Assembly (NCBI GenBank): GCA_965112735.1
Contig: OZ218954.1
Location: forward strand, 4,092,001 to 4,156,000
Reading direction: 5' to 3'
Source of the DNA: Phaeosaccion multiseriatum
Lineage: Eukaryota; Protista; Ochrophyta, other classes
DNA: 64,000 bases
In this document: positions 1 through 64,000 of the stretch, in pieces
Layout: every line of letters starts with the position of its first letter
Position numbering within the stretch: the first letter of the stretch is position 1
Translations under genes and position numbers: made by a program
Notes under the pieces: generated by a model
The model's input: only the letters and a program-made list of their open reading frames with translations
Told to the model about the DNA's origin: nothing
Databases searched by the model: none

Positions 1-154
1 AGGCGGCCTCGTTTGGTGTCTGGTGCGAGGCAATCAACGGCAGCTGCTATGTGAGTATGCCTCTCACAGCCGAAGCAAGCGAAAGAATAAGAAGCACACA
101 CCAACCGCTTCTCCGCCCCAATTAACTCACCCGTCTTATTAGCTGGCTGGCTTG

Positions 155-1686
155 CTACTGTATCATGACCACCGTCTCGAAGCCAACTTCCTCTAAGTTC
201 ACCGCCAACCGCACTCCCTCCCCAAATACAATGTCATCATCGTCTTCCCCCGTGTAGGGTAGCACAGTCGGCCCCTCCCAGTAGGAGGCCACTGCCGGCA
301 TCTCGGGGCAGCTCTGTGCAGGCAGGCCGAGCTCCGAGCACTCCTCAGCGGCGTTGCTGTGAGCGGCACGGGAGGGAGAGATTGGTGGGACGGTGAGTTG
401 TAAGACGTCCACAGCGACTCCAAAGGGACCAGGCAGAGGAGAAGGCCGTGCGGAGTGAAGGGAAGCAGGTCGGGGCAGTGAAGGTGAGCGAAGGGGAGAA
501 CCAAACGCAAGAAGAGAATGAAGTAACCAATGAAGGTGAAATTCCCGCGAAGAGCAGGGCCAGTGGGCACGCCCAGAGAGAAAGAGGGAGAGCGCATTCA
601 ACAAGAAAGCCTTTTGCGCGTGCTGAGCGGCATCAGGAGACGATCAGCCCCTCCCCAACCCCCCCGTGTTGTGTGACGGGGACACTGCACTGTGCTCACC
701 ATGCATCCTCTTCCTCCGAGATGCAGCACGACGTGGCAGTCTCGGCACTTAAATATGAGGTGCGCTCCTGCAGAGGATCAGACAAAGAGGTTGAGCGGCG
801 TGCGTGCGTGGCGGCAACAGACAGACACTTCACTCGTCATTCGTAAGCACCCCCCCATCAATGGAGAGAGGCAGGCAGTAAGCAAGCACTTGCGTACTCC
901 AGGCCCGTGCCAGCGAACCGCTTGGCGAAGTATTCTCCTCACCAGCGCTTGGCAGGCCCGTGCGGTTTCGCAAGTCACTCGAGAGTGACCCTGGGCACTG
1001 ATGGAAGAGCAAGAAGCTTCGCCACTGCACATCGCACTCGCGCAGCACGAATCGGAGTCCTGTCTTCCCTCTCCTTGCAGAGACTCGCACAGGTTGATAC
1101 CCTGGGGAGCGGAGCACGAGACGCACGAAAAGCAACAGTCAGTTTCAGGAGGCAGAAGCCAGTACGGGGCGGAAGAGCGAGCACGAGCGAGAGAGCAGAG
1201 CCGCGTATCGGAATTTTGTAACACTCAGCAATGCTTCTTCGTCTCTCTCACCATGCAGCTGTTTGGTCCCCGGCACAAAGCGGTGGACTGATTCAGAAGA
1301 GCTGCGCGATAGCATGCGTAATCGCCCTCACAAGCCACACGTGAAGTCCCGCTGAAGGTGGGAAGGTCACAGCTGTCCTCCCCGCTGCAGACCACGTTAC
1401 AGTTCTCAAACGTCTTGAAGGAGGGCTCGGGGTCCCACACGCTACTGCAGGCATTGGAATCTGCCCCCTCTGCCGTGGGCAGGAAGGGGGCGGAGCAGAC
1501 AAAGCTCCTGTCCTCCGTGGGGTCGCAGGCGCACGTTTCGTACAGGCCACGAATGGTCGCGTCCTCCCGATACGCGTTAGCATCTCCGGTGAAGCGCACG
1601 CACGCCTCTTTGAAGCTGAGGCTGCTGCCTCCCCCGCTGAGAGGGGCAAGGCCGAGCGCTGACAGCCCCAGCTTCAAGCCAATCAT
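155..1686 (-). CDS. Cysteine-rich, probably secreted protein of unknown function (4 exons, ~287 aa)
   Basis: Exons 1686-1252, 1101-943, 767-700 and 356-155 splice in frame via GT-AG (435+159+68+202=864 nt). Hydrophobic N-terminus MIGLKLGLSALGLAPLS. Recurrent C-x-G-x-x-(S/A)-C motifs: CSGEDSC, CEGDYAC, CRGPNSC, CSGEASC, CETARAC. Confidence 0.65.
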
Positions 1687-2849
1687 GATTCACACGTAGT
1701 CTGCCCTGGAGCTTAGCGAGAGCGACGTGTGCGGGGGGAGTGGAAGAGACCTGATGGAGGGATGAAAGTGGGAGGGGGGAAGCAAATCAGCACCAACCTC
1801 GATTCCCCTGCGATTCGACAAGGATAGAGGGTCCTCGCGGTCGTGCTACAGAGATAAAAAATAGAAGTACGAGATAGAATGCCAAGATGAACGGGAGCGC
1901 GTATATTGCAGCGAGCTTCCCTGAACTCCCCCTCAGCAGGCGCAAAAACGCAGCGCCTGGCTGCCTGCAAAATAGACTTACCTTTGCCTGCTCCAAGGAT
2001 CTTGGTCGTGCGGGTGAGAGACCTTGTGAGGGGGATAAAGCGCAATGGCAGCTCTGGGGGAGCAGAGCTCGTGTGTGTCGTTAATTTTGTAGTGGTGTTT
2101 TGCTCTTCCCCCCAACAGGCAAGAATTAGCGCGAACTGGTTGTCCAAACTTGCGTCGCCAGCCTGTATTCTCCTCCCCCCTTTTTCCCTTATCATTCTTG
2201 GGGAAAAAATAGGCAAGTGAAAAGGCTATAAGAGCGGTATCGACCTGCACCTTACAGACCCAGTATACACTATCCTTGTCTAAGGTCTACAGCTCTTTGC
2301 GCCCAAAAAATGGCTATTTTCTTCTGCTTGGTTTTGCGCGGTCATATGGGGTGGGAGGGGGGTGGACTTGGTGGGTGGGGGGTTGGGGGATGGAGACCAA
2401 GGGCAATGCAGTGAGAGAAGCACAGAGAGAGAGAGTGAAAGAGGGAGAGGGACAGAGAGTGAGAGGGAGATGGAGAGAGGGAGAAAAAGAGACGGTCTGA
2501 CTGCGAGAAAGAGCAAACCGTAGAGGTGTATGGGGAGAGGAGGCTGTGAATGGGACACACACCGCTTACCAACTCCTGCAGCCCCAGCCAGGGGGGGGGG
2601 CTTAGTCAGGCTCGTCGCGTAGAGAGTCATACTTAGCGGTACATTCTGTAACTGTTGCTTATGTTGCCCTCCAATTTTTTGTGTCTTTACATTGAAAGAA
2701 ATCGATAGGAGATAGCCATTCAACAGGAGACCTACCACTGGGAGCAAGGCTGTGGTAGTGCATGCACTCTCTAAACCCGTTGAGTATTGTCGCGCTTTAG
2801 CACAGGACACGCACCCACGCACGCACCCGCTCACTCACTTCCTCCCTCA

Positions 2850-3239
2850 TTCACGTCCTCAACCATGTGATGAAGCGGGCACTGAGCTCCGACGGCACGC
2901 GATATATGAGAGGGTCTTGCTGGAACTGCAGCAATCGCTTTCCAGGCCGGGGGCAGCCAGCGCAGGAGGGTGCACCACCCGCCCTAGTGAGTTTCTGACT
3001 GACTGCCCTCCCCTCCCCTCTTGGACCCTCACAAGTGCTGCTTGCTCTGTTAGCGCAGTGCTCGATGCAACGAATCTGCGCAAGATGACGGACACAGCGG
3101 CGCGGGTTCCGGCGTACGCACACCGCAGACCCTCCGGAGGCCTGACGGTGTACGACGCGGTGGCCAAGGGCATGGAGGAGGTCAACCTCGGCAGCAGGAC
3201 CATCAGCACCAAGCAGTGCCTCTCCTGGTTCAACTTCAG
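2850..3239 (+). pseudogene. Orphan exon fragments of an unrelated gene
   Basis: Coding-like ...ERVLLELQQSL...RPS then GTGAGT, and ...LTVYDAVAKGMEEVNLGSRTISTKQCLSWFNFR then GTGGGT. The following intron is fused to the decapitated stub. Only the 3' part survives in copy 2 (~13913-14034). Confidence 0.35.
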
Positions 3240-3386
3240 GTGGGTGGGATGGCAGTGAATGGAGGAGGCGGAGGAGGAGGATGGCAGTGGATGGGATGGA
3301 GCGGATGGAGAAAGATGATGGCAGTGGATGGAGGTGGAGGATGGCATTGGACCATGAAGTGTGAGTGTGTGACTCTACACGCGTAC

Positions 3387-3424
3387 AAGGCCAGGAGGGC
3401 GGTGCCGAAGAAGGAGAAGCGCAT
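3387..3424 (-). pseudogene. Decapitated family member: start of signal peptide only (MRFSFFGTALLA)
   Basis: 38 bp nearly identical to 34064-34101, with the family upstream motif at ~3479-3492. Homology stops abruptly at unrelated sequence. Confidence 0.7.
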
Positions 3425-3834
3425 GTGATGTCGGGGGGTTGCAAAGATATACTTAATACGCGCCGCGCAGCATCTCGAGCAGTTGGGGCTTTGGACTCAC
3501 AGAATTGTTGACTTACTGGAACCTTTTTTCGATCGGAGCTGATTCCAAGGCGGCTCAAGAGTGGCTCAAACTAAGATTCACAAGCGGCTTAAACGGCTGG
3601 TCATTCGTGCCTCAAGTCTCACTCAACTGCGAAAGCACACTTTCATTTTTAGAGAGAGTGATAAAGCTACAATAACCATGGTGGTAGGAGAGGGTCTTGA
3701 TGTCTCACGGGTCGTCCTCTGGAGCAAGGCAACACTTCTACATCAGAGGAATAGACACCAGCTGATGACATGGCCTTCCATTAATAGATACGAGCAATTT
3801 AATCTGTCAATAAAGAGTTTTCGACCTTACCACT

Positions 3835-5500
3835 TCACCACCACTTTCCCTTTCCCTTGCCGCCCTTCTGTGAGTGACAAGCGACAAGAGCGGAGCGAAG
3901 AGAGGGAGGTGCGTGAGTGAAAAGTGGTGAGAGAGATACAGAGAGACGCATGGCAGGCACAACGTACCCTTCCTTTTCCCTTGCCGCCCTTCTGTGAGTG
4001 AAAGCAACAAGAGAGGGAGGTGTGTGAGTAAGACCTGTGAGAATATGACAGAGAGAGGATAGAAGGAAGAGGCGGAACAGACCTTTCTTTTGCGATGCTT
4101 CTTTCCCTTCTTGTTCTGATGATAAAGTGAGAGAGAGTGAAGGAGAAGTAGGAGGTGGGTGAGTGACAATCTAGACACAATCAAGAAAAGCGAGAGGATA
4201 GAAGGAGCGGAACACACCTTTCTCTTGCGATGCTTCTTTCCCTTGGACTTGTCCTTGGAAGAATCCTTGCTGTCCTTGGAGGAATCCTTGCTGTCCGAGA
4301 AATCCTTGCTGACAGATGCTACTGTCCACACAGGCTGAGGCGTGGGCTTTGGAGTGGTTGGGGGAGGGGAGGAAAAAGAGGGGGTTGTGGGGTGAGGGGA
4401 GGAGGAAGGAGCAAAGGTAGAGAGAGAGGCTGAGCAGGATACATGAGGAGGCTGGTCTTCTTCATTTGAAGCAGCACGAGGTGCCTGTGCCACGGGCAAA
4501 GCATGGAGTCTCTCGAGGCAGTGAATGCATACATCATACCTTTGCGGTCCACACAGGCGTGGGAGCGGGAGGGACTGGGGCTGGACAGGCGTAGACGTCA
4601 AGTCCGTGGTAGGTGCCGGGCGCACGGCAGCCACCAGGGGCTCCAACACAGCCGTCGGCGGAGTAGTCATCCTGACACTCGCCAGTGGTGTCGGTAGCAA
4701 AGTTGCACTCCGGACGGTGCGGGTTGAGGCCTCCCTCCCTGCAGCAGACGTAGCAGGAGGACATAGGGGCAGGGGTCGGAGCCACGGGAGGGTCCGTCCA
4801 GGTAGGCTTGGGCGTGGGAGGAGCCCTCCAGATAGGCGCAGGAGTGGGTACGTATGTGGGCGCCTTGGTGGGCTGTTGTCGGAGGAGCGAGAGCCGAAAG
4901 ATTGCAACAGATGCGTGAAGTGGCGCCGCGGGGAGGTGGAGTGGGAGGGGTGAGGAGAAAGTACAGGCCGGGCGAGGTTTAGCGGTAAGCACCAAGACGA
5001 GGTTTCCTTCATTGTAGTCTAGCGGGAATGCGACGAGCATCGGTGCCTCTGAGGAAGTAAATTCTGACCTTGTAGGTGGGTGCCGGAGTAGGGTGCATCG
5101 TCGGGGTGTACGGCGTGTTGTTGATGGGAGAGGGGCGGCCGGAGGGTGGCAAGAGATGCGAGGCACACGTAAAGTGCCGCACGAAGTGGAACGACGAGGG
5201 GAGGAGGAACAGGCAGAGGCAGAGGGGATCTTAAAAGCGGGGGCTTCTGGTCTTGCTTCTTTTACGGTAGCACAGGAAGCACATGGGCCTCTTGGACCAT
5301 TGCTGCCTTACCTTCATGGTAGGTGCGGGGGTAGTCCCCGTCCAGACAGGCGCGGGAGTGGGTCTAGACCAGTACCGGCGCCACGGTGACGACCTCAAAC
5401 TCCTGCGCTCAGGGTCGCGCTCACTCGGCTCGTCGTTGGCGATGGCCTGGTGCATGACCAAGAAGGCCAGCAGGGCGGTCACGAGGAAGGAGAGCCGCAT
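3835..5500 (-). CDS. Short paralogue of the repeat-protein gene: secreted protein with a Cys-rich module in place of the array
   Basis: Exon 5500-5312: MRLSFLVTALLAFLVMHQAIANDEPSERDPERRSLRSSPWRRYWSRPTPAPVWTGTTPAPTMK. Exon 4872-4540: PT-rich plus an 8-Cys segment SSCYVCCREG...YACP. Exon 4346-4218: SKDS block and KGKKHRKRK. Exon 4115-4083: NKKGKKHRKRK. Exon 3991-3968: KGGKGKGR. Exon 3867-3835: KGGKGKGKWW*. All phase-0 GT-AG. An alternative ATG lies at 5509. Confidence 0.8.
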
Positions 5501-7138
5501 GATGCTCATGTGATGACTTTTGACCTTGAGAGGCTTGTGTGTCTTTACAAGGAGTTGTCCCCTGCCTCCCTTAACGCCATGCCGGCCCAAAATTTTGCTT
5601 TAGCGACTCTTCTTGGGCAGTTGGCACTTCGGTGACTGGGGGCATTGGGAAATTGGGGCTTGGGTCGATGAGTTTGGGGGGCGGGGAGCAGGGGCTGGGG
5701 CAGCAGCAGGCGCAGCAGCAGCAAAGAGAGTCGCCCCTCTCACCCCCTCCTCCGCCTCGAACGGAGGGGCAGCAGCAGGCGCAGCAGCAGGCAGACCATC
5801 TCAAGGGATTGCTTGGGCTTGGGCTCGGGCTCGGCGGAGGAGGAGAAGGAGGGGTGGAGGAGGGGTAGAGGGGCAGGAGAAGATGGGATGGGGGCTCGTC
5901 CACGCCCCCTTTCCTTCTTGCACCTCATGCAAGTGGTCAAGGTCAGGGTCAGAGTCAGCCGCCGCCGCCACCGCCGCCGCAGCAGCAGCTGACCCCTCAA
6001 TAGCAGCAGCAGCAACAGATGAGTGTTTCTGCAGCAGCTCCAGGGGGGGATGGGAATGGGCATGGTGCCGCCCGAGATGCCACCACCACCACAGCAACAG
6101 GGGAGAGAGCGAGGGAGGGGCATGCAGGAGGTGGTGCTGCTGCGGGAGCGCCGTCCATCGACTTTGGCATTGCCCCCACGCCCGCAGATTGTAGGGGCAA
6201 GGGAGGAGGAGGCATGCAAGGCAAGCAAGGCAAGGCCAAGGGCGACGCAGCAGAGGCGGTGACGGCACCCAACGGGGCTGCTGCCGCTGCAACTGTGGCG
6301 GCCCCGAGGAGGGCCTCCCTCTCGAGCGGAGGCCTCATGATCCCGAGCAAGGCTCTGCTGAGAGCGAAGAGAGCCTCCACGCCTGCTTCTGCGAGTGCCC
6401 CTGCTACCACCACTGCTCCGACGCGTGAGAGAGATTCTTGCGGAGTGGAATTGGGGAGGGGGTGACATCCAGACATCCACGCAGGGGTCCGGGAAGGCGG
6501 AGGGAAGAACGGGGGCGGGTATCGAGGAGGAAGAAGGAAGCGGTATGGCAGAGGGAAGGTGGCACTGTTGCAAAGGTTTGCTTGGGAGGGAGTACGCGAC
6601 GGAAGCCGAGTGGTGGACTGATTGCAGGGAGGGAAGATGCGAAAGAGGTGGGCGGGTGAGCGAGAGAGAGGAAGGGAGGCGTAGAGCGAGGAGAGAGCTG
6701 GGGCCAGAGCGAGTTGGGGCAAGGTGACTGTGAACGACGGAGAGCGAGATGTTGAGAGAACTGAGGGGACGGCACGCGCGGTATTATCGGGGGTGTCTAG
6801 GTGAAAGTTTGCGTCAGTGACAGAATGCGAAGCAAGCGGAGCTCGTCAGCAAGACCTTGTTGTACGTGCATCTCAGAGGGGGAGAGGAAGCGAGGCGGAG
6901 AGCGACGAGGGGACGGGGGCAGAAAGAGACGTGACTGAGGCAGTTTGTGCGAGAGAGAGAGAGAGAGTGACACAGCTGAAGGGAAGGCCCGGGGAACGGT
7001 CGTCGAGCGATAGGGAGGGGAGACGTGAGGAGTGGAAACGACGAAGCAAGGGCTGCGGAACGCCGGAACCACACACACGCACACACACACACGGGGTGCG
7101 AAGCAAGCGCGTGGCAGCAGCTCAATAAGAATATTCAA

Positions 7139-7995
7139 TTGACGTCACTGTAGCTCACACTTCTCAGGGAATGTGCCTAATGCACACGCCTCCGCTTCGG
7201 GCCCAGCTGAGACACCCTTCTGTTCTGCACTGCTTCTTCACTCGCGGGGGGGGGGGGGAAGCAGTGCAGCACAGAAGGCTGTGTCAGCTGGGCCCGAAGA
7301 GGAGGCGTGTGTAGTTGACGTCACTGTAGCTCACACTTCTCAGGGAATGTGCCTGGCGTGCGTAGTTGACGTCACTGTAGCTCACACTTCTCAGGCTTCG
7401 CCCCGTGCCTAATGCACACGCCTCCGCTTCGGGCCCAGCTGAGACACCCTTCTGTTCTGCACTGCTTCTTCACTCGCGGGGGGGGGGGAGCAGTGCAGCA
7501 CAGAAGGCTGTGTCAGCTGGGCCCGAAGAGGAGGCGTGTGTAGTTGACGTCACTGTAGCTCACACTTCTCAGGGAATGTGCCTGGCGTGCGTAGTTGACG
7601 TCACTGTAGCTCACACTTCTCAGGCTTCGCCCCGTGCCTAATGCACACGCCTCCGCTTCGGGCCCAGCTGAGACACCCTTCTGTTCTGCACTGCTTCTTC
7701 ACTCGCGGGGGGGGGGGGAAGCAGTGCAGCACAGAAGGCTGTGTCAGCTGGGCCCGAAGAGGAGGCGTGTGTAGTTGACGTCACTGTAGCTCACACTTCT
7801 CAGGGAATGTGCCTGGCGTGCGTAGTTGACGTCACTGCAGCTCACACTTCTCAGGCTTCGCCCCGTGCCTAATGCACACGCCTCCGCTTCGGGCCCAGCT
7901 GAGACACCCTTCTGTTCTGCACTGCTTCTTCACTCGCGGGGGGGGGGGGAAGCAGTGCAGCACAGAAGGCTGTGTCAGCTGGGCCCGAAGCGGAG
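7139..7995. repeat. Tandem repeat (~230-bp unit, ~4 copies), each unit containing a ~55-bp-arm inverted repeat and TGACGTCA-bearing 30-mers
   Basis: Hairpins start at 7181, 7413, 7642 and 7873. The arm TGCACACGCCTCCGCTTCGGGCCCAGCTGAGACACCCTTCTGTTCTGCACTGCTTC pairs with GAAGCAGTGCAGCACAGAAGGCTGTGTCAGCTGGGCCCGAAGAGGAGGCGTGTGTA across a poly-G loop. There are 7 copies of TTGACGTCACTG(T/C)AGCTCACACTTCTCAGG. Confidence 0.92.
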
Positions 7996-9194
7996 GGCGC
8001 CTTCAAGATGCTGCTGGTGCTGCTGCTGCTGAGTCTAGCCTTCGTTTTGGCGGGGGTGGCGGCCAATGGGCCTGCCGGGCGCGGTGGTGTTGGCGACGTG
8101 GAGGAGGTGCTGCTGCTGCTGCTGCTGCTGCTGATGCGTTGGGCGATGATGGTGTACTCGGTTGTGTTGCATGATCCCCCTCCACCGAAGCTGCGGGTGC
8201 TGCCAAAGCGGGCAAAGGCAGGGAGCCACTGGAGGCCGATCATGGCGGCGCAGGCTGTCTCGATGGCCTCAAGGCAGAGAGTTTGGTTCTCCTTGAGGTT
8301 GGTGGCGTCTTCGTCCGAGGAGGTGTCGCCGTAGGCCGAGTGGAGCTCGCCAGCGTGGAAGATAGTGATGTAGTGGAGGGTGAAGTAGTCGGCGAGGCCC
8401 AGGTCCTTGGCGAGGCGGAGGAGGTGCTGCATCGGTCCGCTCGTGCGGTACACTAAAAGGCGGCCTCCCAAGTACCTGGTGCTGCCAAACTTGCCGCCGA
8501 GTGTGATGCCTTCTCCATCTGACACTTGCGAGTCGATGAGGTTCAGCACCTCGCGGCGCACTGTTTCAGTGTACTTCCCCTTCACCTCTTCCCTCAGCTC
8601 CCTGAGAACATCGCCCGATCCCCCTGCTTCACGCCCTGCGACAGATCGTCGCACAACCAGAGTAGAGTGTTCACGGAGAGCATGGCCCGCAGAGTGGCGA
8701 CGGCGTTGGCGTCATTGAGGGCCTGAACAAGCAAGCAAGACAGGAAGGTGTGTTACTTTTTGGTGGGAGGGGACAGTGTGCGTGTGTGTGTGTGTCATGC
8801 ACGCATAGTGAGTCATAGAGAGTCACAAACCCACCTTTACTCGCTCCATGACGTCGTCCACGAGCGGGTGCCGTTCCTCGTCCGAGAGACAAGCCTGCAG
8901 TGGGCTCCGCGGGTCAGGGTGGGGGTCGGTCAGGGCCGGCCAGGACTTGAAAGGCTGCTGAATCCGAATCGTAGGCGGCACTGCCGCCCCGTCACTTGGC
9001 GGGGCTCTCTCCCCCTCTGACTTGCTATTGTATGCAGCCCAGGAGGTGCGGTGCATCGAAGGCCCGCCTCCTCCTCCCGAGGACGCCTTGTCGTCGCCGC
9101 TGTCGTCTTCCTTATGTGCAGCGGACAAGCCAGCAACTGCTGGCGGTCGTGGCGAGGAGGCGGCCTCGTTTGGTGTCTGGTGCGAGGCAATCAA
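7869..9194 (-). CDS. Possible spliced gene or pseudogene of unknown function
   Basis: Coding-like segments 9194-8835 (ends AAG|GTGGG) and 8654-7869 (globular-looking EVKGKYTETVRREVLNLID...LADYFTLHYITIFHAGELH...). The obvious acceptor at ~8724 gives a frame that stops early, so a frameshift or other splicing is needed. The 3' end runs into the hairpin repeat. Confidence 0.3.
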
Positions 9195-9311
9195 CGGCAG
9201 CTGCTATGTGAGTATGCCTCTCACAGCCGAAGCAAGCGAAAGAATAAGAAGCACACACCAACCGCTTCTCCGCCCCAATTAACTCACCCGTCTTATTAGC
9301 TGGCTGGCTTG

Positions 9312-12300
9312 CTACTGTATCATGACCACCGTCTCGAAGCCAACTTCCTCTAAGTTCACCGCCAACCGCACTCCCTCCCCAAATACAATGTCATCATCGT
9401 CTTCCCCCGTGTAGGGTAGCACAGTCGGCCCCTCCCAGTAGGAGGCCACTGCCGGCATCTCGGGGCAGCTCTGTGCAGGCAGGCCGAGCTCCGAGCACTC
9501 CTCAGCGGCGTTGCTGTGAGCGGCACGGGAGGGAGAGATTGGTGGGACGGTGAGTTGTAAGACGTCCACAGCGAGTCCAAAGGGACCAGGCAGAGGAGAG
9601 GGTCGTGCGGAGTGAAGGGAAGTAGGTCAGGGCAGTGAAGGTGAGCGAAGGGGAGAACCAAACGCAAGAAGAGAATGAAGTAACCAATGAAGGTGAAATT
9701 CCCGCGAAGAGCAGGGCCAGTGGGCACGCCCAGAGAGAATGAGAGTCCAGAGACGACGATCAGCACCGCCCCAACCCCCCCGTGTTGTGTGACGGGGACA
9801 CTCCACTGTGCTCACCATGCACCCTCTTCCTCCGAGACGCAGCACGACGTGGCAGTCTCGGCACTTAAATACGAGGTGCGCTCCTGCAGAGGATCAGACA
9901 AAGAGGTTGAGCGGCATGCGTGCGTGGCAGCAACGGACAGACCCCCTTGTATGTCAATTAAACCCCGATAAATGTATTTTTTTGGATCGGCTGGGGCGCG
10001 AGAGGGAGGAGATGAATACTAGATATACGGACTATCCCAGACGAAGCGCTTGCGCAAGCTTGAGGAAAACACAGTGAACTCGGGATTGGGCAGCTGAGAG
10101 CGTGCTCGCAGCAGCTTTGTGGCAAGAACTAGCGGGTGAGCGGCAAAGGTGCGTTTTTCTCCAACCTTAGTTTCGAGAGAGAGAGAGAGGACGGAGGGGG
10201 GTATACCCATAGAGATAAGCCGTGGGAAAGATAGGATCTCCTCTCCAGGAGTATACGAAACTTTTCATATGCACCGCATGCTCTTCCGCCTCCAGCTCGT
10301 TGGCAGTTTTGCCCCTGAAGTTAGGGTACTCCACCTTCACAGTTGCATGTCTCTGAGACGTGGACGCTGCTCTATTCTACCGATTTTCAGGGCCCATCAG
10401 GGCGTCATCTCGTCCGCAGGACACGTCTGATGACCCCCGTACCGCCGCTGTCCATGGGCGGAGGGCAAGAGGTCTATCGCAGGTCGTCACCCGAGGTGGC
10501 CGAAAAGGTGAGGGCGCACGAGAGGGGGAGAGGGCGTGAGATGGAAGGCTTCGCCTGGCAGTTACGAGCGGGGCAAGAGGGATCAACATCACTCATATAT
10601 AGCCTGGCTTGTGACCAAGTTTTAGCTTCAAAGGTCATAATCCCATGTGCAAAATCGCATACGTGTACTCCCCTCTCTTTTGCCTTTGAAGGGTCCTTTT
10701 TGTGAGGTCATGAGCAGCCGATCCCACGCCCTGTCAGAGCATCGGTCTTGCTTAAGGGGCGTAATACTAACTCCCCTGCCCCCTGTTATTGCGGGACGTG
10801 GGTGGTGGGGCGATCGGGGGGACTTCGACATCTTCTCCCGAGGTCACTGCACAGGTGGCGAAGTATGAGGGTGGAGAGGAAAGGGAAGGAACCTTCCCGG
10901 CAGAGTCAAGGGCGACACAAGGTATGTTGTGGCATCTAGTGTGTGATTTGTCAGATGTCCAACTTTCAGCTTCAGCGAGCTTAACCAGACATGGGAAATC
11001 ACCTCGTGTCCACCTCCCTAATTTTGGCCCCTTCGGTTAGGTCATCACGAGGGTCATTACCGGGGCAGGAGAACGACTGCGGCGACCATCCTGCCTCTCT
11101 TCAGGGAGCGAGAAGGTAAGGAGCAAGGGGTTCACGAGCGGGAGTGGCCAGACGAGCGGGGGGAAGAGAAGCAGGCGTCCAGATAGAAGTCAAGCTTATC
11201 CGCCTCGTCGTCCACCCCGGGGGACGCCGTTGCTGCACGATCAGCTGCAGCTCCTCCTGGCTACTGCGGATGAGCGTGCTCGTATTGAAGCCTACCAGCC
11301 ACGAGTGAGAGAAGCTCAATCAAGCAGCAGCTGGACGCGCCATCGGCTGCCGAGGCGGCCATGGGAGCTGAGCCGGAGAAAGGGGGGGGGGTAGCGTGCT
11401 GTTGCTGTGGGTGGTGGTGTTCGTCGTGGCACATGGTCGAAAAGCGAGAATGACTCAGGGCCGACAGGACGATGAGCCGCAAGGCCATACTCAAGTGGCT
11501 GACCGCCCTGTATGCAGAGAAAGTGGGGTGGAGGCCGTGGCAGGGGGGTTAGGAGCTGCCAGAGGAGGGCTTGGCGGGCTACCGAGACAGATTTCGCAGG
11601 TAAGACGGAGCCTCGTGCAGCATCTATAGTAGTAGTAGCCGTAGCAGCACCGATAAGGGGAGGAGGGGCAGTGTGTGTACAGTTGGAGCTGCCCATCCGT
11701 GAAATTGGGTTAAAATGACGAATATACACATAGATAGCGTTGTAAATCGCATCCTCGCCAAGGAGAGCATGTAAAGAGTACCAAATCGGCGCATGGTCAT
11801 AGGTATAGCCTCGCGTTGTATCTGGCCCATATCTATCGTCATACCCTCTCTCCCCCCTCGATCGAGGGTCAGGATGACGACGAAAAGGGGCCCTTCACAT
11901 CTGTAATGCTGTCTTTGCCTCAGATCTCCCGAAGCGCTTCGCCTGTGGTGCTCTGTAGCGTGCGTAATACCTCTTTTCCTGAGCCCACTCGAATTTTGGT
12001 TCTACTGATTTTCTACTGACATTTATCGGGGTTAATTGACATACAAGGGCTTCACTCGTCATTCGTAAGCACCCCCCCATCAATGGAGAGAGGCAGGCAG
12101 TAAGCAAGCACTTGCGTACTCCAGGCCCGTGCCAGCGAACCGCTTGGCGAAGTATTTTCCTCGCCAGCGCTTGGCAGGCCCGTGCGGTTTCGCAAGTCAC
12201 TCGAGAGTGCCCCTGGGCACTGATGGAAGCGCAAGAAGCTTCGCCACTGCACACCGCACTCGCGCAGCACGACGGATCGGAGTCCTCTCTTCCCTCTCCT

Positions 12301-12927
12301 CGCTGCGCGGTGCACAGGCTCACACCCTGAGCAAGGAGCGGAGCACGAGACGCACGAAAAGCAACAGGCAGTTTCAGGAGGCAGCAGCCAGTACGGGGCG
12401 GAAGAGCGAGCACGAGCGAGAGAGCAGAGCCGCGTATCGGAATTTTGTAACACTCAGCAATGCTTCTTCGTCTCTCTCACCATGCAGCTGTTTGGTCCCC
12501 GGCACAAAGCGGTGGACCGTTTCAGCAGAGCTGCGCGATAGCATGCGTAATCGCCCTCACAAGCCACACGTGAAGTCCCGCTGAAGGTGGTGAGGTCACA
12601 GCTGTCCTTCCCACTGCAGACCACGTTACAGTTCTCAAACGTCTTGAAGGAGGGCTCGGGGTCCCACACGTTAACGCTACTACTGCAGGCATTGGAATCT
12701 GCCCCCTCTGCCGTGGGCAGGAAGGGGGCGGAGCAGACAAAGCTCCTGTCCTCCGTGGGGTCGCAGGCGCACGTTTCGTACAGGCCACGAATGGTCGTGT
12801 CTCCCCGGTACGCGTTAGCATCTCCGGCGGTGAAGCGCACGCACGCCTCTTTGAAGCTGAGGCTGCTGCCTCCCCCGCTGAGGGGGGCAAGGCCCAGCGC
12901 CGACAGCCCCGTCTTCAAGCCAATTAT
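9312..12927 (-). pseudogene. Duplicate of the Cys-rich gene, likely impaired
   Basis: Same exons as 155-1686. The start ATG reads ATA (~12925-12927), the exon-2 donor reads GC (GCGAGG, ~12163), and a 2.1-kb TIR element sits in intron 2. Exon frames are otherwise open, with in-frame indels. Confidence 0.55.
9944..12049. mobile_element. 2.1-kb non-autonomous DNA transposon-like insertion with ~31-bp terminal inverted repeats (CCC...GGG)
   Basis: The left end CCCTTGTATGTCAATTAAACCCCGATAAATGT matches the reverse complement of the right end ACATTTATCGGGGTTAATTGACATACAAGGG with one 1-nt indel. It is absent at the homologous site (~827) in copy 1. No recognisable transposase ORF and no clean TSD. 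Confidence 0.85.
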
Positions 12928-14181
12928 GATTCACACGTAGTCTGCCCTGGAGCTTAGTGTGAGCGACGTGTGCGGGGAAAGTGGAAGAGATCCGACGGAG
13001 GGATGAAAGTGGGAGGGGGGAAGCGAATCAGCACCAACCTCGATTCCCCTGCGATTCGACAAGGATAGAGGGTCCTCGCGGTCGTGCTACAGAGATAAAA
13101 AATAGAAGTACGAGATAGAATGCCAAGATGAACGGGAGCAGCGTATATTGCAGCGAGCTTCCCTGAACTCCCCCTCAGCAGGCGCAAAAACGCAGCGCCT
13201 GGCTGCCTGCAGGATAGACTTACCTTTGCCTGCTCCAAGGATCTCGGTCGTGCGGGTGAGAGACCTTGTGAGGGGGATAAAGCGCAATGGCAGCTCTGGG
13301 GGAGCAGAGCTCGTGTGTGTCGTTAATTTTGTAGTGGTGTTTTGCTCTTCCCCCCAACAGGCAAGAATTAGCGCGAACTGGTTGTCCAAACTTGCGTCGC
13401 CAGCCTGTATTCTCCTCCCCCCTATTTCCCTTATCATTCTTGGGGAAAAAATAGGCAAGTGAAAAGGCTATAAGAGCGGTATCGACCTGCACCTTACACA
13501 CCCAGTATACACTATCCTTGTCTAAGGTCTACAGCTCTTTGCGCCCAAAAAATGGCTCTTTTCTTCTGCTTGGTTTTGCGCGGTCATATGGGGTGGGAGG
13601 GGGGTGGACTTGGTGGGTGGGGGGTTGGGGGATGGAGACCAAGGGCAATGCAGTGAGAGAAGCACAGAGAGAGAGAGAGTGAAAGAGGGAGAGGGACAGA
13701 GAGTGAGAGGGAGATGGAGAGAGGGAGAAAAAGAGACGGTCTGACTGCGAAAAAGAGCAAACCGTAGAGGTGTATGGGGAGAGGAGGCTGTGAGTGGGAC
13801 ATACACCGCTTACCAACTCCTGCAGCCCTAGCCAGGGGGGGGGGCTTAGCCAGGCTCGTCGCGTAAAATTACCGGTACATTTTGTAACTGTTGCGTATGT
13901 TGCCCCCCAATTGCACACCGCAGACCCTCCGGAGGCCTGACGGTGTACGACGCGGTGGCCAAGGGCATGGAGGAGGTCAACCTCGGCAGCAGGACCATCA
14001 GCACCAAGCAGTGCCTTTCCTGGTTCAACTTCAGGTGGGTGGGATGGCAGTGAATGGAGGAGGCGGAGGAGGAGGATGGCAGTGGATGGGATGGAGCGGA
14101 TGGAGAAAGATGATGGCAGTGGATGGAGGTGGAGGATGGCATTGGACCATGAAGTGTGAGTGTGTGACTCTACACGCGTAC

Positions 14182-14219
14182 AAGGCCAGGAGGGCGGTGC
14201 CGAAGAAGGAGAAGCGCAT
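14182..14219 (-). pseudogene. Second copy of the decapitated family member (MRFSFFGTALLA)
   Basis: Duplicate of 3387-3424 within the segmental duplication, with the same truncation junction. Confidence 0.7.
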
Positions 14220-14633
14220 GTGATGTCGGGGGGTTGCAAGAATATAATACGCGCCGCGCAGCATCTCGAGCAGTTGGGGCTTTGGACTCACAGAATTGTT
14301 GACTTACTGGAACCTTTTTTCGATCGGAGCTGATTCCAAGGCGGCTCAAGAGTGGCTCAAACTAAGATTCACAAGCGGCTTAAACGGCTGGTCATTCGTG
14401 CCTCAAGTCTCACTCAACTGCGAAAGCACACTTTCATTTTTATAGAGAGTGATAAAGCTATAATAACAATGGTGGTAGGAGAGGGTCTTGTTGTCTCACG
14501 GGTCGTCCTCTGGAGCAAGGCAACACTTCTACATCAGAGGAATAGACACCAGCTGATGACATGGCCTTCCATTAATAGATCTTACGAGCAATTTAATCTG
14601 TCAATAAAGAGTTTTCGGGGCGACCTCACCACT

Positions 14634-17600
14634 TCACCACCATTTCCCCTTTCCCTTGCCGCCCTTCTGTGAGTGACAAGCGACAAAAGCGGAGCGAAGA
14701 GAGGGAGGTGCGTGAGTAAAAAGTGTGTGAGAGAGAGAGTTCCCCGCGGACAAGAGCGAACAGACCTTTCTTTTGCGATGCTTCTTTCCCTTCTTGTTCT
14801 GATGACAAAGTGAGAGAGATGAAGGAGAAGTAGGAGGTGGGTGAGTGACAAGCTAGGCACACAAGAAAAAACCGAGAGGATAGAAGGAAGAGGCGGAACA
14901 GACCTTTCTTTTGCGATGCTTCTTTCCCTTCTTGTTCTGATGACAAAGTGAGAGAGAGTGAAGGAGAAGTAGGAGGTGGGTGAGTGACAATCTAGACACA
15001 ATCAAGAAAAGCGAGAGGATAGAAGGAACACACCTTTCTTTTGCGATGCTTCTTTCCCTTCTTGTTCTGATGACAAAGTGAGAGAGAGTGAAAGAGAAGT
15101 AGGAGGTGGGTGAGTGACAATCTAGACACAATCAAGAAAAGCGAGAGGATAGAAGGAGCGGAACAGACCTTTCTCTTGCGATGCTTCTTTCCCTTGGACT
15201 TGTCCTTGGAAGAATCCTTACTGTCCTTGGAGGAATCCTTGCTGTCCGAGGAATCCTTGCTGACAGACGTAGGTGCCGCTGTCCACACAGGCTGAGGCGT
15301 GGGCTTTGGAGTGGTTGGGGGAGGGAGAGAGAGTGGGGGAGGGGAGGAAGAAGAGGGAAGGGCAAGTGGGGTGAGGGGAGGAGGAAGGAGCCGGAAAGGA
15401 CGGGAATGGCATGGAGGGAGCTTTCCCCCTCACGGGTGAGATTGCTTACCTTCATGGTGGGGGCGGGCGTAGGTGCCGCTGTCCAGACTGGCTTGGTCGT
15501 GGGAGCGGGGGTAGGAGCGTCCGTAGGAGCCCTCGTGGGCTGTGGGCGGGAAAGCGAGCACGGGAAGGAAGGACGGACATGAAGTGGAGCAAGGGGTAAG
15601 AGACGCGTGAGGCTTAGCGGGGAGCGTAAAGCTGAAACGGGCCGATCACATGAGGTCGACGGGCACAGCAGACTGCCCATGACTGCTGAGATGGCGTACC
15701 TTCATCGTCGGGGCGAACGTAGGTGCGGCTGTCCAGACTGGCTTGGTCGTAGGAGCGGGGGTAGGTGCATCCGTAGGAGCCCTCGTGGGCTGTGGAAGGA
15801 AGGACGGACATGAAATGGAGCAAGAGTTAGGGAAAGGCGACGCTTCGGGGGGGCGTAGAGCTGAAGCGGGCCGATCACATGAGGTCGACGGGTACAGCAG
15901 ACTGCCCATGACTGCTGAGATTGCTCACCTTCATTGTCGGGGCGGGGGTAGGTGCATCCGTAGGAGCCCTCGTGGGCTGTGGGTGGGGAAGCGAGCACGG
16001 GAAGGAAGGATCGAAATGGAGCAAGGGGTAAGAGACGCGTGAGGCTTAGCGGGGAGCGTAGAGCTGAAACGGGCCGATCCCATGAGGTCGACGGGCACAG
16101 CAGACTGCCCATGACTGCTGAGATGGCTCACCTTCATGGTGGGCGCGAACGTAGGTGCCGCTGTCCAGACGGGCTTGGTCGTAGGAGCGGGGGTAGGTGC
16201 ATCCGTGGGAGCCCTCGTGGGCTGTGGGTGGGGAAGCGAGCACGGGAAGGAAGGACGGACATGAAGTGGAGCAAGGGGTAAGAGACGCGTGAGGCTTAGC
16301 GGGGAGCGTAGAGCTGAAACGGGCCGATCACATGAGCTCGACGGGCACAGCAGACTGCCCATGCCTGCTGAGATGACTCACCTTCATCGTCGGGGCGGGG
16401 GTAGGTGCATCCGTAGGAGCCCTCGTGGGCTGTGGGGGGGGAAGCGAGCAAGGGAAGGAAGGACGGACATGAAGTGGAGCAAGGGGTAAGAGACGCATGA
16501 GTGAGGCTTAGCGGGGAGCGTAGAGCTGAAGCGGGCCGATCACATGAGGTCGACGGGCACGGCGCACTGCCCATGACTGCTGAGATGGCTTACCTTCATG
16601 GTGGGGGCGGGCGTAGGTGCGGCTGTCCAGACTGGCTTGGTCGTAGGAGCGGGGGTAGGAGCGTCCGTAGGAGCCCTCGTGGGCTGTTAGTGGAGGAGCG
16701 AGCACGTGAAGGAAGGGCGGACATGAGATGGAGCAAGGGGTAAGAGACGCGTGAGGCTTAGCGGGGAGCGTAGAGCTGAAACGGGCCGATCACATGAGCT
16801 CGACGGGCACGGCGCACTGCCCATGACTGCTGAGATGGCTCACCTTCATGGTGGGGGCGGGGGTAGGTGCATCCGTAGGAGTCCTCGTGGGCTGTGGGTG
16901 GGGAAGCGAGCAAGGCAAGGAAGGATCGAAATGAAATGGAGCAAGCGTGAAGGAAAGGCGAGGCTTCGGGGGGGCGTAGAGCTGAAACGGGCCGATCACA
17001 TGAGGTCGACGGGCACAGCAGACTGCCCATGACGACTGAGATTGCTCACCTTCATCGTCGGGGCGGGGGTAGGTGCGGCTGTCCAGACTGGCTTGGTCGT
17101 AGGCGCGGGGGTAGGAGCGTCCGTAGGAGCCCTCGTGGGCTGTGGGTGGAGGGGCGAGCAAGAGAAGGAAGGGCGGACATGAAATGGAGCAAGGGGTAAG
17201 AGACGCGTGAGGCTTAGCGGGGAGCGTAGAGCTCAAACGGGCCGATCACATGAGCTCGACGGGCACAGCAGACTGCCCATGACTGCTGCGTTTGCTCACC
17301 TTCATCGTCGGGGCGGGGGTAGGTGCATCCGTGGGAGCCCTCGTGGGCTGTGGGTGGGGAAGCGAGCAAGGGAAGGAAGGACGGACATGAAGTGGAGCAA
17401 GGGGTAAGAGGCGCGTGAGGCTTAGCGGGGAGCGTAGAGCTCAAACGGGCCGATCACATGAGCTCGACGGGCACAGCAGACTGCCCATGACTGCTGAGAT
17501 TGCTTACCTCCATCGTAGGGGCGGGGGTAGGTGCATCCGTAGGAGCCCTCGTGGGCTGTGGGTGGGGAAGCGAGCAAGGGAAGGAAGGGCGGACATGAAG

Positions 17601-20600
17601 TGGAGCAAGGGGTAAGAGGCGCGTGAGGCTTAGCGGGGAGCGTAGAGCTCAAACGGGCCGATCACATGAGCTCGACGGGCACAGCAGACTGCCCATGACT
17701 GCTGAGATTGCTTACCTCCATCGTAGGGGCGGGGGTAGGTGCATCCGTAGGAGCCCTCGTGGGCTGTGGGTGGGGAAGCGAGCAAGGGAAGGAAGGACGG
17801 ACATGAAATGGAGCAAGGGGTAAGAGACGCGTGAGTGAGGCTTAGCGGGGAGCGTAGAGCTCAAACGGGCCGATCACATGAGCTCGACGGGACACAGCAG
17901 ACTGCCCATGACTGCTGAGATGGCTCACCTTCATCGTCGGGGCGGGGGTAGGTGCATCCGTAGGAGCCCTCGTGGGCTGTGGGTGGGGAAGCGAGCAAGG
18001 GAAGGAAGGATGGACATGAAATGGAGCAAGGGGTAAGAGACGCTGAGGCTTAGCGGGAGCGTAGAGCTGAAACGGGCCGATCACATGAGCTCGACGGGCA
18101 CGGCGCACTGCCCATGACTACTGAGATTCCTTCCCTTCATCGTGGGGGCGGGCGTAGGTGCGGCTGTCCAGACTGGCTTGGTCGTAGGCGCGGGGGTAGG
18201 AGCGTCCGTAGGAGCCCTCGTGGGCTGTGAGTGGAGGAGCGAGCAAGGGAAGGAAGGGCGGACATGAAATGGAGCAAGGGGTAAGAGACGCGTGAGGCTT
18301 AGCGGGGAGCGTAGAGCTGAAACGGGCCGATCACATGAGCTCGACGGGCACAGCCTACGGCTCACCTTCATCGTCGGGGCGGGGGTAGGTGCATCCGTAG
18401 GAGCCCTCGTGGGCTGTGGGTGGAGGAGCGAGCAAGGGAAGGAAGGACGGACATGAAGTGGAGCAAGGGGTAAGAGACGCATGAGGCTTAGCGGGGAGCG
18501 TAGAGCTCAAACGGGCCGATCACATGAGCTCGACGGGCACAGCAGACTTCCCCTGACTGCTGAGATTGCTCACCTTCATCGTCGGGGCGGGAGTAGGTGC
18601 ATCCGTTGGAGCCCTCGTGGGCTGAGAGGGGGGAAGCGAGCACGGGAAGGAAGGACGGACATGAAATGGAGCAAGGGGTAAGAGACGCGTGAGTGAGGCT
18701 TAGCGGGGAGCGTAGAGCTGAAACGGGCCGATCACATGAGGTCGACGGGCACGGCGCACTGCCCATGACTGCTGAGATTGCTTACCTTCATCGTCGGGGC
18801 GGGCGTAGGTGCGGCTGTCCAGACTGGCTTGGTCGTGGGAGCGGGGGTAGGAGCGTCCGTGGGAGCCCTCGTGGGCTGTGGGTGGAGGAGCGAGCACGGG
18901 AAGGAAGGGCGGACATGAAGTGGAGCAAGGGTTAAGAGACGCGTGAGGCTTAGCGGGGAGCGTAGAGCTCAAACGGGACGATCACATGAGGTCGACGGGC
19001 ACAGCAGACTGCCCATGACTGCTGAGATTACTCACCTTCATCGTCGGGGCGGGGGTAGGTGCATCCGTAGGAGCCCTCGTGGGCTGTGGGTGGGGAAGCG
19101 AGCAAGGCAAGGAAGGACGGACATGAAATGGAGCAAGGGGAAAGAGACGCGTGAGGCTTAGCGGGGAGCGTAGAGCTGAAACGGGCCGATCACATGAGCT
19201 CGACGGGCACAGCAGACAGCCCATGACTGCTGAGAGTACTCACCTTCATCGTCGGGGCGGGGGTAGGTGCATCCGTAGGAGCCCTCGTGGGCTTGGGGGG
19301 GGAAGCGAGCAAGGGAGGGAAGGACGGACATGAAGAGGAGCAAGGGGTAAGAGACGCGTGAGTGAGGCTTAGCGGGGAGCGTAGAGCTCAAACGGGCCGA
19401 TCACATGCGCTCGACGGGCACAGCAGACTGCCCATGACTGCTGAGATGGCTCACCTTCATCGTCGGGGCGGGGGTAGGTGCATCCGTGGGAGCCCTCGTG
19501 GGCTGTGGGTGGGGAAGCGAGCAAGGGAAGGAGGGACGGAAGGGGTAGGAGGCGCGTGAGGCTTAGCGGGGAGCGTAGAGCTCAAGCGGGCCGATCACAT
19601 GAGGTCGCCGGGCACAGCAGACTGCCCATGACTGCTGAGATGGCTCACCTTCATGGTGGGGGCGGGGGTAGGTGCATCCGTAGGAGCCCTCGTGGGCTGT
19701 GGGTGGGGAAGCAAGCAAGGGAAGGAAGGACGGACATGAAGTGGAGCAAGGGGTAAGAGACGCGTGAGGCTTAGCGGGGAGCGTAGAGCTGAAACGGGCC
19801 GATCACATGAGCTCGACGGGCACGGCGCACTGCCCATGACTGCTGAGATGGCGTACCTTCATGGTGGGGGCGGGCGTAGGTGCGGCTGTCCAGACTGGCT
19901 CGGTCGTAGGCGCGGGGGTAGGAGCGTCCGTAGGAGCCCTCGTGGGCTGTGAGTGGAGGAGCGAGCAAGGGAAGGAAGGGCGGACATGAAATGGAGCAAG
20001 GGGTAAGAGACGCGTGAGGCTTAGCGGGGAGCGTAGAGCTGAAACGGGCCGATCACATGAGCTCGACGGGCACAGCAGACGGCCCATGACTGCTGAGTTT
20101 GCTAACCTTCATCGTCGGGGCGGGGGTAGGTGCATCCGTAGGAGCCCTCGTGGGCTGTTGGTGGTGAGGCGAGCAAGGGAAGGAAGTCAGACACGAAGTG
20201 GGGCAAGTGGTAAGAGACGCGTGAGGCTTAGCGAGGAGCGTAGAGCTCAAACGGGCCGATCACATGAGCTCGACGGGCACCGCAGACTGCCCATGACTGC
20301 TGAGATTACTCACCTTCATCGTCGGGGCGGGGGTAGGTGCATCCGTAGGAGCCCTCGTGGGCTTGGGGTGGGGAAGCGAGCAAGGGAAGGAAGGACGGAC
20401 ATGAAGTGGAGCAAGGGGTAAGAGACGCGTGAGTGAGGCTTAGCGGGGAGCGTAGAGCTCAAACGGGCCGATCACATGAGCTCGACGGGCACAGCAGACA
20501 GCCCATGACTGCTGAGATTACTCACCTTCATCGTCGGGGCGGGGGTAGGTGCATCCGTAGGAGCCCTCGTGGGCTGTGGGTGGGGAAGCGAGCAAGGGAA

Positions 20601-23600
20601 GGAAGGACGGACATGAAATGGAGCAAGGGGTAAGAGACGCGTGAGGCTTAGCTGGGAGCGTAGAGCTGAAACGGGCCGATCACATGAGCTCGACGGGCAC
20701 GGCGCACTGCCCATGACTGCTGAGATTGCTTACCTTCATCGTCGGGGCGGGCGTAGGTGCGGCTGTCCAGACTGGCTTGGTCGTGGGAGCGGGGGTAGGA
20801 GCGTCCGTAGGAGCCCTCGTGGCCTGTGGGTGGAGGAGCGAGCAAGGGAAGGAAGGGCGGACATGAAGTGGAGCAAGGGTTAAGAGACGCGTGAGGCTTA
20901 GCGGGGAGCGTAGAGCTCAAACGGGCCGATCACATGAGCTCGACGGGCACAGCAGACTGCCCATGACTGCTGAGATTGCTCACCTTCATTGTCGGGGCGG
21001 GTGTAGGTGCATCCGTAGGAGCCCTCGTGGGCTGTGGGTGGGGAAGCGAGCAAGGGAAGGAAGGACGGACATGAAGTGGAGCAAGGGGTAAGAGACGCGT
21101 GAGGCTTAGCGGGGAGCGTAGAGCTGAAACGGGCCGATCACATGAGCTCGACGGGCACAGCAGACGGCCCATGACTGCTGAGTTTGCTAACCTTCATCGT
21201 CGGGGCGGGGGTAGGTGCATCCGTAGGAGCCCTCGTGGGCTGTTGGTGGTGAGGCGAGCAAGGGAAGGAAGTCAGACACGAAGTGGGGCAAGTGGTAAGA
21301 GACGCGTGAGGCTTAGCGAGGAGCGTAGAGCTCAAACGGGCCGATCACATGAGCTCGACGGGCACCGCAGACCGCCCATGACTGCTGAGATTACTCACCT
21401 TCATCGTCGGGGCGGGGGTAGGTGCATCCGTAGGAGCCCTCGTGGGCTTGGGGTGGGGAAGCGAGCAAGGGAAGGAAGGACGGACATGAAGTGGAGCAAG
21501 GGGTAAGAGACGCGTGAGTGAGGCTTAGCGGGGAGCGTAGAGCTCAAACGGGCCGATCACATGAGCTCGACGGGCACAGCAGACAGCCCATGACTGCTGA
21601 GATTACTCACCTTCATCGTCGGGGCGGGGGTAGGTGCATCCGTAGGAGCCCTCGTGGGCTTGGGGTGGGGAAGCGAGCAAGGGAAGGAAGGACGGACATG
21701 AAATGGAGCAAGGGGTAAGAGACGCGTGAGGCTTAGCTGGGAGCGTAGAGCTGAAACGGGCCGATCACATGAGCTCGACGGGCACGGCGCACTGCCCATG
21801 ACTGCTGAGATTGCTTACCTTCATCGTCGGGGCGGGCGTAGGTGCGGCTGTCCAGACTGGCTTGGTCGTGGGAGCGGGGGTAGGAGCGTCCGTAGGAGCC
21901 CTCGTGGGCTGTGGGTGGAGGAGCGAGCAAGGGAAGGAAGGGCGGACATGAAGTGGAGCAAGGGTTAAGAGACGCGTGAGGCTTAGCGGGGAGCGTAGAG
22001 CTCAAACGGGCCGATCACATGAGCTCGACGGGCACAGCAGACTGCCCATGACTGCTGAGATGGCTCACCTTCATTGTCGGGGCGGGTGTAGGTGCATCCG
22101 TAGGAGCCCTCGTGGGCTGTGGGTGGGGAAGCGAGCAAGGGAAGGAAGGACGGACATGAAGTGGAGCAAGGGGTAAGAGACGCGTGAGGCTTAGCGGGGA
22201 GCGTAGAGCTCAAACGGGCCGATCACATGAGCTCGACGGGCACAGCAGACTGCCCATGACTGCTGAGATTGCTCACCTTCATTGTCGGGGCGGGGGTAGG
22301 TGCATCCGTAGGAGCCCTCGTGGGCTGTGGGTGGGGAAGCGAGCAAGGGAAGGAAGGACGGACATGAAGTGGAGCAAGGGGTAAGAGACGCGTGAGTGAG
22401 GCTTAGCGGGGAGCGTAGAGCTGAAACGGGCCGATCACATGAGCTCGACGGGACACAGCAGACTGCCCATGACTGCTGAGATTACTCACCTTCATCGTCG
22501 GGGCGGGGGTAGGTGCATCCGTAGGAGCCCTCGTGGGCTGTGGGTGGGGAAGCGAGCAAGGGAAGGAAGGACGGAAGGGGTAGGAGACGCGTGAGGCTTA
22601 GCGGGGAGCGTAGAGCTCAAACGGGCCGATCACATGAGCTCGACGGGCACAGCAGACTGCCCATGACTGCTGAGATGGCTCACCTTCATAGTCGGGGCGG
22701 GCGTAGGTGCGGCGGTCCAGACTGGCTTGGTCGTAGGAGCGGGGGTAGGAGCGTCCGTGGGAGCCCTCGTGGGCTGTGAGTGCAGGAGCGAGCACGGGAA
22801 GGAAGGACGGACATGAAGTGGAGCAAGGGGTAAGAGACGCGTGAGGCTTAGCGGGGAGCGTAGAGCTGAAACGGGCCGATCACATGAGCTCGACGGGACA
22901 CAGCAGACTGCCCATGACTGCTGAGATTACTCACCTTCATCGTCGGGGCGGGGGTAGGTGCATCCGTAGGAGCCCTCGTGGGCTGTGGGTGGAGGAGCGA
23001 GCAAGGGAAGGAAGGGCGGACATGAAGTGGAGCAAGGGGTAAGAGACGCGTGAGGCTTAGCGGGGAGCGTAGAGGTCAAACGGGCCGATCACATGAGCTC
23101 GACGGGCACAGCAGACTGCCCATGACTGCTGAGATTGCTCACCTTCATTGTCGGGGCGGGGGTAGGTGCATCCGTAGGAGCCCTCGTGGGCTGTGGGTGG
23201 GGAAGCGAGCAAGGGAAGGAAGGACGGAAGGGGTAGGAGACGCTTGAGGCTTAGCGGGGAGCGTAGAGCTCAAACGGGCCGATCACATGAGCTCGACGGG
23301 CACAGCAGACTGCCCATGACTGCTGAGATGGCTCACCTTCATAGTCGGGGCGGGCGTAGGTGCGGCGGTCCAGACTGGCTTGGTCGTAGGAGCGGGGGTA
23401 GGAGCGTCCGTGGGAGCCCTCGTGGGCTGTGGGTGGAGGAGCGAGCACGGGAAGGAAGGACGGACATGAAGTGGAGCAAGGGGTAAGAGACGCGTGAGGC
23501 TTAGCGGGGAACGTAGAGCAGAAACGGGCCGATCACATGAGCTCGACGGGCACAGCAGACTGCCCATGACGGCTGAGATTGCTCACCTTCATTGTCGGGG

Positions 23601-26600
23601 CGGGGGTAGGTGCATCCGTGGGAGCCCTCGTGTGCTGTGGGTGGGGAAGCGAGCAAGGGAAGGAAGGACGGACATGAAGTGGAGCAAGGGGTAAGAGACG
23701 CGTGAGTGAGGCTTAGCGGGGAGCGTAGAGCTGAAACGGGCCGATCACATGAGCTCGACGGGACACAGCAGACTGCCCATGACTGCTGAGATTACTCACC
23801 TTCATCGTCGGGGCGGGGGTAGGAGCATCCGTAGGAGCCCTCGTGGGCTGTGGGTGGGGAAGCGAGCAAGGGAAGGAGGGACGGAAGGGGTAGGAGGCGC
23901 GTGAGGCTTAGCGGGGAGCGTAGAGCTCAAGCGGGCCGATCACATGAGGTCGACGGGCACAGCAGACTGCCCATGACTGCTGAGATGGCTTACCTTCATC
24001 GTCGGGGCGGGGGTAGGTGCATCCGTAGGAGCCCTCGTGGGCTTGGGGTGGGGAAGCGAGCAAGGGAAGGAAGGACGGACATGAAATGGAGCAAGGGGTA
24101 AGAGACGCGTGAGGCTTAGCTGGGAGCGTAGAGCTGAAACGGGCCGATCACATGAGCTCGACGGGCACGGCGCACTGCCCATGACTGCTGAGATTGCTTA
24201 CCTTCATCGTGGGGGCGGGCGTAGGTGCGGCTGTCCAGACTGGCTTGGTCGTAGGCGCGGGGGTAGGAGCGTCCGTAGGAGCCCTCGTGGGCTGTGAGTG
24301 GAGGAGCGAGCACGGGAAGGAAGGACGGATGAAGTGGAGCAAGGGGTAAGAGACGCGTGAAGCTTAGCGGGGAGCGTAGAGCTGAAACGGGCCGATCACA
24401 TGAGCTCGACGGGCACAGCAGACTGCCCATGACGGCTAAGGTTACTCGCCTTCATCGTCGGGGCGGGGGTAGGTGCGTCCGTAGGAGCCCTCGTGGGCTG
24501 TTGGTGGTGAGGCGAGCAAGGGAAGAAAGTCAGACACGAAGTGGGGCAAGTGGTAAGAGACGCGTGAGGCTTAGCGGGGAGCGTAGAGCTCAAACGGGCC
24601 GATCACATGAGCTCGACGGGCACCGCAGACTGCCCATGACTGCTGAGATTACTCACCTTCATCGTCGGGGCGGGGGTAGGTGCATCCGTAGGAGCCCTCG
24701 TGGGCTTGGGGTGGGGAAGCGAGCAAGGGAAGGAAGGACGGACATGAAGTGGAGCAAGGGGTAAGAGACGCGTGAGTGAGGCTTAGCGGGGAGCGTAGAG
24801 CTGAAACGGGCCGATCACATGAGCTCGACGGGCACGGCGCACTGCCCATGACTGCTGAGATTACTCACCTTCATCGTCGGGGCGGGGGTAGGTGCATCCG
24901 TAGGAGCCCTCGTGGGCTTGGGGTGGGGAAGCGAGCAAGGGAAGGAAGGACGGACATGAAATGGAGCAAGGGGTAAGAGACGCGTGAGGCTTAGCTGGGA
25001 GCGTAGAGCTGAAACGGGCCGATCACATGAGCTCGACGGGCACGGCGCACTGCCCATGACTGCTGAGATTGCTTACCTTCATCGTCGGGGCGGGCGTAGG
25101 TGCGGCTGTCCAGACTGGCTTGGTCGTGGGAGCGGGGGTAGGAGCGTCCGTAGGAGCCCTCGTGGGCTGTGGGTGGAGGAGCGAGCAAGGGAAGGAAGGA
25201 CGGACATGAAGTGGAGCAAGGGGTAAGAGACGCGTGAGGCTTAGCGGGGAGCGTAGAGCTCAAACGGGCCGATCACATGAGCTCGACCGGCACCGCAGAC
25301 TGCCCATGACTGCTGAGATTGCTCACCTTCATTGTCGGGGCGGGGGTAGGTGCATCCGTAGGAGCCCTCGTGGGCTGTGGGTGGGGAAGCGAGCAAGGGA
25401 AGGAAGGACGGACATGAAGTGGAGCAAGGGGTAAGAGACGCGTGAGTGAGGCTTAGCGGGGAGCGTAGAGCTGAAACGGGCCGATCACATGAGCTCGACG
25501 GGACACAGCAGACTGCCCATGACGGCTAAGGTTACTCGCCTTCATCGTCGGGGCGGGGGTAGGTGCGTCCGTAGGAGCCCTCGTGGGCTGTTGGTGGTGA
25601 GGCGAGCAAGGGAAGAAAGTCAGACACGAAGTGGGGCAAGTGGTAAGAGACGCGTGAGGCTTAGCGGGGAGCGTAGAGCTCAAACGGGCCGATCACATGA
25701 GCTCGACGGGCACCGCAGACTGCCCATGACTGCTGAGATTACTCACCTTCATCGTCGGGGCGGGCGTAGGTGCGGCTGTCCAGACTGGCTTGGTCGTAGG
25801 CGCGGGGGTAGGAGCGTCCGTAGGAGCCCTCGTGGGCTGTGGGTGGAGGAGCGAGCAAGGGAAGGAAGGGCGGACATGAAGTGGAGCAAGGGTTAAGAGA
25901 CGCGTGAGGCTTAGCGGGGAGCGTAGAGCTCAAACGGGCCGATCACATGAGCTCGACGGGCACAGCAGACTGCCCATGACTGCTGAGATTGCTCACCTTC
26001 ATTGTCGGGGCGGGTGTAGGTGCATCCGTAGGAGCCCTCGTGGGCTGTGGGTGGGGAAGCGAGCAAGGGAAGGAAGGACGGACATGAAGTGGAGCAAGGG
26101 GTAAGAGACGCGTGATGCTTAGCGGGGAGCGTAGAGCTGAAACGGGCCGATCACATGAGCTCGACGGGCACAGCAGACTGCCCATGACTGCTGAGATGGC
26201 TCACCTTCATCGTCGGGGCGGGGGTAGGTGCATCCGTAGGAGCCCTCGTGGGCTGTGGGTGGGGAAGCGAGCAAGGGAAGGAAGGGCGGACATGAAGTGG
26301 AGCAAGGGGTAAGAGACGCGTGAGGCTTAGCGGGGAGCGTAGAGGTCAAACGGGCCGATCACATGAGCTCGACGGGCACAGCAGACTGCCCATGACGGCT
26401 AAGGTTACTCGCCTTCATCGTCGGGGCGGGGGTAGGTGCGTCCGTAGGAGCCCTCGTGGGCTGTTGGTGGTGAGGCGAGCAAGGGAAGAAAGTCAGACAC
26501 GAAGTGGGGCAAGTGGTAAGAGACGCGTGAGGCTTAGCGGGGAGCGTAGAGCTCAAACGGGCCGATCACATGAGCTCGACGGGCACCGCAGACTGCCCAT

Positions 26601-29600
26601 GACTGCTGAGATTACTCACCTTCATCGTCGGGGCGGGGGTAGGTGCATCCGTAGGAGCCCTCGTGGGCTGTGGGTGGAGGAGCGAGCAAGGGAAGGAAGG
26701 GCGGACATGAAGTGGAGCAAGGGGTAAGAGACGCGTGAGTGAAGCTTAGCGGGGAGCGTAGAGCTGAAACGGGCCGATCACATGAGCTCGACGGCACACA
26801 GCAGACTGCCCATGACTGCTGAGATTACTCACCTTCATCGTCGGGGCGGGGGTAGGTGCATCCGTAGGAGCCCTCGTGGGCTGTGGGTGGGGAAGCGAGC
26901 AAGGGAAGGAAGGATCGAAATGGAACAAGGGGTAAGAGACGCGTGAGGCTTAGCGGGGAGCGTAGAGCTGAAACGGGCCGATCACATGAGCTCGACGGGC
27001 ACGGCGCACTGCCCATGACTGCTGAGATTGCTTACCTTCATCGTCGGGGCGGGCGTAGGTGCGGCTGTCCAGACTGGCTTGGTCGTAGGCGCGGGGGTAG
27101 GAGCGTCCGTAGGAGCCCTCGTGGGCTGTGGGTGGAGGAGCGAGCAAGGGAAGGAAGGACGGACATGAAGTGGAGCAAGGGGTAAGAGACGCGTGAGGCT
27201 TAGCGGGGAGCGTAGAGCTCAAACGGGCCGATCACATGAGCTCGACCGGCACCGCAGACTGCCCATGACTGCTGAGATTGCTCACCTTCATTGTCGGGGC
27301 GGGGGTAGGTGCATCCGTAGGAGCCCTCGTGGGCTGTGGGTGGGGAAGCGAGCAAGGGAAGGAAGGACGGACATGAAGTGGAGCAAGGGGTAAGAGACGC
27401 GTGAGTGAGGCTTAGCGGGGAGCGTAGAGCTGAAACGGGCCGATCACATGAGCTCGACGGGACACAGCAGACTGCCCATGACTGCTGAGATTACTCACCT
27501 TCATCGTCGGGGCGGGGGTAGGTGCATCCGTAGGAGCCCTCGTGGGCTGTGGGTGGGGAAGCGAGCAAGGGAAGGAAGGGCGGACATGAAGTGGAGCAAG
27601 GGGTAAGAGACGCGTGAGGCTTAGCGGGGAGCGTAGAGGTCAAACGGGCCGATCACATGAGCTCGACGGGCACAGCAGACTGCCCATGACTGCTGAGATT
27701 ACTCACCTTCATCGTCGGGGCGGGGGTAGGTGCATCCGTAGGAGCCCTCGTGGGCTGTGGGTGGGGAAGCGAGCAAGGGAAGGAAGGGCGGACATGAAGT
27801 GGAGCAAGGGGTAAGAGACGCGTGAGGCTTAGCGGGGAGCGTAGAGGTCAAACGGGCCGATCACATGAGCTCGACGGGCACAGCAGACTGCCCATGACTG
27901 CTGAGATTACTCACCTTCATCGTCGGGGCGGGGGTAGGTGCATCCGTAGGAGCCCTCGTGGGCTGTGGGTGGGGAAGCGAGCAAGGGAAGGAAGGGCGGA
28001 CATGAAGTGGAGCAAGGGGTAAGAGACGCGTGAGGCTTAGCGGGGAGCGTAGAGGTCAAACGGGCCGATCACATGAGCTCGACGGGCACAGCAGACTGCC
28101 CATGACTGCTGAGATTACTCACCTTCATCGTCGGGGCGGGGGTAGGTGCATCCGTAGGAGCCCTCGTGGGCTGTGGGTGGGGAAGCGAGCAAGGGAAGGA
28201 AGGACGGACATGAAGTCGAGCAAGGGGTAAGAGACGCGTGAGGCTTAGCGGGGAGCGTAGAGCTGAAACGGGCCGATCACATGAGGTCGACGGGCACGGC
28301 GCACTGCCCATGACTGCTGAGATTGCTTACCTTCATGGTGGGGGCGGGCGTAGGTGCGGCTGTCCAGACTGGCTTGGTCGTAGGCGCGGGGGTAGGAGCG
28401 TCCGTAGGAGCCCTCGTGGGCTGTGGGTGGAGGAGCGAGCAAGGGAAGGAAGGGCGGACATGCAGTGGAGCAAGGGGTAGGAGACGCGTGAGGCTTAGCG
28501 GGGAGCGTAGAGCTCAAACAGGCCGATCGAATGAGCTCGACGGGCACCGCAGACTGCCCCTGACGGTTGAGATTGCTCACCTTCATCGTCGGGGCGGGGG
28601 TAGGTGCATCCGTAGGAGCCCTCGTGGGCTGTGGGTGGGGAAGCGAGCAAGGGAAGGAAGGACGGACATGAAATGGAGCAAGAGGTAAGAGACGCTGAGG
28701 CTTAGCGGGGAGCGTAGAGCTGAAACGGGCCGATCACATGAGGTCGACGGGCACGGCGCACTGCCCATGACTGCTGAGATTGCTTACCTTCATGGTGGGG
28801 GCGGGCGTAGGTGCCGCTGTCCAGACTGGCTTGGTCGTAGGAGCGGGGGTAGGAGCGTCCGTAGGAGCCCTCGTGGGCTGTGAGTGGAGGAGCGAGCACG
28901 GGAAGGAAGGACGGACATGATATGGAGCAAGGGGTAAGAGACGCGTGAGGCTTAGCGGGGAGCGTAGAGCTGAAACGGGCCGATCACATGAGCTCGACGG
29001 GCACAGCAGACTGCCCATGCCTGCTGAGATGACTCACCTTCATCGTCGGGGCGGGGGTAGGTGCATCCGTAGGAGCCCTCGTGGGCTGAGGGGGGGGAAG
29101 CGAGCAAGGGAAGGAAGGACGGACATGAGGAAGGAAGGATCGAAATGGAACAAGGGGTAAGAGACGCGTGAGTGAGGCTTAGCGGGGAGCGTAGAGCTGA
29201 AACGAGCCGATCACATGAGCTCGACGGGCACAGCAGACTTCCCCTGACTGCTGAGATTGCTTACCTTCATCGTGGGGGCGGGCGTAGGTGCGGCTGTCCA
29301 GACTGGCTTGGTCGTAGGCGCGGGGGTAGGAACGTCCGTGGGAGCCCTCGTGGGCTGTGAGTGGAGGAGCGAGCACGGGAAGGAAGGACGGACATGAAAT
29401 GGAGCAAGGGGTAAGAGACGCGTGAGGCTTAGCGGGGAGCGTAGAGCTGAAACGGGCCGATCACATGAGCTCGACGGGCACAGCAGACTGCCCATGCCTG
29501 CTGAGATGACTCACCTTCATGGTGGGGGCGGGGGTAGGTGCATCCGTAGGAGCCCTCGTGGGCTGTGGGTGGGGAAGCGAGCAAGGGAAGGAAGGACGGA

Positions 29601-32149
29601 CATGAAGTGGAGCAAGGGGTAAGAGACGCGCGAGGCTTAGCGGGGAGCGTAGAGCGCAAAAGGGCCGATCACATGAGCTCGACGGGCACCGCAGACTGCC
29701 CATGCCTGCTGAGATTACTCACCTTCATCGTCGGGGCGGGGGTAGGTGCATCCGTAGGAGCCCTCGTGGGCTGAGGGGGGGGAAGCGAGCACGGGAAGGA
29801 AGGACGGACATGAAGTGGAGCAAGGGGTAAGAGACGCGTGAGTGAGGCTTAGCGGGGAGCGTAGAGCTGAAACGGGCCGATCACATGAGGTCGACGGGCA
29901 CGGCGCACTGCCTATGACTGCTGAGATTGCTTACCTTCATCGTCGGGGCGGGCGTAGGTGCGGCTGTCCAGACTGGCTTGGTCGTAGGCGCGGGGGTAGG
30001 TGCATCCGTAGGAGCCCTCGTGGGCTGTGGGTGGGGAAGCGAGCAAGGGAAGGAAGGACGGACATGAAATGGAGCAAGGGGTAAGAGACGCGTGAGGCTT
30101 AGCGGGGAGCGTAGAGCTGAAACGGGCCGATCACATGAGGTCGACGGGCACAGCAGACGGCCCATGACTGCTGAGTTTGCTTACCTTCATCGTCGGGGCG
30201 GGGGTAGGTGCATCCGTAGGAGCCCTCGTGGGCTGTGGGTGGGGAAGCGAGCAAGGGAAGGAAGGACGGACATGAAGTGGAGCAAGGGGTAAGAGACGCG
30301 TGAGTGAGGCTTAGCGGGGAGCGTAGAGCTGAAACGGGCCGATCACATGAGCTCGACGGGACACAGCAGACTGCCCATGACTGCTGAGATTACTCACCTT
30401 CATTGTCGGGGCGGGGGTAGGAGCATCCGTAGGAGCCCTCGTGGGCTGTGGGTGGGGAAGCGAGCACGGGAAGGAAGGGCGGACATGAAGTGGAGCAAGG
30501 GGTAAGAGACGCGTGAGGCTTAGCTGGGAGCGTAGAGCTGAAACGGGACGATCACATGAGGTCGCCGGGCACAGCAGACTGCCCATGACTGCTGAGATGG
30601 CTCACCTTCATGGTCGGGGCGGGGGTAGGTGCATCCGTAGGAGCCCTCGTGGGCTGTGGGTGGGGAAGCGAGCAAGGGAAGGAAGGATGGACATGAAATG
30701 GAGCAAGGGGTAAGAGACGCGTGATGCTTAGCGGGGAGCGTAGAGCTGAAACGGGCCGATCACATGAGCTCGACGGGCACAGCAGACTGCCCATGACTGC
30801 TGAGATGGCTCACCTTCATCGTCGGGGCGGGGGTAGGTGCATCCGTAGGAGCCCTCGTGGGCTGTGGGTGGGGAAGCGAGCACGGGAAGGAAGGATCGAA
30901 ATGGAACAAGGGGTAAGAGACGCGTGAGGCTTAGCGGGGAGCGTAGAGCTGAAACGGGCCGATCACATGAGCTCGACGGGCACGGCGCACTGCCCATGAC
31001 TGCTGAGATGGCGTACCTTCATGGTGGGGGCGGGCGTAGGTGCGGCTGTCCAGACTGGCTTGGTCGTGGGAGCGGGGGTAGGAGCGTCCGTAGGAGCCCT
31101 CGTGGGCTGTGAGTGGAGGAGCGAGCAAGGGAAGGAAGGGCGGACATGATATGGAGCAAGGGGTAAGAGACGCGTGAGGCTTAGCGGGGAGCGTAGAGCT
31201 CAAACGGGCCGATCACATGAGCTCGACCGGCACCGCAGACTGCCCATGACGGCTGAGATTGCTCACCTTCATCGTCGGGGCGGGGGTAGGTGCATCCGTA
31301 GGAGCCCTCGTGGGCTGTGGGTGGGGAAGCGAGCAAGGGAAGGAAGGACGGACATGAAGTGGAGCAAGGGGTAAGAGACGCGTGAGTGAGGCTTAGCGGG
31401 GAGCGTAGAGCTGAAACGGGCCGATCACATGAGCTCGACGGGACACAGCAGACTGCCCATGACTGCTGAGATTACTCACCTTCATTGTCGGGGCGGGGGT
31501 AGGAGCATCCGTAGGAGCCCTCGTGGGCTGTGGGTGGGGAAGCGAGCAAGGGAAGGAAGGACGGACATGAAGTGGAGCAAGGGGTAAGAGACGCGTGAGT
31601 GAGGCTTAGCGGGGAGCGTAGAGCTGAAACGGGCCGATCACATGAGCTCGACGGGCACAGCAGACTGCCTATGACTGCTGAGATTGCCCACCTTCATGGT
31701 CGGGGCGGGGGTCGGAGCGTCCGTCCAAGTAGGCTGGGGCGTAGGCACGGGCGGGGCCGTCCACGTTGGCGCGGGCGTGGGTGCGTACGTGGGAGGCTCC
31801 GTGGGCTTGTGGACGGCGGAGCGAGGACGGGAAGGCACACGCAGTTGGCGCGCGAATTGGAGCGAGGTGAGGAGGAAGGCGGGGGCTACGTGAGGAGAGC
31901 AATATTGGCTTCACATATCACGAAAAGCACGGTGCCTCTCAAGGCAGGCTCTCTTACCTTCGTGGTGGGCACCGGGGTAGCCCCTGTCCAGACAGGCGCG
32001 GGAGTGGGGCTGGACCAGTACCGACTCCACCGGGATTTTAGCATCCTGGCTTCAGGAACATCACGGTCCGTCCTCTCGTCGTTCTCGGAGGTGGCCCGGC
32101 TGACGGCGAGGAAGGCCAGGAGGGCGGTGCCGAAGAAGGAGACACGCAT
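14634..32149 (-). CDS. Giant secreted Pro/Thr-rich (mucin-like) repeat protein with SKDS block and polybasic K/G tail; ~81 exons, ~1,670 aa if all exons are included
   Basis: Exon 1, 32149-31958: MRVSFFGTALLAFLAVSRATSENDERTDRDVPEARMLKSRWSRYWSSPTPAPVWTGATPVPTTK then GTAAG. Exon 2, 31805-31692: PTEPPTYAPTPAPTW...PTMK. About 74 repeat exons lie between ~31527 and 15450. Exon 15303-15169 encodes PTPQPVW...SKDSSDSKDSSKDSKDSSKDKSKGKKHRKRK. Three 33-nt exons encode NKKGKKHRKRK (15066-15034, 14936-14904, 14798-14766). The last exon, 14666-14634, encodes KGGKGKGKWW*. All junctions are phase 0 with AG/GT ends (a few exceptions are listed in findings). Confidence 0.85.
15450..31691 (-). repeat. Tandem array of ~74 exon+intron modules (units mostly ~208 or ~250 bp)
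   Basis: Minus-strand unit: ...cccacag|CCCACGAGGGCTCCTACGGATGCACCTACCCCCGCCCCGACGATGAAG|gtgag...(~160-nt intron). About 53 short (48-nt, 16-aa) and 21 long (90-nt, 30-aa) exons by manual count. Confidence 0.95.
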
Positions 32150-32304
32150 GGTGCTCACGATGTTGGTCACGTAAGCTGTAGTCTTTGCTTTCGTCCAGTG
32201 TTGGTTTGTTTGTGAGCAGGCATGTGCCCTCTATGCTCCTGCTCATCAGCCGAAACATTTATATTCGTTTCTGGACAGCAAGGCAACAATAACGCGCCAA
32301 ATTC

Positions 32305-32325
32305 TCTTGGGCAGTTGGGGCTTCG
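32305..32325 (-). promoter_or_regulatory. Conserved upstream motif of the secreted-protein family (CGAAGCCCCAACTGCCCAAGA on -)
   Basis: The same motif or close variants occur at ~34259-34280, ~5611-5632, ~3479-3492 and ~14270-14283, always 50-180 bp upstream of a family ATG. Confidence 0.5.
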
Positions 32326-33023
32326 AGAAAAATCGCAAAAATCACAGGACTAAACAACCCCCGGGGGGGGAACTACCCTCCTCGACAAACGCGCTGCCTG
32401 GGCTACTTCCTGCTTCCTGCTTTCTGGCTGCGGCCTGGTCGACGTGCCGCCTCTCGTTCGACCGCCCCTCCTCTGGTGGAGGGCAATCTCGAACACAGGT
32501 CATGGTATTTTCGCTCACGGGGCAGCCTTGCTTCCTGAGGCATCCGAATTTGGACTGACGCGGGTCGGGGGGATAGAGGGGCGATAGTACAGGTGAAGAG
32601 CAGTGGTGACCGCCCACCCGATAGCAGCCCCCCCGAGCATGATAGTTGCAAGCCACAGGCCAGGCGATACGCGCCAGCATCCTTTCTCCTTCGCGTTCAC
32701 TGAGCCTTTTCGGGTGCGAGTGAGTAGAGAGCAGCCCAGCCCTGCCTGCCCACTCGCCTTCTTAGCAATCACTCTTTGAGAGCATCTGAGCAATCCTTCC
32801 TAGCACCACTTCCGACTGTTCTGACTCTGGGCTCTCCCCCGGGCGGGTTGCTTCAAGAGTCTGCGCCTTTCGAACCACGACTTTTCTCTGCCCGCCCTCT
32901 CTAGTCCATAGATTGTCCGTCACGATTGTTAGTGCCATACGACGGGAGGGTTCGGATACATTTCGTGCGTCCCTGGGAAGCCGCGGCATCTGCCTTATCT
33001 TTTTGGCATCCGTGGTGCTGCTG

Positions 33024-33254
33024 AGCTTTCGGCCCTAAGAGGTTACAGTGTGCGCCGGTCATAATCAGTAATCAGGCCGGCTGGCGCCGGTCATAATCAG
33101 TAATCAGACCCGGCTGGCGCCGGCATAATCAGTAATCAGGCCCGGCTGGCGCCATAATCAGTAATCAGGCCGGCTGGCGCCGGCAGTACAGTAATCAGGC
33201 CGGCTGCGCCGGCCGTAATCAGTAATCTGATAACCTCTTCCAGGGCCGAGAGCT
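33024..33254. mobile_element. MITE-like element (~230 bp): imperfect ~23-bp TIRs around a ~30-bp minisatellite
   Basis: AGCTTTCGGCCCTAAGAGGTTA at the left end versus TAACCTCTTCCAGGGCCGAGAGCT at the right end (inverted). Inside are ~6 copies of GCGCCGG(T)CATAATCAGTAATCAGGCCGGCTG. Confidence 0.6.
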
Positions 33255-33495
33255 TGGATAATGCGAGCCACTCTCAGCCCCGAGGGCAGGCCGGTGGGTC
33301 AGGGTCTGGAGATGCACGGGCCATCGGGACTCAACAGTTCACGAAGCAGTCTATCTGGTACGGCGGTGGGCTGTAGAGCTGCGCATCGGCTGGTGGGGCT
33401 CTGAGCTGACAGCTCCCAGCTGGAAGAGCGAGACAAAGATAAAAGACTTTTTCGTTCCAAAATACTTTTATTCCTTAGAGCTTACGGAAGAGGCT

Positions 33496-33840
33496 TCAAT
33501 ACTTGCCCTTGCCCTTGTTGCCCCTCCCCTTCCCCTTGCCCCTCCCCTTGCCCCTCCCCTTCCCCTTGCCCTTCCCCTTGTTGCCCCTCCCCTTCCCCTT
33601 ACCCTTGTTGCCCCTCCCCTTACCCTTGCCCTTCCCCTTGTTGCCCCTCCCCTTGCCCTTGCCCTTCCCCCTACCCCTCTGCGAGCGAGAGACAAGCGAC
33701 AGACAAGCGAGGGGGGGAGAGGAGAGAGATCGAAGAAGGGTCATGAGTAGAGCCAACACGTTGTAGTGGAAGTACAGGGGAACAAAACGTCAGTAGCTCA
33801 CCTTTCCCCTCTTCCCCTTCGAGCTGTCGGAGCTGGAAGA

Positions 33841-33878
<38 letters not shown>

Positions 33879-34101
33879 CCGAGGAGCAGTCGTAGCTGTC
33901 CCCCTTCGAGGAGTCGTGGCTCACGTTCTTTCCGGGCTTGGTCGGGGGAGGGGAAGTCCAGGGGGCGGGCGCCACAGGGACCGACCCCGTGAGCTCGCGT
34001 TTCTTCAACTCGTCGCTGGCGGGCTCCCCGATCTTGGCGGTGGCCTGGTTGGTGATGGCGAGGAAGGCCAGGAGGGCGGTGCCGAAGAAGGAGAAACGCA
34101 T
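33496..34101 (-). CDS. Small secreted Ser-rich / Lys-Gly-Arg-rich protein (160 aa), third family member
   Basis: Exon 1, 34101-33802: MRFSFFGTALLAFLAITNQATAKIGEPASDELKKRELTGSVPVAPAPWTSPPP...[26 protein letters not shown] then GTGAG. Exon 2, 33678-33496, after ctcgcag: RGRGKGKGKGRGNKGKG...KGKY*. Same signal peptide and upstream sequence as the giant gene. Confidence 0.8.
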
Positions 34102-36189
34102 GATGTCCTTGGTGCTGGTCTTGAGGCAGGATGTGGTAGTCCTTGGTTGGTGTTGTGGTTTGTTTGTGAGCTGCCAGCCGCCGCCCAGGCTCCTGCTCAT
34201 CAGCCGCAACATGGTTACTCGATTCTGGACAGCACGGCAACATTAGCGCGGTGCAACATCTTGGGCAGTTGGGGCTTCGGAGACTAGGGATTTTTTGGCG
34301 GGCCGTCTGTTGCAGCGCTTCTCTTATACCCTTACAGTCCGCTCCTCTCGACTGGCGAGGCGCAATTGCGACACAGGTCATGATACTTTGGCTCGAACTT
34401 GTAGGGTATCCGGGTGCTTCATTAGCTAGGGGGGGATGGAGGGCGATGGCACAGTCAAGACCAGCCGCTCAAATCACTACTCGTACCACCACCCTTTTTC
34501 GAACAACAATAGTATGTAGCAGCCCACAAATAATGACGAGTGATAGGCCAAGACAGCAAGGAAAGAATGAAAGCGACGAAGTAAGAAGCCGTTTTCGTGT
34601 GTGTTTGCTTTCAATGTGAGAGACCTGTCGCTCTGAGGCCAGAGAGTGCCCTTTCTGGTTTGCACTCGTGCGTAACTTGTTGTGAGAGCGCTTCTGAAGC
34701 AATCCTTCGCAGCGCCGTCAATGTCTCCTGACTATGGGCACTCAGTCGGGGGAGATTGTGTATCAAAGACCATGCCCCCTTTCCACAGCGTATGTATCTG
34801 CCGCCCCTTCCTCCTCCACTGGCTGGCTTATACTACCCAACCCTCCGCCGGCCTTCGTCGACTCGCTCCTTCTCCGTCTCTCTCTTTGAGACTTCAGTTA
34901 CAAGGCTCTCTTGCGCGCCCGGTACGTACGCCTTCGCGACACCCAGCCGAACCGCCTCTGCCTTTCTTTGTATGAAGACGCTAGGCTACGCCACCATTCA
35001 AATACCTGAGTGATATTCTTTGAGTCTTACTCTCGACATATCTGCAGCGAGTGGGGACAAGTCTCTCGAGCAGGAGGCATATCCCTCTCTCTCTGCCGAG
35101 TGGAAGGGTGCTAAAAGCAGTTGATCAAAGAAAGAATGGGCACAGGTGAGTGTGATAAGCAGGCGCAGAGAGGGAAGCTCAACGGGATGTACACGAAGCA
35201 TGCGCACATCAGCAGGAAGGAGCCGAGGAGAGAGACAGTGCTCAAGAAGCACTCCCCAGGGAGGGCCGCAAGGAAGAGGATGCATCCATCAGAGGGAAGT
35301 GCAAGAAGCGAGGAGCGAGGAGGAAACCGCCCACCGCCTCTCGCCCCCCCGTAACTGCTCGTGGACAGGAGGGAGGGCAAAGGGGGGAGCAGCCCAGCCG
35401 CCATCGTGCAGCGAAAAAGAGGAGGGCTCTCCGTGTGGGGGATGAGATGCATCTGCCGATACGATTCTGCAGAGCCCATTGAGCCAGCAGTAGAGGCGTG
35501 CGCCGCTGCTGGGCTCAGAGAGGCGGGAGCGACATTCGCTGTGGGTGAGAGCGTGCGCGGCGGCGTTGTGTAAGGGCGGGCCGATAAGCAGCGAGAAAAA
35601 GGGGAGTGGGAGAAGACACAGCGACTCGGCGTGTCTGCTGAGGGGTGAGAGTGGAGACCTGGTGAGAAAGGAGCAGGCTGAGCGCACACTTGGGAAGAGG
35701 ACCGTAGAGGAAGCGCAGCAGCACACAGAGTGGAGCGGGGGTTTGGGGAGACGGGGAGTAGCTAGTGTATGAGAGGATGGTATGAAGATCGAGCGGAGAC
35801 AGGCGATTTTTTGCGTCTGATTGGGTAAGGGACTGACTTGGAAGAAGCGAAGGGGTGCAGCACAAGCGTTGCTTGGAGGGAGGCGGTACGGTAGGCGATG
35901 GTAGGGTATGGGAAGAGAGCGGAAGGGGCACACACACGCGCTGCTAGCAGCCTTTCCCCAGCATCGAGCATCATCATAGTGGCCCATCGTCACAATCACG
36001 AGCAATTTTTCGATTTTATAGTCCGAGAGCGGGCCTGAACAAGCGCTTCCTCCGTCGCTCCCTCAAGCCGGGAAAAGCATTACATGCATGTCCTCCTTTT
36101 GAGGAGGAAGGACCAGTGAGTCGTGCTGGCGTTGACAGACCCATCCGGGCAGAGCAGGTCAGAGAAGGAGCAGTCGATCCATCAAGCCC

Positions 36190-36686
36190 TCACGTGAGCT
36201 CCGCAACTTTGGTCACTAATCTCACCTCCACCGTCGCCATCTCTTCTTGTTCTTCTTGTTCTCGTTCTTCTCCTTCTCCTTCTTCTTCTTCCTCTTCTTC
36301 TACTTCGTCCTCTTCGGCACCCATTCCTTCCTTGGAAGCAACCCGCCTCTTCTTCACCCTCAACAGACCCAGCCGCTGCATATCCTCCCGCAGCCGCCGC
36401 TCCGCTTCGTACTCTCCCGCCGTCCGACAAGCGTCCATGGCGGCGATGTAGCTCTTAGCGTTCGGCTCCAAGTCAGCGAAAAAGCGATTGCCATCCCGCT
36501 GCAGGTCCTGCTGTAGGTGGCCGCCCTTCAAGCCCCCCTGTTGTCTCCCCTGCGCATGTGCGTACTGGTGCATCTCCCGCAGCAGTGCCAGCGCCTCGCG
36601 GTATGCCCCAGCCTTACCGCACGCCCTCAGTGCCGCATTGTAGCTGCCCTTGCTTGGCCGCGCCACCACCCCTCCCTGCCGCCGCC

Positions 36687-36717
<31 letters not shown>

Positions 36718-37723
36718 AGGCTGAGCTTGGCCCATGCCTTGCCCCCCCTCCTGCTGCTGTATCACCAACTGCGGCCCTTGCTGCTGCTTGAGCTCTTGTA
36801 GCAGAGCGAGGGCCTCTCTGTGGCGGCCCCTCTCGGCACAGGCGCCAATGACGGCGGTCCAAGTGACGTCTGTCGGCTTCAGCCCCTGAAGCACACAGGG
36901 GTGGAGCGACAGGACAAAGAGGGCGCACACACAACCCCAAATACGGAGGAGAGAGAAGGGAAGTAAGTAATCCAAACAGCCCTATGAGAGAGACGAGGCG
37001 GGCGGTCAGCCCCAAAATTCAACAATTCGACAACCCCTTCTACCAACCAATGTATACTATGTACGTACGTACATACCTGCTCGATCATTCCCCGAAACAC
37101 CGCTACGGCTTCTCTCCACCGCCCGCACGCCCCAAGCGCAGAGATGGCGGCAGTGAGACACGCTGCGTCGGGCCTCACGCCTCCTTCCCGCCCTCCCAGC
37201 CCACGATTGCACCCGAGCTTCCCGCTATCCGACTCATTGGGGCTCTACCGGTCCCTGCTACGCTCCTTACTAAGCTCTGTGGGGTGAGGATGGGCGTCCC
37301 TGTTGTGTCCAGCGAGCGCGTGAGTCCGAGCAATCGAAGCACTCCGTCCCCATCGGCCCTGCGCCCCAGCTTCTGGATGCGTTGCAGCAGGTGTATCTGC
37401 TCTCTTCGTCTGGCGCTCGGAGTGAGGTTGAAGGTGGGCTTGGGGTGGGGAGTAGGTGGTGTAGAGAGTCGCGTTTGTGGCTGCCGCCTGACTGCTTGTT
37501 CATGCGACTGCCCATTTCGCTGAGGCTGCTGCCGTCGCTGCTGCACGTGCTGCTGGTTCCTCTCCGAGCTCCGCGGATCCTCTCCCAGCCTCCCTCCTCC
37601 GAAGCGAGGGGCCCTGCCTGTATCAGCAAGAGAGGAGTAGCACGAGGAGAGGGAGGGAGAGAGAGGAAGGGGTCGCTTCCTCCCTAGGGAACCAGCAACC
37701 CGATGCAGATTTTGGGAGCTCAT
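36190..37723 (-). CDS. Pentatricopeptide repeat (PPR) protein
   Basis: PPR-type motifs: RPDAACLTAAISALGACGRWREAVAVFRGMIEQ | GLKPTDVTWTAVIGACAERGRHREALALLQEL, PSKGSYNAALRACGKAGAYREALALLREM, EPNAKSYIAAMDACRTAGEYE. Intron 37076-36886 is GT-AG. The 5' structure is uncertain. Confidence 0.8.
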
Positions 37724-38912
37724 CTATCGTCCCTCCTTCCCTCCCCCCTGCGATGCACTACTCTTTAAGTCACAGCCCCCTCCGCCTCCCTGAACTTCTC
37801 CCTTCTCGCAAGAGGATCATTATCTATCGCAAGGAAAGGCGGAAAGGAAAGGGATTGCACGTCGATTAGATGTATCGCACGTCGATTGGGGGTCAAGCCA
37901 CACCCCGTCTCGGAGTCCAACGCAAAAAAAATTGCTCCCAAATTCACCCGGCCCCTTCTCATCCCTCGAGGGCCATCAACACAAAGAAGGTGTGGACCAC
38001 AGAGGCGTCATCTTCACTCCAAAGGACTCCGAGTAAGAGGAGGGAGAAGCCAGGCCGAAGACGAGGCACGATCAGCTCCAGGAAGGTAGGTGGGTTATCG
38101 CTTAACGAGTGTTTTTTGTTCCTCTTCCCTCTTCATTCCTCCCCCTCTCCCTTGCTCAAACTGCCGACCCATTCTCGCGTGGGTCTTCCAAGAGGGTCCT
38201 TGCACCCCTTCAAGCGATTGGGAGGGGTGTGCTTGTGCAGAACGCCTGTAGCAGGGAGAGTGAGGAGAGGGGCGCCAACGACGAGAAGGGCCTTCCACAC
38301 GGCCCGCTGTTGCCGAGCCTTCTGCCTGTCTTGTCCCTATCTGTTTGTTGGCGCACGTACCCTCTTCTTCAAGCCTCACTCCGTACGCTGTCTCTCCCTC
38401 ACCTCCTGCACCCGCCTCTCTTATCTACCTCTTAACTCTGTTACATTGTGACCTTTCTTCTCTCCCTCTCCCCCCTCTCGCCCTGTTGCATTGCCTCACT
38501 CATATGCGCCCAGCCTCTGCTACAGTTAGGCCATGCCCAAGTCAAGGTGATGCGCTTTGGGCGCCTCACCAGACGCAATCGCTCCATCGTAGCATCACAG
38601 TCAAGAGTGAGGGGAGGCTGTAGCGGATATTGACGAGCGAGCTGCAATTGTAGAGGTGCAAGCGTAAGGCGCGAGGCCGGCCGGCCCATCATATATTACA
38701 CTTCAGAGTCAGAGTCAAAGCGTGTCCGCTGGAATACAGCACACGCGCAGCAGAGCCTGTGACACAGTACCGAACAGCGACAGATGCCCCACAACAGTTG
38801 GGCACGGAGCCGTCAGACAGAGTAGCAACCAGACTAGCAGTCGACCAGCCAGAGCGAACCAGCCAGCCTGCCTGCTAGCCAGGCCAAGGGGGGCGGCGAG
38901 CCAGGCCAACAA

Positions 38913-39144
38913 ATGGCGTCCACTGGGGCGGCGGCAGCTGGATGCAGTGTGCGTGTGGCTGTGCGTATCCGGCCTCTGCTGCACCAGGAGATAATGCAGC
39001 GGGTGACGGAGTGCGCGGAAGCCGAGAAGGGCGACGAGCCGTGCATTGCCATCGGCCAGCAGCGCTTCACCTTCGACTACACTTTCGGCAAGGAGGACCC
39101 GCAACGGGCCATCTATGACGAGTGCGTGGGGGGGCTGCTTGGAG

Positions 39145-39175
<31 letters not shown>

Positions 39176-39978
39176 TGTCAGTCGGCCAATCAGTTAGTCA
39201 GCCCTCCTCCTGCTCTCGTCGGGGTGTGGTCGGTGGCGTTGGTCGACGCATCTTGCGTCTAGCGTAACCTCTCGTTGGTCCCCCACGGACCGGGGGTGGT
39301 CCTCTTCTTGTCTGCCTCTGTCTCCCTGTCTCTCTCCATCTATCTACCTTCCTTTCTCACCTTCTCTCTTCTCTCTCTGTGTCTTCCTCTCTCTCTCTCT
39401 CTCTTACTCTCACCCCTCTCCCCTCTCCCCTCTCCCCTCCCCCTTCCTACTTAAGCCTTCTTCGAGGGCTTCAACGCGACCATCCTCGCATACGGACAGA
39501 CGGGGTCCGGCAAGACATACACCATGGGCAGCGAGGACGTGTCTTCAAGGGTGGGGGAGGAGGAAATGGGCATCATACCCAACGTCGTAAGGAACCTTTT
39601 TGACATGATTCAGGTGAGTGAGGGGAGAGAGTGAGAGAGGTAGAGAGAGAGAGGTAGAGAGAGGGAGAGAGGTAGAGTGAGAGAGAGGAAGAGAGAGTGA
39701 GAGAGGTAGAGGGAGAGGAAGAGAGAGTGAGAGAGAGAGGAAGAGAGAGAGACGGAGGGGGGCATGATGGGGCGCGCATCCGTTCTTTTCTCGTCCCCGC
39801 GCTGCTCTTTCTCTTGTCCCTGGTTTCTTCTCTCCTCTCTCTCTTGTCTCTCTCTCTCTCTCTCTCTTCTCTTCTCTTTGTTCGTTCTTCGACTAGGGCT
39901 GCTAGTATTTCTCTTTTTCCTCCCGGCCTGTCCTGTTCCTCCGACTGTCTCTTCTGTCGCCTCTCTCTCATTCACTCC

Positions 39979-40028
<50 letters not shown>

Positions 40029-43000
40029 CAGCCTCCCCCCTTTCTCTGTCTCCAAGCTCGTTTCGCATCTGTCCTCTCCTCCTCCTCCTCATCATCATCG
40101 TCATCATGACGCTCTGTTCACCTCTGCCGCTAAATGGTGCTTCTCGTCTGTCTTGTCTTGATCCTTTCCCCTCGCTACGATGATATACACACATGATCAC
40201 ACACACGCTTTCTCCCCATAGGACTCTGCGAATCAAGCAGAGGCGAATGTAAGCTACATAGTGAGGGTGCAGTTCTTGGAGATATACGGAGAAAACATCA
40301 AGTACGTAAAGCCGTTGGCTATACAACCTCGCCATCTGTGGTGTCTTTCGGCCTGTGTTTGTGCGTCGTCAAGCGTGCTCGTGCCCTGTGCTTTGCTCTC
40401 TTCTCTCCTTTCTCTCTCTGGGAAGGAAGCTTTACTTTGCTCTCTCCCCCCGTTTTCTCTCTCTGGTAATTAACGAAGGCGTGTCAAGGTGGCAGACCAC
40501 TCACCCGCCCCCCATATGCCTCCACCCACCCACCCACCCATCCACCCACCCCATATGCCGCCACCCACTCAGGGACCTTCTCGAGCTTGACCGCTACGCT
40601 CAGATCCGTGAGGGGCCGGACGGAGAAGTGGTCGTGGTTGGTGCCACCGAGGTGAGCCAGTGCAACGTGGATCATGACACCAATTCTCGGTGTACTTGGC
40701 AGTAGGAGGTGGAGGAGGAGGAGGAGCAGGAGGACGAGGACGAGGAGGAGGAGGAGGAGGAGGAGGAGGAGGGGGAGGAGGAGGAGGAGGAGGAGGAGGA
40801 GGAGGAGGAGGAGGAGGAGGAGGAGGAGGAAGAGGAGGAGGAGGAGGAGGAGGAGGAAGAGAAGGAGGAGGGGATGCTGATCCCGACCCTCACCCGAACC
40901 TTACACCTAACTCTCCAAATCTAGAACTTGTACAACTCTCCTAACCCGACCCCGAACTAACCCTAACAACCCGACCTCCAACCCTAACCACCCGATACGC
41001 TTAAGGTGAGCGTTACTTGCGAAGAGGAGGTGCTGCTGAAGCTGCAGCAGGGTTGCGGTCAGCGAAAGACGGGGTGCACACTCATGAATGCCCACAGCAG
41101 CAGGAGCCACGCCATCTTTACCATCATGCTGGAGCAGGTGAGGAGGGGGGGCGGCGGGTGGAGGCACATGGGTGGGTTGGTGTATGTGTGTGGGGGGGGG
41201 GGGCTTCTCTTCAGGTGGTAGGCACGGGGAATATGCTCATGTCGATATCATCGCGTCTCTCTCTCAATGCTGTCTTCTCCCTCGTCTTCCATCCCCCCTC
41301 GGTGAGTAGCGCATTGGACCAGAGACACCCGAAGGAGAGGGAGCGGCACCGCCATCTGCAGCTACAGAGGGAGGAGGAGATGGAGGAGGGGGAGGAGGAG
41401 GAGGAGGAGGAGGAGGAGGAGGAGGAGGAGGAGGAGGCAACGACAATGTGGAGATTCGAAGGTCGAAATTCCACTTTGTCGACCTGGCGGGCAGTGAGCG
41501 AGCCAAGCGCACAGGGGCGGAGGGCAAGCGATTCAAGGAAGGGGTAGACATCAACAAAGGGCTGCTGACCCTCGGCAATGTCATTAGCGCGCTTGGCGAC
41601 GACTCCAAGAGAGGCAAAGTTCATGTGCCCTATCGCGATTCAAAGCTCACTCGCATGCTGCAGGACTCACTGGGGGGAAACTCCCAGACGCTGATGGTGT
41701 GCTGCATCTCACCCGCCGACTCCAACTACCATGAGTCCGTCTCTGCTCTGCGGTGAGTTTCAAAACAGCCTTAGGATGCTTAGCTTAGGTAACCCTTTCC
41801 GTAATCCTGCAGTGACCCTGTGTCTGCCTGTTACCCTTGCGCCGAGTCAGCCTCACCCTGCTCTTCACCTTCACTCTCATCCTGACTCCCACCCCCACCC
41901 CTCACTCTCACCCTCACCCTCACACCGTCTCCGCCCCTGTGACCCTATCCCTGACCCTCCACCCTCACCCTCACTCTCACCTTCAAGCCGCCTCCGTCCC
42001 AGCCTTTGACCCTGACCCTCATGCCTCACATCTCACTCTCACCTCTCAACCTTCACCCTTGCCCCGACCCTCAGCCTCACCCTGCTCTTCACCTTCACTC
42101 TCATCCTCACTCCCACCCCCACCCCTCACTCTCACCCTCATCCACCCTCACCTGTCAACATCGCCCTCACCCTCACCCCTCCGCCTCACCCCTTGCCCTC
42201 ACTTCCCCGTTCCACTGTACATTCGTTGTAATCCATCCATCTCCATTAATCGTCCGATACAGGTACGCGAATCGGGCGAGGAACATTCGCAACAAGCCAA
42301 TTGTGAATCGTGACCACAACTCGGCCGTCATCGCTGAGCTCAAAGCACAGTGCCAGATGCTTGCGGCCGAGCTGCTCCGCTTCAAGGGGCAGGGTCAGGG
42401 GCATGGAGACGGGCAGGGTCAGGGCGAGGGTCAGGGTCAGGGTCAGGGGCAGGGGTCAGAGGGGCTATCGGCGGAGCGGCTGAGAGAAATGGCTGTGGCA
42501 GCGCCCACGCGGACTCCGAACGATCGCCGAGTGTCCTTCGGCAGCACGGACGGGGCAGCGTCGATGCAGAGGGAGATTGCTACACTGCGGTACGATACGT
42601 TCGGGGGGGTGGGGGGTGGGGGGGGGGGGGGGGCGGAGGGCGCTGAAGAATCACAGAGGCACCACTCTTGTCTCTTTTCGAAGCTCTACTGAGTGCTCTA
42701 CTGAGTGTAAGATGAGAGGATTGATGGATCCATGGCCGCCGTCGGAGCGTCATATGAACCGGACAGTGTCCCTCCCTCCCCTCTGTTCCTTCTCCCCACT
42801 CATTGACTTACTCATCTCACAACAACAACAACAGGGCGAGGGTCTCCGAGGCCGAGAGTCACGTGCACACCCTCACAGAGGAGCTCAAGCGGCAGAAGGG
42901 GGAGGCCTCAGCTTGGAGTGATAAGTTACTCGAGGTGAGCGCAGAGAGGGACCTGTTGCGCTTCACACAGCAGCCACAGCAGCAACAGACACAGGGCCGT

Positions 43001-43778
43001 ACAAGAGGTGGAGGTGTTGGTGATACACGAGGAGCTGCTCCAACTAGCGACGTGGACGCCCTTATGGAGCTCCTCAGTGCCGGCAAGGAGGTGATTGTAA
43101 AGGTCAAGGAAGGATGCCCAGAAGGAACGGGAGAGACGCCGCAGGAGGGGGAGAAGGAGAAGGAGAAGGAGAACCAGAATATAAGTGCTAGTGCTAGTGG
43201 CAGTGTGAGTGGTGGTGGCGACGATGACAAGACGACTTTGGATTCGAACGCGCCTTCGACGGTGCGGACCAAGGCATTGGGTCTATTGCGCGGCTATCAC
43301 GAGCGCATCCAGGGCCTCGAGGGGCAGCTTGAAGACAGGGAGGAGGCGTGCCGGACGCTCGAGCTGCGGCTCTTCAACAGCAGCAGCAGCGGTGGGGGCG
43401 GGGGGATGGCAGCGGATGGCAGCGGCGGCGACGGAGGAGGAAGGGGACTCATGCTGGGGCTGGGATTAGGAGGGGGCAGCGGCGGGGGTGGAGGGGTCGG
43501 AAGCGGCGGGGGGGGGGGTGAGGGAGGAGGGCAGATGATGTCGTCTCACCGACCGCCCACGCATAGGAGAGGTGGTAGGACGGCGTCGGGAGGAGGTCCA
43601 ATGTCCCGGGGGGGATCAGGGCCTCTGTCCGCCTCCGCGTCCTTCTCGGAGCTGCTGCGACGCGAGAGGTCGGCAGGGGGTGGGGGAGGAGGGGGTGGGG
43701 GGGGCGGGGTCGGCTTCGGCGGCGCGGGGGGTGGAGGAGGTTCGGGATTGCCGGACCAGCTCATCTTGGAGGTGAGAC

Positions 43779-43839
<61 letters not shown>

Positions 43840-46800
43840 TTGGCCTGCTTGCTCGTACCCGTATGCCTGCCTGCGCTTTTCCTGCCTGACTGCCCATATA
43901 CACCCCTACTACCCTTCATAACGGCATTCCTCTGACCCACTCCGTTCCCTGAGGTCCTGTGACCTATATGCCTCTCTCTTCGACGGCGTACCTGACCCAT
44001 ATGCCTGCCTGCCCGTGTACCCATGCCCATATGCCTCTCCCTGACGGCAAACCTCTCTTCACCCGAAAACCCATATGCCTTTTTGCTACGTTGGGTGTCA
44101 TAGGTTGAGGAGAAGCTCCGTGCGGAGAAGGAGCGGAGGGTGAAGCTTGCAGAGGGGCTTGGCGTGTCTGTGGAAGAGGCGCTCAGGGTAGCAGAGTTAC
44201 TGCAGAGAGAGGCGGAGGAGGAGGAACAAGAAGAAGAGGAGGAGGAGGAGGGGATGGAGGTAGAGGAGGAGAGTGAAGATGATGAGGAGGGGGAGGAGGA
44301 GGAGGAGGAGGAGGATGGGGGGGGGGGGGGAGACGCGACTGCGGGGAAAAGCTCCCCTAGAAGAGTGAGCGGAGGAGGAGGAGGGGCTGACGAGGCGGCC
44401 GACGGTGAGACGGATGAGGAGGTGAAGGAGAGGCTGTTGAACGAGGCTGCTGCAGCCGCTGCCAAGGCCGAGATTAAAGAAAGAGAGAAGGTCATCGTGA
44501 CTGAGCTCAGCGAACTCACGCAGAACATTGCGCATAAGGTGAGTGCTTACGTAAGGAGTTACGTAAGAGTATAGATTGGTAGGGGTTGGGGGGTAGGCAG
44601 GATGCGCTCCACAATCACCCCCCCCCCTTGTTGGATGGTTCCTTGGTCACTCGGTTGGTTGGTGTAGTGCTGGGGTTTGTGGTGTGGGCTTCTTTCTGTG
44701 CTGACCTTTTGCCGGCCCTGCTTTGTCTCTCTCTCTGTCTTCCTCTGTCTCTCTTCCCCTGCCTCCCTCCCTCCCCCCTCCTCCTCCACCACAACCATCA
44801 GGAGGGACTCCTCGCGGAGCTCACGAAGAAGGGACAGGAATACGCCATGATGCAGAGCCACTACCAGCAACAAATGGCAGAAGCGAATGAGGCAGTCAAG
44901 AGGATGGAGGCGGACCACGAGCAGCTGTTGGGCGAGTTAGTGAAGCTGGAGGGCGAGAAGGAGGCGGCGGTGAAGACGGAGAGGGAGAAGCTTCGAAAGA
45001 AGCTTGTGGAGAAAACTCAGGCCCTTCAGAGCCTCAAGGCCAGGTATGTATCCAGTTTCAGTTTCAGTTTCCGTATCGATTTCGTTGTGTCGACTTGCCT
45101 CAATATGTAGATACAGTATGTATCGAACGTACCCGTCGAGTCAAGGCAACACTTCCTAACTCACAGTTCTCAACTGACTCACCACCGGGACTCTGCATGT
45201 CTACCTACCTCCCTGCCTCCCTCCTACCTTCCTACCCACCCACCTACCTACCTACCTACCTACCTACTACCTTCCTTCCTACCTTCCTTCCCTACCGACT
45301 TGTATACGCACAGGCAAACAGAGCTGCAGAATTACAACAAAAGCAGCCAGCGCAGTGCAACGCAACTTCGCTCTCTCGAGACGGAGATTTCAAAGATGAA
45401 GAGGGTCAAAGTGGATCTGCAGAAGCGGCTGGATAGCGAGCGGAAGGTAGGGAAGGAAGGAGGGAGGGAGGGGAGGAGGCGGGGTTGGAGGGGAGTTTTC
45501 CTTGTCGCGCACGCCATGTGTGTTTGCTTACTCAGCTCCTCCCCCTTTCCCCATGCCCCCCCCCCCCCCCTCTCTCTTGCTCCTCTTCCTTTCCCCTGCT
45601 CCTTTCCTCACCATCAGCGTCTGAAGGAACTCGTGTTTCAAAAGGGCAAGGAGATTGTAAGACTCGAAAAGACGGCAAAGAAGGACAGAGTGAAGATAGG
45701 GCAATTGGCTTTGGCCAAGGAGAGGGCAGAGGCGATGACCAAGCGTCACCTTGAGGAGCTGGCGCTGCTGAGGAGGTTGCAGCGGCAGAAGGTCGGGGTA
45801 GGCAAGAAGCAAGGCCCTCTGACGGTTGACGAGAGACGGACGAAGCGATGGCTGGATACCAAGGTTAGTGGAGGGAGGGGGGGGGGGGGTAAGAAGGATA
45901 CGCCCAACAACTACCTTACGATCGTGCCATGGATTGTGATGTTTATATATATACGTACACACACACACACACACACACAGGTGAAGGAGCTAACTCGCAG
46001 GGAGGAGGCCGCGGAGCGTCTTGCCGCCGAGTACGAGAAGAAACTCAAGCTGCTGCAGCAGAAGGAGAGCCTCGAGATGGTGCAAAGGTCCATCGCGAGC
46101 CGCATGCAAGGGCGCCGGGGACGAGGAGGAGGAGGAGGAGGAGGGGCGAACGCCTCGGGCATCGGCTCCGGTGCGTTTCAAGTGTGTCCCTCCTTTGCTC
46201 CAAGTTATATCTGGACATGTGCATGCATCCACTGCCATCAACTCTCCCTTTGTGCTTTGTTCGAGGTTTCTGGGCTTACCTAAAGTGCATCCACTGCCAT
46301 CCCACTCACCCCAGGAATGGAGACCGCAGGACGGCGGAAACCGTCAACAACCGATATGTCACCCGAAGACGGAGGAACAGGAGGAGGAACCAAGGCCGCG
46401 GTCGTGGGAATGAGTGGGGCGGGGGCGAAGAGTCCTGAGACCACCCCCACCCCAGCGGCGGAGGCTGAGAAGGAGGGACAAAAGAAAGGAGGAGGAGGTG
46501 GAGGAGGTGGAAGAGCAGGGAAGGACGAGGAGGAGGCGGATACTCTGCGGGAGGTGGAGGAGAGGTTGGAGAGCACCATTGCGCAGCTCCATTACAAGGA
46601 GGCGAGGATCAAGGACATTGAGTCAGAGATCAGCTCTCCCGCACCTGCATCCGTTGCTGATTCAGCGTCGAGGCGAAATAGTAGCTTGAGTCGGAGTCCT
46701 GTGAGAAGCCGTGCCGGTACCGAGGGAGGAGAAGAAGGAGAAGGACAGGGGGAGGGGGGGGAGGGGGACAGTATGGTACAACAGCAACAGCAATTGGAGG

Positions 46801-49800
46801 AAGTGAGTGAGACCAAGTTGACGGCGCAGGTCCTCGGCGATGTAAAGGACATCTCCAGCGCTCGGCAGATGATGCGGGTGTTGCTCAAGAGCCTTCTTGC
46901 GGCGCGGAGGAGCGACACCTCCACAAAGGGAAGGGTGCAGCAACTGGAGGGAGAGGTGGAGGTGGCGACACGTGCCCTACAGGAGAGTCATGCACGTATG
47001 TCAGCGGATCAGCGCAGCTACGAAGACCGGGTGATGCAAATGGGGAAGGACTTTGAGAGTAAGATAAGCGACATTCTTGCGACCTCGTCCTCCTCCTCCT
47101 CCTCGTTTGCATGGAGGGATGGGGGTGGAGCCGAGGGGAGTGGAGGAGGAGGGAGAGGGAGAAGACGCAGCAGTCCAGGAGGAGGGAAGGGCGACGCTAG
47201 CTCGAGCGCTTCTGCCCCCAAGAGGAGGAGCAGCAGCGGGAAGCTGACGAGGAAGGGATCTGGGTCAGGATTGTCGAGTTTGTCTTCCTCAGAGGAGGCA
47301 GCTTCAACCGGCGAGGGCAGTGAGGAGAGAGGAGAGGACACATCCAACGCACGCGGTACGTCAAGTGACGTCATGGAGGGAGGGAGGGAGGGCCCTCCAA
47401 CTTCTGACCACACCCTGTCTGGCCTCACCTCTTCGTCCCCACCCCCTCCCTCTCCCCTCCTACCCTCCCCCTCCCTCTCCCCTCCCACCCTCCCACTTCT
47501 GACCACACCCTGTCTGCCCTCCCCTCTTGCCCCCCCCTCCCTCTCCCCTCCCTTCCTCCCTACCCTTTAGAATCTGTGGCTCAGTACAAGCGTATCAGTG
47601 ACATACGCACAAATCAATTGAAAGACACCGTCCGCAGGCTGGAGGCCATTAATCAGAAAGTAAGTCAGTGACTCAGTCAGTAAGAACGTCACTAAGTTCA
47701 TCAGTGACGGGGGTCAGTAAGTCAATGAGGGGGGTTCCATCAGTCCGTAAGTGGGCCAGTCAGTCTTGTGTGTGTCACTTCAGTAAGTCAGTGGGACAGT
47801 AATTTAGTGAGGTGGATCAAAGTTCCTAAGTCGGATCGTTATGCCTTCACGAAGCCCTCTACTTACCCTCCTCTCTCTCTCTCGATGGATGGCACTGAAT
47901 GGCAGACCTTACAAGAGGCCAGCGACAAGGCGGATGAGGAGCGCGTCAAGATACGGCAGGTAAGAAACTGGAACGGGGACTGGAACTGAAACTGGAACTG
48001 AAACTGGAACTCTGGGACTAGACCTGGCTAGCCCTCTGTATCCGTCTTCTTCTCCCTCTCTTGTTCTCTCCCTCATCTCCCCTCTCCCTCTCTCAAAACC
48101 CCTCCCCCCCCCTCCTCCCTCCCTCCCTCCCCATATATATGCCTCTACGCTCCTTAGCTGCAAGAGGAGGCTGACTGGGCTAATTTCGAGCTCAAGTCGA
48201 TGCAGCAGAGATTTCGGCAGCTTCAGCGCAAGCACGACAAGGCCATGGCCACGCTCGACAGGCAGCGCCGATACGTACGTAGCACTCGGTAACCTGTACG
48301 CAACGCACTCACACACACGCACACACGCGCTCACACACAAACACACACACAAACACGCTCACACGCGCTCACACACGCACACGCGCACACGCAACCACTA
48401 CGTACGACTGATTCCTTATCCACCCCACAAGCTGCTCCATTGGAGTAGGCACAGAAGCATCAATTTAGTGGAAAGAACGAGTGTGTGGACCGGACCAATA
48501 GTGGTGACTTACAGAAATGAATGAATCACCACATTGCCCACCTGCCTGCCAGCCCTCCCTTGACCCACCCACCCACCCACCCACACCCCCCGTTCGTTCG
48601 TCATGGCACCTTCTTCGCTCGTTCATTGTCTCCCCCTTTTCATTTCTTCCTGCGTTGCAGGAGGAGAGGGCGAGGCTTCGTGCAGCGGCTTCCTCAAAGG
48701 CGACTGGGAGTGAGGAGGTGAGCTCCGACCCTTCTTCACGCCCACGGGCAGCGGGGGCAGCAGGAGGAGAGACAGGGGAGGAGAAGGGCGGTGGTGCCGA
48801 GGACAACGGTGTCAGGAATGGCGTTGGTGGGGTGGCCAAGGAGGGCGAGGAGGGCGAGGAGCAGAGCGACGACAGTATGGACGGGATGGTGACGTTCTCT
48901 CGCCTGAGCAAGGATCACATGAACTTGACCAGCAGGGTGGGGAGTGGGAAGTTGGCCATACAGGCGGACAAGGACAACCAACAGTTGGCGGCCACTCAGC
49001 AGCGGCGGCGACGGCGACGAGGGACTCGATCAAGATTTGGAAGCGCTGACTCTCAGGGCGCTACCTACGGTGGTGCGCGGGACGGGTCACAGGGGGGCGA
49101 CGACGATGAAGCGGATGAGGATTACATAGATAGTGGGGATGAGGACGAGGAGGAAGAGCAAGATGACAGTGATGATGACAGTGAGTATGATCCTTTTGAC
49201 GACGTTGCGGCGGACCTTCAAACCATTGAGAAGGGCATCATGCCGGCATCACTTGCCATGGTGATGGAAGTGAATGACCAACACGTGCAGCAGGTGCAGG
49301 ACATGCAGGACAGCATGCGACGAGAGGGGCGAGAAGGAGGGGGAGGAGAACGAGGGGAGGGAAGGGGGGGGGGGGGGGGGAGGCAGGACCACCACGACGG
49401 CCCCGGGGCGGCCGACCCAGGGGGACTAGAGGCGGCTGGTGGTGGTAGTGGCTTGGGCGGCGGTGGTGGTGGTGGTGGTGGTGGTGGTATGGCCAACAAC
49501 CGCAGGAGCCGGCGGAATGTGTTCGAGCGGCTTGTGGCGACGACCACAGAGAGCAGCAAGAACAAGATCACTCAGCCGCTGCTCACGAGGAAGGGGCGGG
49601 CAGCAGCGGTGGCGGCAGCGGCAGCGACGGCAGGAGGAGGAGGGGGCAAAGGGGGCTCGGATGGCCCCAACTCTTGTTCCATCTCTCCACATCGTGAGTG
49701 TGTGTGTGTGTGTGTGCGTGCGAGTTGGGGGGGGGGGGTATTGGGGTGGGTCCGTATGTGTGTGTGTGCGTTGTTCTCTCGTGGTCTTGGGCCAGGGAAG

Positions 49801-51101
49801 CATCACCAGGCTGCTTTCATTGGGCACCCCATCTGAGACTCGTTGGGCATCTCAGTAGGAATCACAGACTGCCAGGCATGCGTGGCTCTTGCTGCTGCTG
49901 TACCACCAACTGGTCCTGCAGCGCCTCGTGCCCTTTCCTCTCGCCCCCTCCCCCTCCAGTCACGCCTGTCGCGTCGCATCCCTCACGCCTTTTACTGCCA
50001 TCTGAATCCCCATCCATTCCCATCCCCGCCCCTCTCTACGACGATGGCACTCTACGCAGCTCGCTTCGGAGACGCATGGGGGGAGGGTTCTACTGAAGAC
50101 GGGGGCGGGGGAAGGGGTGCCGACGGCCGTAACTCTCCCATAAACTTCGTCATGTCTGCGGACGGAAACGCAAACTCCAACAACCCAAACTCAAGTTCAA
50201 ACTCCGCTGCGGATCTCAACAGCACGGGAGGGAGCATGAACAGCAATGAGGGGAAGGGCGGAGGCGCTGGCTCTTTCACACTGCCGATACCGTTTTTGAA
50301 GGCGCGTGGGGAGTACAAGAATGAGGAAATCTTCTCCCGTCTGACCAACCCACACCACTACCCCGCCGCTTCTAAGCCCAAGTTCGCCGGCCTGGGCGGC
50401 GGCGGCGGAGGAGGAGGAGGAGGAGGAGGAGGGGGAGGAGGAGGAGGAGCCGGGGCCTCAGGGCAGCACGGCCATAGTCACAGTTACACCGGTCAAGTGG
50501 TGCAGCCCCTGAACGCCTCTTCCTCCTCCTCCGGGCCTCCTTCGTCCGCTTCTTCTCAATCACTCACGCCGCCCCCGCCCCCCAACAGCTTGGGCGGGGG
50601 ATCCTCTCGGATGGGGGGAGGGGCGTCGTCTTTCCCTCCGGCCCCTCCTCCTCCTCCCTCGGCTCCCGAGGCGGGGAGCTCATCCTCCGGGCAGCTCAAG
50701 AAAAGCCGCTCGGACCGACTCAGCGCGGGGACGACGGAGGTGAGGGAGCGAGTACCTGGTGTGTGTGTACGTGTGTGCGTGTGTGTGTGCGTGTGTGTGT
50801 ATGTGTGTGTGTGCTATTTGTGTGTATTACATCCATCCACTCAACTCCTTTATGTGCCGGCTGCTGCGGCCCTTGACCCATGCAATACCCCCCCCTGCTG
50901 TATCACCAACTGGTGCCCTTGACTCATGCAATACCCTCTTCCTGCTGTATCACCAACTGCTGTTGCTCTTGCTGCTGCTGCGCTTGACCCACGCATTGCC
51001 GCTGCTGCCCCTGACGGCAGGCCGAGAGGAAACGGGCTGGCAAAGTGGTACCGGCACCACAACGGGACAGAAATGGGGAGCAAAAGCAGCAGCAACAATA
51101 G
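38913..51101 (+). CDS. KIF4: Kinesin-4 family (KIF4/KIF21-like chromokinesin), multi-exon
   Basis: Motor motifs across exons: [38 protein letters not shown] (P-loop, ~39460-39530), [10 protein letters not shown]|[93 protein letters not shown]. Long coiled-coil exons follow ([19 protein letters not shown], typical of kinesin-4). The 3' end (last exon 51021-51101) is tentative. Confidence 0.9.
40705..40871. repeat. (GAG)n microsatellite in a kinesin intron
   Basis: Seen directly. The motor sequence splices across it (VVVVGATE|VSVTCEEEV). Confidence 0.85.
43779..43838. repeat. (GAT)n microsatellite in a kinesin intron
   Basis: Seen directly, immediately after a GTGAG donor. Confidence 0.9.
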
Positions 51102-52475
51102 CAGCTAGCTCGCGCACCAGCAATAGTAGCAGCTAGCTGATGCATCAGGAAGAGTCGCAGTTGGCTAGCTAGCGTACCGCCTCGGAAACAGCAGTCAAGC
51201 AACAGCAGTCAAGCCACCGTTACAGCCGCGTGTGGAGGAGGGTGGTGAAAGAAGGCGGCCAGACGACCCCCCTTGTCAGTTTTGGTTCTGCAGCCATGCA
51301 TTGAGCAAGAGGACACGAGTGTTTTGCTTATTACTTTGCCTTGGCTGCCAAGGCCTTCGCCTCGCCTCCTCGCCTCCTCGCCTTCATTGATCGATCGGGC
51401 CCATAATGAGATTGGAACTGGTGGTGCGGAGATTTTCGGCAGACTTTGACCAAAAGTCAATGATGGCATCTTCCACCCTCTCCGTTGTATTTAGTGTTCA
51501 ATCCGTCCCTCCCACTCATGAGAGGATGGCAGTTACAGCTGGGTCAGTCCACACAGGCCCGATACGTCCATGCCGATATCCAAAAGAGGGGCCAAGTTGG
51601 TTGTTCGAGCACTAGCTAGGTTGGCACTTACTTATCCGAAGGGAGGGAGGCTCAGTTGAGCAGTTGAGGGTAGGCGTGTGCGCAACGGCGCAGAGAGTGG
51701 GCGCGCAAGACGGGCGAGGGAAACGCCGCCAAACTCACCGCAGGTGTTGAGTGAGAAGAGGGGGGCGGAGGAGAAGCGAGTCGAGAAGGGCCGGCGGAGA
51801 GGCGGGTGGTAAAGGTATATAGGCCAGTGGTCTCAGTGGTCTCAGTGGTCTGGCGGAGTGAGGCAGGGGCGGTAGACAGAGAGCTTGCTTTTTGAACGCA
51901 AAACTTCCCCCGGGGCGAAGCCCAGACTTAAAATGTGAGGAGCTCTCTGGGGGATTTGCTTCCGTGGTTTCTCAAGCTAGAAAGTGGAGAGAGGCAAAGG
52001 CCGCTCTCTGATACCGACCCGGAAGGACTCAGTGAAACACGACAGTGCTGACGCCATCCAAGAGAGTCAAGCTGATTCCTCCTGATGCCGTCCAAGAGAG
52101 GAAGGAAAGGCCTCGTTCCCAACACACACGCAATGCAATCTAGGTCTAGATCTAGTTCAATTATCGGGCGACCCTTCACAGAAGCATCCTCGACCTCCTG
52201 CCCCTGCTGTCCGAAGGCGGCACGACTCATTCAGACGGTCAGGCGGCTGTTGCTGCTGCTCCTGCCGCTCCTGCTGCTCTGATCAAACATGTCAACGAAT
52301 GGCCCAGGTGCCCTTGCCCTTCCATCCCTGCCCCTGCCAATACCGCCGCTGCCCATATGCCAGTGCCCCATGCAAGCAGTCAAACTCAAACTCAAACTGT
52401 GGCCCCTCCTGCTGAGCGTTCAAGCCTGTCCAAGCCTGTTTGTATCACCGACTGCTGCTGATCCCTCGCTCCTCC

Positions 52476-53157
52476 TCAAACGTGTTGCTCCTCCTGCTCA
52501 TCGTGCTCAAAAAAGGCAATCGCCTCGTCCCAAAGCGCCGTAGGGAAGCGTTGCGAAAGCCTCTCCCATCGAGACACAGGCACAGGCATCGCCCCCACCC
52601 TACTTCCGTTTCTACCGTTACTCCCCCCCTCTTGTCCGACGGCGGCGGCGACAGAGCCCCCCTGGGCAGCAGTAGCAGCAGCAGTTGGTGATACAGCAGC
52701 CTCCCTGGCCCGTCTCCAGTCCTCCCTACCTCTTCGGAGGAAGTCGCTCAGAAGCTCTACAGAGAGTTCTCGATCGGCCACAGCTGTGTTGGAAGCATTG
52801 TGGAGGCATATGGATAGGAGAGTGGGGAGGAGCTGCTCGCGGTGGCGGTCGTCGGAGAAAAAGCTGGGATGGCAGTGGATGGCAGGGGGGGTGGAGAGGG
52901 GGGAGAGAGAGACCATAATAAGAAAGAGGGATTGAGTCACAAAGAGAGAGAAGAGAGAACAGGCAGAGCAACGCATGACGGGTTCACAGCTACAATTCGC
53001 GCAGAAGAAGGAGGGAGGGGAGGGGAGGGAGGGGGGCGAAAGAATGGATGATGGCCTTGGGAAGAGAAAGTCAATCCCATCCATCCACTGCCATCTCTCC
53101 CCCCCCCAGGTGTTGAGGTGCGTGGTGTATACGCATCCCATAGACAGACAGACAGAC

Positions 53158-53230
<73 letters not shown>

Positions 53231-53307
53231 CACAGACACACAGACAGGCAGACACACACACAGACAGACAGGCAGACACACACACAGACAGACAGACAGA
53301 CACACAC

Positions 53308-53358
<51 letters not shown>

Positions 53359-56300
53359 CCTTCCGCCCGTAAGAGGGCAATGAATATTAGTACACACAAG
53401 ACCGCCTGCTCATTCCCTCACTCGTCCACTCACTAAGTGACACATTCCCTCACTCCTTCACTCCCTAAATGACGAACTCACCGAAACGGCAGATTGCAGA
53501 GGCGCACGAGGAGAGTGGGTGTCGGACCCCAAGTTAACATGTCCTGATTGCGGCGGTTCCCTAGGGCAAAGTAGCCCAGAAGCGAGAGGAGCTCCCCCTC
53601 CCTCCACCCCACCTCGTATCCCGGACCTAGAGCTGCGGACAGAGCCGCGCCAGTTGGTGGTACGACCGACTTCGATGTCGACGCCGCCATGGCGCTGGTC
53701 TTGTTGCCTGAGCTGCTGGCACTGCTGCCCTTGCCCTTGCCCTCCTTACCTCCTCCTCGAAGCAGCGCCTTGTCCACCGTCGAGCAAGGAGCGGCCGCAG
53801 CAGCGGAGGATGATAGTGTACCACCAACTGCTGTACCAGCGGCGGCCGTCACAGCAGCTCCTGCTCCTACTGCATCGCCTGCCCAGCCCCCCCCCGCAGT
53901 AGCTGCAGGCGTATGGGCAGCAGCTGGACCGCCAGTACCGGCGTTGCTACTGCGCGGGTGCTCTAGACTCACGGACGCCTCTCCGCTCATGACGGCAAAC
54001 ACAGTCGAATAGACCCGCTCGAACGCAGGCCTGGCGACGGCGTCACCCCCCAACACCTCCTGCACGTGGCGGAGACCCAACCGCGACAGGTGCAGCAGAG
54101 CCGCTACAGCAAGGTACGACAGCTTCAGCACCATGTGCGGCACCACCACGTTCATCATCGTCACGGATGGCGACCACCCTGTAGAAGCCTCTGCCAGGGT
54201 GGTGCGACGATCCTCCTCCTCCTCCTCCTCCTCTCCTTCATCCTGCTCTTGCTCCTGCTGCTGCTTCCTGCCGCCCTTGCCCTTGCTCTTGCTCTTCTTC
54301 TTGTGGCTTGGCTTGCTGGTCTTGCTCGCTCCATCACCACCGCCACCACCTCCCCCTCCTACGGGATCTGCCCCTGCCCCTGTACCACCAACGGCTGTAG
54401 CAGTCCCATCGCCGCACTCTGATACGATGAGAGCCGCCACAAAGGAGAGAGGCCCAATCAGCAGGACAGAGCCTTCCTCTCTCATGCAGTCCCCCATCAC
54501 GTCCGTACAGCGCTGCCCCAGGCGGCCGCTCGAGAGCTCCGAGACCTCACTGACGTGCCATGACGAGGAGGAGGGGATGGCAGTGGATGGGGAGGGGCTG
54601 GCATCGCTGCTGCTAGCACTAGTAGTAGTAGTAGCCGTGGCAGTGGCAGTAGCATTAGCACCAACTGCTGCACCATCACCAACTGCCCCACCACTGCGAA
54701 AGGGAAAGCTGGTGGCGGCCTCAAAGAGCGAAAGCACCCCCTCCAGCAGGCGCAGCATCCGAGACTGATGTGCCACGATGCTCACCGACGGTTTCAGGAT
54801 TTCCAGAAGGCGACACAGCAGCACCAGTGTGCGCTTGCCAACGAAATACCGCACAAAGTCGTCTTGCACGAGCCCCAACGCCTCTGTTGTTGTTGCTGTT
54901 GTTGAGGCCGTTCTTAGACAAGTTGGGGCTCCAGCGGCCGCCACCTGTGAGTACCCTGCGACGCCTGCTCCTCGCTGCTGCTGGTCCTCGTCATCGTCTT
55001 TCTCTGCCATCTTTTCACCCCCACCCGCGCCACCACAGACAACCAAACTGGCATCCGAACTGGCGCTCCCACTCTCTGTCTTGTCTGCCTCTGCCTCTGT
55101 CTCTGCCCCTCCATTGCCATCCCCACCCCCATATACCCCGTGCAGAGAAGGAGAGAGATGGTCCTCCTCCTCCCCTCCCTCCTCCTCCTCCTCCTCCGGC
55201 CCAGGCACGTGCAAGAGCAGCAGCGAGCACACCGCAATGCCGTGCTCGATCGTCGCCAAATGGGGACTCTCCAGTAGGACCAAGGCGATCCCGTCCGCCT
55301 CCTCTCCTCCCCTGGAGTCCTGGCACTCACAAATGGCGCTGCCCACCGCCACACAGAGCTGGTCCACAGTGTCAGCTAAGGCGTGAGGGTGACTCAGCAT
55401 GAGCAATGAGCGGTTTTGGCGGGAAAGGAGCGCTGCTTGCATGCCCTGCAGAATGGCGGACACGTCTGTGGGACTCTGCGTCCCGCCAACTGATGGTGTA
55501 CAACCAACTGCCGCAGGAGCTGGACTCCCACCACCTCCACTCGGCGTCGTCATTTGTCGAAGCAGGCTGCGCGTGTGTGTGTGTGCGTGTGTGTGTGTGT
55601 GCGTGTGTGCGTGTGTGTGAGTGTGTGTGTGTGTGTGTGCGCCAAATGTCAAAGTCACCGTCACAGTCAGTGGGAGAGAATGGGGTTGGTTGGTTGGTTG
55701 GGTGGTTGGGCGGGTGGTTAGGTGGTTGGTTCCCCATCGCATGAGGGAGGGAGGGGCGTTGGGAAGGGGGGAGGGGCAGGAGGGAAGGGGGCGGTTTCTG
55801 GTATCCACTACCTCTCTGAAAGTGAACTGAAACTGGCATTCCTCCTCGTCCCTCCTTCGTACCTGCACATGGCCGTGAGTAGGCCTGAGGAGCGCAGGAG
55901 CTGTCTGCCATGGTCAGCTTGTTTCCGAGTCGCGGCGCTCATCGCGTACCCAGAAGGGTACCCCCCCCCTCCTCCTCCTCCTCCTCCTTCCCCCCCTCCG
56001 CCGCTGCTATAGTCTATAGTGCGAATAGCGTCGCGAATGATCGCTTCCACTGGGCGGGGCGGGGGCGAGGGAGGGGGGACGGGGTCGCTAACTGCGCCAG
56101 CAGCAGCAGCAGCAGCAGCAGCTGACGATGATGATACAGCAGTTGGTGATACAGCGCCGCTCGAGGCCAGACCTGGAGCACCATAACTCTGCTGTTGCTG
56201 GTGGTCCTGCTGCTGACTTGCCTTCTCCTTCTTTCGCCTCTTCCTCTTCTTGGGACCTGCTCCCGCGCCCGAACTAGCAGCAGCCCCCTTCTCCTGTTCC

Positions 56301-57658
56301 CCTGTCACGCCTCCCCCCTCCCCCTCCTCCTGCTGCTGTTGTATCACCAACTGCTGCTGGTGCGGGCCGCTCAAGTGGCGAGCCAGCTCCTCCGCCAGCC
56401 TCGAAAGCCTATCACCCGTAGGTGTTGTTGGTGCTTCGCTCTTGCCGCCTCCGCTGTCGCCAACCCTTTCGCCAGCGCCGCTGCTGTTTATGCTGCTGAT
56501 CTTGCTGCTGCTGCTGGTGGTGGTGCTCGCCCTTGTCCCTGCCCCTGCCCCTGTCCCATGCAATAAGGAGGAGGAGAGGTCCGACGACGGCGAGGCGTCT
56601 GTATCACCAACTGCCGCAGCAGCAACCTCCTCCATGCGCGCTCTAAGCCTCTTGAGCTTCTTCTTGACGGCCTTGCTCAGCGCAGGCACCCCACTCCCTC
56701 CTCCTCCTCCTCCTCCTCCTCCTCCTCCTCCTCCTCCTCCTCCTACCCCTCCCCCTCCTCCTCCCCCTCCTCCTCCTGCTCGGCTAGTAGGAAACCCTCC
56801 TCCCTGTGACCGAGGCTCCTCGTCCTTTGCCGTTACATGTCGAAGGATATCATCAAGCTCCTCCATGCGTATCGAACGCACCTCCGCCGCTGCCTTCGCC
56901 TTGTTCCTTTTCTTGCCTTTTCCAACCCCCCCTCCTCTTCCCCCCACCCCTCCTCCGCCTCCTCCTCCTTCTCTGGAGGCAGTCCCCAAGCCCGACTGAC
57001 GCTCTCCGTGGTCCAAGCCGTTCTCGTCATGCTGCTGCTGAATCACCAACTGCTGCTGGTTAGCACCTAATGTGGGCCGCCCGGCCACGCCGACCCCAGG
57101 GCGCAGAAGGAGTGACGTCATGTCGGCCCCGGGGGGGAAGACGGCAGAGCCACCTTTGCTCTTCTCATCGGCCATTGATAGTAGCGGCAGAGCACCACCA
57201 CCAGCAGTTGGTGATACAGCAGCAGCAGCAGACGAGGGGGAGGAGAGGCCTTCCCCTTTCTGATTCTCCTTCCCGCTGCTGTTGTGTGTTGTGCTGTTGT
57301 TGCTGTTGTTGTTATTGCTGCTGCTGCTGCTGCTGCTGCCACTCCCTCCGGTGGCCCTTTTGATGGCCTCTAGCCTCTTCTCCCTCCTCTCCTGCACCTT
57401 CTCCAGCCGACCGTTGAGGCGGTCCCAGCGAGCAGCGGCCACCTGCTCAACAGTTTCAACGCAGCAGCAAAGGGCCAGCCTTAATTTCGAGGGCATTGCA
57501 ATTTTTTGTACTCACACTTGCTTCTTATGCGTGAACCCACCCACCCCACCTCCCCTCCCCCACCCTCCATAACCACTCCACCTGCCCACCCCCCTTCTCT
57601 TCCTCACCACCATCACCACGTCCTCCTCCTCCTCCTCCTCCTCCTCCTCCTCCTCCTC

Positions 57659-57691
<33 letters not shown>

Positions 57692-58499
57692 TCCTCCTCA
57701 CCTGCTCCAAGGCGAGACGCTTCTCGCTCATCTGCTGTGCCCTCTCCTTGCGCCTCTGCTTCTGCCTGGTGCTGATGCCCGACAGCAGCTCCTTCCTCCT
57801 CTGCCTGCCCCCCGCAATCTTGCCCTCGACCTCTGCTAGTTGCATGGTCAAGGTTATCTTAAAGTCCTCCACCGTCACCTAAGGGTTATGTAAGGGTTAT
57901 GAAGTTATCAACAAGGCAGAACTTGTAAGTTTATTTCATTTTGTCAGTATGTCAGCAGGTCAGTCAGTCAGTCCGTCAGTCAGTCAGCCAGACAGACGTT
58001 GTCAGACAGTCAGAGTGGATCATCTTGAAGTCCCCCACGGTCGCCGACTGTTAAGCCATCGTCAGTTGTTACGCCAAGCTAGTAAACTAAGTGAACAAGG
58101 CCATGACCACACACACCAGGCAAGTGTACAATAGCGCGCTCCATCCATTCCTATCTCACTCCCTCGTCCATTGCCATCCCGCACCCACCCACTCACGCAC
58201 CCACGCGCCCACCCACGCCCACCCATACACCTCTTACCCTGCCCATATGCCTCTCACCTTGTTGATGAACAGCACCTCGTCGACTTTGCTGTTGGCGTCG
58301 TTCGCCCTCTGCACCACCTGTTCGTGTAAGCAAAAAAGTAAGTCAATGAAAGATGTAGGTTGTGGGTAGCATGGAGATACGATACATTGATAACAGTTGT
58401 AGACACACATCTCTGTATCAACAGGCGCGCTAACTGAACTGACTAGGATACGGGTCACAATTGGCACACACACCCGTGCCACCAACAAGCACACCAACA

Positions 58500-58546
<47 letters not shown>

Positions 58547-61500
58547 TCCGTCGATGGGCATCCCTCCGATCCTCCGCCCTCCTCAGCCGCTCTGCAATCG
58601 CCCTCTCTGCTCTGTCTCTCTTCTCCGCCTTACGCAGGCTAACGCCGTGGGCGTGCGCGTGGTGCTGGCGAAGTTTGAGTTTGAGGTCGTCCTCCAGCTG
58701 CCTTCGGTTGGTTTCCGCCGCCTCGTGTCGCTTCTCGTAAAGCAACTTAGCCTCTGCAGGGGGGGGGCGTTTCTTATGCGGAGAGAGCAGCAAAAGTTTC
58801 TTGTGTCGCTGGCGCTTTGCCAATACTCCTCCTCCCCCTCCTCCGCCTCCTCCTCCACTAGAACTTCGTGCCCCTGCCCCTCCTCCTCGCCCTTGCCTGC
58901 TCCCACCGCCACCGTACTGTCGCTGCTGCTGATGCTGCTGATGTTGTTGATGCTGCTGCTCGTCGTCGACACCAAAGGCCGGGGAGGCGAGGCTCCCATA
59001 CGACCCACTGAACGACCCGTACGAGCTGAAACTCACACTGGCTTCTCCTCCTGAGTCCTCCCCCACCCCCACACCATAGGACTGCCCCCCGCCCCGACTC
59101 CCACACCCACTCCCACTGCCACTTCCACTACCATCAAAAGTGGCGCTGCCGCCGCTGCCCGGACTTGGACCTTGGCCACTGAATGGGGGAGTGGGAGGCA
59201 CCCCAACCACCCTCGCTTCAGTCGCTTGGGCTCCTTGGGCTCCTTGGGCTCCTTGGGCTCCTTGGGCATCTTGGGCATCTTGGGTCTCCTGGTACGGGTC
59301 GAATGGTATGGTGCGCCGCTGCTGCTGTTTGGTCCCTTTAGTAGCTTCAGCTTGGACTGGGTAGGGGTCGAAGGGAATGAAGCCCTGTCGCTGTCTACTC
59401 GGCTGCGGCTGCTGTCCTTCTCCCCCCCCCTCCCCACAAGCCGCCGCTCGTTGGACCCGCTCCTCACCTTGCCCAGTCCCTCTCTGCTGCTGTGGCTGCC
59501 TCTGCCTCTGCCTCTGATACCTCTGTCGCCTCTCCCTCTCCTGCTGCTCCTGCTGCTCCTGCTGTATCACCAACTGCTGCTGCTGCTGTGAGGCTTCTCC
59601 TCCCTCCCTTTTACCCGCAGAGGGCTCTCGTCTCCGCCCTCCTCCTCCTCCCCCTCCCCCTTTTCCCACCACTGCCACCGCTGGTCCAGACAAAGGCGCG
59701 GGTATATCGATCTCAAGCAGGGCCGCATCCTCTTCCTTCATCACAGCTCTTGCGCGACCATCTCCCGCCTCCTCCTCCTCCTCCTCCTCCTCCTCCTCCT
59801 CCTCCTCCTCCTCATCTCCAAAATTGCTCCTCCTTTCCTCTCCTCCCTCCTCCTCCTCCTCCTCCTCCTCCTCTTCCTCTTCTTCTTGCCCCACCGTGGG
59901 AGTCATCATACCGCTGCGCTCCTCCTCTTCCTCGTCCATCTCCGCCCAAGCCTCCTCCTCCTCATCAGCCAGAGCCTCTGCTTCCTCCTCCGCCTCCACC
60001 CATGCCTCTGCATCTGCCCAAATCTTCTCCGTTGCCTGTGCGAGCTCTTCGCTTTCGTCAAAATCCGAAGACATTACACTCGACTGAGCAAACACTCCTC
60101 CCCCTCCTCCCCCCCCTCCTCCTCCTCCTCCACCACCACCTCCTCCTCCTCCTCCTCCTCCTCCTCCTCCTCCTCCTCCTTCCTCTTCTTCCTCTACACC
60201 TCCTCCTCCTTCTTCAGCATCATGATCATCATCGACGAAAGGCGGACCTTCTTCTCCTCCACCACCTCCTCCTCCTCTGCTGCCACCGTCGTCATTACCA
60301 CCAACAGAATTTGTTTCTAAAGCCCCATCGCGTGCTGCTTCAGCAGAAGCAGGCCTCGCTTCCAGCTCCTCCTCCTCCTCCTCCTCCTCCTCCTTCCTCC
60401 CCGCGTCGTCGCCTCGGAAAGCTCCGTTCACTCCACCTCGAGGGGCAGCAGTTGGTGATACAGCAATTGGTGATATAGGATCGTATCCGCACTCCTTCCT
60501 CTCTAGGTACCCTCCGTCCTCATCGCAGTCACTGCCATCGACACCACCGCCGCCGCCACCAGCACCACTACTCCTCCTGCTCCTCCCACCCTTGCTACCT
60601 TTGCCAGCAGCAGCAGCAGAAGCAGCAGCAGTAGCAGCAGAAGCAGAAGCAGAAGCTTTGGAAGGAGCTTTGTTCCTCCCCTTCTTCTTGCTCGCACCCT
60701 TCACAGGCGCAACTTTGGGTGCCCCTCTGGGTGCCATCTTGCCAAAGTTGGGTATCGTGCCCCCACTTCGCGCTGTATCACCAACTGTTGATGCCACTGC
60801 CACTGTTGCTACTGCTGGCGGTACCGTTGACGTCATCTCCGGGACAATGGCAGGACGCTTCGCCCACGCGCTATCAACTTTCTCCTTTGCTACCACTCCT
60901 CCCCCTTCCCCTCCTCCTGCTGTTCCTCCTGCTGTTCCTCCTTCTCCCTTACCTCCTCCCCCTCCCTTACCTCCTCCTCCTCCTCCTCCTCCTCCTCCTC
61001 CTCCTCCTCCTCTTCCTCCTCGTCCTCTTCCCCCTTTTCCTCCTCTTCCTCCTCTTCCTCCTCCCCCACTTCCCCCTCCTCTAGACATGCCCCCAAGTCT
61101 GGTCTTGACTTCCCCCGTTGTCGCATCATCCTCCTCAGTCTTCAATGGCTTACTGCTGCTGTGGCTATGACTTTCGCCACCGTCTTCCAGTTGCGGCGGC
61201 ATTGCAGCGCCTTCCTCTCCTCTCTCTCCCCTCTCTCTCTCCCCTCTTTCATCCTCCTCCTCCTCCTCCTCCTCCTCCATCCCTCCCCTTTCTCCCCTCT
61301 CCCTCTTGGCATCTACTTCCATCCGCTCAATTGCGTTTATAATGACGATACTCGGCTCCTCCGCACTGTAGTGATGCGTGCTCTTACGCACGTCCCAGCT
61401 CAGCCCCTTCGGCACTACCGCAGCGGCAGAGGGGATGGCAGTGGACGCCACAGGAGGGATAGCTGTGGACGCCCCCGGCGACTCCGGGCTCCCCATCTCT

Positions 61501-63613
61501 TCGTCATCTACGCTCTTTCCCTGCCTTGTCGCCAACTGCTGCTGCTGTAGCACCAACTGCTGCACATCAGGGGAAGCCCCTCCTCCCCTTTCTCCTCCTC
61601 CTCCCCTTTCTCCTCCTCCTCCCCCTCCTCCTCCTCCCCTCCTTTCCTCTGGACCAGCCCCTCCTCTCTCCCCTGCGGAGGGGGAGGATAATCCTGTCCC
61701 CCCAAAGGAACCCCCCCTGCCAAGGTCACTGGACACTCTTCCGACGGTGATGGAGCCTGAACCGCTGCGCCGTGTAAGGTCCCCACCTCCGCCTCTTCCT
61801 CCTCCTCCGCGCACCCCATCCGCCTCTGCTTCGCCCTCGGCCCGTTGGAACTGCATCACCAACTGCTGCTGCTGCTGTAATCGACGCTCGTTATTGAAAC
61901 TGTCTTGGTCCTACTCCAAACAAACATAAAAATCAACAAAAAACAAACAAAGTGACACATACATACACACCGACAAAAAAAGACCACGCAGACAAGAGAC
62001 AAGACAAAAGACCACAGTCAATGGGATGGTGGCCAATGGCAGGCACACAAGAACCCAAAGGTATGGTGTTAGAAGGGGCTGAAACGGGTGGGGCGGAGTG
62101 GGACACAGGCATCGGCAGCGCCCTCCTTCAAGACAACGTGTCACCGCCCTCTCTCTGGCTCCCTCCCCATCCGGTGCCATCCACCATCTGGTGCCATCAC
62201 CCATCCCCCATTCCCCAACCGCCGCTACCTGTATCCACTGCCCGCCTCCCCCCCATCATTCAGTCCCATTCCCCAGCCCCCCCCCCCCCCGCCATCCATT
62301 GCCATCCCCCTCCTCACCTGTATCCTCTGCACGAGGTTAGCGAAGTCCATGGTGCACGTCTGAAGTGTCTCCAGCGCCGCCTGACGGAGTTTCAGTTTCA
62401 GTTTCAGTTTCAGTGTAGTATTGTAGACCCCTCCCCAAATCCCCACGGACATCCTTCCCATCCCATCGCCTCTGTCGCCTGTAGATTTATGTACCTAGAC
62501 AACCCCCCCCCCCCCCATTCATCCATCCCTCCATCCATCCACTGCCATCCGCTATCTCCTGTCTACCTGGCAGTTGTCGGTACTGTGCTCGGCCTCGCAC
62601 AGAGAGTACAGCTCGTCCACAGCGCGGTTCACGTTCTTGAATAGATAGTCCCACAGCCTGACGTAGTATGTCAACAAACAATAAGTCAGCAGGCAGGAAT
62701 CGGTAAGCAGTAAGTCGACAGCAGTGAGGTTATTCAACACAGGAGCAAGGAGAAAAGTCGAGTGAAGTAGGGCAGAGGCAAACAAAAATGGCAAGTGCGT
62801 GCAGTACTTTCCCTCCTATGCCTTCCCGTCCCTTCCACCTATACGCCACCTCTTACCTTTTGCTGAAGTTGCTGGTAGCCCCTCCAGAGCGGTCGCTCCC
62901 GTGCTGGCTCGAGGCCTTGTCACACACAATACACGCCATATATGCCATACATACGCCACATTCCAAAATCCAAGGAGACCAACCGAGCGTAAGGGCCCGC
63001 TATTGTTTGAGCGAGTGACTGACCACAAAGGATATCACCTGTCCTCCCACATCCCACACCAATCCACTGCCACTCCCGCCCACAGAGCCTCTCTGCCCGT
63101 TACGTACCCTTCCCGCCCCCTTGTATCACCAACTCCCTCACCTTGCATGCTTCTCTCGTGGTCTTGAATGCCTCTCTGGTGGTCTGTGGTCCTCTCCTCT
63201 TGAGCGGACTCGTGCCCTTCTCCACCACTTGCCGAGCGAGGAGAACGCCGCCCCCGCTCCCCCCCAGCCCCCCCGCGGGACAGGTACCACCCGTCACTCT
63301 GCTGCCGCTGCTGCCGCCGCCTCCTTCCCTCCCTCCTCCTTCTCCTCCTCCTCCCCCTCCCCCTCCCCCGTCTCCTCCTCCCGGGCCCCCATACCCCGCC
63401 GCGCTGCTCGTCGTTGTACAATGACTACCCGTATGAGTCCCATAGCCTCCACCGTTCCGCATGGTGGTGGGCCGCGGTATGCCCACCATGCCACTGCCAG
63501 AGGTCCCCACCCCTGTGCTGATGTAGGACCCGTTCATGGGGGTGGGGGCACTGATGCCTCCTGCTGCCCCTCCTGCTCCTCCTCCTCCTCCTGGGCTGGG
63601 GTTAGGCACTCTC
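52476..63613 (-). CDS. SCAPER: SCAPER homologue (S-phase cyclin A-associated protein in the ER), 5' end probably at or beyond the window edge
   Basis: SCAPER_N-like [30 protein letters not shown]|[20 protein letters not shown]; GLSWDVRKS; [32 protein letters not shown]; [18 protein letters not shown]-terminal [34 protein letters not shown]|[22 protein letters not shown]...[14 protein letters not shown]. Heavily expanded by low-complexity G/E/Q/S tracts. Confidence 0.88.
53143..53357. repeat. (GACA)n microsatellite in a SCAPER intron
   Basis: Seen directly in the sequence. Confidence 0.9.
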
Positions 63614-64000
63614 CTACACGGTGGCGAGAAGGAGAGAGGGAGAAGGAGGGTTAAGAGGGAGAGAGAGGGAGAGAGGGCTAGCGATAGAGAGGCGCGGAGA
63701 GAGAGGGGGGGGGGGGGGGGACTGAGAGGACGAGCAACAGAGAGGGAGGGAGAGAGAGAGGGAGAGCGAGAGAGAGAGAGAGAGAGACTAGATAGGATCA
63801 AGGGAGGGGAGGAGACTTGAAGAGAGAGGGGAGAGTAGGGTGAAGTCACATCCTCCGACTAGAGAGGGGTCGCTCGAGTATACGGTGGATGGGCAAAGCA
63901 CCGTACTACCTACGAGGAGGCAGGGAAGGAGGGCACGAGGGAAGGCAACGAGTCGAGTGGGGTGGATCGAAGTAGGGATGGTGGGTACAGAGGGTAGGAG

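Follow-up and report, generated by a model that had tools for sequence, protein, structure and literature searches.

Three intron-bearing paralogous genes (A, B and C) form a tandem cluster on the minus strand of the window, the whole stretch of 64,000 nt of DNA that was analysed. On balance, we lean towards reading their predicted products as orphan secreted proteins of an extracellular matrix or cell covering, which would not be membrane-anchored, would probably be O-glycosylated and would bind polyanionic extracellular material through their tails. The modules common to the three genes are a signal-peptide/propeptide exon, one R-x-L motif, Pro/Thr/Trp segments, Ser/Asp/Lys blocks and polycationic tails. 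The middle region varies by paralogue: A has an 8-Cys domain, B has 74 PT cassettes and C has a poly-Ser/Asp block. A first-pass annotation had reported three genes with a shared signal, R-x-L, Ser/Asp/Lys blocks and K-rich tails, and all of the strings that it quoted were found on the minus strand, between the stop codon of gene A at 3835 and the ATG of gene C at 34101. Its proposal of a modular secreted family, in which a variable middle is joined to a polycationic tail, is supported by the phase-0 exons, the predicted signal peptides and the paralogue-specific middles.

Gene models and coding evidence

Gene A (5500-3835; all features described here lie on the minus strand) has 6 exons and encodes 246 aa, gene B (32149-14634) has 81 exons and encodes 1668 aa, and gene C (34101-33496) has 2 exons and encodes 160 aa. 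The host genome is GC-rich. All 89 modelled exons are in phase 0 with intact open reading frames, and the exons are interchangeable between modules. Every intron of A and C is GT-AG, and B deviates at four introns only, three of which are GC-AG and one of which has a GG donor. A block beginning GAAGCCCCAACTGCCCAAGA (34102..34300), about 150 nt before the ATG of C, is also present upstream of A and B; the promoter/5'UTR was duplicated together with the signal exon. This exon is indeed common to the three genes, as first annotated, but it occurs five times in the window, two of the copies being truncated (14219 and 3424). The fourth copy, MRFSFFGTALLALYA (14166..14219), lies downstream of gene B without a recognisable continuation and is probably a relic. 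The fifth (3371..3424), downstream of gene A, falls within a segmental duplicate of the 14219 copy.

Among the 74 cassettes of B, the density of minor alleles is 0.003-0.006 at the first two codon positions, against 0.04-0.08 at the third and 0.04 in the introns. Variability at positions 1 and 2 is lower, by about 14-fold, than that of position 3 and the introns (Fisher p 0.00025 to 0.044). Between A and B, three exon pairs gave dN/dS values of 0.39, 0.17 and 0.25. By these measures the predicted reading frames are under purifying selection, and their coding status is supported. Since the three genes are paralogues with shared upstream DNA and frames under such selection, their common features are not due to chance.

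It is very improbable, given this constraint, that the cluster is non-functional repetitive DNA or a set of pseudogenes, in which a CT/GA-rich tandem repeat mimics exons and no protein is made. RNA support was not found in the sequencing runs that contain the locus, which are only DNA from one sample and colinear with the introns. Homologues were not found either, and decayed pieces do occur, namely the two orphan signal exons, the GG donor and a relic cassette in intron 1 of gene A (5069..5116). This 16-codon PT cassette, TPYTPTMHPTPAPTYK, has a GT donor and is probably a dead exon, because AC stands in place of the AG acceptor. Against this reading stand the 14-fold difference between codon positions, the paralogue dN/dS of 0.17-0.39 and the intact phase-0 frames of 89 out of 89 exons.

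Signal peptides and the R-x-L motif

The predicted signal peptides, which were called by simple rules and not by SignalP, are canonical and read MRLSFLVTALLAFLVMHQAIA in A, MRVSFFGTALLAFLAVSRATS in B and MRFSFFGTALLAFLAITNQATA in C. Each has a basic n-region (MR), an h-region with a peak Kyte-Doolittle (KD) value of 2.3-2.9 and a cleavage context of the A-x-A type with small residues at -3/-1 (AIA, ATS and ATA). Import into complex plastids expects an aromatic residue directly past the cleavage site. The first residue past the predicted site is N, E or K in the three proteins, and is not the one expected for plastid import. Beyond residue 25, all 19-aa windows of A, B and C have KD values of at most 0.42; thus, no transmembrane or GPI segment is predicted past the signal peptide. 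The shared promoter and signal/propeptide exon would direct the product into the ER.

Exon 1 of A (5312..5500, 63 aa) encodes the signal peptide, a mixed-charge propeptide with RSL at 33-35 and a W/P/T segment, SSPWRRYWSRPTPAPVWTGTTPAPTMK, before a phase-0 donor, gtaagg. Exon 1 of B (31958..32149, 64 aa) similarly encodes the signal peptide, a propeptide with RML at 35-37 and a W/P/T segment. In exon 1 of C (33802..34101, 100 aa), the signal peptide and REL at 35-37 are followed by a short PAPWT..PPPTKPG segment and a poly-Ser/Asp block ending in KGKRGK. R-x-L occurs exactly once per protein (RSLR at residue 33 of A, RMLK at 35 of B and RELT at 35 of C), 12-14 residues past the signal peptide and never at repeat ends. 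Its R and L belong to the small number of columns that are invariant between the signal peptide and the PAP-W-T block. The short propeptide would probably be removed at this conserved motif or at neighbouring basic residues. It had been described as acidic, a label that does not fit its mixed charge, with a net value of about -1 to 0.

An R-x-L within about 15 residues past the signal peptide is also a feature of oomycete RxLR effectors, and A reads RSLR. In these effectors RxLR lies within about 60 aa of the signal peptide, usually with a dEER after it, and is conserved family-wide. The earlier comparison with them fails, as RxLR is present in A only, no dEER follows, and there is no WY-type effector domain; the acidic residues precede R-x-L and do not follow it.

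Variable middles and polycationic tails

Exon 2 of A (4540..4872, 111 aa) encodes a PT/W-rich segment, the 8-Cys domain and a PT segment. The Cys spacing is C-x2-CC-x12-C-x9-C-x8-C-x6-C-x14-C, and this orphan domain gave an AF2 pLDDT of 55. The start of the exon is homologous to exon 2 of B (31692..31805, 38 aa), PTEPPTYAPTPAPTWTAPPVPTPQPTWTDAPTPAPTMK, at a dN/dS of 0.17. Exon 3 of A (4218..4346, 43 aa) reads PTPQPVWT..SKDFSDSKDSSKDSKDSSKDKSKGKKHRKRK and consists of a Ser/Asp/Lys block and then the first polybasic unit.

The middle of B is an array of 74 exon-plus-intron units (15450..31527), a number that is the assembly count and could be affected by the assembly of this 17-kb array. Fifty-three of the exons are 48 nt long and encode PTRAPTDAPTPAPTMK; the other 21 are 90 nt long and encode ...TTKPVWTAAPTPAPTMK. 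The introns, of about 160 nt, have ACAG, CAAG or TCAG acceptors. The donors are GT, save for GC in the units that start at 26460, 25587 and 24497 and GG in the one that starts at 18224. This GG donor might disrupt the transcript. The predicted protein is 28% Pro, 24% Thr and 18% Ala (P+T 52.5%, P+T+A 70%) with a pI of 11; Trp makes up 1.7%, with one residue per 30-aa cassette and zero per 16-aa cassette. The array is followed by a Ser/Asp/Lys exon (15169..15303, 45 aa), PTPQPVWTAAPTSVSKDSSDSKDSSKDSKDSSKDKSKGKKHRKRK. A Ser/Asp/Lys block, SKDSSKDSKDSSKDKSK, is found in both A and B, and DSSSSDSSK is found in C. The Ser/Asp blocks of the family comprise SKDSSKDSKDSSKD and the poly-Ser/Asp block of C, and are likely sites of phosphorylation.

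Mucin PTS domains and Lys-rich classical arabinogalactan proteins (AGPs; AtAGP17/18/19 and LeAGP-1) have a signal peptide and more than 50% Pro/Ala/Ser/Thr. Their AP/TP dipeptide runs are expected to be O-glycosylated, giving extended, non-globular extracellular rods, and a short Lys-rich module is present. A, B and C resemble them in the predicted signal peptide, the Pro/Ala/Ser/Thr-dominated AP/TP runs, the Lys-rich module and the predicted extended rods, and B combines its signal peptide with 74 Pro/Thr/Ser-type tandem repeats, as in a mucin-like PTS protein. The Pro/Thr/Ala-rich modules would probably be hydroxylated and O-glycosylated to form such a rod, about 1500 aa long in B. Membership in the classical Lys-rich AGPs was rejected, as A, B and C end in KGKWW or KGKY with no C-terminal GPI signal; their polybasic tail is also far stronger and longer, and there is no homology. 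Mucin repeats usually lie within one large exon, whereas each repeat of B is an exon of its own with a homogenised intron. Long arrays with one repeat per short phase-0 exon are known from the 54-bp exons of fibrillar collagens and the PEVK exons of titin. As in these, the array of B can expand, contract or skip exons with the frame kept, but its exon and intron were amplified jointly, as units of 208 or 250 bp that are about 94-97% identical, and its sequence is unrelated.

The tail of A is completed by three micro-exons (3835..4115), NKKGKKHRKRK (4115-4083), KGGKGKGR (3991-3968) and KGGKGKGKWW-stop (3867-3835), all bounded as cag|...|gt in phase 0, so that the order is KGKKHRKRK, NKKGKKHRKRK, KGGKGKGR, KGGKGKGKWW. 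In B (14634..15066), KGKKHRKRK is followed by three identical NKKGKKHRKRK micro-exons (15066-15034, 14936-14904 and 14798-14766) and KGGKGKGKWW-stop (14666-14634). Nucleotide sequence is the same in all four NKKGKKHRKRK micro-exons, and their introns differ. Exon 2 of C (33496..33678, 60 aa) encodes a (K/R)G-repeat tail, RGRGKGKGKGRGNKGKGKGKG...KGKY-stop, with a net charge of +28, the range across the family being +24 to +28. At least 5 Lys are present in each 14-aa window over the last 53-67 residues of A, B and C, and Lys clusters occur nowhere else. The tails were first annotated as shared and are present in all three genes; those of A and B, however, are not independent, since they lie inside a recent duplication (87-95% identical) and count as one item of evidence. 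Just two tail types exist, that of A/B and that of C. The tail would bind a polyanion. This may be a polysaccharide of acidic or sulfated type, a mineral surface (silica, for example) or phospho-Ser/Asp blocks on a partner molecule, and the binding may anchor or cross-link the cell covering.

Homologue searches and likeness to biosilica proteins

Pfam gave no match above cut-off, PDB gave zero matches at E <=10, and the JGI metagenomes gave no homologue. Exon 1 of C, the Cys exon of A and a neighbouring Cys ORF had no match in a set of 5.8 billion proteins. The sole matches in a set of 1.84 billion proteins, two bacterial DUF11/Cna-B giants, were judged spurious, the Cys residues not being conserved. 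As judged from these searches, A, B and C constitute a lineage-specific (orphan) family, in keeping with the earlier caution that its likeness to known proteins is compositional and homology is not shown. Since no homologue has a known function, every functional step proposed here is drawn from composition.

The products could instead be precursor proteins for cationic peptides that are secreted and have an antimicrobial, allelopathic or cell-penetrating action; kexin/furin-type cuts in the signal-propeptide exon product and at the KR, RK or KK sites would release Lys/Arg/Gly/Trp-rich peptides. The prepro organisation, the dibasic pairs (13 in A, 20 in B and 4 in C) and a C-terminus of KGKGKWW would suit this role. 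The language-model neighbours nearest exon 1 of C include alpha-factor and apidaecin precursors, and exon 1 of A has a Conotoxin-precursor match in Pfam. These neighbours are weak, with Atlas scores below 0.8, and the Pfam match reaches 13 bits against a 25-bit cut-off. A 1500-aa PT-rich rod in B and a Cys domain in A, both under purifying selection, would be needless in a peptide precursor, which makes this role improbable.

Silica proteins are of low complexity and escape homology detection (PMC4742977), and in Sil1p and other diatom silica proteins the RXL directly follows the signal peptide (PMC4557024). A 'pentalysine cluster' has been defined as 5 Lys in 12-14 aa (PMC9650480), and KXXK domains and W/Y-rich domains take turns over the entire length of a cingulin (PMC4557024). 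Like silaffins (Sil1p of Cylindrotheca fusiformis; tpSil1-4 of Thalassiosira pseudonana) and silacidins, the predicted A, B and C proteins have an ER signal peptide (here rule-based) with an RXL shortly after it, low-complexity Ser-rich and Lys-cluster sequence (KXXK, pentalysine-type), a zwitterionic pairing of an acidic Ser/Asp block with a polycationic block, and lineage-specific sequence without a conserved fold (PMC4557024, PMC9650480). Unlike silaffins, to which they have no sequence homology, they have a single RXL instead of one ending each repeat, confine their Lys clusters to a micro-exon-encoded tail at the C-terminus, and contain large Pro/Thr/Ala-rich rods and, in A, the 8-Cys domain. 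As in the cingulins CinW and CinY, repetitive, Trp- and KXXK-bearing segments are predicted to be secreted with an RXL past the signal peptide. Membership was nevertheless rejected, as the repeats are PT-rich and K clusters occupy only the terminal 53-67 aa, without KXXK versus W/Y-rich alternation. The silaffin/cingulin grammar first proposed thus stands for several motifs and falls for the cingulin alternation, and the likeness is, as far as sequence can tell, a compositional resemblance.

That A, B and C are true functional analogues of silaffins, silacidins or cingulins appears unlikely, though it deserves consideration. They would then be RXL-processed, carry clusters of phosphoserine and modified lysine, be targeted by lysine clusters to a mineral-forming vesicle, and direct, or lie within, biosilica, another biomineral or a scale. 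The order of signal peptide, RXL 12-14 residues on (as in Sil1p, PMC4557024) and Ser-rich and Lys-cluster regions would agree with this, as would the KxxK counts (12 in A, 17 in B and 2 in C), tails that fit the pentalysine cluster (PMC9650480) and the poly-Ser/Asp block joined to a +28 tail in C, which recalls a zwitterionic silaffin; known silica proteins, too, are undetectable by homology (PMC4742977). This agreement is one of composition, however; KxxK and Lys clusters are common in non-mineral polybasic proteins too, and here the Lys clusters are C-terminal only, without cingulin-type alternation with aromatic domains, Trp being 1.7% of B.

We give still less credence to an independent, non-homologous counterpart of the silaffin/silacidin toolkit, in which polylysine tails would target or assemble RXL-processed zwitterionic proteins at a mineral (silica) or scale-forming compartment, B would serve as a glycosylated spacer of about 0.4 micrometre, and cassette arrays would tune length and charge. 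If it were true, RXL processing and lysine-cluster targeting would predate diatoms or would have arisen repeatedly. Under the preferred reading of matrix or cell-covering proteins, and if the genes are expressed as modelled, an alga-like protist would assemble extracellular matrix proteins from phase-0 exons that can be exchanged as modules: a signal/propeptide exon with its promoter, variable middles and polycationic micro-exon tails. A, B and C would also be sequence-unrelated candidates bearing the motif grammar of diatom biosilica proteins, on which the generality of RXL processing and of lysine-cluster targeting or anchoring could be tested outside diatoms. At their length, the tails could be synthesised, and so could the Ser/Asp-plus-Lys/Gly peptide of C.

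Gene models and exon architecture

The window has a GC content of about 54–63% and carries intron-bearing eukaryotic genes. Three paralogues, genes A, B and C, were modelled from the sequence and lie head-to-tail on the minus strand, from 34101 to 3835. Gene A (ATG 5500, stop 3835) consists of six exons and encodes 246 aa with a pI of 10.0. In gene B (ATG 32149, stop 14634), 5007 coding nt are divided among 81 exons over 17,516 bp, and the predicted product of 1668 aa (~172 kDa, pI 11) contains 28% Pro, 24% Thr and 18% Ala. Gene C (ATG 34101, stop 33496) has two exons encoding 160 aa, with 21% Gly, 18% Lys and 17% Ser. All modelled exons are in phase 0.

The three middle regions are built differently. 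In gene A, an orphan 8-Cys domain is fused to a PT/W segment homologous to exon 2 of gene B, and in gene C the middle is a Ser/Asp block. The middle of gene B is an array of exon-plus-intron cassettes, comprising 53 short cassettes with a 48-nt exon (PTRAPTDAPTPAPTMK) and 21 long cassettes with a 90-nt exon (...TTKPVWTAAPTPAPTMK), separated by introns of ~160 nt and arranged in an irregular order (SSLSSSSLSSL...). The splice sites of all three models follow the form ...ag/exon/gt..., with four exceptions, all in gene B. Three cassettes (units starting at 26460, 25587 and 24497, minus strand) have GC donors and form GC-AG introns (AAG/GCGAGT), while one (unit starting at 18224) has a GG donor. 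An identical variant acceptor context, caccaccaacag, precedes all three GC-donor cassettes, so these donors look like a single variant multiplied through duplication of the array. This construction from exon cassettes and micro-exons is unusual.

Each gene begins with a signal exon, which encodes a signal peptide and a propeptide containing R-x-L. The N-termini match MR(L/V/F)SF(L/F)(V/G)TALLAFL, and this motif, like all others quoted in the first-pass annotation, was found in the genes. Each protein has a single R-x-L, at residue 33 in A (RSLR) and at residue 35 in B (RMLK) and in C (RELT). In a three-way alignment, few columns are invariant from the signal peptide to the PAP-W-T block, and these include the R and the L of this motif. 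The propeptide had been described as acidic; it is really of mixed charge, with a net value of about -1 to 0. The signal exon is indeed present in the three genes, as had been noted, but the count within the window is five rather than three, because truncated copies (MRFSFFGTALLALYA...) with no recognisable continuation occur at 14219 and 3424. An upstream block (GAAGCCCCAACTGCCCAAGA...), ~150 nt before the ATG, is common to A, B and C, which indicates that the promoter/5'UTR and the signal exon were duplicated together; a shared promoter/5'UTR would in turn predict co-regulation of the three genes.

At the C-terminal end, A and B share a Ser/Asp/Lys block, SKDSSKDSKDSSKDKSK, followed by KGKKHRKRK. 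Their tails continue as micro-exons of 24–33 nt. In A, these encode one NKKGKKHRKRK, then KGGKGKGR and KGGKGKGKWW-stop; B has three NKKGKKHRKRK and KGGKGKGKWW-stop, and no KGGKGKGR. In gene C, a poly-Ser/Asp block precedes a (K/R)G-repeat tail that occupies its own exon and ends in Y. The net charge of the tail is +24 in A and +28 in C. Although the tails reported for A and B are both present, they count as one observation and not two, since both sit in a recent segmental duplication. The duplicated segments (1-4412 versus 9158-15391, 87–95% identity) include the 3' portions of both genes and ~4 kb downstream, whereas the 5' exons of A and B are only ~73% identical. The B copy carries an insertion of ~2.1 kb (9942-12050) and the A copy one of ~440 bp (2676-3118).

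An intron-retention reading of the tails was also considered, as the unspliced frame is open through two gene A introns and would yield Leu/Ser-rich pseudo-transmembrane segments. This reading was rejected because the later K/G exons would fall out of frame, because the gene A tail introns (e.g. 91 and 100 nt) are not multiples of three, and because the introns vary whereas the exons are identical. In the spliced models of A, B and C, no hydrophobic segment follows the signal peptide (19-aa Kyte-Doolittle maximum 0.42). Thus, the products are predicted to be soluble and secreted, with neither a transmembrane nor a GPI anchor.

Selection on the predicted peptides

All public sequencing runs in which the locus was found trace to a single sample from 2024. 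These runs are DNA, as their contigs over 3700-5700 are colinear with the introns at a flat depth of ~170–200x, the sole joints being paralogue cross-overs. An internal coding test was applied to the 74 cassettes of gene B, using the 48 units of ~208 bp and 16 units of ~250 bp that fell in selected size windows. Among the 208-bp units, nucleotide diversity was 0.008, 0.003 and 0.067 at codon positions 1, 2 and 3 respectively, and 0.060 in the introns; the corresponding values among the 250-bp units were 0.016, 0.008, 0.112 and 0.082. Variable columns were fewer at positions 1 and 2 than at position 3 or in the introns (Fisher p 0.00025 to 0.044), and position 3 was indistinguishable from intron in variability.

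Between the paralogues, dN/dS was 0.39 in exon 1 (A/B), 0.17 in the PT/W segment and 0.25 in the Ser/Asp/Lys exon. All four NKKGKKHRKRK micro-exons are identical in nucleotide sequence, while their flanking introns differ. Such a pattern is characteristic of purifying selection acting on the peptides as predicted, in their modelled frame, and it speaks strongly against these sequences being no more than repeat DNA. Remnants of decay lie beside the intact genes. One is a 16-codon cassette in intron 1 of gene A (5116-5069), which has kept its GT donor but has AC in place of an AG acceptor; others are the two orphan signal exons and the GG donor in the gene B array. Evidence internal to the sequence supports the proposal that the family is modular and secreted and has a polycationic tail.

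Relation to known secreted and biomineral proteins

At the available search sensitivity, the family is an orphan. Pfam returned sub-threshold noise only and PDB no match, and a set of 5.8 billion proteins contained no match for exon 1 of gene C, the Cys exon of gene A or a neighbouring Cys-rich ORF. The best ESM Atlas scores, 0.68 and 0.77, were below the usable range, and the neighbours were generic mucin-like proteins or small prepro-peptides. A phmmer search against 1.84 billion representatives gave two matches, both giant bacterial DUF11/Cna-B repeat proteins; these were rejected as homologues, the matches being sums of weak stretches with unaligned cysteines. Scans of JGI metagenomes with a profile and with a degenerate PTPAPTMK/GT DNA pattern gave chance 8-aa matches only, and the repeat peptides retrieved nothing relevant as literature search strings. 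A single-sequence AlphaFold2 model of the 8-Cys domain was unusable (pLDDT 54.8). The host's own proteome is evidently absent from the databases searched.

Silaffins and related diatom proteins are described as having an ER signal peptide, with RXL immediately behind it and also at the ends of repeats, together with phosphoserines and with KXXK or pentalysine clusters (5 K in 12–14 aa) that target proteins to silica (PMC4557024; PMC9650480). At the motif level, A, B and C resemble silaffins in the signal peptide, the single post-signal RXL and the dense lysine clusters. In cingulins, KXXK regions alternate with W/Y-rich regions (PMC4557024; PMC9650480); the cingulin-like grammar that had been proposed does not extend to this alternation, which A, B and C do not have. 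The suggested likeness to oomycete RxLR effectors fails on the motifs themselves (RSLR in A, RMLK in B, RELT in C). Silica-associated proteins are of low complexity, lineage-specific and invisible to homology searches, and the one employed by the haptophyte Prymnesium neolepis is an unrelated lipocalin protein rich in Pro and Lys (PMC4742977). Missing homologues thus neither support nor exclude a biomineral reading. The PT-rich rods are just as similar to mucin PTS domains and to Lys-rich arabinogalactan proteins, although A, B and C carry no GPI signal, and the one-repeat-per-exon design of gene B operates like the exon arrays of collagen or titin PEVK. The silica or cingulin interpretation of the cluster is an analogy, and the biomineral reading seems unlikely.

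By their sequences, the cluster products would be an orphan version of known low-complexity secreted matrix or biomineral-type proteins, and we lean towards secreted matrix proteins with a polycationic anchor. In such a scheme, the signal peptide would direct entry into the ER, and the propeptide of 12–16 residues would be trimmed at the conserved R-x-L or at adjoining basic residues; RSLR in A also matches a minimal R-x-x-R site, and KKR is present in C. The AP/TP-rich modules would be hydroxylated and O-glycosylated to give an extended rod, and the Ser/Asp blocks may be phosphorylated. The polycationic tail would then bind polyanions electrostatically. Its ligand could be a wall polysaccharide, either acidic or sulfated, or a silica surface; it could also be the acidic blocks of partner molecules, in which case zwitterionic self-assembly would result.

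Neighbouring features

Between A and B, at 7139-7996, a 231-bp unit is repeated in tandem 3.7 times with 97% identity; hairpins and TGACGTCA boxes have been reported there. A Cys-rich ORF of ~153 aa with at least 14 Cys is duplicated at 1225-1686 (-) and 12454-12918 (-). The first copy may carry its own signal peptide, MIGLKLGLSALGLAPLSGGGSS, and in the second the ATG is replaced by ATA. Neither a Pfam match above the cut-off nor a homologue was found for this ORF. A link between the two orphan signal exons (14219 and 3424) and the Cys-rich ORFs downstream of them was rejected, as no in-frame acceptor was found. Plus-strand ORFs at 2752-3258 and 13891-14223 overlap the orphan signal exons in antisense; their globular-looking stretch (…SGGLTVYDAVAKGMEEVNLGSRTISTK…) may be a piece of some other gene or element.

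The 13-mer AGTTGGTGATACA occurs at 12 sites on both strands between 36758 and 63134, against an expectation of 0 (100 shuffles), and at none in the A/B/C cluster. It is mostly found as CAGTTGGTGATACAGC and reads ..QQLVIQQ.. within long low-complexity ORFs. As a literature search string it retrieved nothing relevant; it may represent a short dispersed element or a motif involved in regulation or splicing.

Among neighbouring ORFs, Pfam recognised PPR and kinesin only. The PPR protein gene lies at 36193-36975 (-). A multi-exon kinesin-4/KIF21-like gene at 38913-47570 (+) contains a motor exon (41448-41753; PF00225, E=3.5e-41), a KIF21A-like coiled-coil piece (45300-46280) and long poly-Gly, poly-Glu and poly-Ser insertions. 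The ESM Atlas neighbours of the kinesin exon were mixed, from Streptophyta and Haptophyta.

Follow-up and report, generated by a model that had tools for sequence, protein, structure and literature searches.

In the PEVK region of titin, a cytoskeletal muscle protein, proline-rich disordered repeats of ~28 aa are each carried on their own symmetric exon, and the inclusion of these exons sets the extensible length of the protein; the introns do not form a homogenised satellite, and the tuning of length by alternative splicing has been demonstrated. In the spider silk genes Nephila Flag and Argiope MaSp2, exon and intron are repeated together and the introns are nearly identical within a gene, a condition ascribed to concerted evolution (PMC3563967). 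The ROCO-LRR and NB-ARC-TPR genes of the brown alga Ectocarpus devote to each repeat a single phase-0 exon of constant length (72 nt in the case of the LRR), with exon number altered by shuffling or duplication and inactivated exon copies found in introns (PMC3341825; PMC11378527). At the protein level, AGPs are recognised by composition, with PAST >50% and AP, PA, TP, and SP glycomodules (PMC8658186), and in diatom biosilica proteins the signal peptide leads into a short region closed by an RXL motif (PMC5525289), silaffin-like composition being set at Ser >=18% and Lys >=10% (PMC3478156). The preliminary description of the locus considered here was accurate in citing the Ectocarpus precedent of one repeat per exon (PMC3341825) but overstated the case in implying that a gene of repeated exon-intron units was unique, since the two silk genes precede it (PMC3563967).

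The locus lies in a 64,000-nt stretch of contig OZ218954.1 of Phaeosaccion multiseriatum (hereafter the window). Behind the appearance of a 16-kb satellite there is very probably a single gene on the minus strand, with predicted splicing of 74 near-identical mini-exon+intron units, the product of which is very probably a Pro/Thr/Ala-rich protein of 1,668 residues that is predicted to be secreted. The gene model (32149..14634, minus strand) has 81 exons and a CDS of 5,007 nt that encodes 1,668 aa and stays open, with no internal stops, from the ATG at 32149 to a stop codon that ends at 14634; all 80 introns are in phase 0. The gene and its neighbours in the window comprise the following features.

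Exon 1, 31958..32149, minus strand: 192 nt; ATG, putative hydrophobic signal peptide MRVSFFGTALLAFLAVSRA, acidic residues as far as RML, and first PT/W-rich residues
Intron 1, 31806..31957, minus strand: 152 nt, GT..AG, phase 0, outside the repeat
Exon 2, 31692..31805, minus strand: 114 nt, PTEPPTYAPTPAPTWTAPPVPTPQPTWTDAPTPAPTMK
Cassette array, 15450..31527, minus strand: 74 exon+intron cassettes, with 53 exons of 48 nt, 21 exons of 90 nt, and introns mostly of 160 nt
Five-cassette block duplication, 19906..22299, minus strand: 1,085-bp block, 99% identity, TRF period 458
L cassette exon with a broken donor (GG for GT), 18135..18224, minus strand
Tail exon 1, 15169..15303, minus strand: 135 nt, PTPQPVWTAAPTSVSKDSSDSKDSSKDSKDSSKDKSKGKKHRKRK, common to paralogue C
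Tail mini-array, 14766..15066, minus strand: three identical 33-nt exons, TRF period 130, 3.3 copies
Last exon, 14634..14666, minus strand: KGGKGKGKWW and stop codon
Short paralogue C, 3835..5500, minus strand: 246 aa
Paralogue A, 33496..34101, minus strand: 160 aa, two exons

Where the preliminary description had recognised a coding array of about 74 cassettes, approximate matching of the exon head located exactly 74 units from 31527 to 15450, and TRF detects the array independently with periods of 208, 250, 416, and 458. The cassette exons have the phase and lengths first ascribed to them, all multiples of three: 48 nt (S) in 53 units and 90 nt (L) in 21, following one another in irregular order. 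The S peptide, PTRAPTDAPTPAPTMK, is identical in 49 of 53 copies and the L peptide, PTRAPTDAPTPAPTTKPVWTAAPTPAPTMK, in 16 of 21. Introns given as ~160 nt are exactly 160 nt in 38 of 73 cases and fall otherwise into 11 further length classes from 139 to 179 nt, and pyrimidines make up 83% of their final 42 nt. The statement that all introns run from GT to AG stands for the acceptors (AG in 74/74) and needs correction for the donors, which are GT in 70 cassettes, GC in three (those starting at 26460, 25587, and 24497), and GG in one, leaving 73 of 74 usable. At the GG donor (L cassette 18224..18135), intron retention would lead to a stop and exon skipping would keep the frame. Across the array, retention would introduce an in-frame stop in 70 of 73 introns and a frame shift in 58 of 73, and the longest unspliced ORF is no longer than 182 aa. 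Because the unspliced frames are closed and splice sites have been kept at 73-74 of 74 units, the array can be coding only via splicing. The 3′ end of exon 2 and the intron after it already belong to the cassette family. A search of Rfam with the cassette introns matched no family, and their folding showed nothing unusual (z = 0.55). The tail holds a second, smaller cassette array, an addition to the earlier account, made up of three 33-nt exons encoding NKKGKKHRKRK (15066..15034, 14936..14904, and 14798..14766), each with an intron of ~97-105 nt.

Constraint on exons and introns, a comparison that the preliminary description had proposed, differs sharply by codon position. Diversity at first, second, and third positions is 0.007, 0.002, and 0.071 in S exons and 0.012, 0.009, and 0.122 in L exons, against 0.071 in introns, third positions thus being about as diverse as intron sites. 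The earlier observation that exon differences are mostly synonymous is borne out by piN/piS values of 0.05 and 0.07 in the predicted frame, compared with values exceeding 4 when either of the remaining frames is used; eight non-synonymous variants can be added to that observation, all of them rare. Common variants occupy 0/92 first and second positions versus 14/46 third positions (p = 4.6e-8) and 38/151 intron sites (p = 2e-9). Cassette exons contain no indels, against 11 non-modal intron length classes (Poisson p about 0.002), and the changes of +4/+5, -1, and -14 to -21 nt that had been placed in introns alone match the 12 length classes found there. The reading of the array as the coding, splice-dependent portion of one gene is supported by purifying selection specific to one frame, exons free of indels, acceptors that are AG throughout, donors usable in 73 of 74 units, unspliced frames that are closed, and a start and a stop that match.

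These observations bear directly on the proposal that the array is a recently expanded and now non-functional satellite derived from a coding cassette, that is, a dying gene whose coding look would be an undecayed relic. Such an origin would agree with the one broken donor and the eight rare amino-acid changes, with the many extra copies that seemingly lie elsewhere, and with the finding of no homologues outside the window in the databases searched. It would also agree with the rare, and hence newest, variants, among which non-synonymous depletion is not significant (8/92 vs 8/46, p = 0.16), so that present-day constraint is not proven. We nevertheless consider a dying gene very unlikely: the introns are on average 7% divergent and carry many indels, yet there is no frameshift in any of the 74 cassette exons, as had been claimed, and the 4.4 kb of exon sequence is free of frameshifts and stops; start codon and signal peptide are intact, as are tail and stop codon; and the cassette logic is reused in the tail.

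The non-significant result for rare, recent variants would also fit a gene that is expressed with most of its cassettes skipped, the array serving more or less as a giant intron or reservoir and its coding signature being inherited from a few amplified ancestral cassettes. Since every exon is in phase 0, any subset of cassettes, even none, would leave the frame intact, and paralogue C provides a viable array-free protein. This is quite unlikely in light of the 0/92 sites at which non-synonymous variants became common while synonymous and intronic ones did so during array evolution, the retention of 74 acceptors and 73 donors with no exon indels, and the shortness of the introns (~160 nt) and strength of their pyrimidine tracts, which favour local intron-by-intron splicing. 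Because all 74 cassettes are symmetric with interchangeable splice sites, the array might instead be a plastic length ruler, in which regulated or stochastic skipping of cassettes would produce a ladder of stalk lengths atop rapid germ-line change in copy number, and would thereby space a cell-covering or biomineral scaffold anchored by the polycationic, silaffin-like tail. The presence of a second, smaller array within this gene hints that cassette amplification could be a general genomic route to tunable extracellular proteins, although we regard this larger proposal as speculative and, on balance, unlikely.

Growth of the array by duplication has left direct traces. Introns differ pairwise by 7.1% on average, with no decay of divergence over distance; many pairs match exactly, and 60 of 73 intron sequences are distinct. 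Nested block duplications show graded identities of 95-99%, and one five-unit block of 1,085 bp is present twice, with 99% identity extending across 1.2 kb or more. As read from the assembled sequence, this duplication shows a recent, in-register, multi-unit unequal exchange that altered copy number, in agreement with the variation by unequal crossover that had been suggested. Repeats that are 93% alike across 16 kb could in principle be over- or mis-assembled, which would make an artefact of the array's length or arrangement, and the available reads, being short contigs derived from the sample that was assembled, are not independent of the assembly. In the raw-read contigs, the cassette occurs at very high depth, 200-500x single copy, a ratio that does not equal 74, and the read data hold cassette variants missing from the window; the assembled array is therefore an incomplete picture. 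This depth suggests more copies, not fewer, and together with the 60 distinct introns it makes an assembler-made repeat unlikely; with the irregular S/L order and the nested block duplications also considered, we judge an assembly artefact to be very improbable. Four runs contain the locus; they cover both intron 1 and upstream DNA evenly and show no splice joints, which is how DNA behaves, and the predicted spliced junction had no match in metagenome contigs.

The predicted product consists, in order, of a signal peptide, an RXL propeptide, a stalk of the PTRAPTDAPTPAPTMK type, a Ser/Lys/Asp segment, and a polybasic tail. The stalk was computed at 1,478 aa, close to the ~1,480 aa of repeat first estimated. 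A hydrophobic core at residues 4-16 (Kyte-Doolittle about 2.0), followed by SRA|TS, forms the candidate signal peptide, and the RXL motif is the RML at residues 35-37; Pfam gave no family for exon 1. The stalk has a PAST content of 71.5%, with 269 AP, 96 PA, and 100 TP dipeptides. Ser makes up 12.4% and Lys 38.2% of the post-array tail, Ser being 1.1% of the whole protein, and the polybasic C-terminus, ...KGKKHRKRKKGGKGKGKWW, ends in WW. It carries no GPI-anchor signal, as a hydrophobic tail is lacking.

Two short genes in the window, paralogues A and C, have both ends in common with the array gene. Comparison with paralogue C supports the earlier statement that the array is flanked on one side by a signal-peptide exon and on the other by tail exons, both of which recur in this short paralogue, which carries an 8-Cys exon (4872..4540) in place of the array. 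Exon 1 is 63% identical in protein to its counterpart in paralogue C (E 1e-24), exon 2 is 71% identical to the start of the 8-Cys exon (E 2e-11), and tail exon 1 is 87-91% identical in nucleotides, introns included. Intron 1 scarcely aligns to its 439-nt counterpart, the flanking exons being conserved. The 33-nt tail exon of the NKKGKKHRKRK type is present once in paralogue C and three times in the array gene. The RXL motif reads RSL in paralogue C and REL in paralogue A, which has a signal peptide ahead of the motif and continues with a poly-Ser block and a (GKGKGRGN)n polybasic tail.

It is probable that the locus is one minus-strand gene whose 16-kb core grew by cassette duplication and which encodes a 1,668-aa precursor of a secreted, tail-anchored spacer or scaffold. 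Under this explanation, a symmetric phase-0 mini-exon of 48 or 90 nt would have been duplicated repeatedly with its ~160-nt spliceosomal intron, one to several units per block, and unequal crossing-over and gene conversion would keep exons and introns alike, with selection at the peptide level determining which cassette variants spread. Transcription and faithful removal of the 80 introns would yield the mRNA for a precursor with a signal peptide and a short acidic propeptide ending in RXL, followed by the ~1,480-aa Pro/Thr/Ala-rich segment, presumably O-glycosylated, extended, and disordered, then a Ser/Asp/Lys segment and a Lys/Arg/His tail that is strongly polycationic and closes with WW. 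The product would most likely be an extracellular or cell-covering spacer or scaffold, which the cationic tail may anchor to an anionic matrix, whether a mineral phase or an acidic polysaccharide. The number of cassettes in the germ line would be the main determinant of stalk length.

Should transcripts bear out the model, the array would rank, for length and uniformity, among the foremost exon+intron cassette arrays within one gene, with 80 phase-0 introns and 71% of the gene span made up of amplified introns, and would be a microbial-eukaryote case beyond the animal and brown-alga examples. Intron number would then have been raised by tandem duplication rather than insertion, and concerted evolution would have acted on introns and exons jointly, with selection filtering exons only. 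The locus also warns that an apparent satellite may be a gene that standard annotation pipelines mask or break. With its signal peptide, RXL, giant PT stalk, and polycationic tail, the protein is a candidate cell-covering component in a poorly sampled lineage, and the cassette count could serve as an easily scored marker of strain variation.

With this predicted structure, the array gene joins the homogenised exon-intron cassette genes already described, and the resemblance is architectural. Like the spider silk genes, it is predicted to encode a secreted, highly repetitive structural protein and has near-identical introns within the gene; the silk genes, however, have about a dozen large exons and spidroin terminal domains in an arthropod host, whereas the array gene has 74 mini-exons of 48 or 90 nt, belongs to a protist or alga, lacks such domains, and shows no sequence relationship to them. 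The Ectocarpus repeats belong to folded intracellular receptors under diversification, in contrast to the homogenised, low-complexity repeat of a predicted secreted Pro/Thr stalk, and unlike in the ROCO-LRR and NB-ARC-TPR genes, introns have here been amplified and homogenised together with exons. Intron 1 of paralogue C also holds a possible dead cassette exon, a likeness to the inactivated copies of Ectocarpus. Titin PEVK and the array have in common proline-rich repeats on symmetric exons, alternative splicing being a candidate means of length tuning in the array. The likeness to classical and Lys-rich AGPs and mucin-like PTS domains (candidate signal peptide, PAST 71.5%, AP/TP/PA dipeptides, and Lys-rich subdomain) is one of composition, with hydroxylation and glycosylation putative and the GPI-anchor signal lacking. 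AGP and PTS backbones are normally single-exon, whereas this backbone is spread over 74 cassettes. To silaffins, cingulins, and other RXL proteins, the product is likened by an RXL within about 15 residues of the signal peptide, a Ser/Lys-rich segment, KXXK clusters, and a polycationic end, features of sequence that do not imply silica-making and come with no sequence homology. The array gene tail falls short of the Ser/Lys threshold, whereas paralogue A (S 18.8%, K 21.0%) exceeds it, and to our knowledge no silaffin or cingulin has a PT stalk of 1,480 aa.

The array gene of this window, gene B, lies on the minus strand and probably encodes, once spliced, a secreted precursor. Its model has 81 exons and a coding sequence of 5,007 nt (1,668 aa, no internal stop), with every intron in phase 0; its splice sites are GT-AG (n=76), GC-AG (n=3) and GG-AG (n=1). 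The span of 14634-32149 claimed in the preliminary description corresponds exactly to the stop and start of this model, the parts of which are as follows.

Exons of the gene B model
32149..31958, minus strand: exon 1
31805..31692, minus strand: exon 2
between exon 2 and tail exon 1, minus strand: 74 cassette exons
15303..15169, minus strand: tail exon 1
after tail exon 1, minus strand: three identical 33-nt exons
14666..14634, minus strand: last exon

The array, at ~15.8-31.7 kb, was registered by TRF in the window with periods of 208, 250, 416 and 458 nt, and the strong G-richness of its plus strand (GC skew +0.31 to +0.33) reflects coding on the minus strand, where each unit reads CAG, exon and then GTRAG.... 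A strict pattern recovered 64 of these units, or cassettes, and fuzzy matching to the exon head yielded exactly 74, where ~74 had been proposed. The proposed unit of AG, a 48- or 90-nt exon and a GT intron stood in its first two elements, with AG preceding 74/74 cassette exons and exon lengths of 48 nt (S exons, n=53) or 90 nt (L exons, n=21), and failed in part for the third: the donors are GTGAGC, GTGAGT or GTAAGC in 65 cassettes and GTACGC or GTTAGC in five, with GCGAGT in three and a broken GGAAGG in one (exon 18224..18135). Among the 73 cassette introns, 38 are 160 nt long and the others take 11 further lengths from 139 to 179 nt.

Evidence that the cassette exons are coding comes from the distribution of differences among them. 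Nucleotide diversity at codon positions 1, 2 and 3 is 0.007, 0.002 and 0.071 among S exons and 0.012, 0.009 and 0.122 among L exons, with a mean of 0.071 in the cassette introns. The predicted frame has a piN/piS of 0.051 for S and 0.070 for L exons; out of frame the ratio reaches 4.3 to 15.5 in three of four controls, the fourth (S exons, frame +2) having a piS of zero and no ratio. Coding on the opposite strand or in another frame was rejected on these values, which exceed 4 in the three computable controls. The per-unit comparison of exon constraint with intron divergence that had been suggested was run, and variable sites proved scarcer at positions 1+2 than in introns (5/32 versus 80/151, p = 1.4e-4), with no difference between position 3 and introns (p = 0.6). 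Common variants are absent from positions 1+2 (0/92), against 14/46 at position 3 (p = 4.6e-8) and 38/151 in introns (p = 2e-9). The reported confinement of indels to introns also held, no exon indel being seen where ~6 classes would be expected at the intron rate (p about 0.002). The spread of cassette variants was clearly governed by selection. Those found in just one or two cassettes show no significant depletion at positions 1+2 (8/92) relative to position 3 (8/46, p = 0.16), and constraint on the newest cassette mutations is not demonstrated by this rare-variant comparison. A decaying relic is a quite improbable reading of the array.

Translation of the array as a coding sequence requires splicing, since 70 of the 73 cassette introns contain an in-frame stop, retention of 58 of 73 would shift the frame and the longest unspliced open reading frame is 182 aa. 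Unspliced translation was rejected on the last of these figures and on the frame shift introduced by the 208- and 250-nt units. The intron ends carry an 83% pyrimidine tract. A snoRNA host gene, with intron-borne RNA, was also considered and rejected, as the window has no Rfam match and the cassette shows no stronger fold than its shuffles (z = 0.55).

The predicted protein is built of repeat peptides of the type APTDAPTPAPTMK, forming a ~1,480-aa Pro/Thr/Ala stalk (PAST 71.5%, 269 AP dipeptides) that is presumably O-glycosylated and extended. Its tail, in which the last 100 residues have a net charge of +36 and which contains 17 KXXK motifs, could bind an anionic matrix. Cassette number would set the length of the stalk, and unequal exchange would change cassette number. 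Because every exon is symmetric, the frame would be kept if a splice site were lost, as in the GG-donor cassette, or if a subset of exons were skipped, making the architecture robust and potentially tunable by splicing, to judge from exon phase. Skipping of most cassettes would equally preserve the frame; set beside the constraint on exon positions 1+2, it is an unlikely reading, and splicing of the array into a long stalk is preferred.

Gene B belongs to a tandem family within the window, every member of which lies on the minus strand.

Short relatives of gene B
5500..3835, minus strand: paralogue C, 246 aa
4872..4540, minus strand: 8-Cys exon of paralogue C, standing where gene B has the array
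34101..33496, minus strand: paralogue A, 160 aa

Paralogue C has exon 1 in common with gene B (63% protein identity, E 1e-24), and the two also share residues 1-36 of exon 2 and the entire tail (87-91% nucleotide identity); it is thus the short paralogue with which tail exons had been said to be shared. Intron 1 showed no conservation between the two in pairwise comparison. That intron in paralogue C contains 54 nt of cassette-like, in-frame sequence (5069-5122, minus strand, NNTPYTPTMHPTPAPTYK) with a GT donor and, on its upstream side, no AG acceptor. This may be a defunct cassette exon, comparable with the exons of Ectocarpus ROCO genes that lie inactivated in introns. In paralogue A, which has the same predicted signal peptide, REL is accompanied by 20+ consecutive Ser/Asp residues (its poly-Ser block) and by a (GKGKGRGN)n tail that is periodic at 33 nt; at 18.8% S and 21.0% K the protein passes a published silaffin-like screen (PMC3478156). 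In all three proteins RXL follows the predicted signal-peptide cleavage site at a distance of 12-17 residues, and all three have Ser/Lys-rich and polycationic ends, a layout like that of diatom biosilica-associated proteins (PMC5525289, PMC3478156), the likeness being one of layout only and not of homology.

Immediately downstream of both gene B and gene C, at 14182-14220 and 3387-3425 on the minus strand, lies a 39-nt signal-peptide exon (MRFSFFGTALLAL then GT), 95% identical to the start of gene B exon 1 and contained in a segmental duplication (1-4412 ~ 9158-15391); this exon is probably the beginning of a further duplicated gene for a secreted protein (D/D'). In the interval from gene A to gene B, ~0.9 kb upstream of the gene B start codon, a 32-nt unit is repeated 5.7 times (33052-33227, GCGCCGGC...AATCAGTAATCAGGCCGGCTG). 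A 231-bp unit recurs 3.7 times, with 97% identity between copies, at 7139-7996, where an earlier reading described hairpins with TGACGTCA boxes. Also in the window are a PPR-repeat ORF (36190-36975, minus strand), with a closest database relative of only 31% identity, and, on the plus strand at 42800-51000, a succession of large ORFs of low-complexity coiled-coil type with a KIF21A-like match.

The order of S and L cassettes along the array is irregular, and intron divergence shows no decay with distance, nearest relatives often lying four or five units off. In a chunked blastn of the array against itself, a five-cassette block of 1,085 bp is duplicated at 99% identity (19906-22299), and further multi-unit blocks match at 95-97.6% identity with offsets of 1.3 to 6.3 kb, a pattern that bears the signature of repeated in-register unequal exchange and fits the claim that cassette number varies by unequal crossover. 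The gene B tail was subject to the same process: a 130-bp cassette, composed of a 33-nt exon (NKKGKKHRKRK) and its intron, occurs there three times, against once in paralogue C. The first observation is confirmed, and the earlier interpretation is supported in part, on sequence tests, for the splice-dependent coding array, the shared tail and unequal exchange.

The public sequencing runs found were all small and from one sample; four of them (X1-X4) were aligned to window positions 31470-33040. They behave as DNA: coverage is uniform across intron 1 and the 0.9 kb of DNA upstream, and no splice joints occur. Depth over cassettes is 200-500 times that summed for flanking DNA, and read contigs over 31470-31681 and 32112-32199 contain a cassette variant (AAG then GCAGCC), junctions of a cassette with unrelated DNA, and a second exon 1/5'UTR copy with 3 mismatches joined to D-type intron sequence, all absent from the window. 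More cassette copies therefore exist beyond the assembled array: elsewhere in the genome, where these sequences point to further family members or arrays, on a second haplotype, or within an array that the assembly has left incomplete. An array inflated by assembly, the remaining alternative, is made very unlikely by this excess of copies.

The family and its repeat are without homologue in the protein collections searched. Neither the spliced junction (...ATGAAG/CCCACGAGG...) nor a degenerate exon pattern had a match in metagenome contigs, the 8-Cys exon of paralogue C had no Pfam family, and neither it nor paralogue A exon 1 had a homologue among 5.8 billion clusters. A phmmer search of the L exon against 1.84 billion representatives returned as its sole match a bacterial PT-linker protein, judged irrelevant; a Pfam search gave nothing meaningful and an Atlas search only mucin-like look-alikes (score <=0.68). 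Matches of the PPR and other ORFs carry no more than faint diatom/haptophyte hints, at identities of 31% or less, and public protein collections seem to cover the host lineage thinly.

Joint amplification of exon and intron, with introns near-identical within a gene, has been described for Nephila Flag and Argiope MaSp2 (PMC3563967). Gene B resembles these silk genes in both respects, and its architecture therefore belongs to an already known type. Other analogues are found in titin PEVK exons and in the human LPA KIV-2 repeat. Among such systems gene B stands out for having 74 cassettes of only 48 or 90 nt, for how uniform they are, for its orphan protein and for the organism that carries it.
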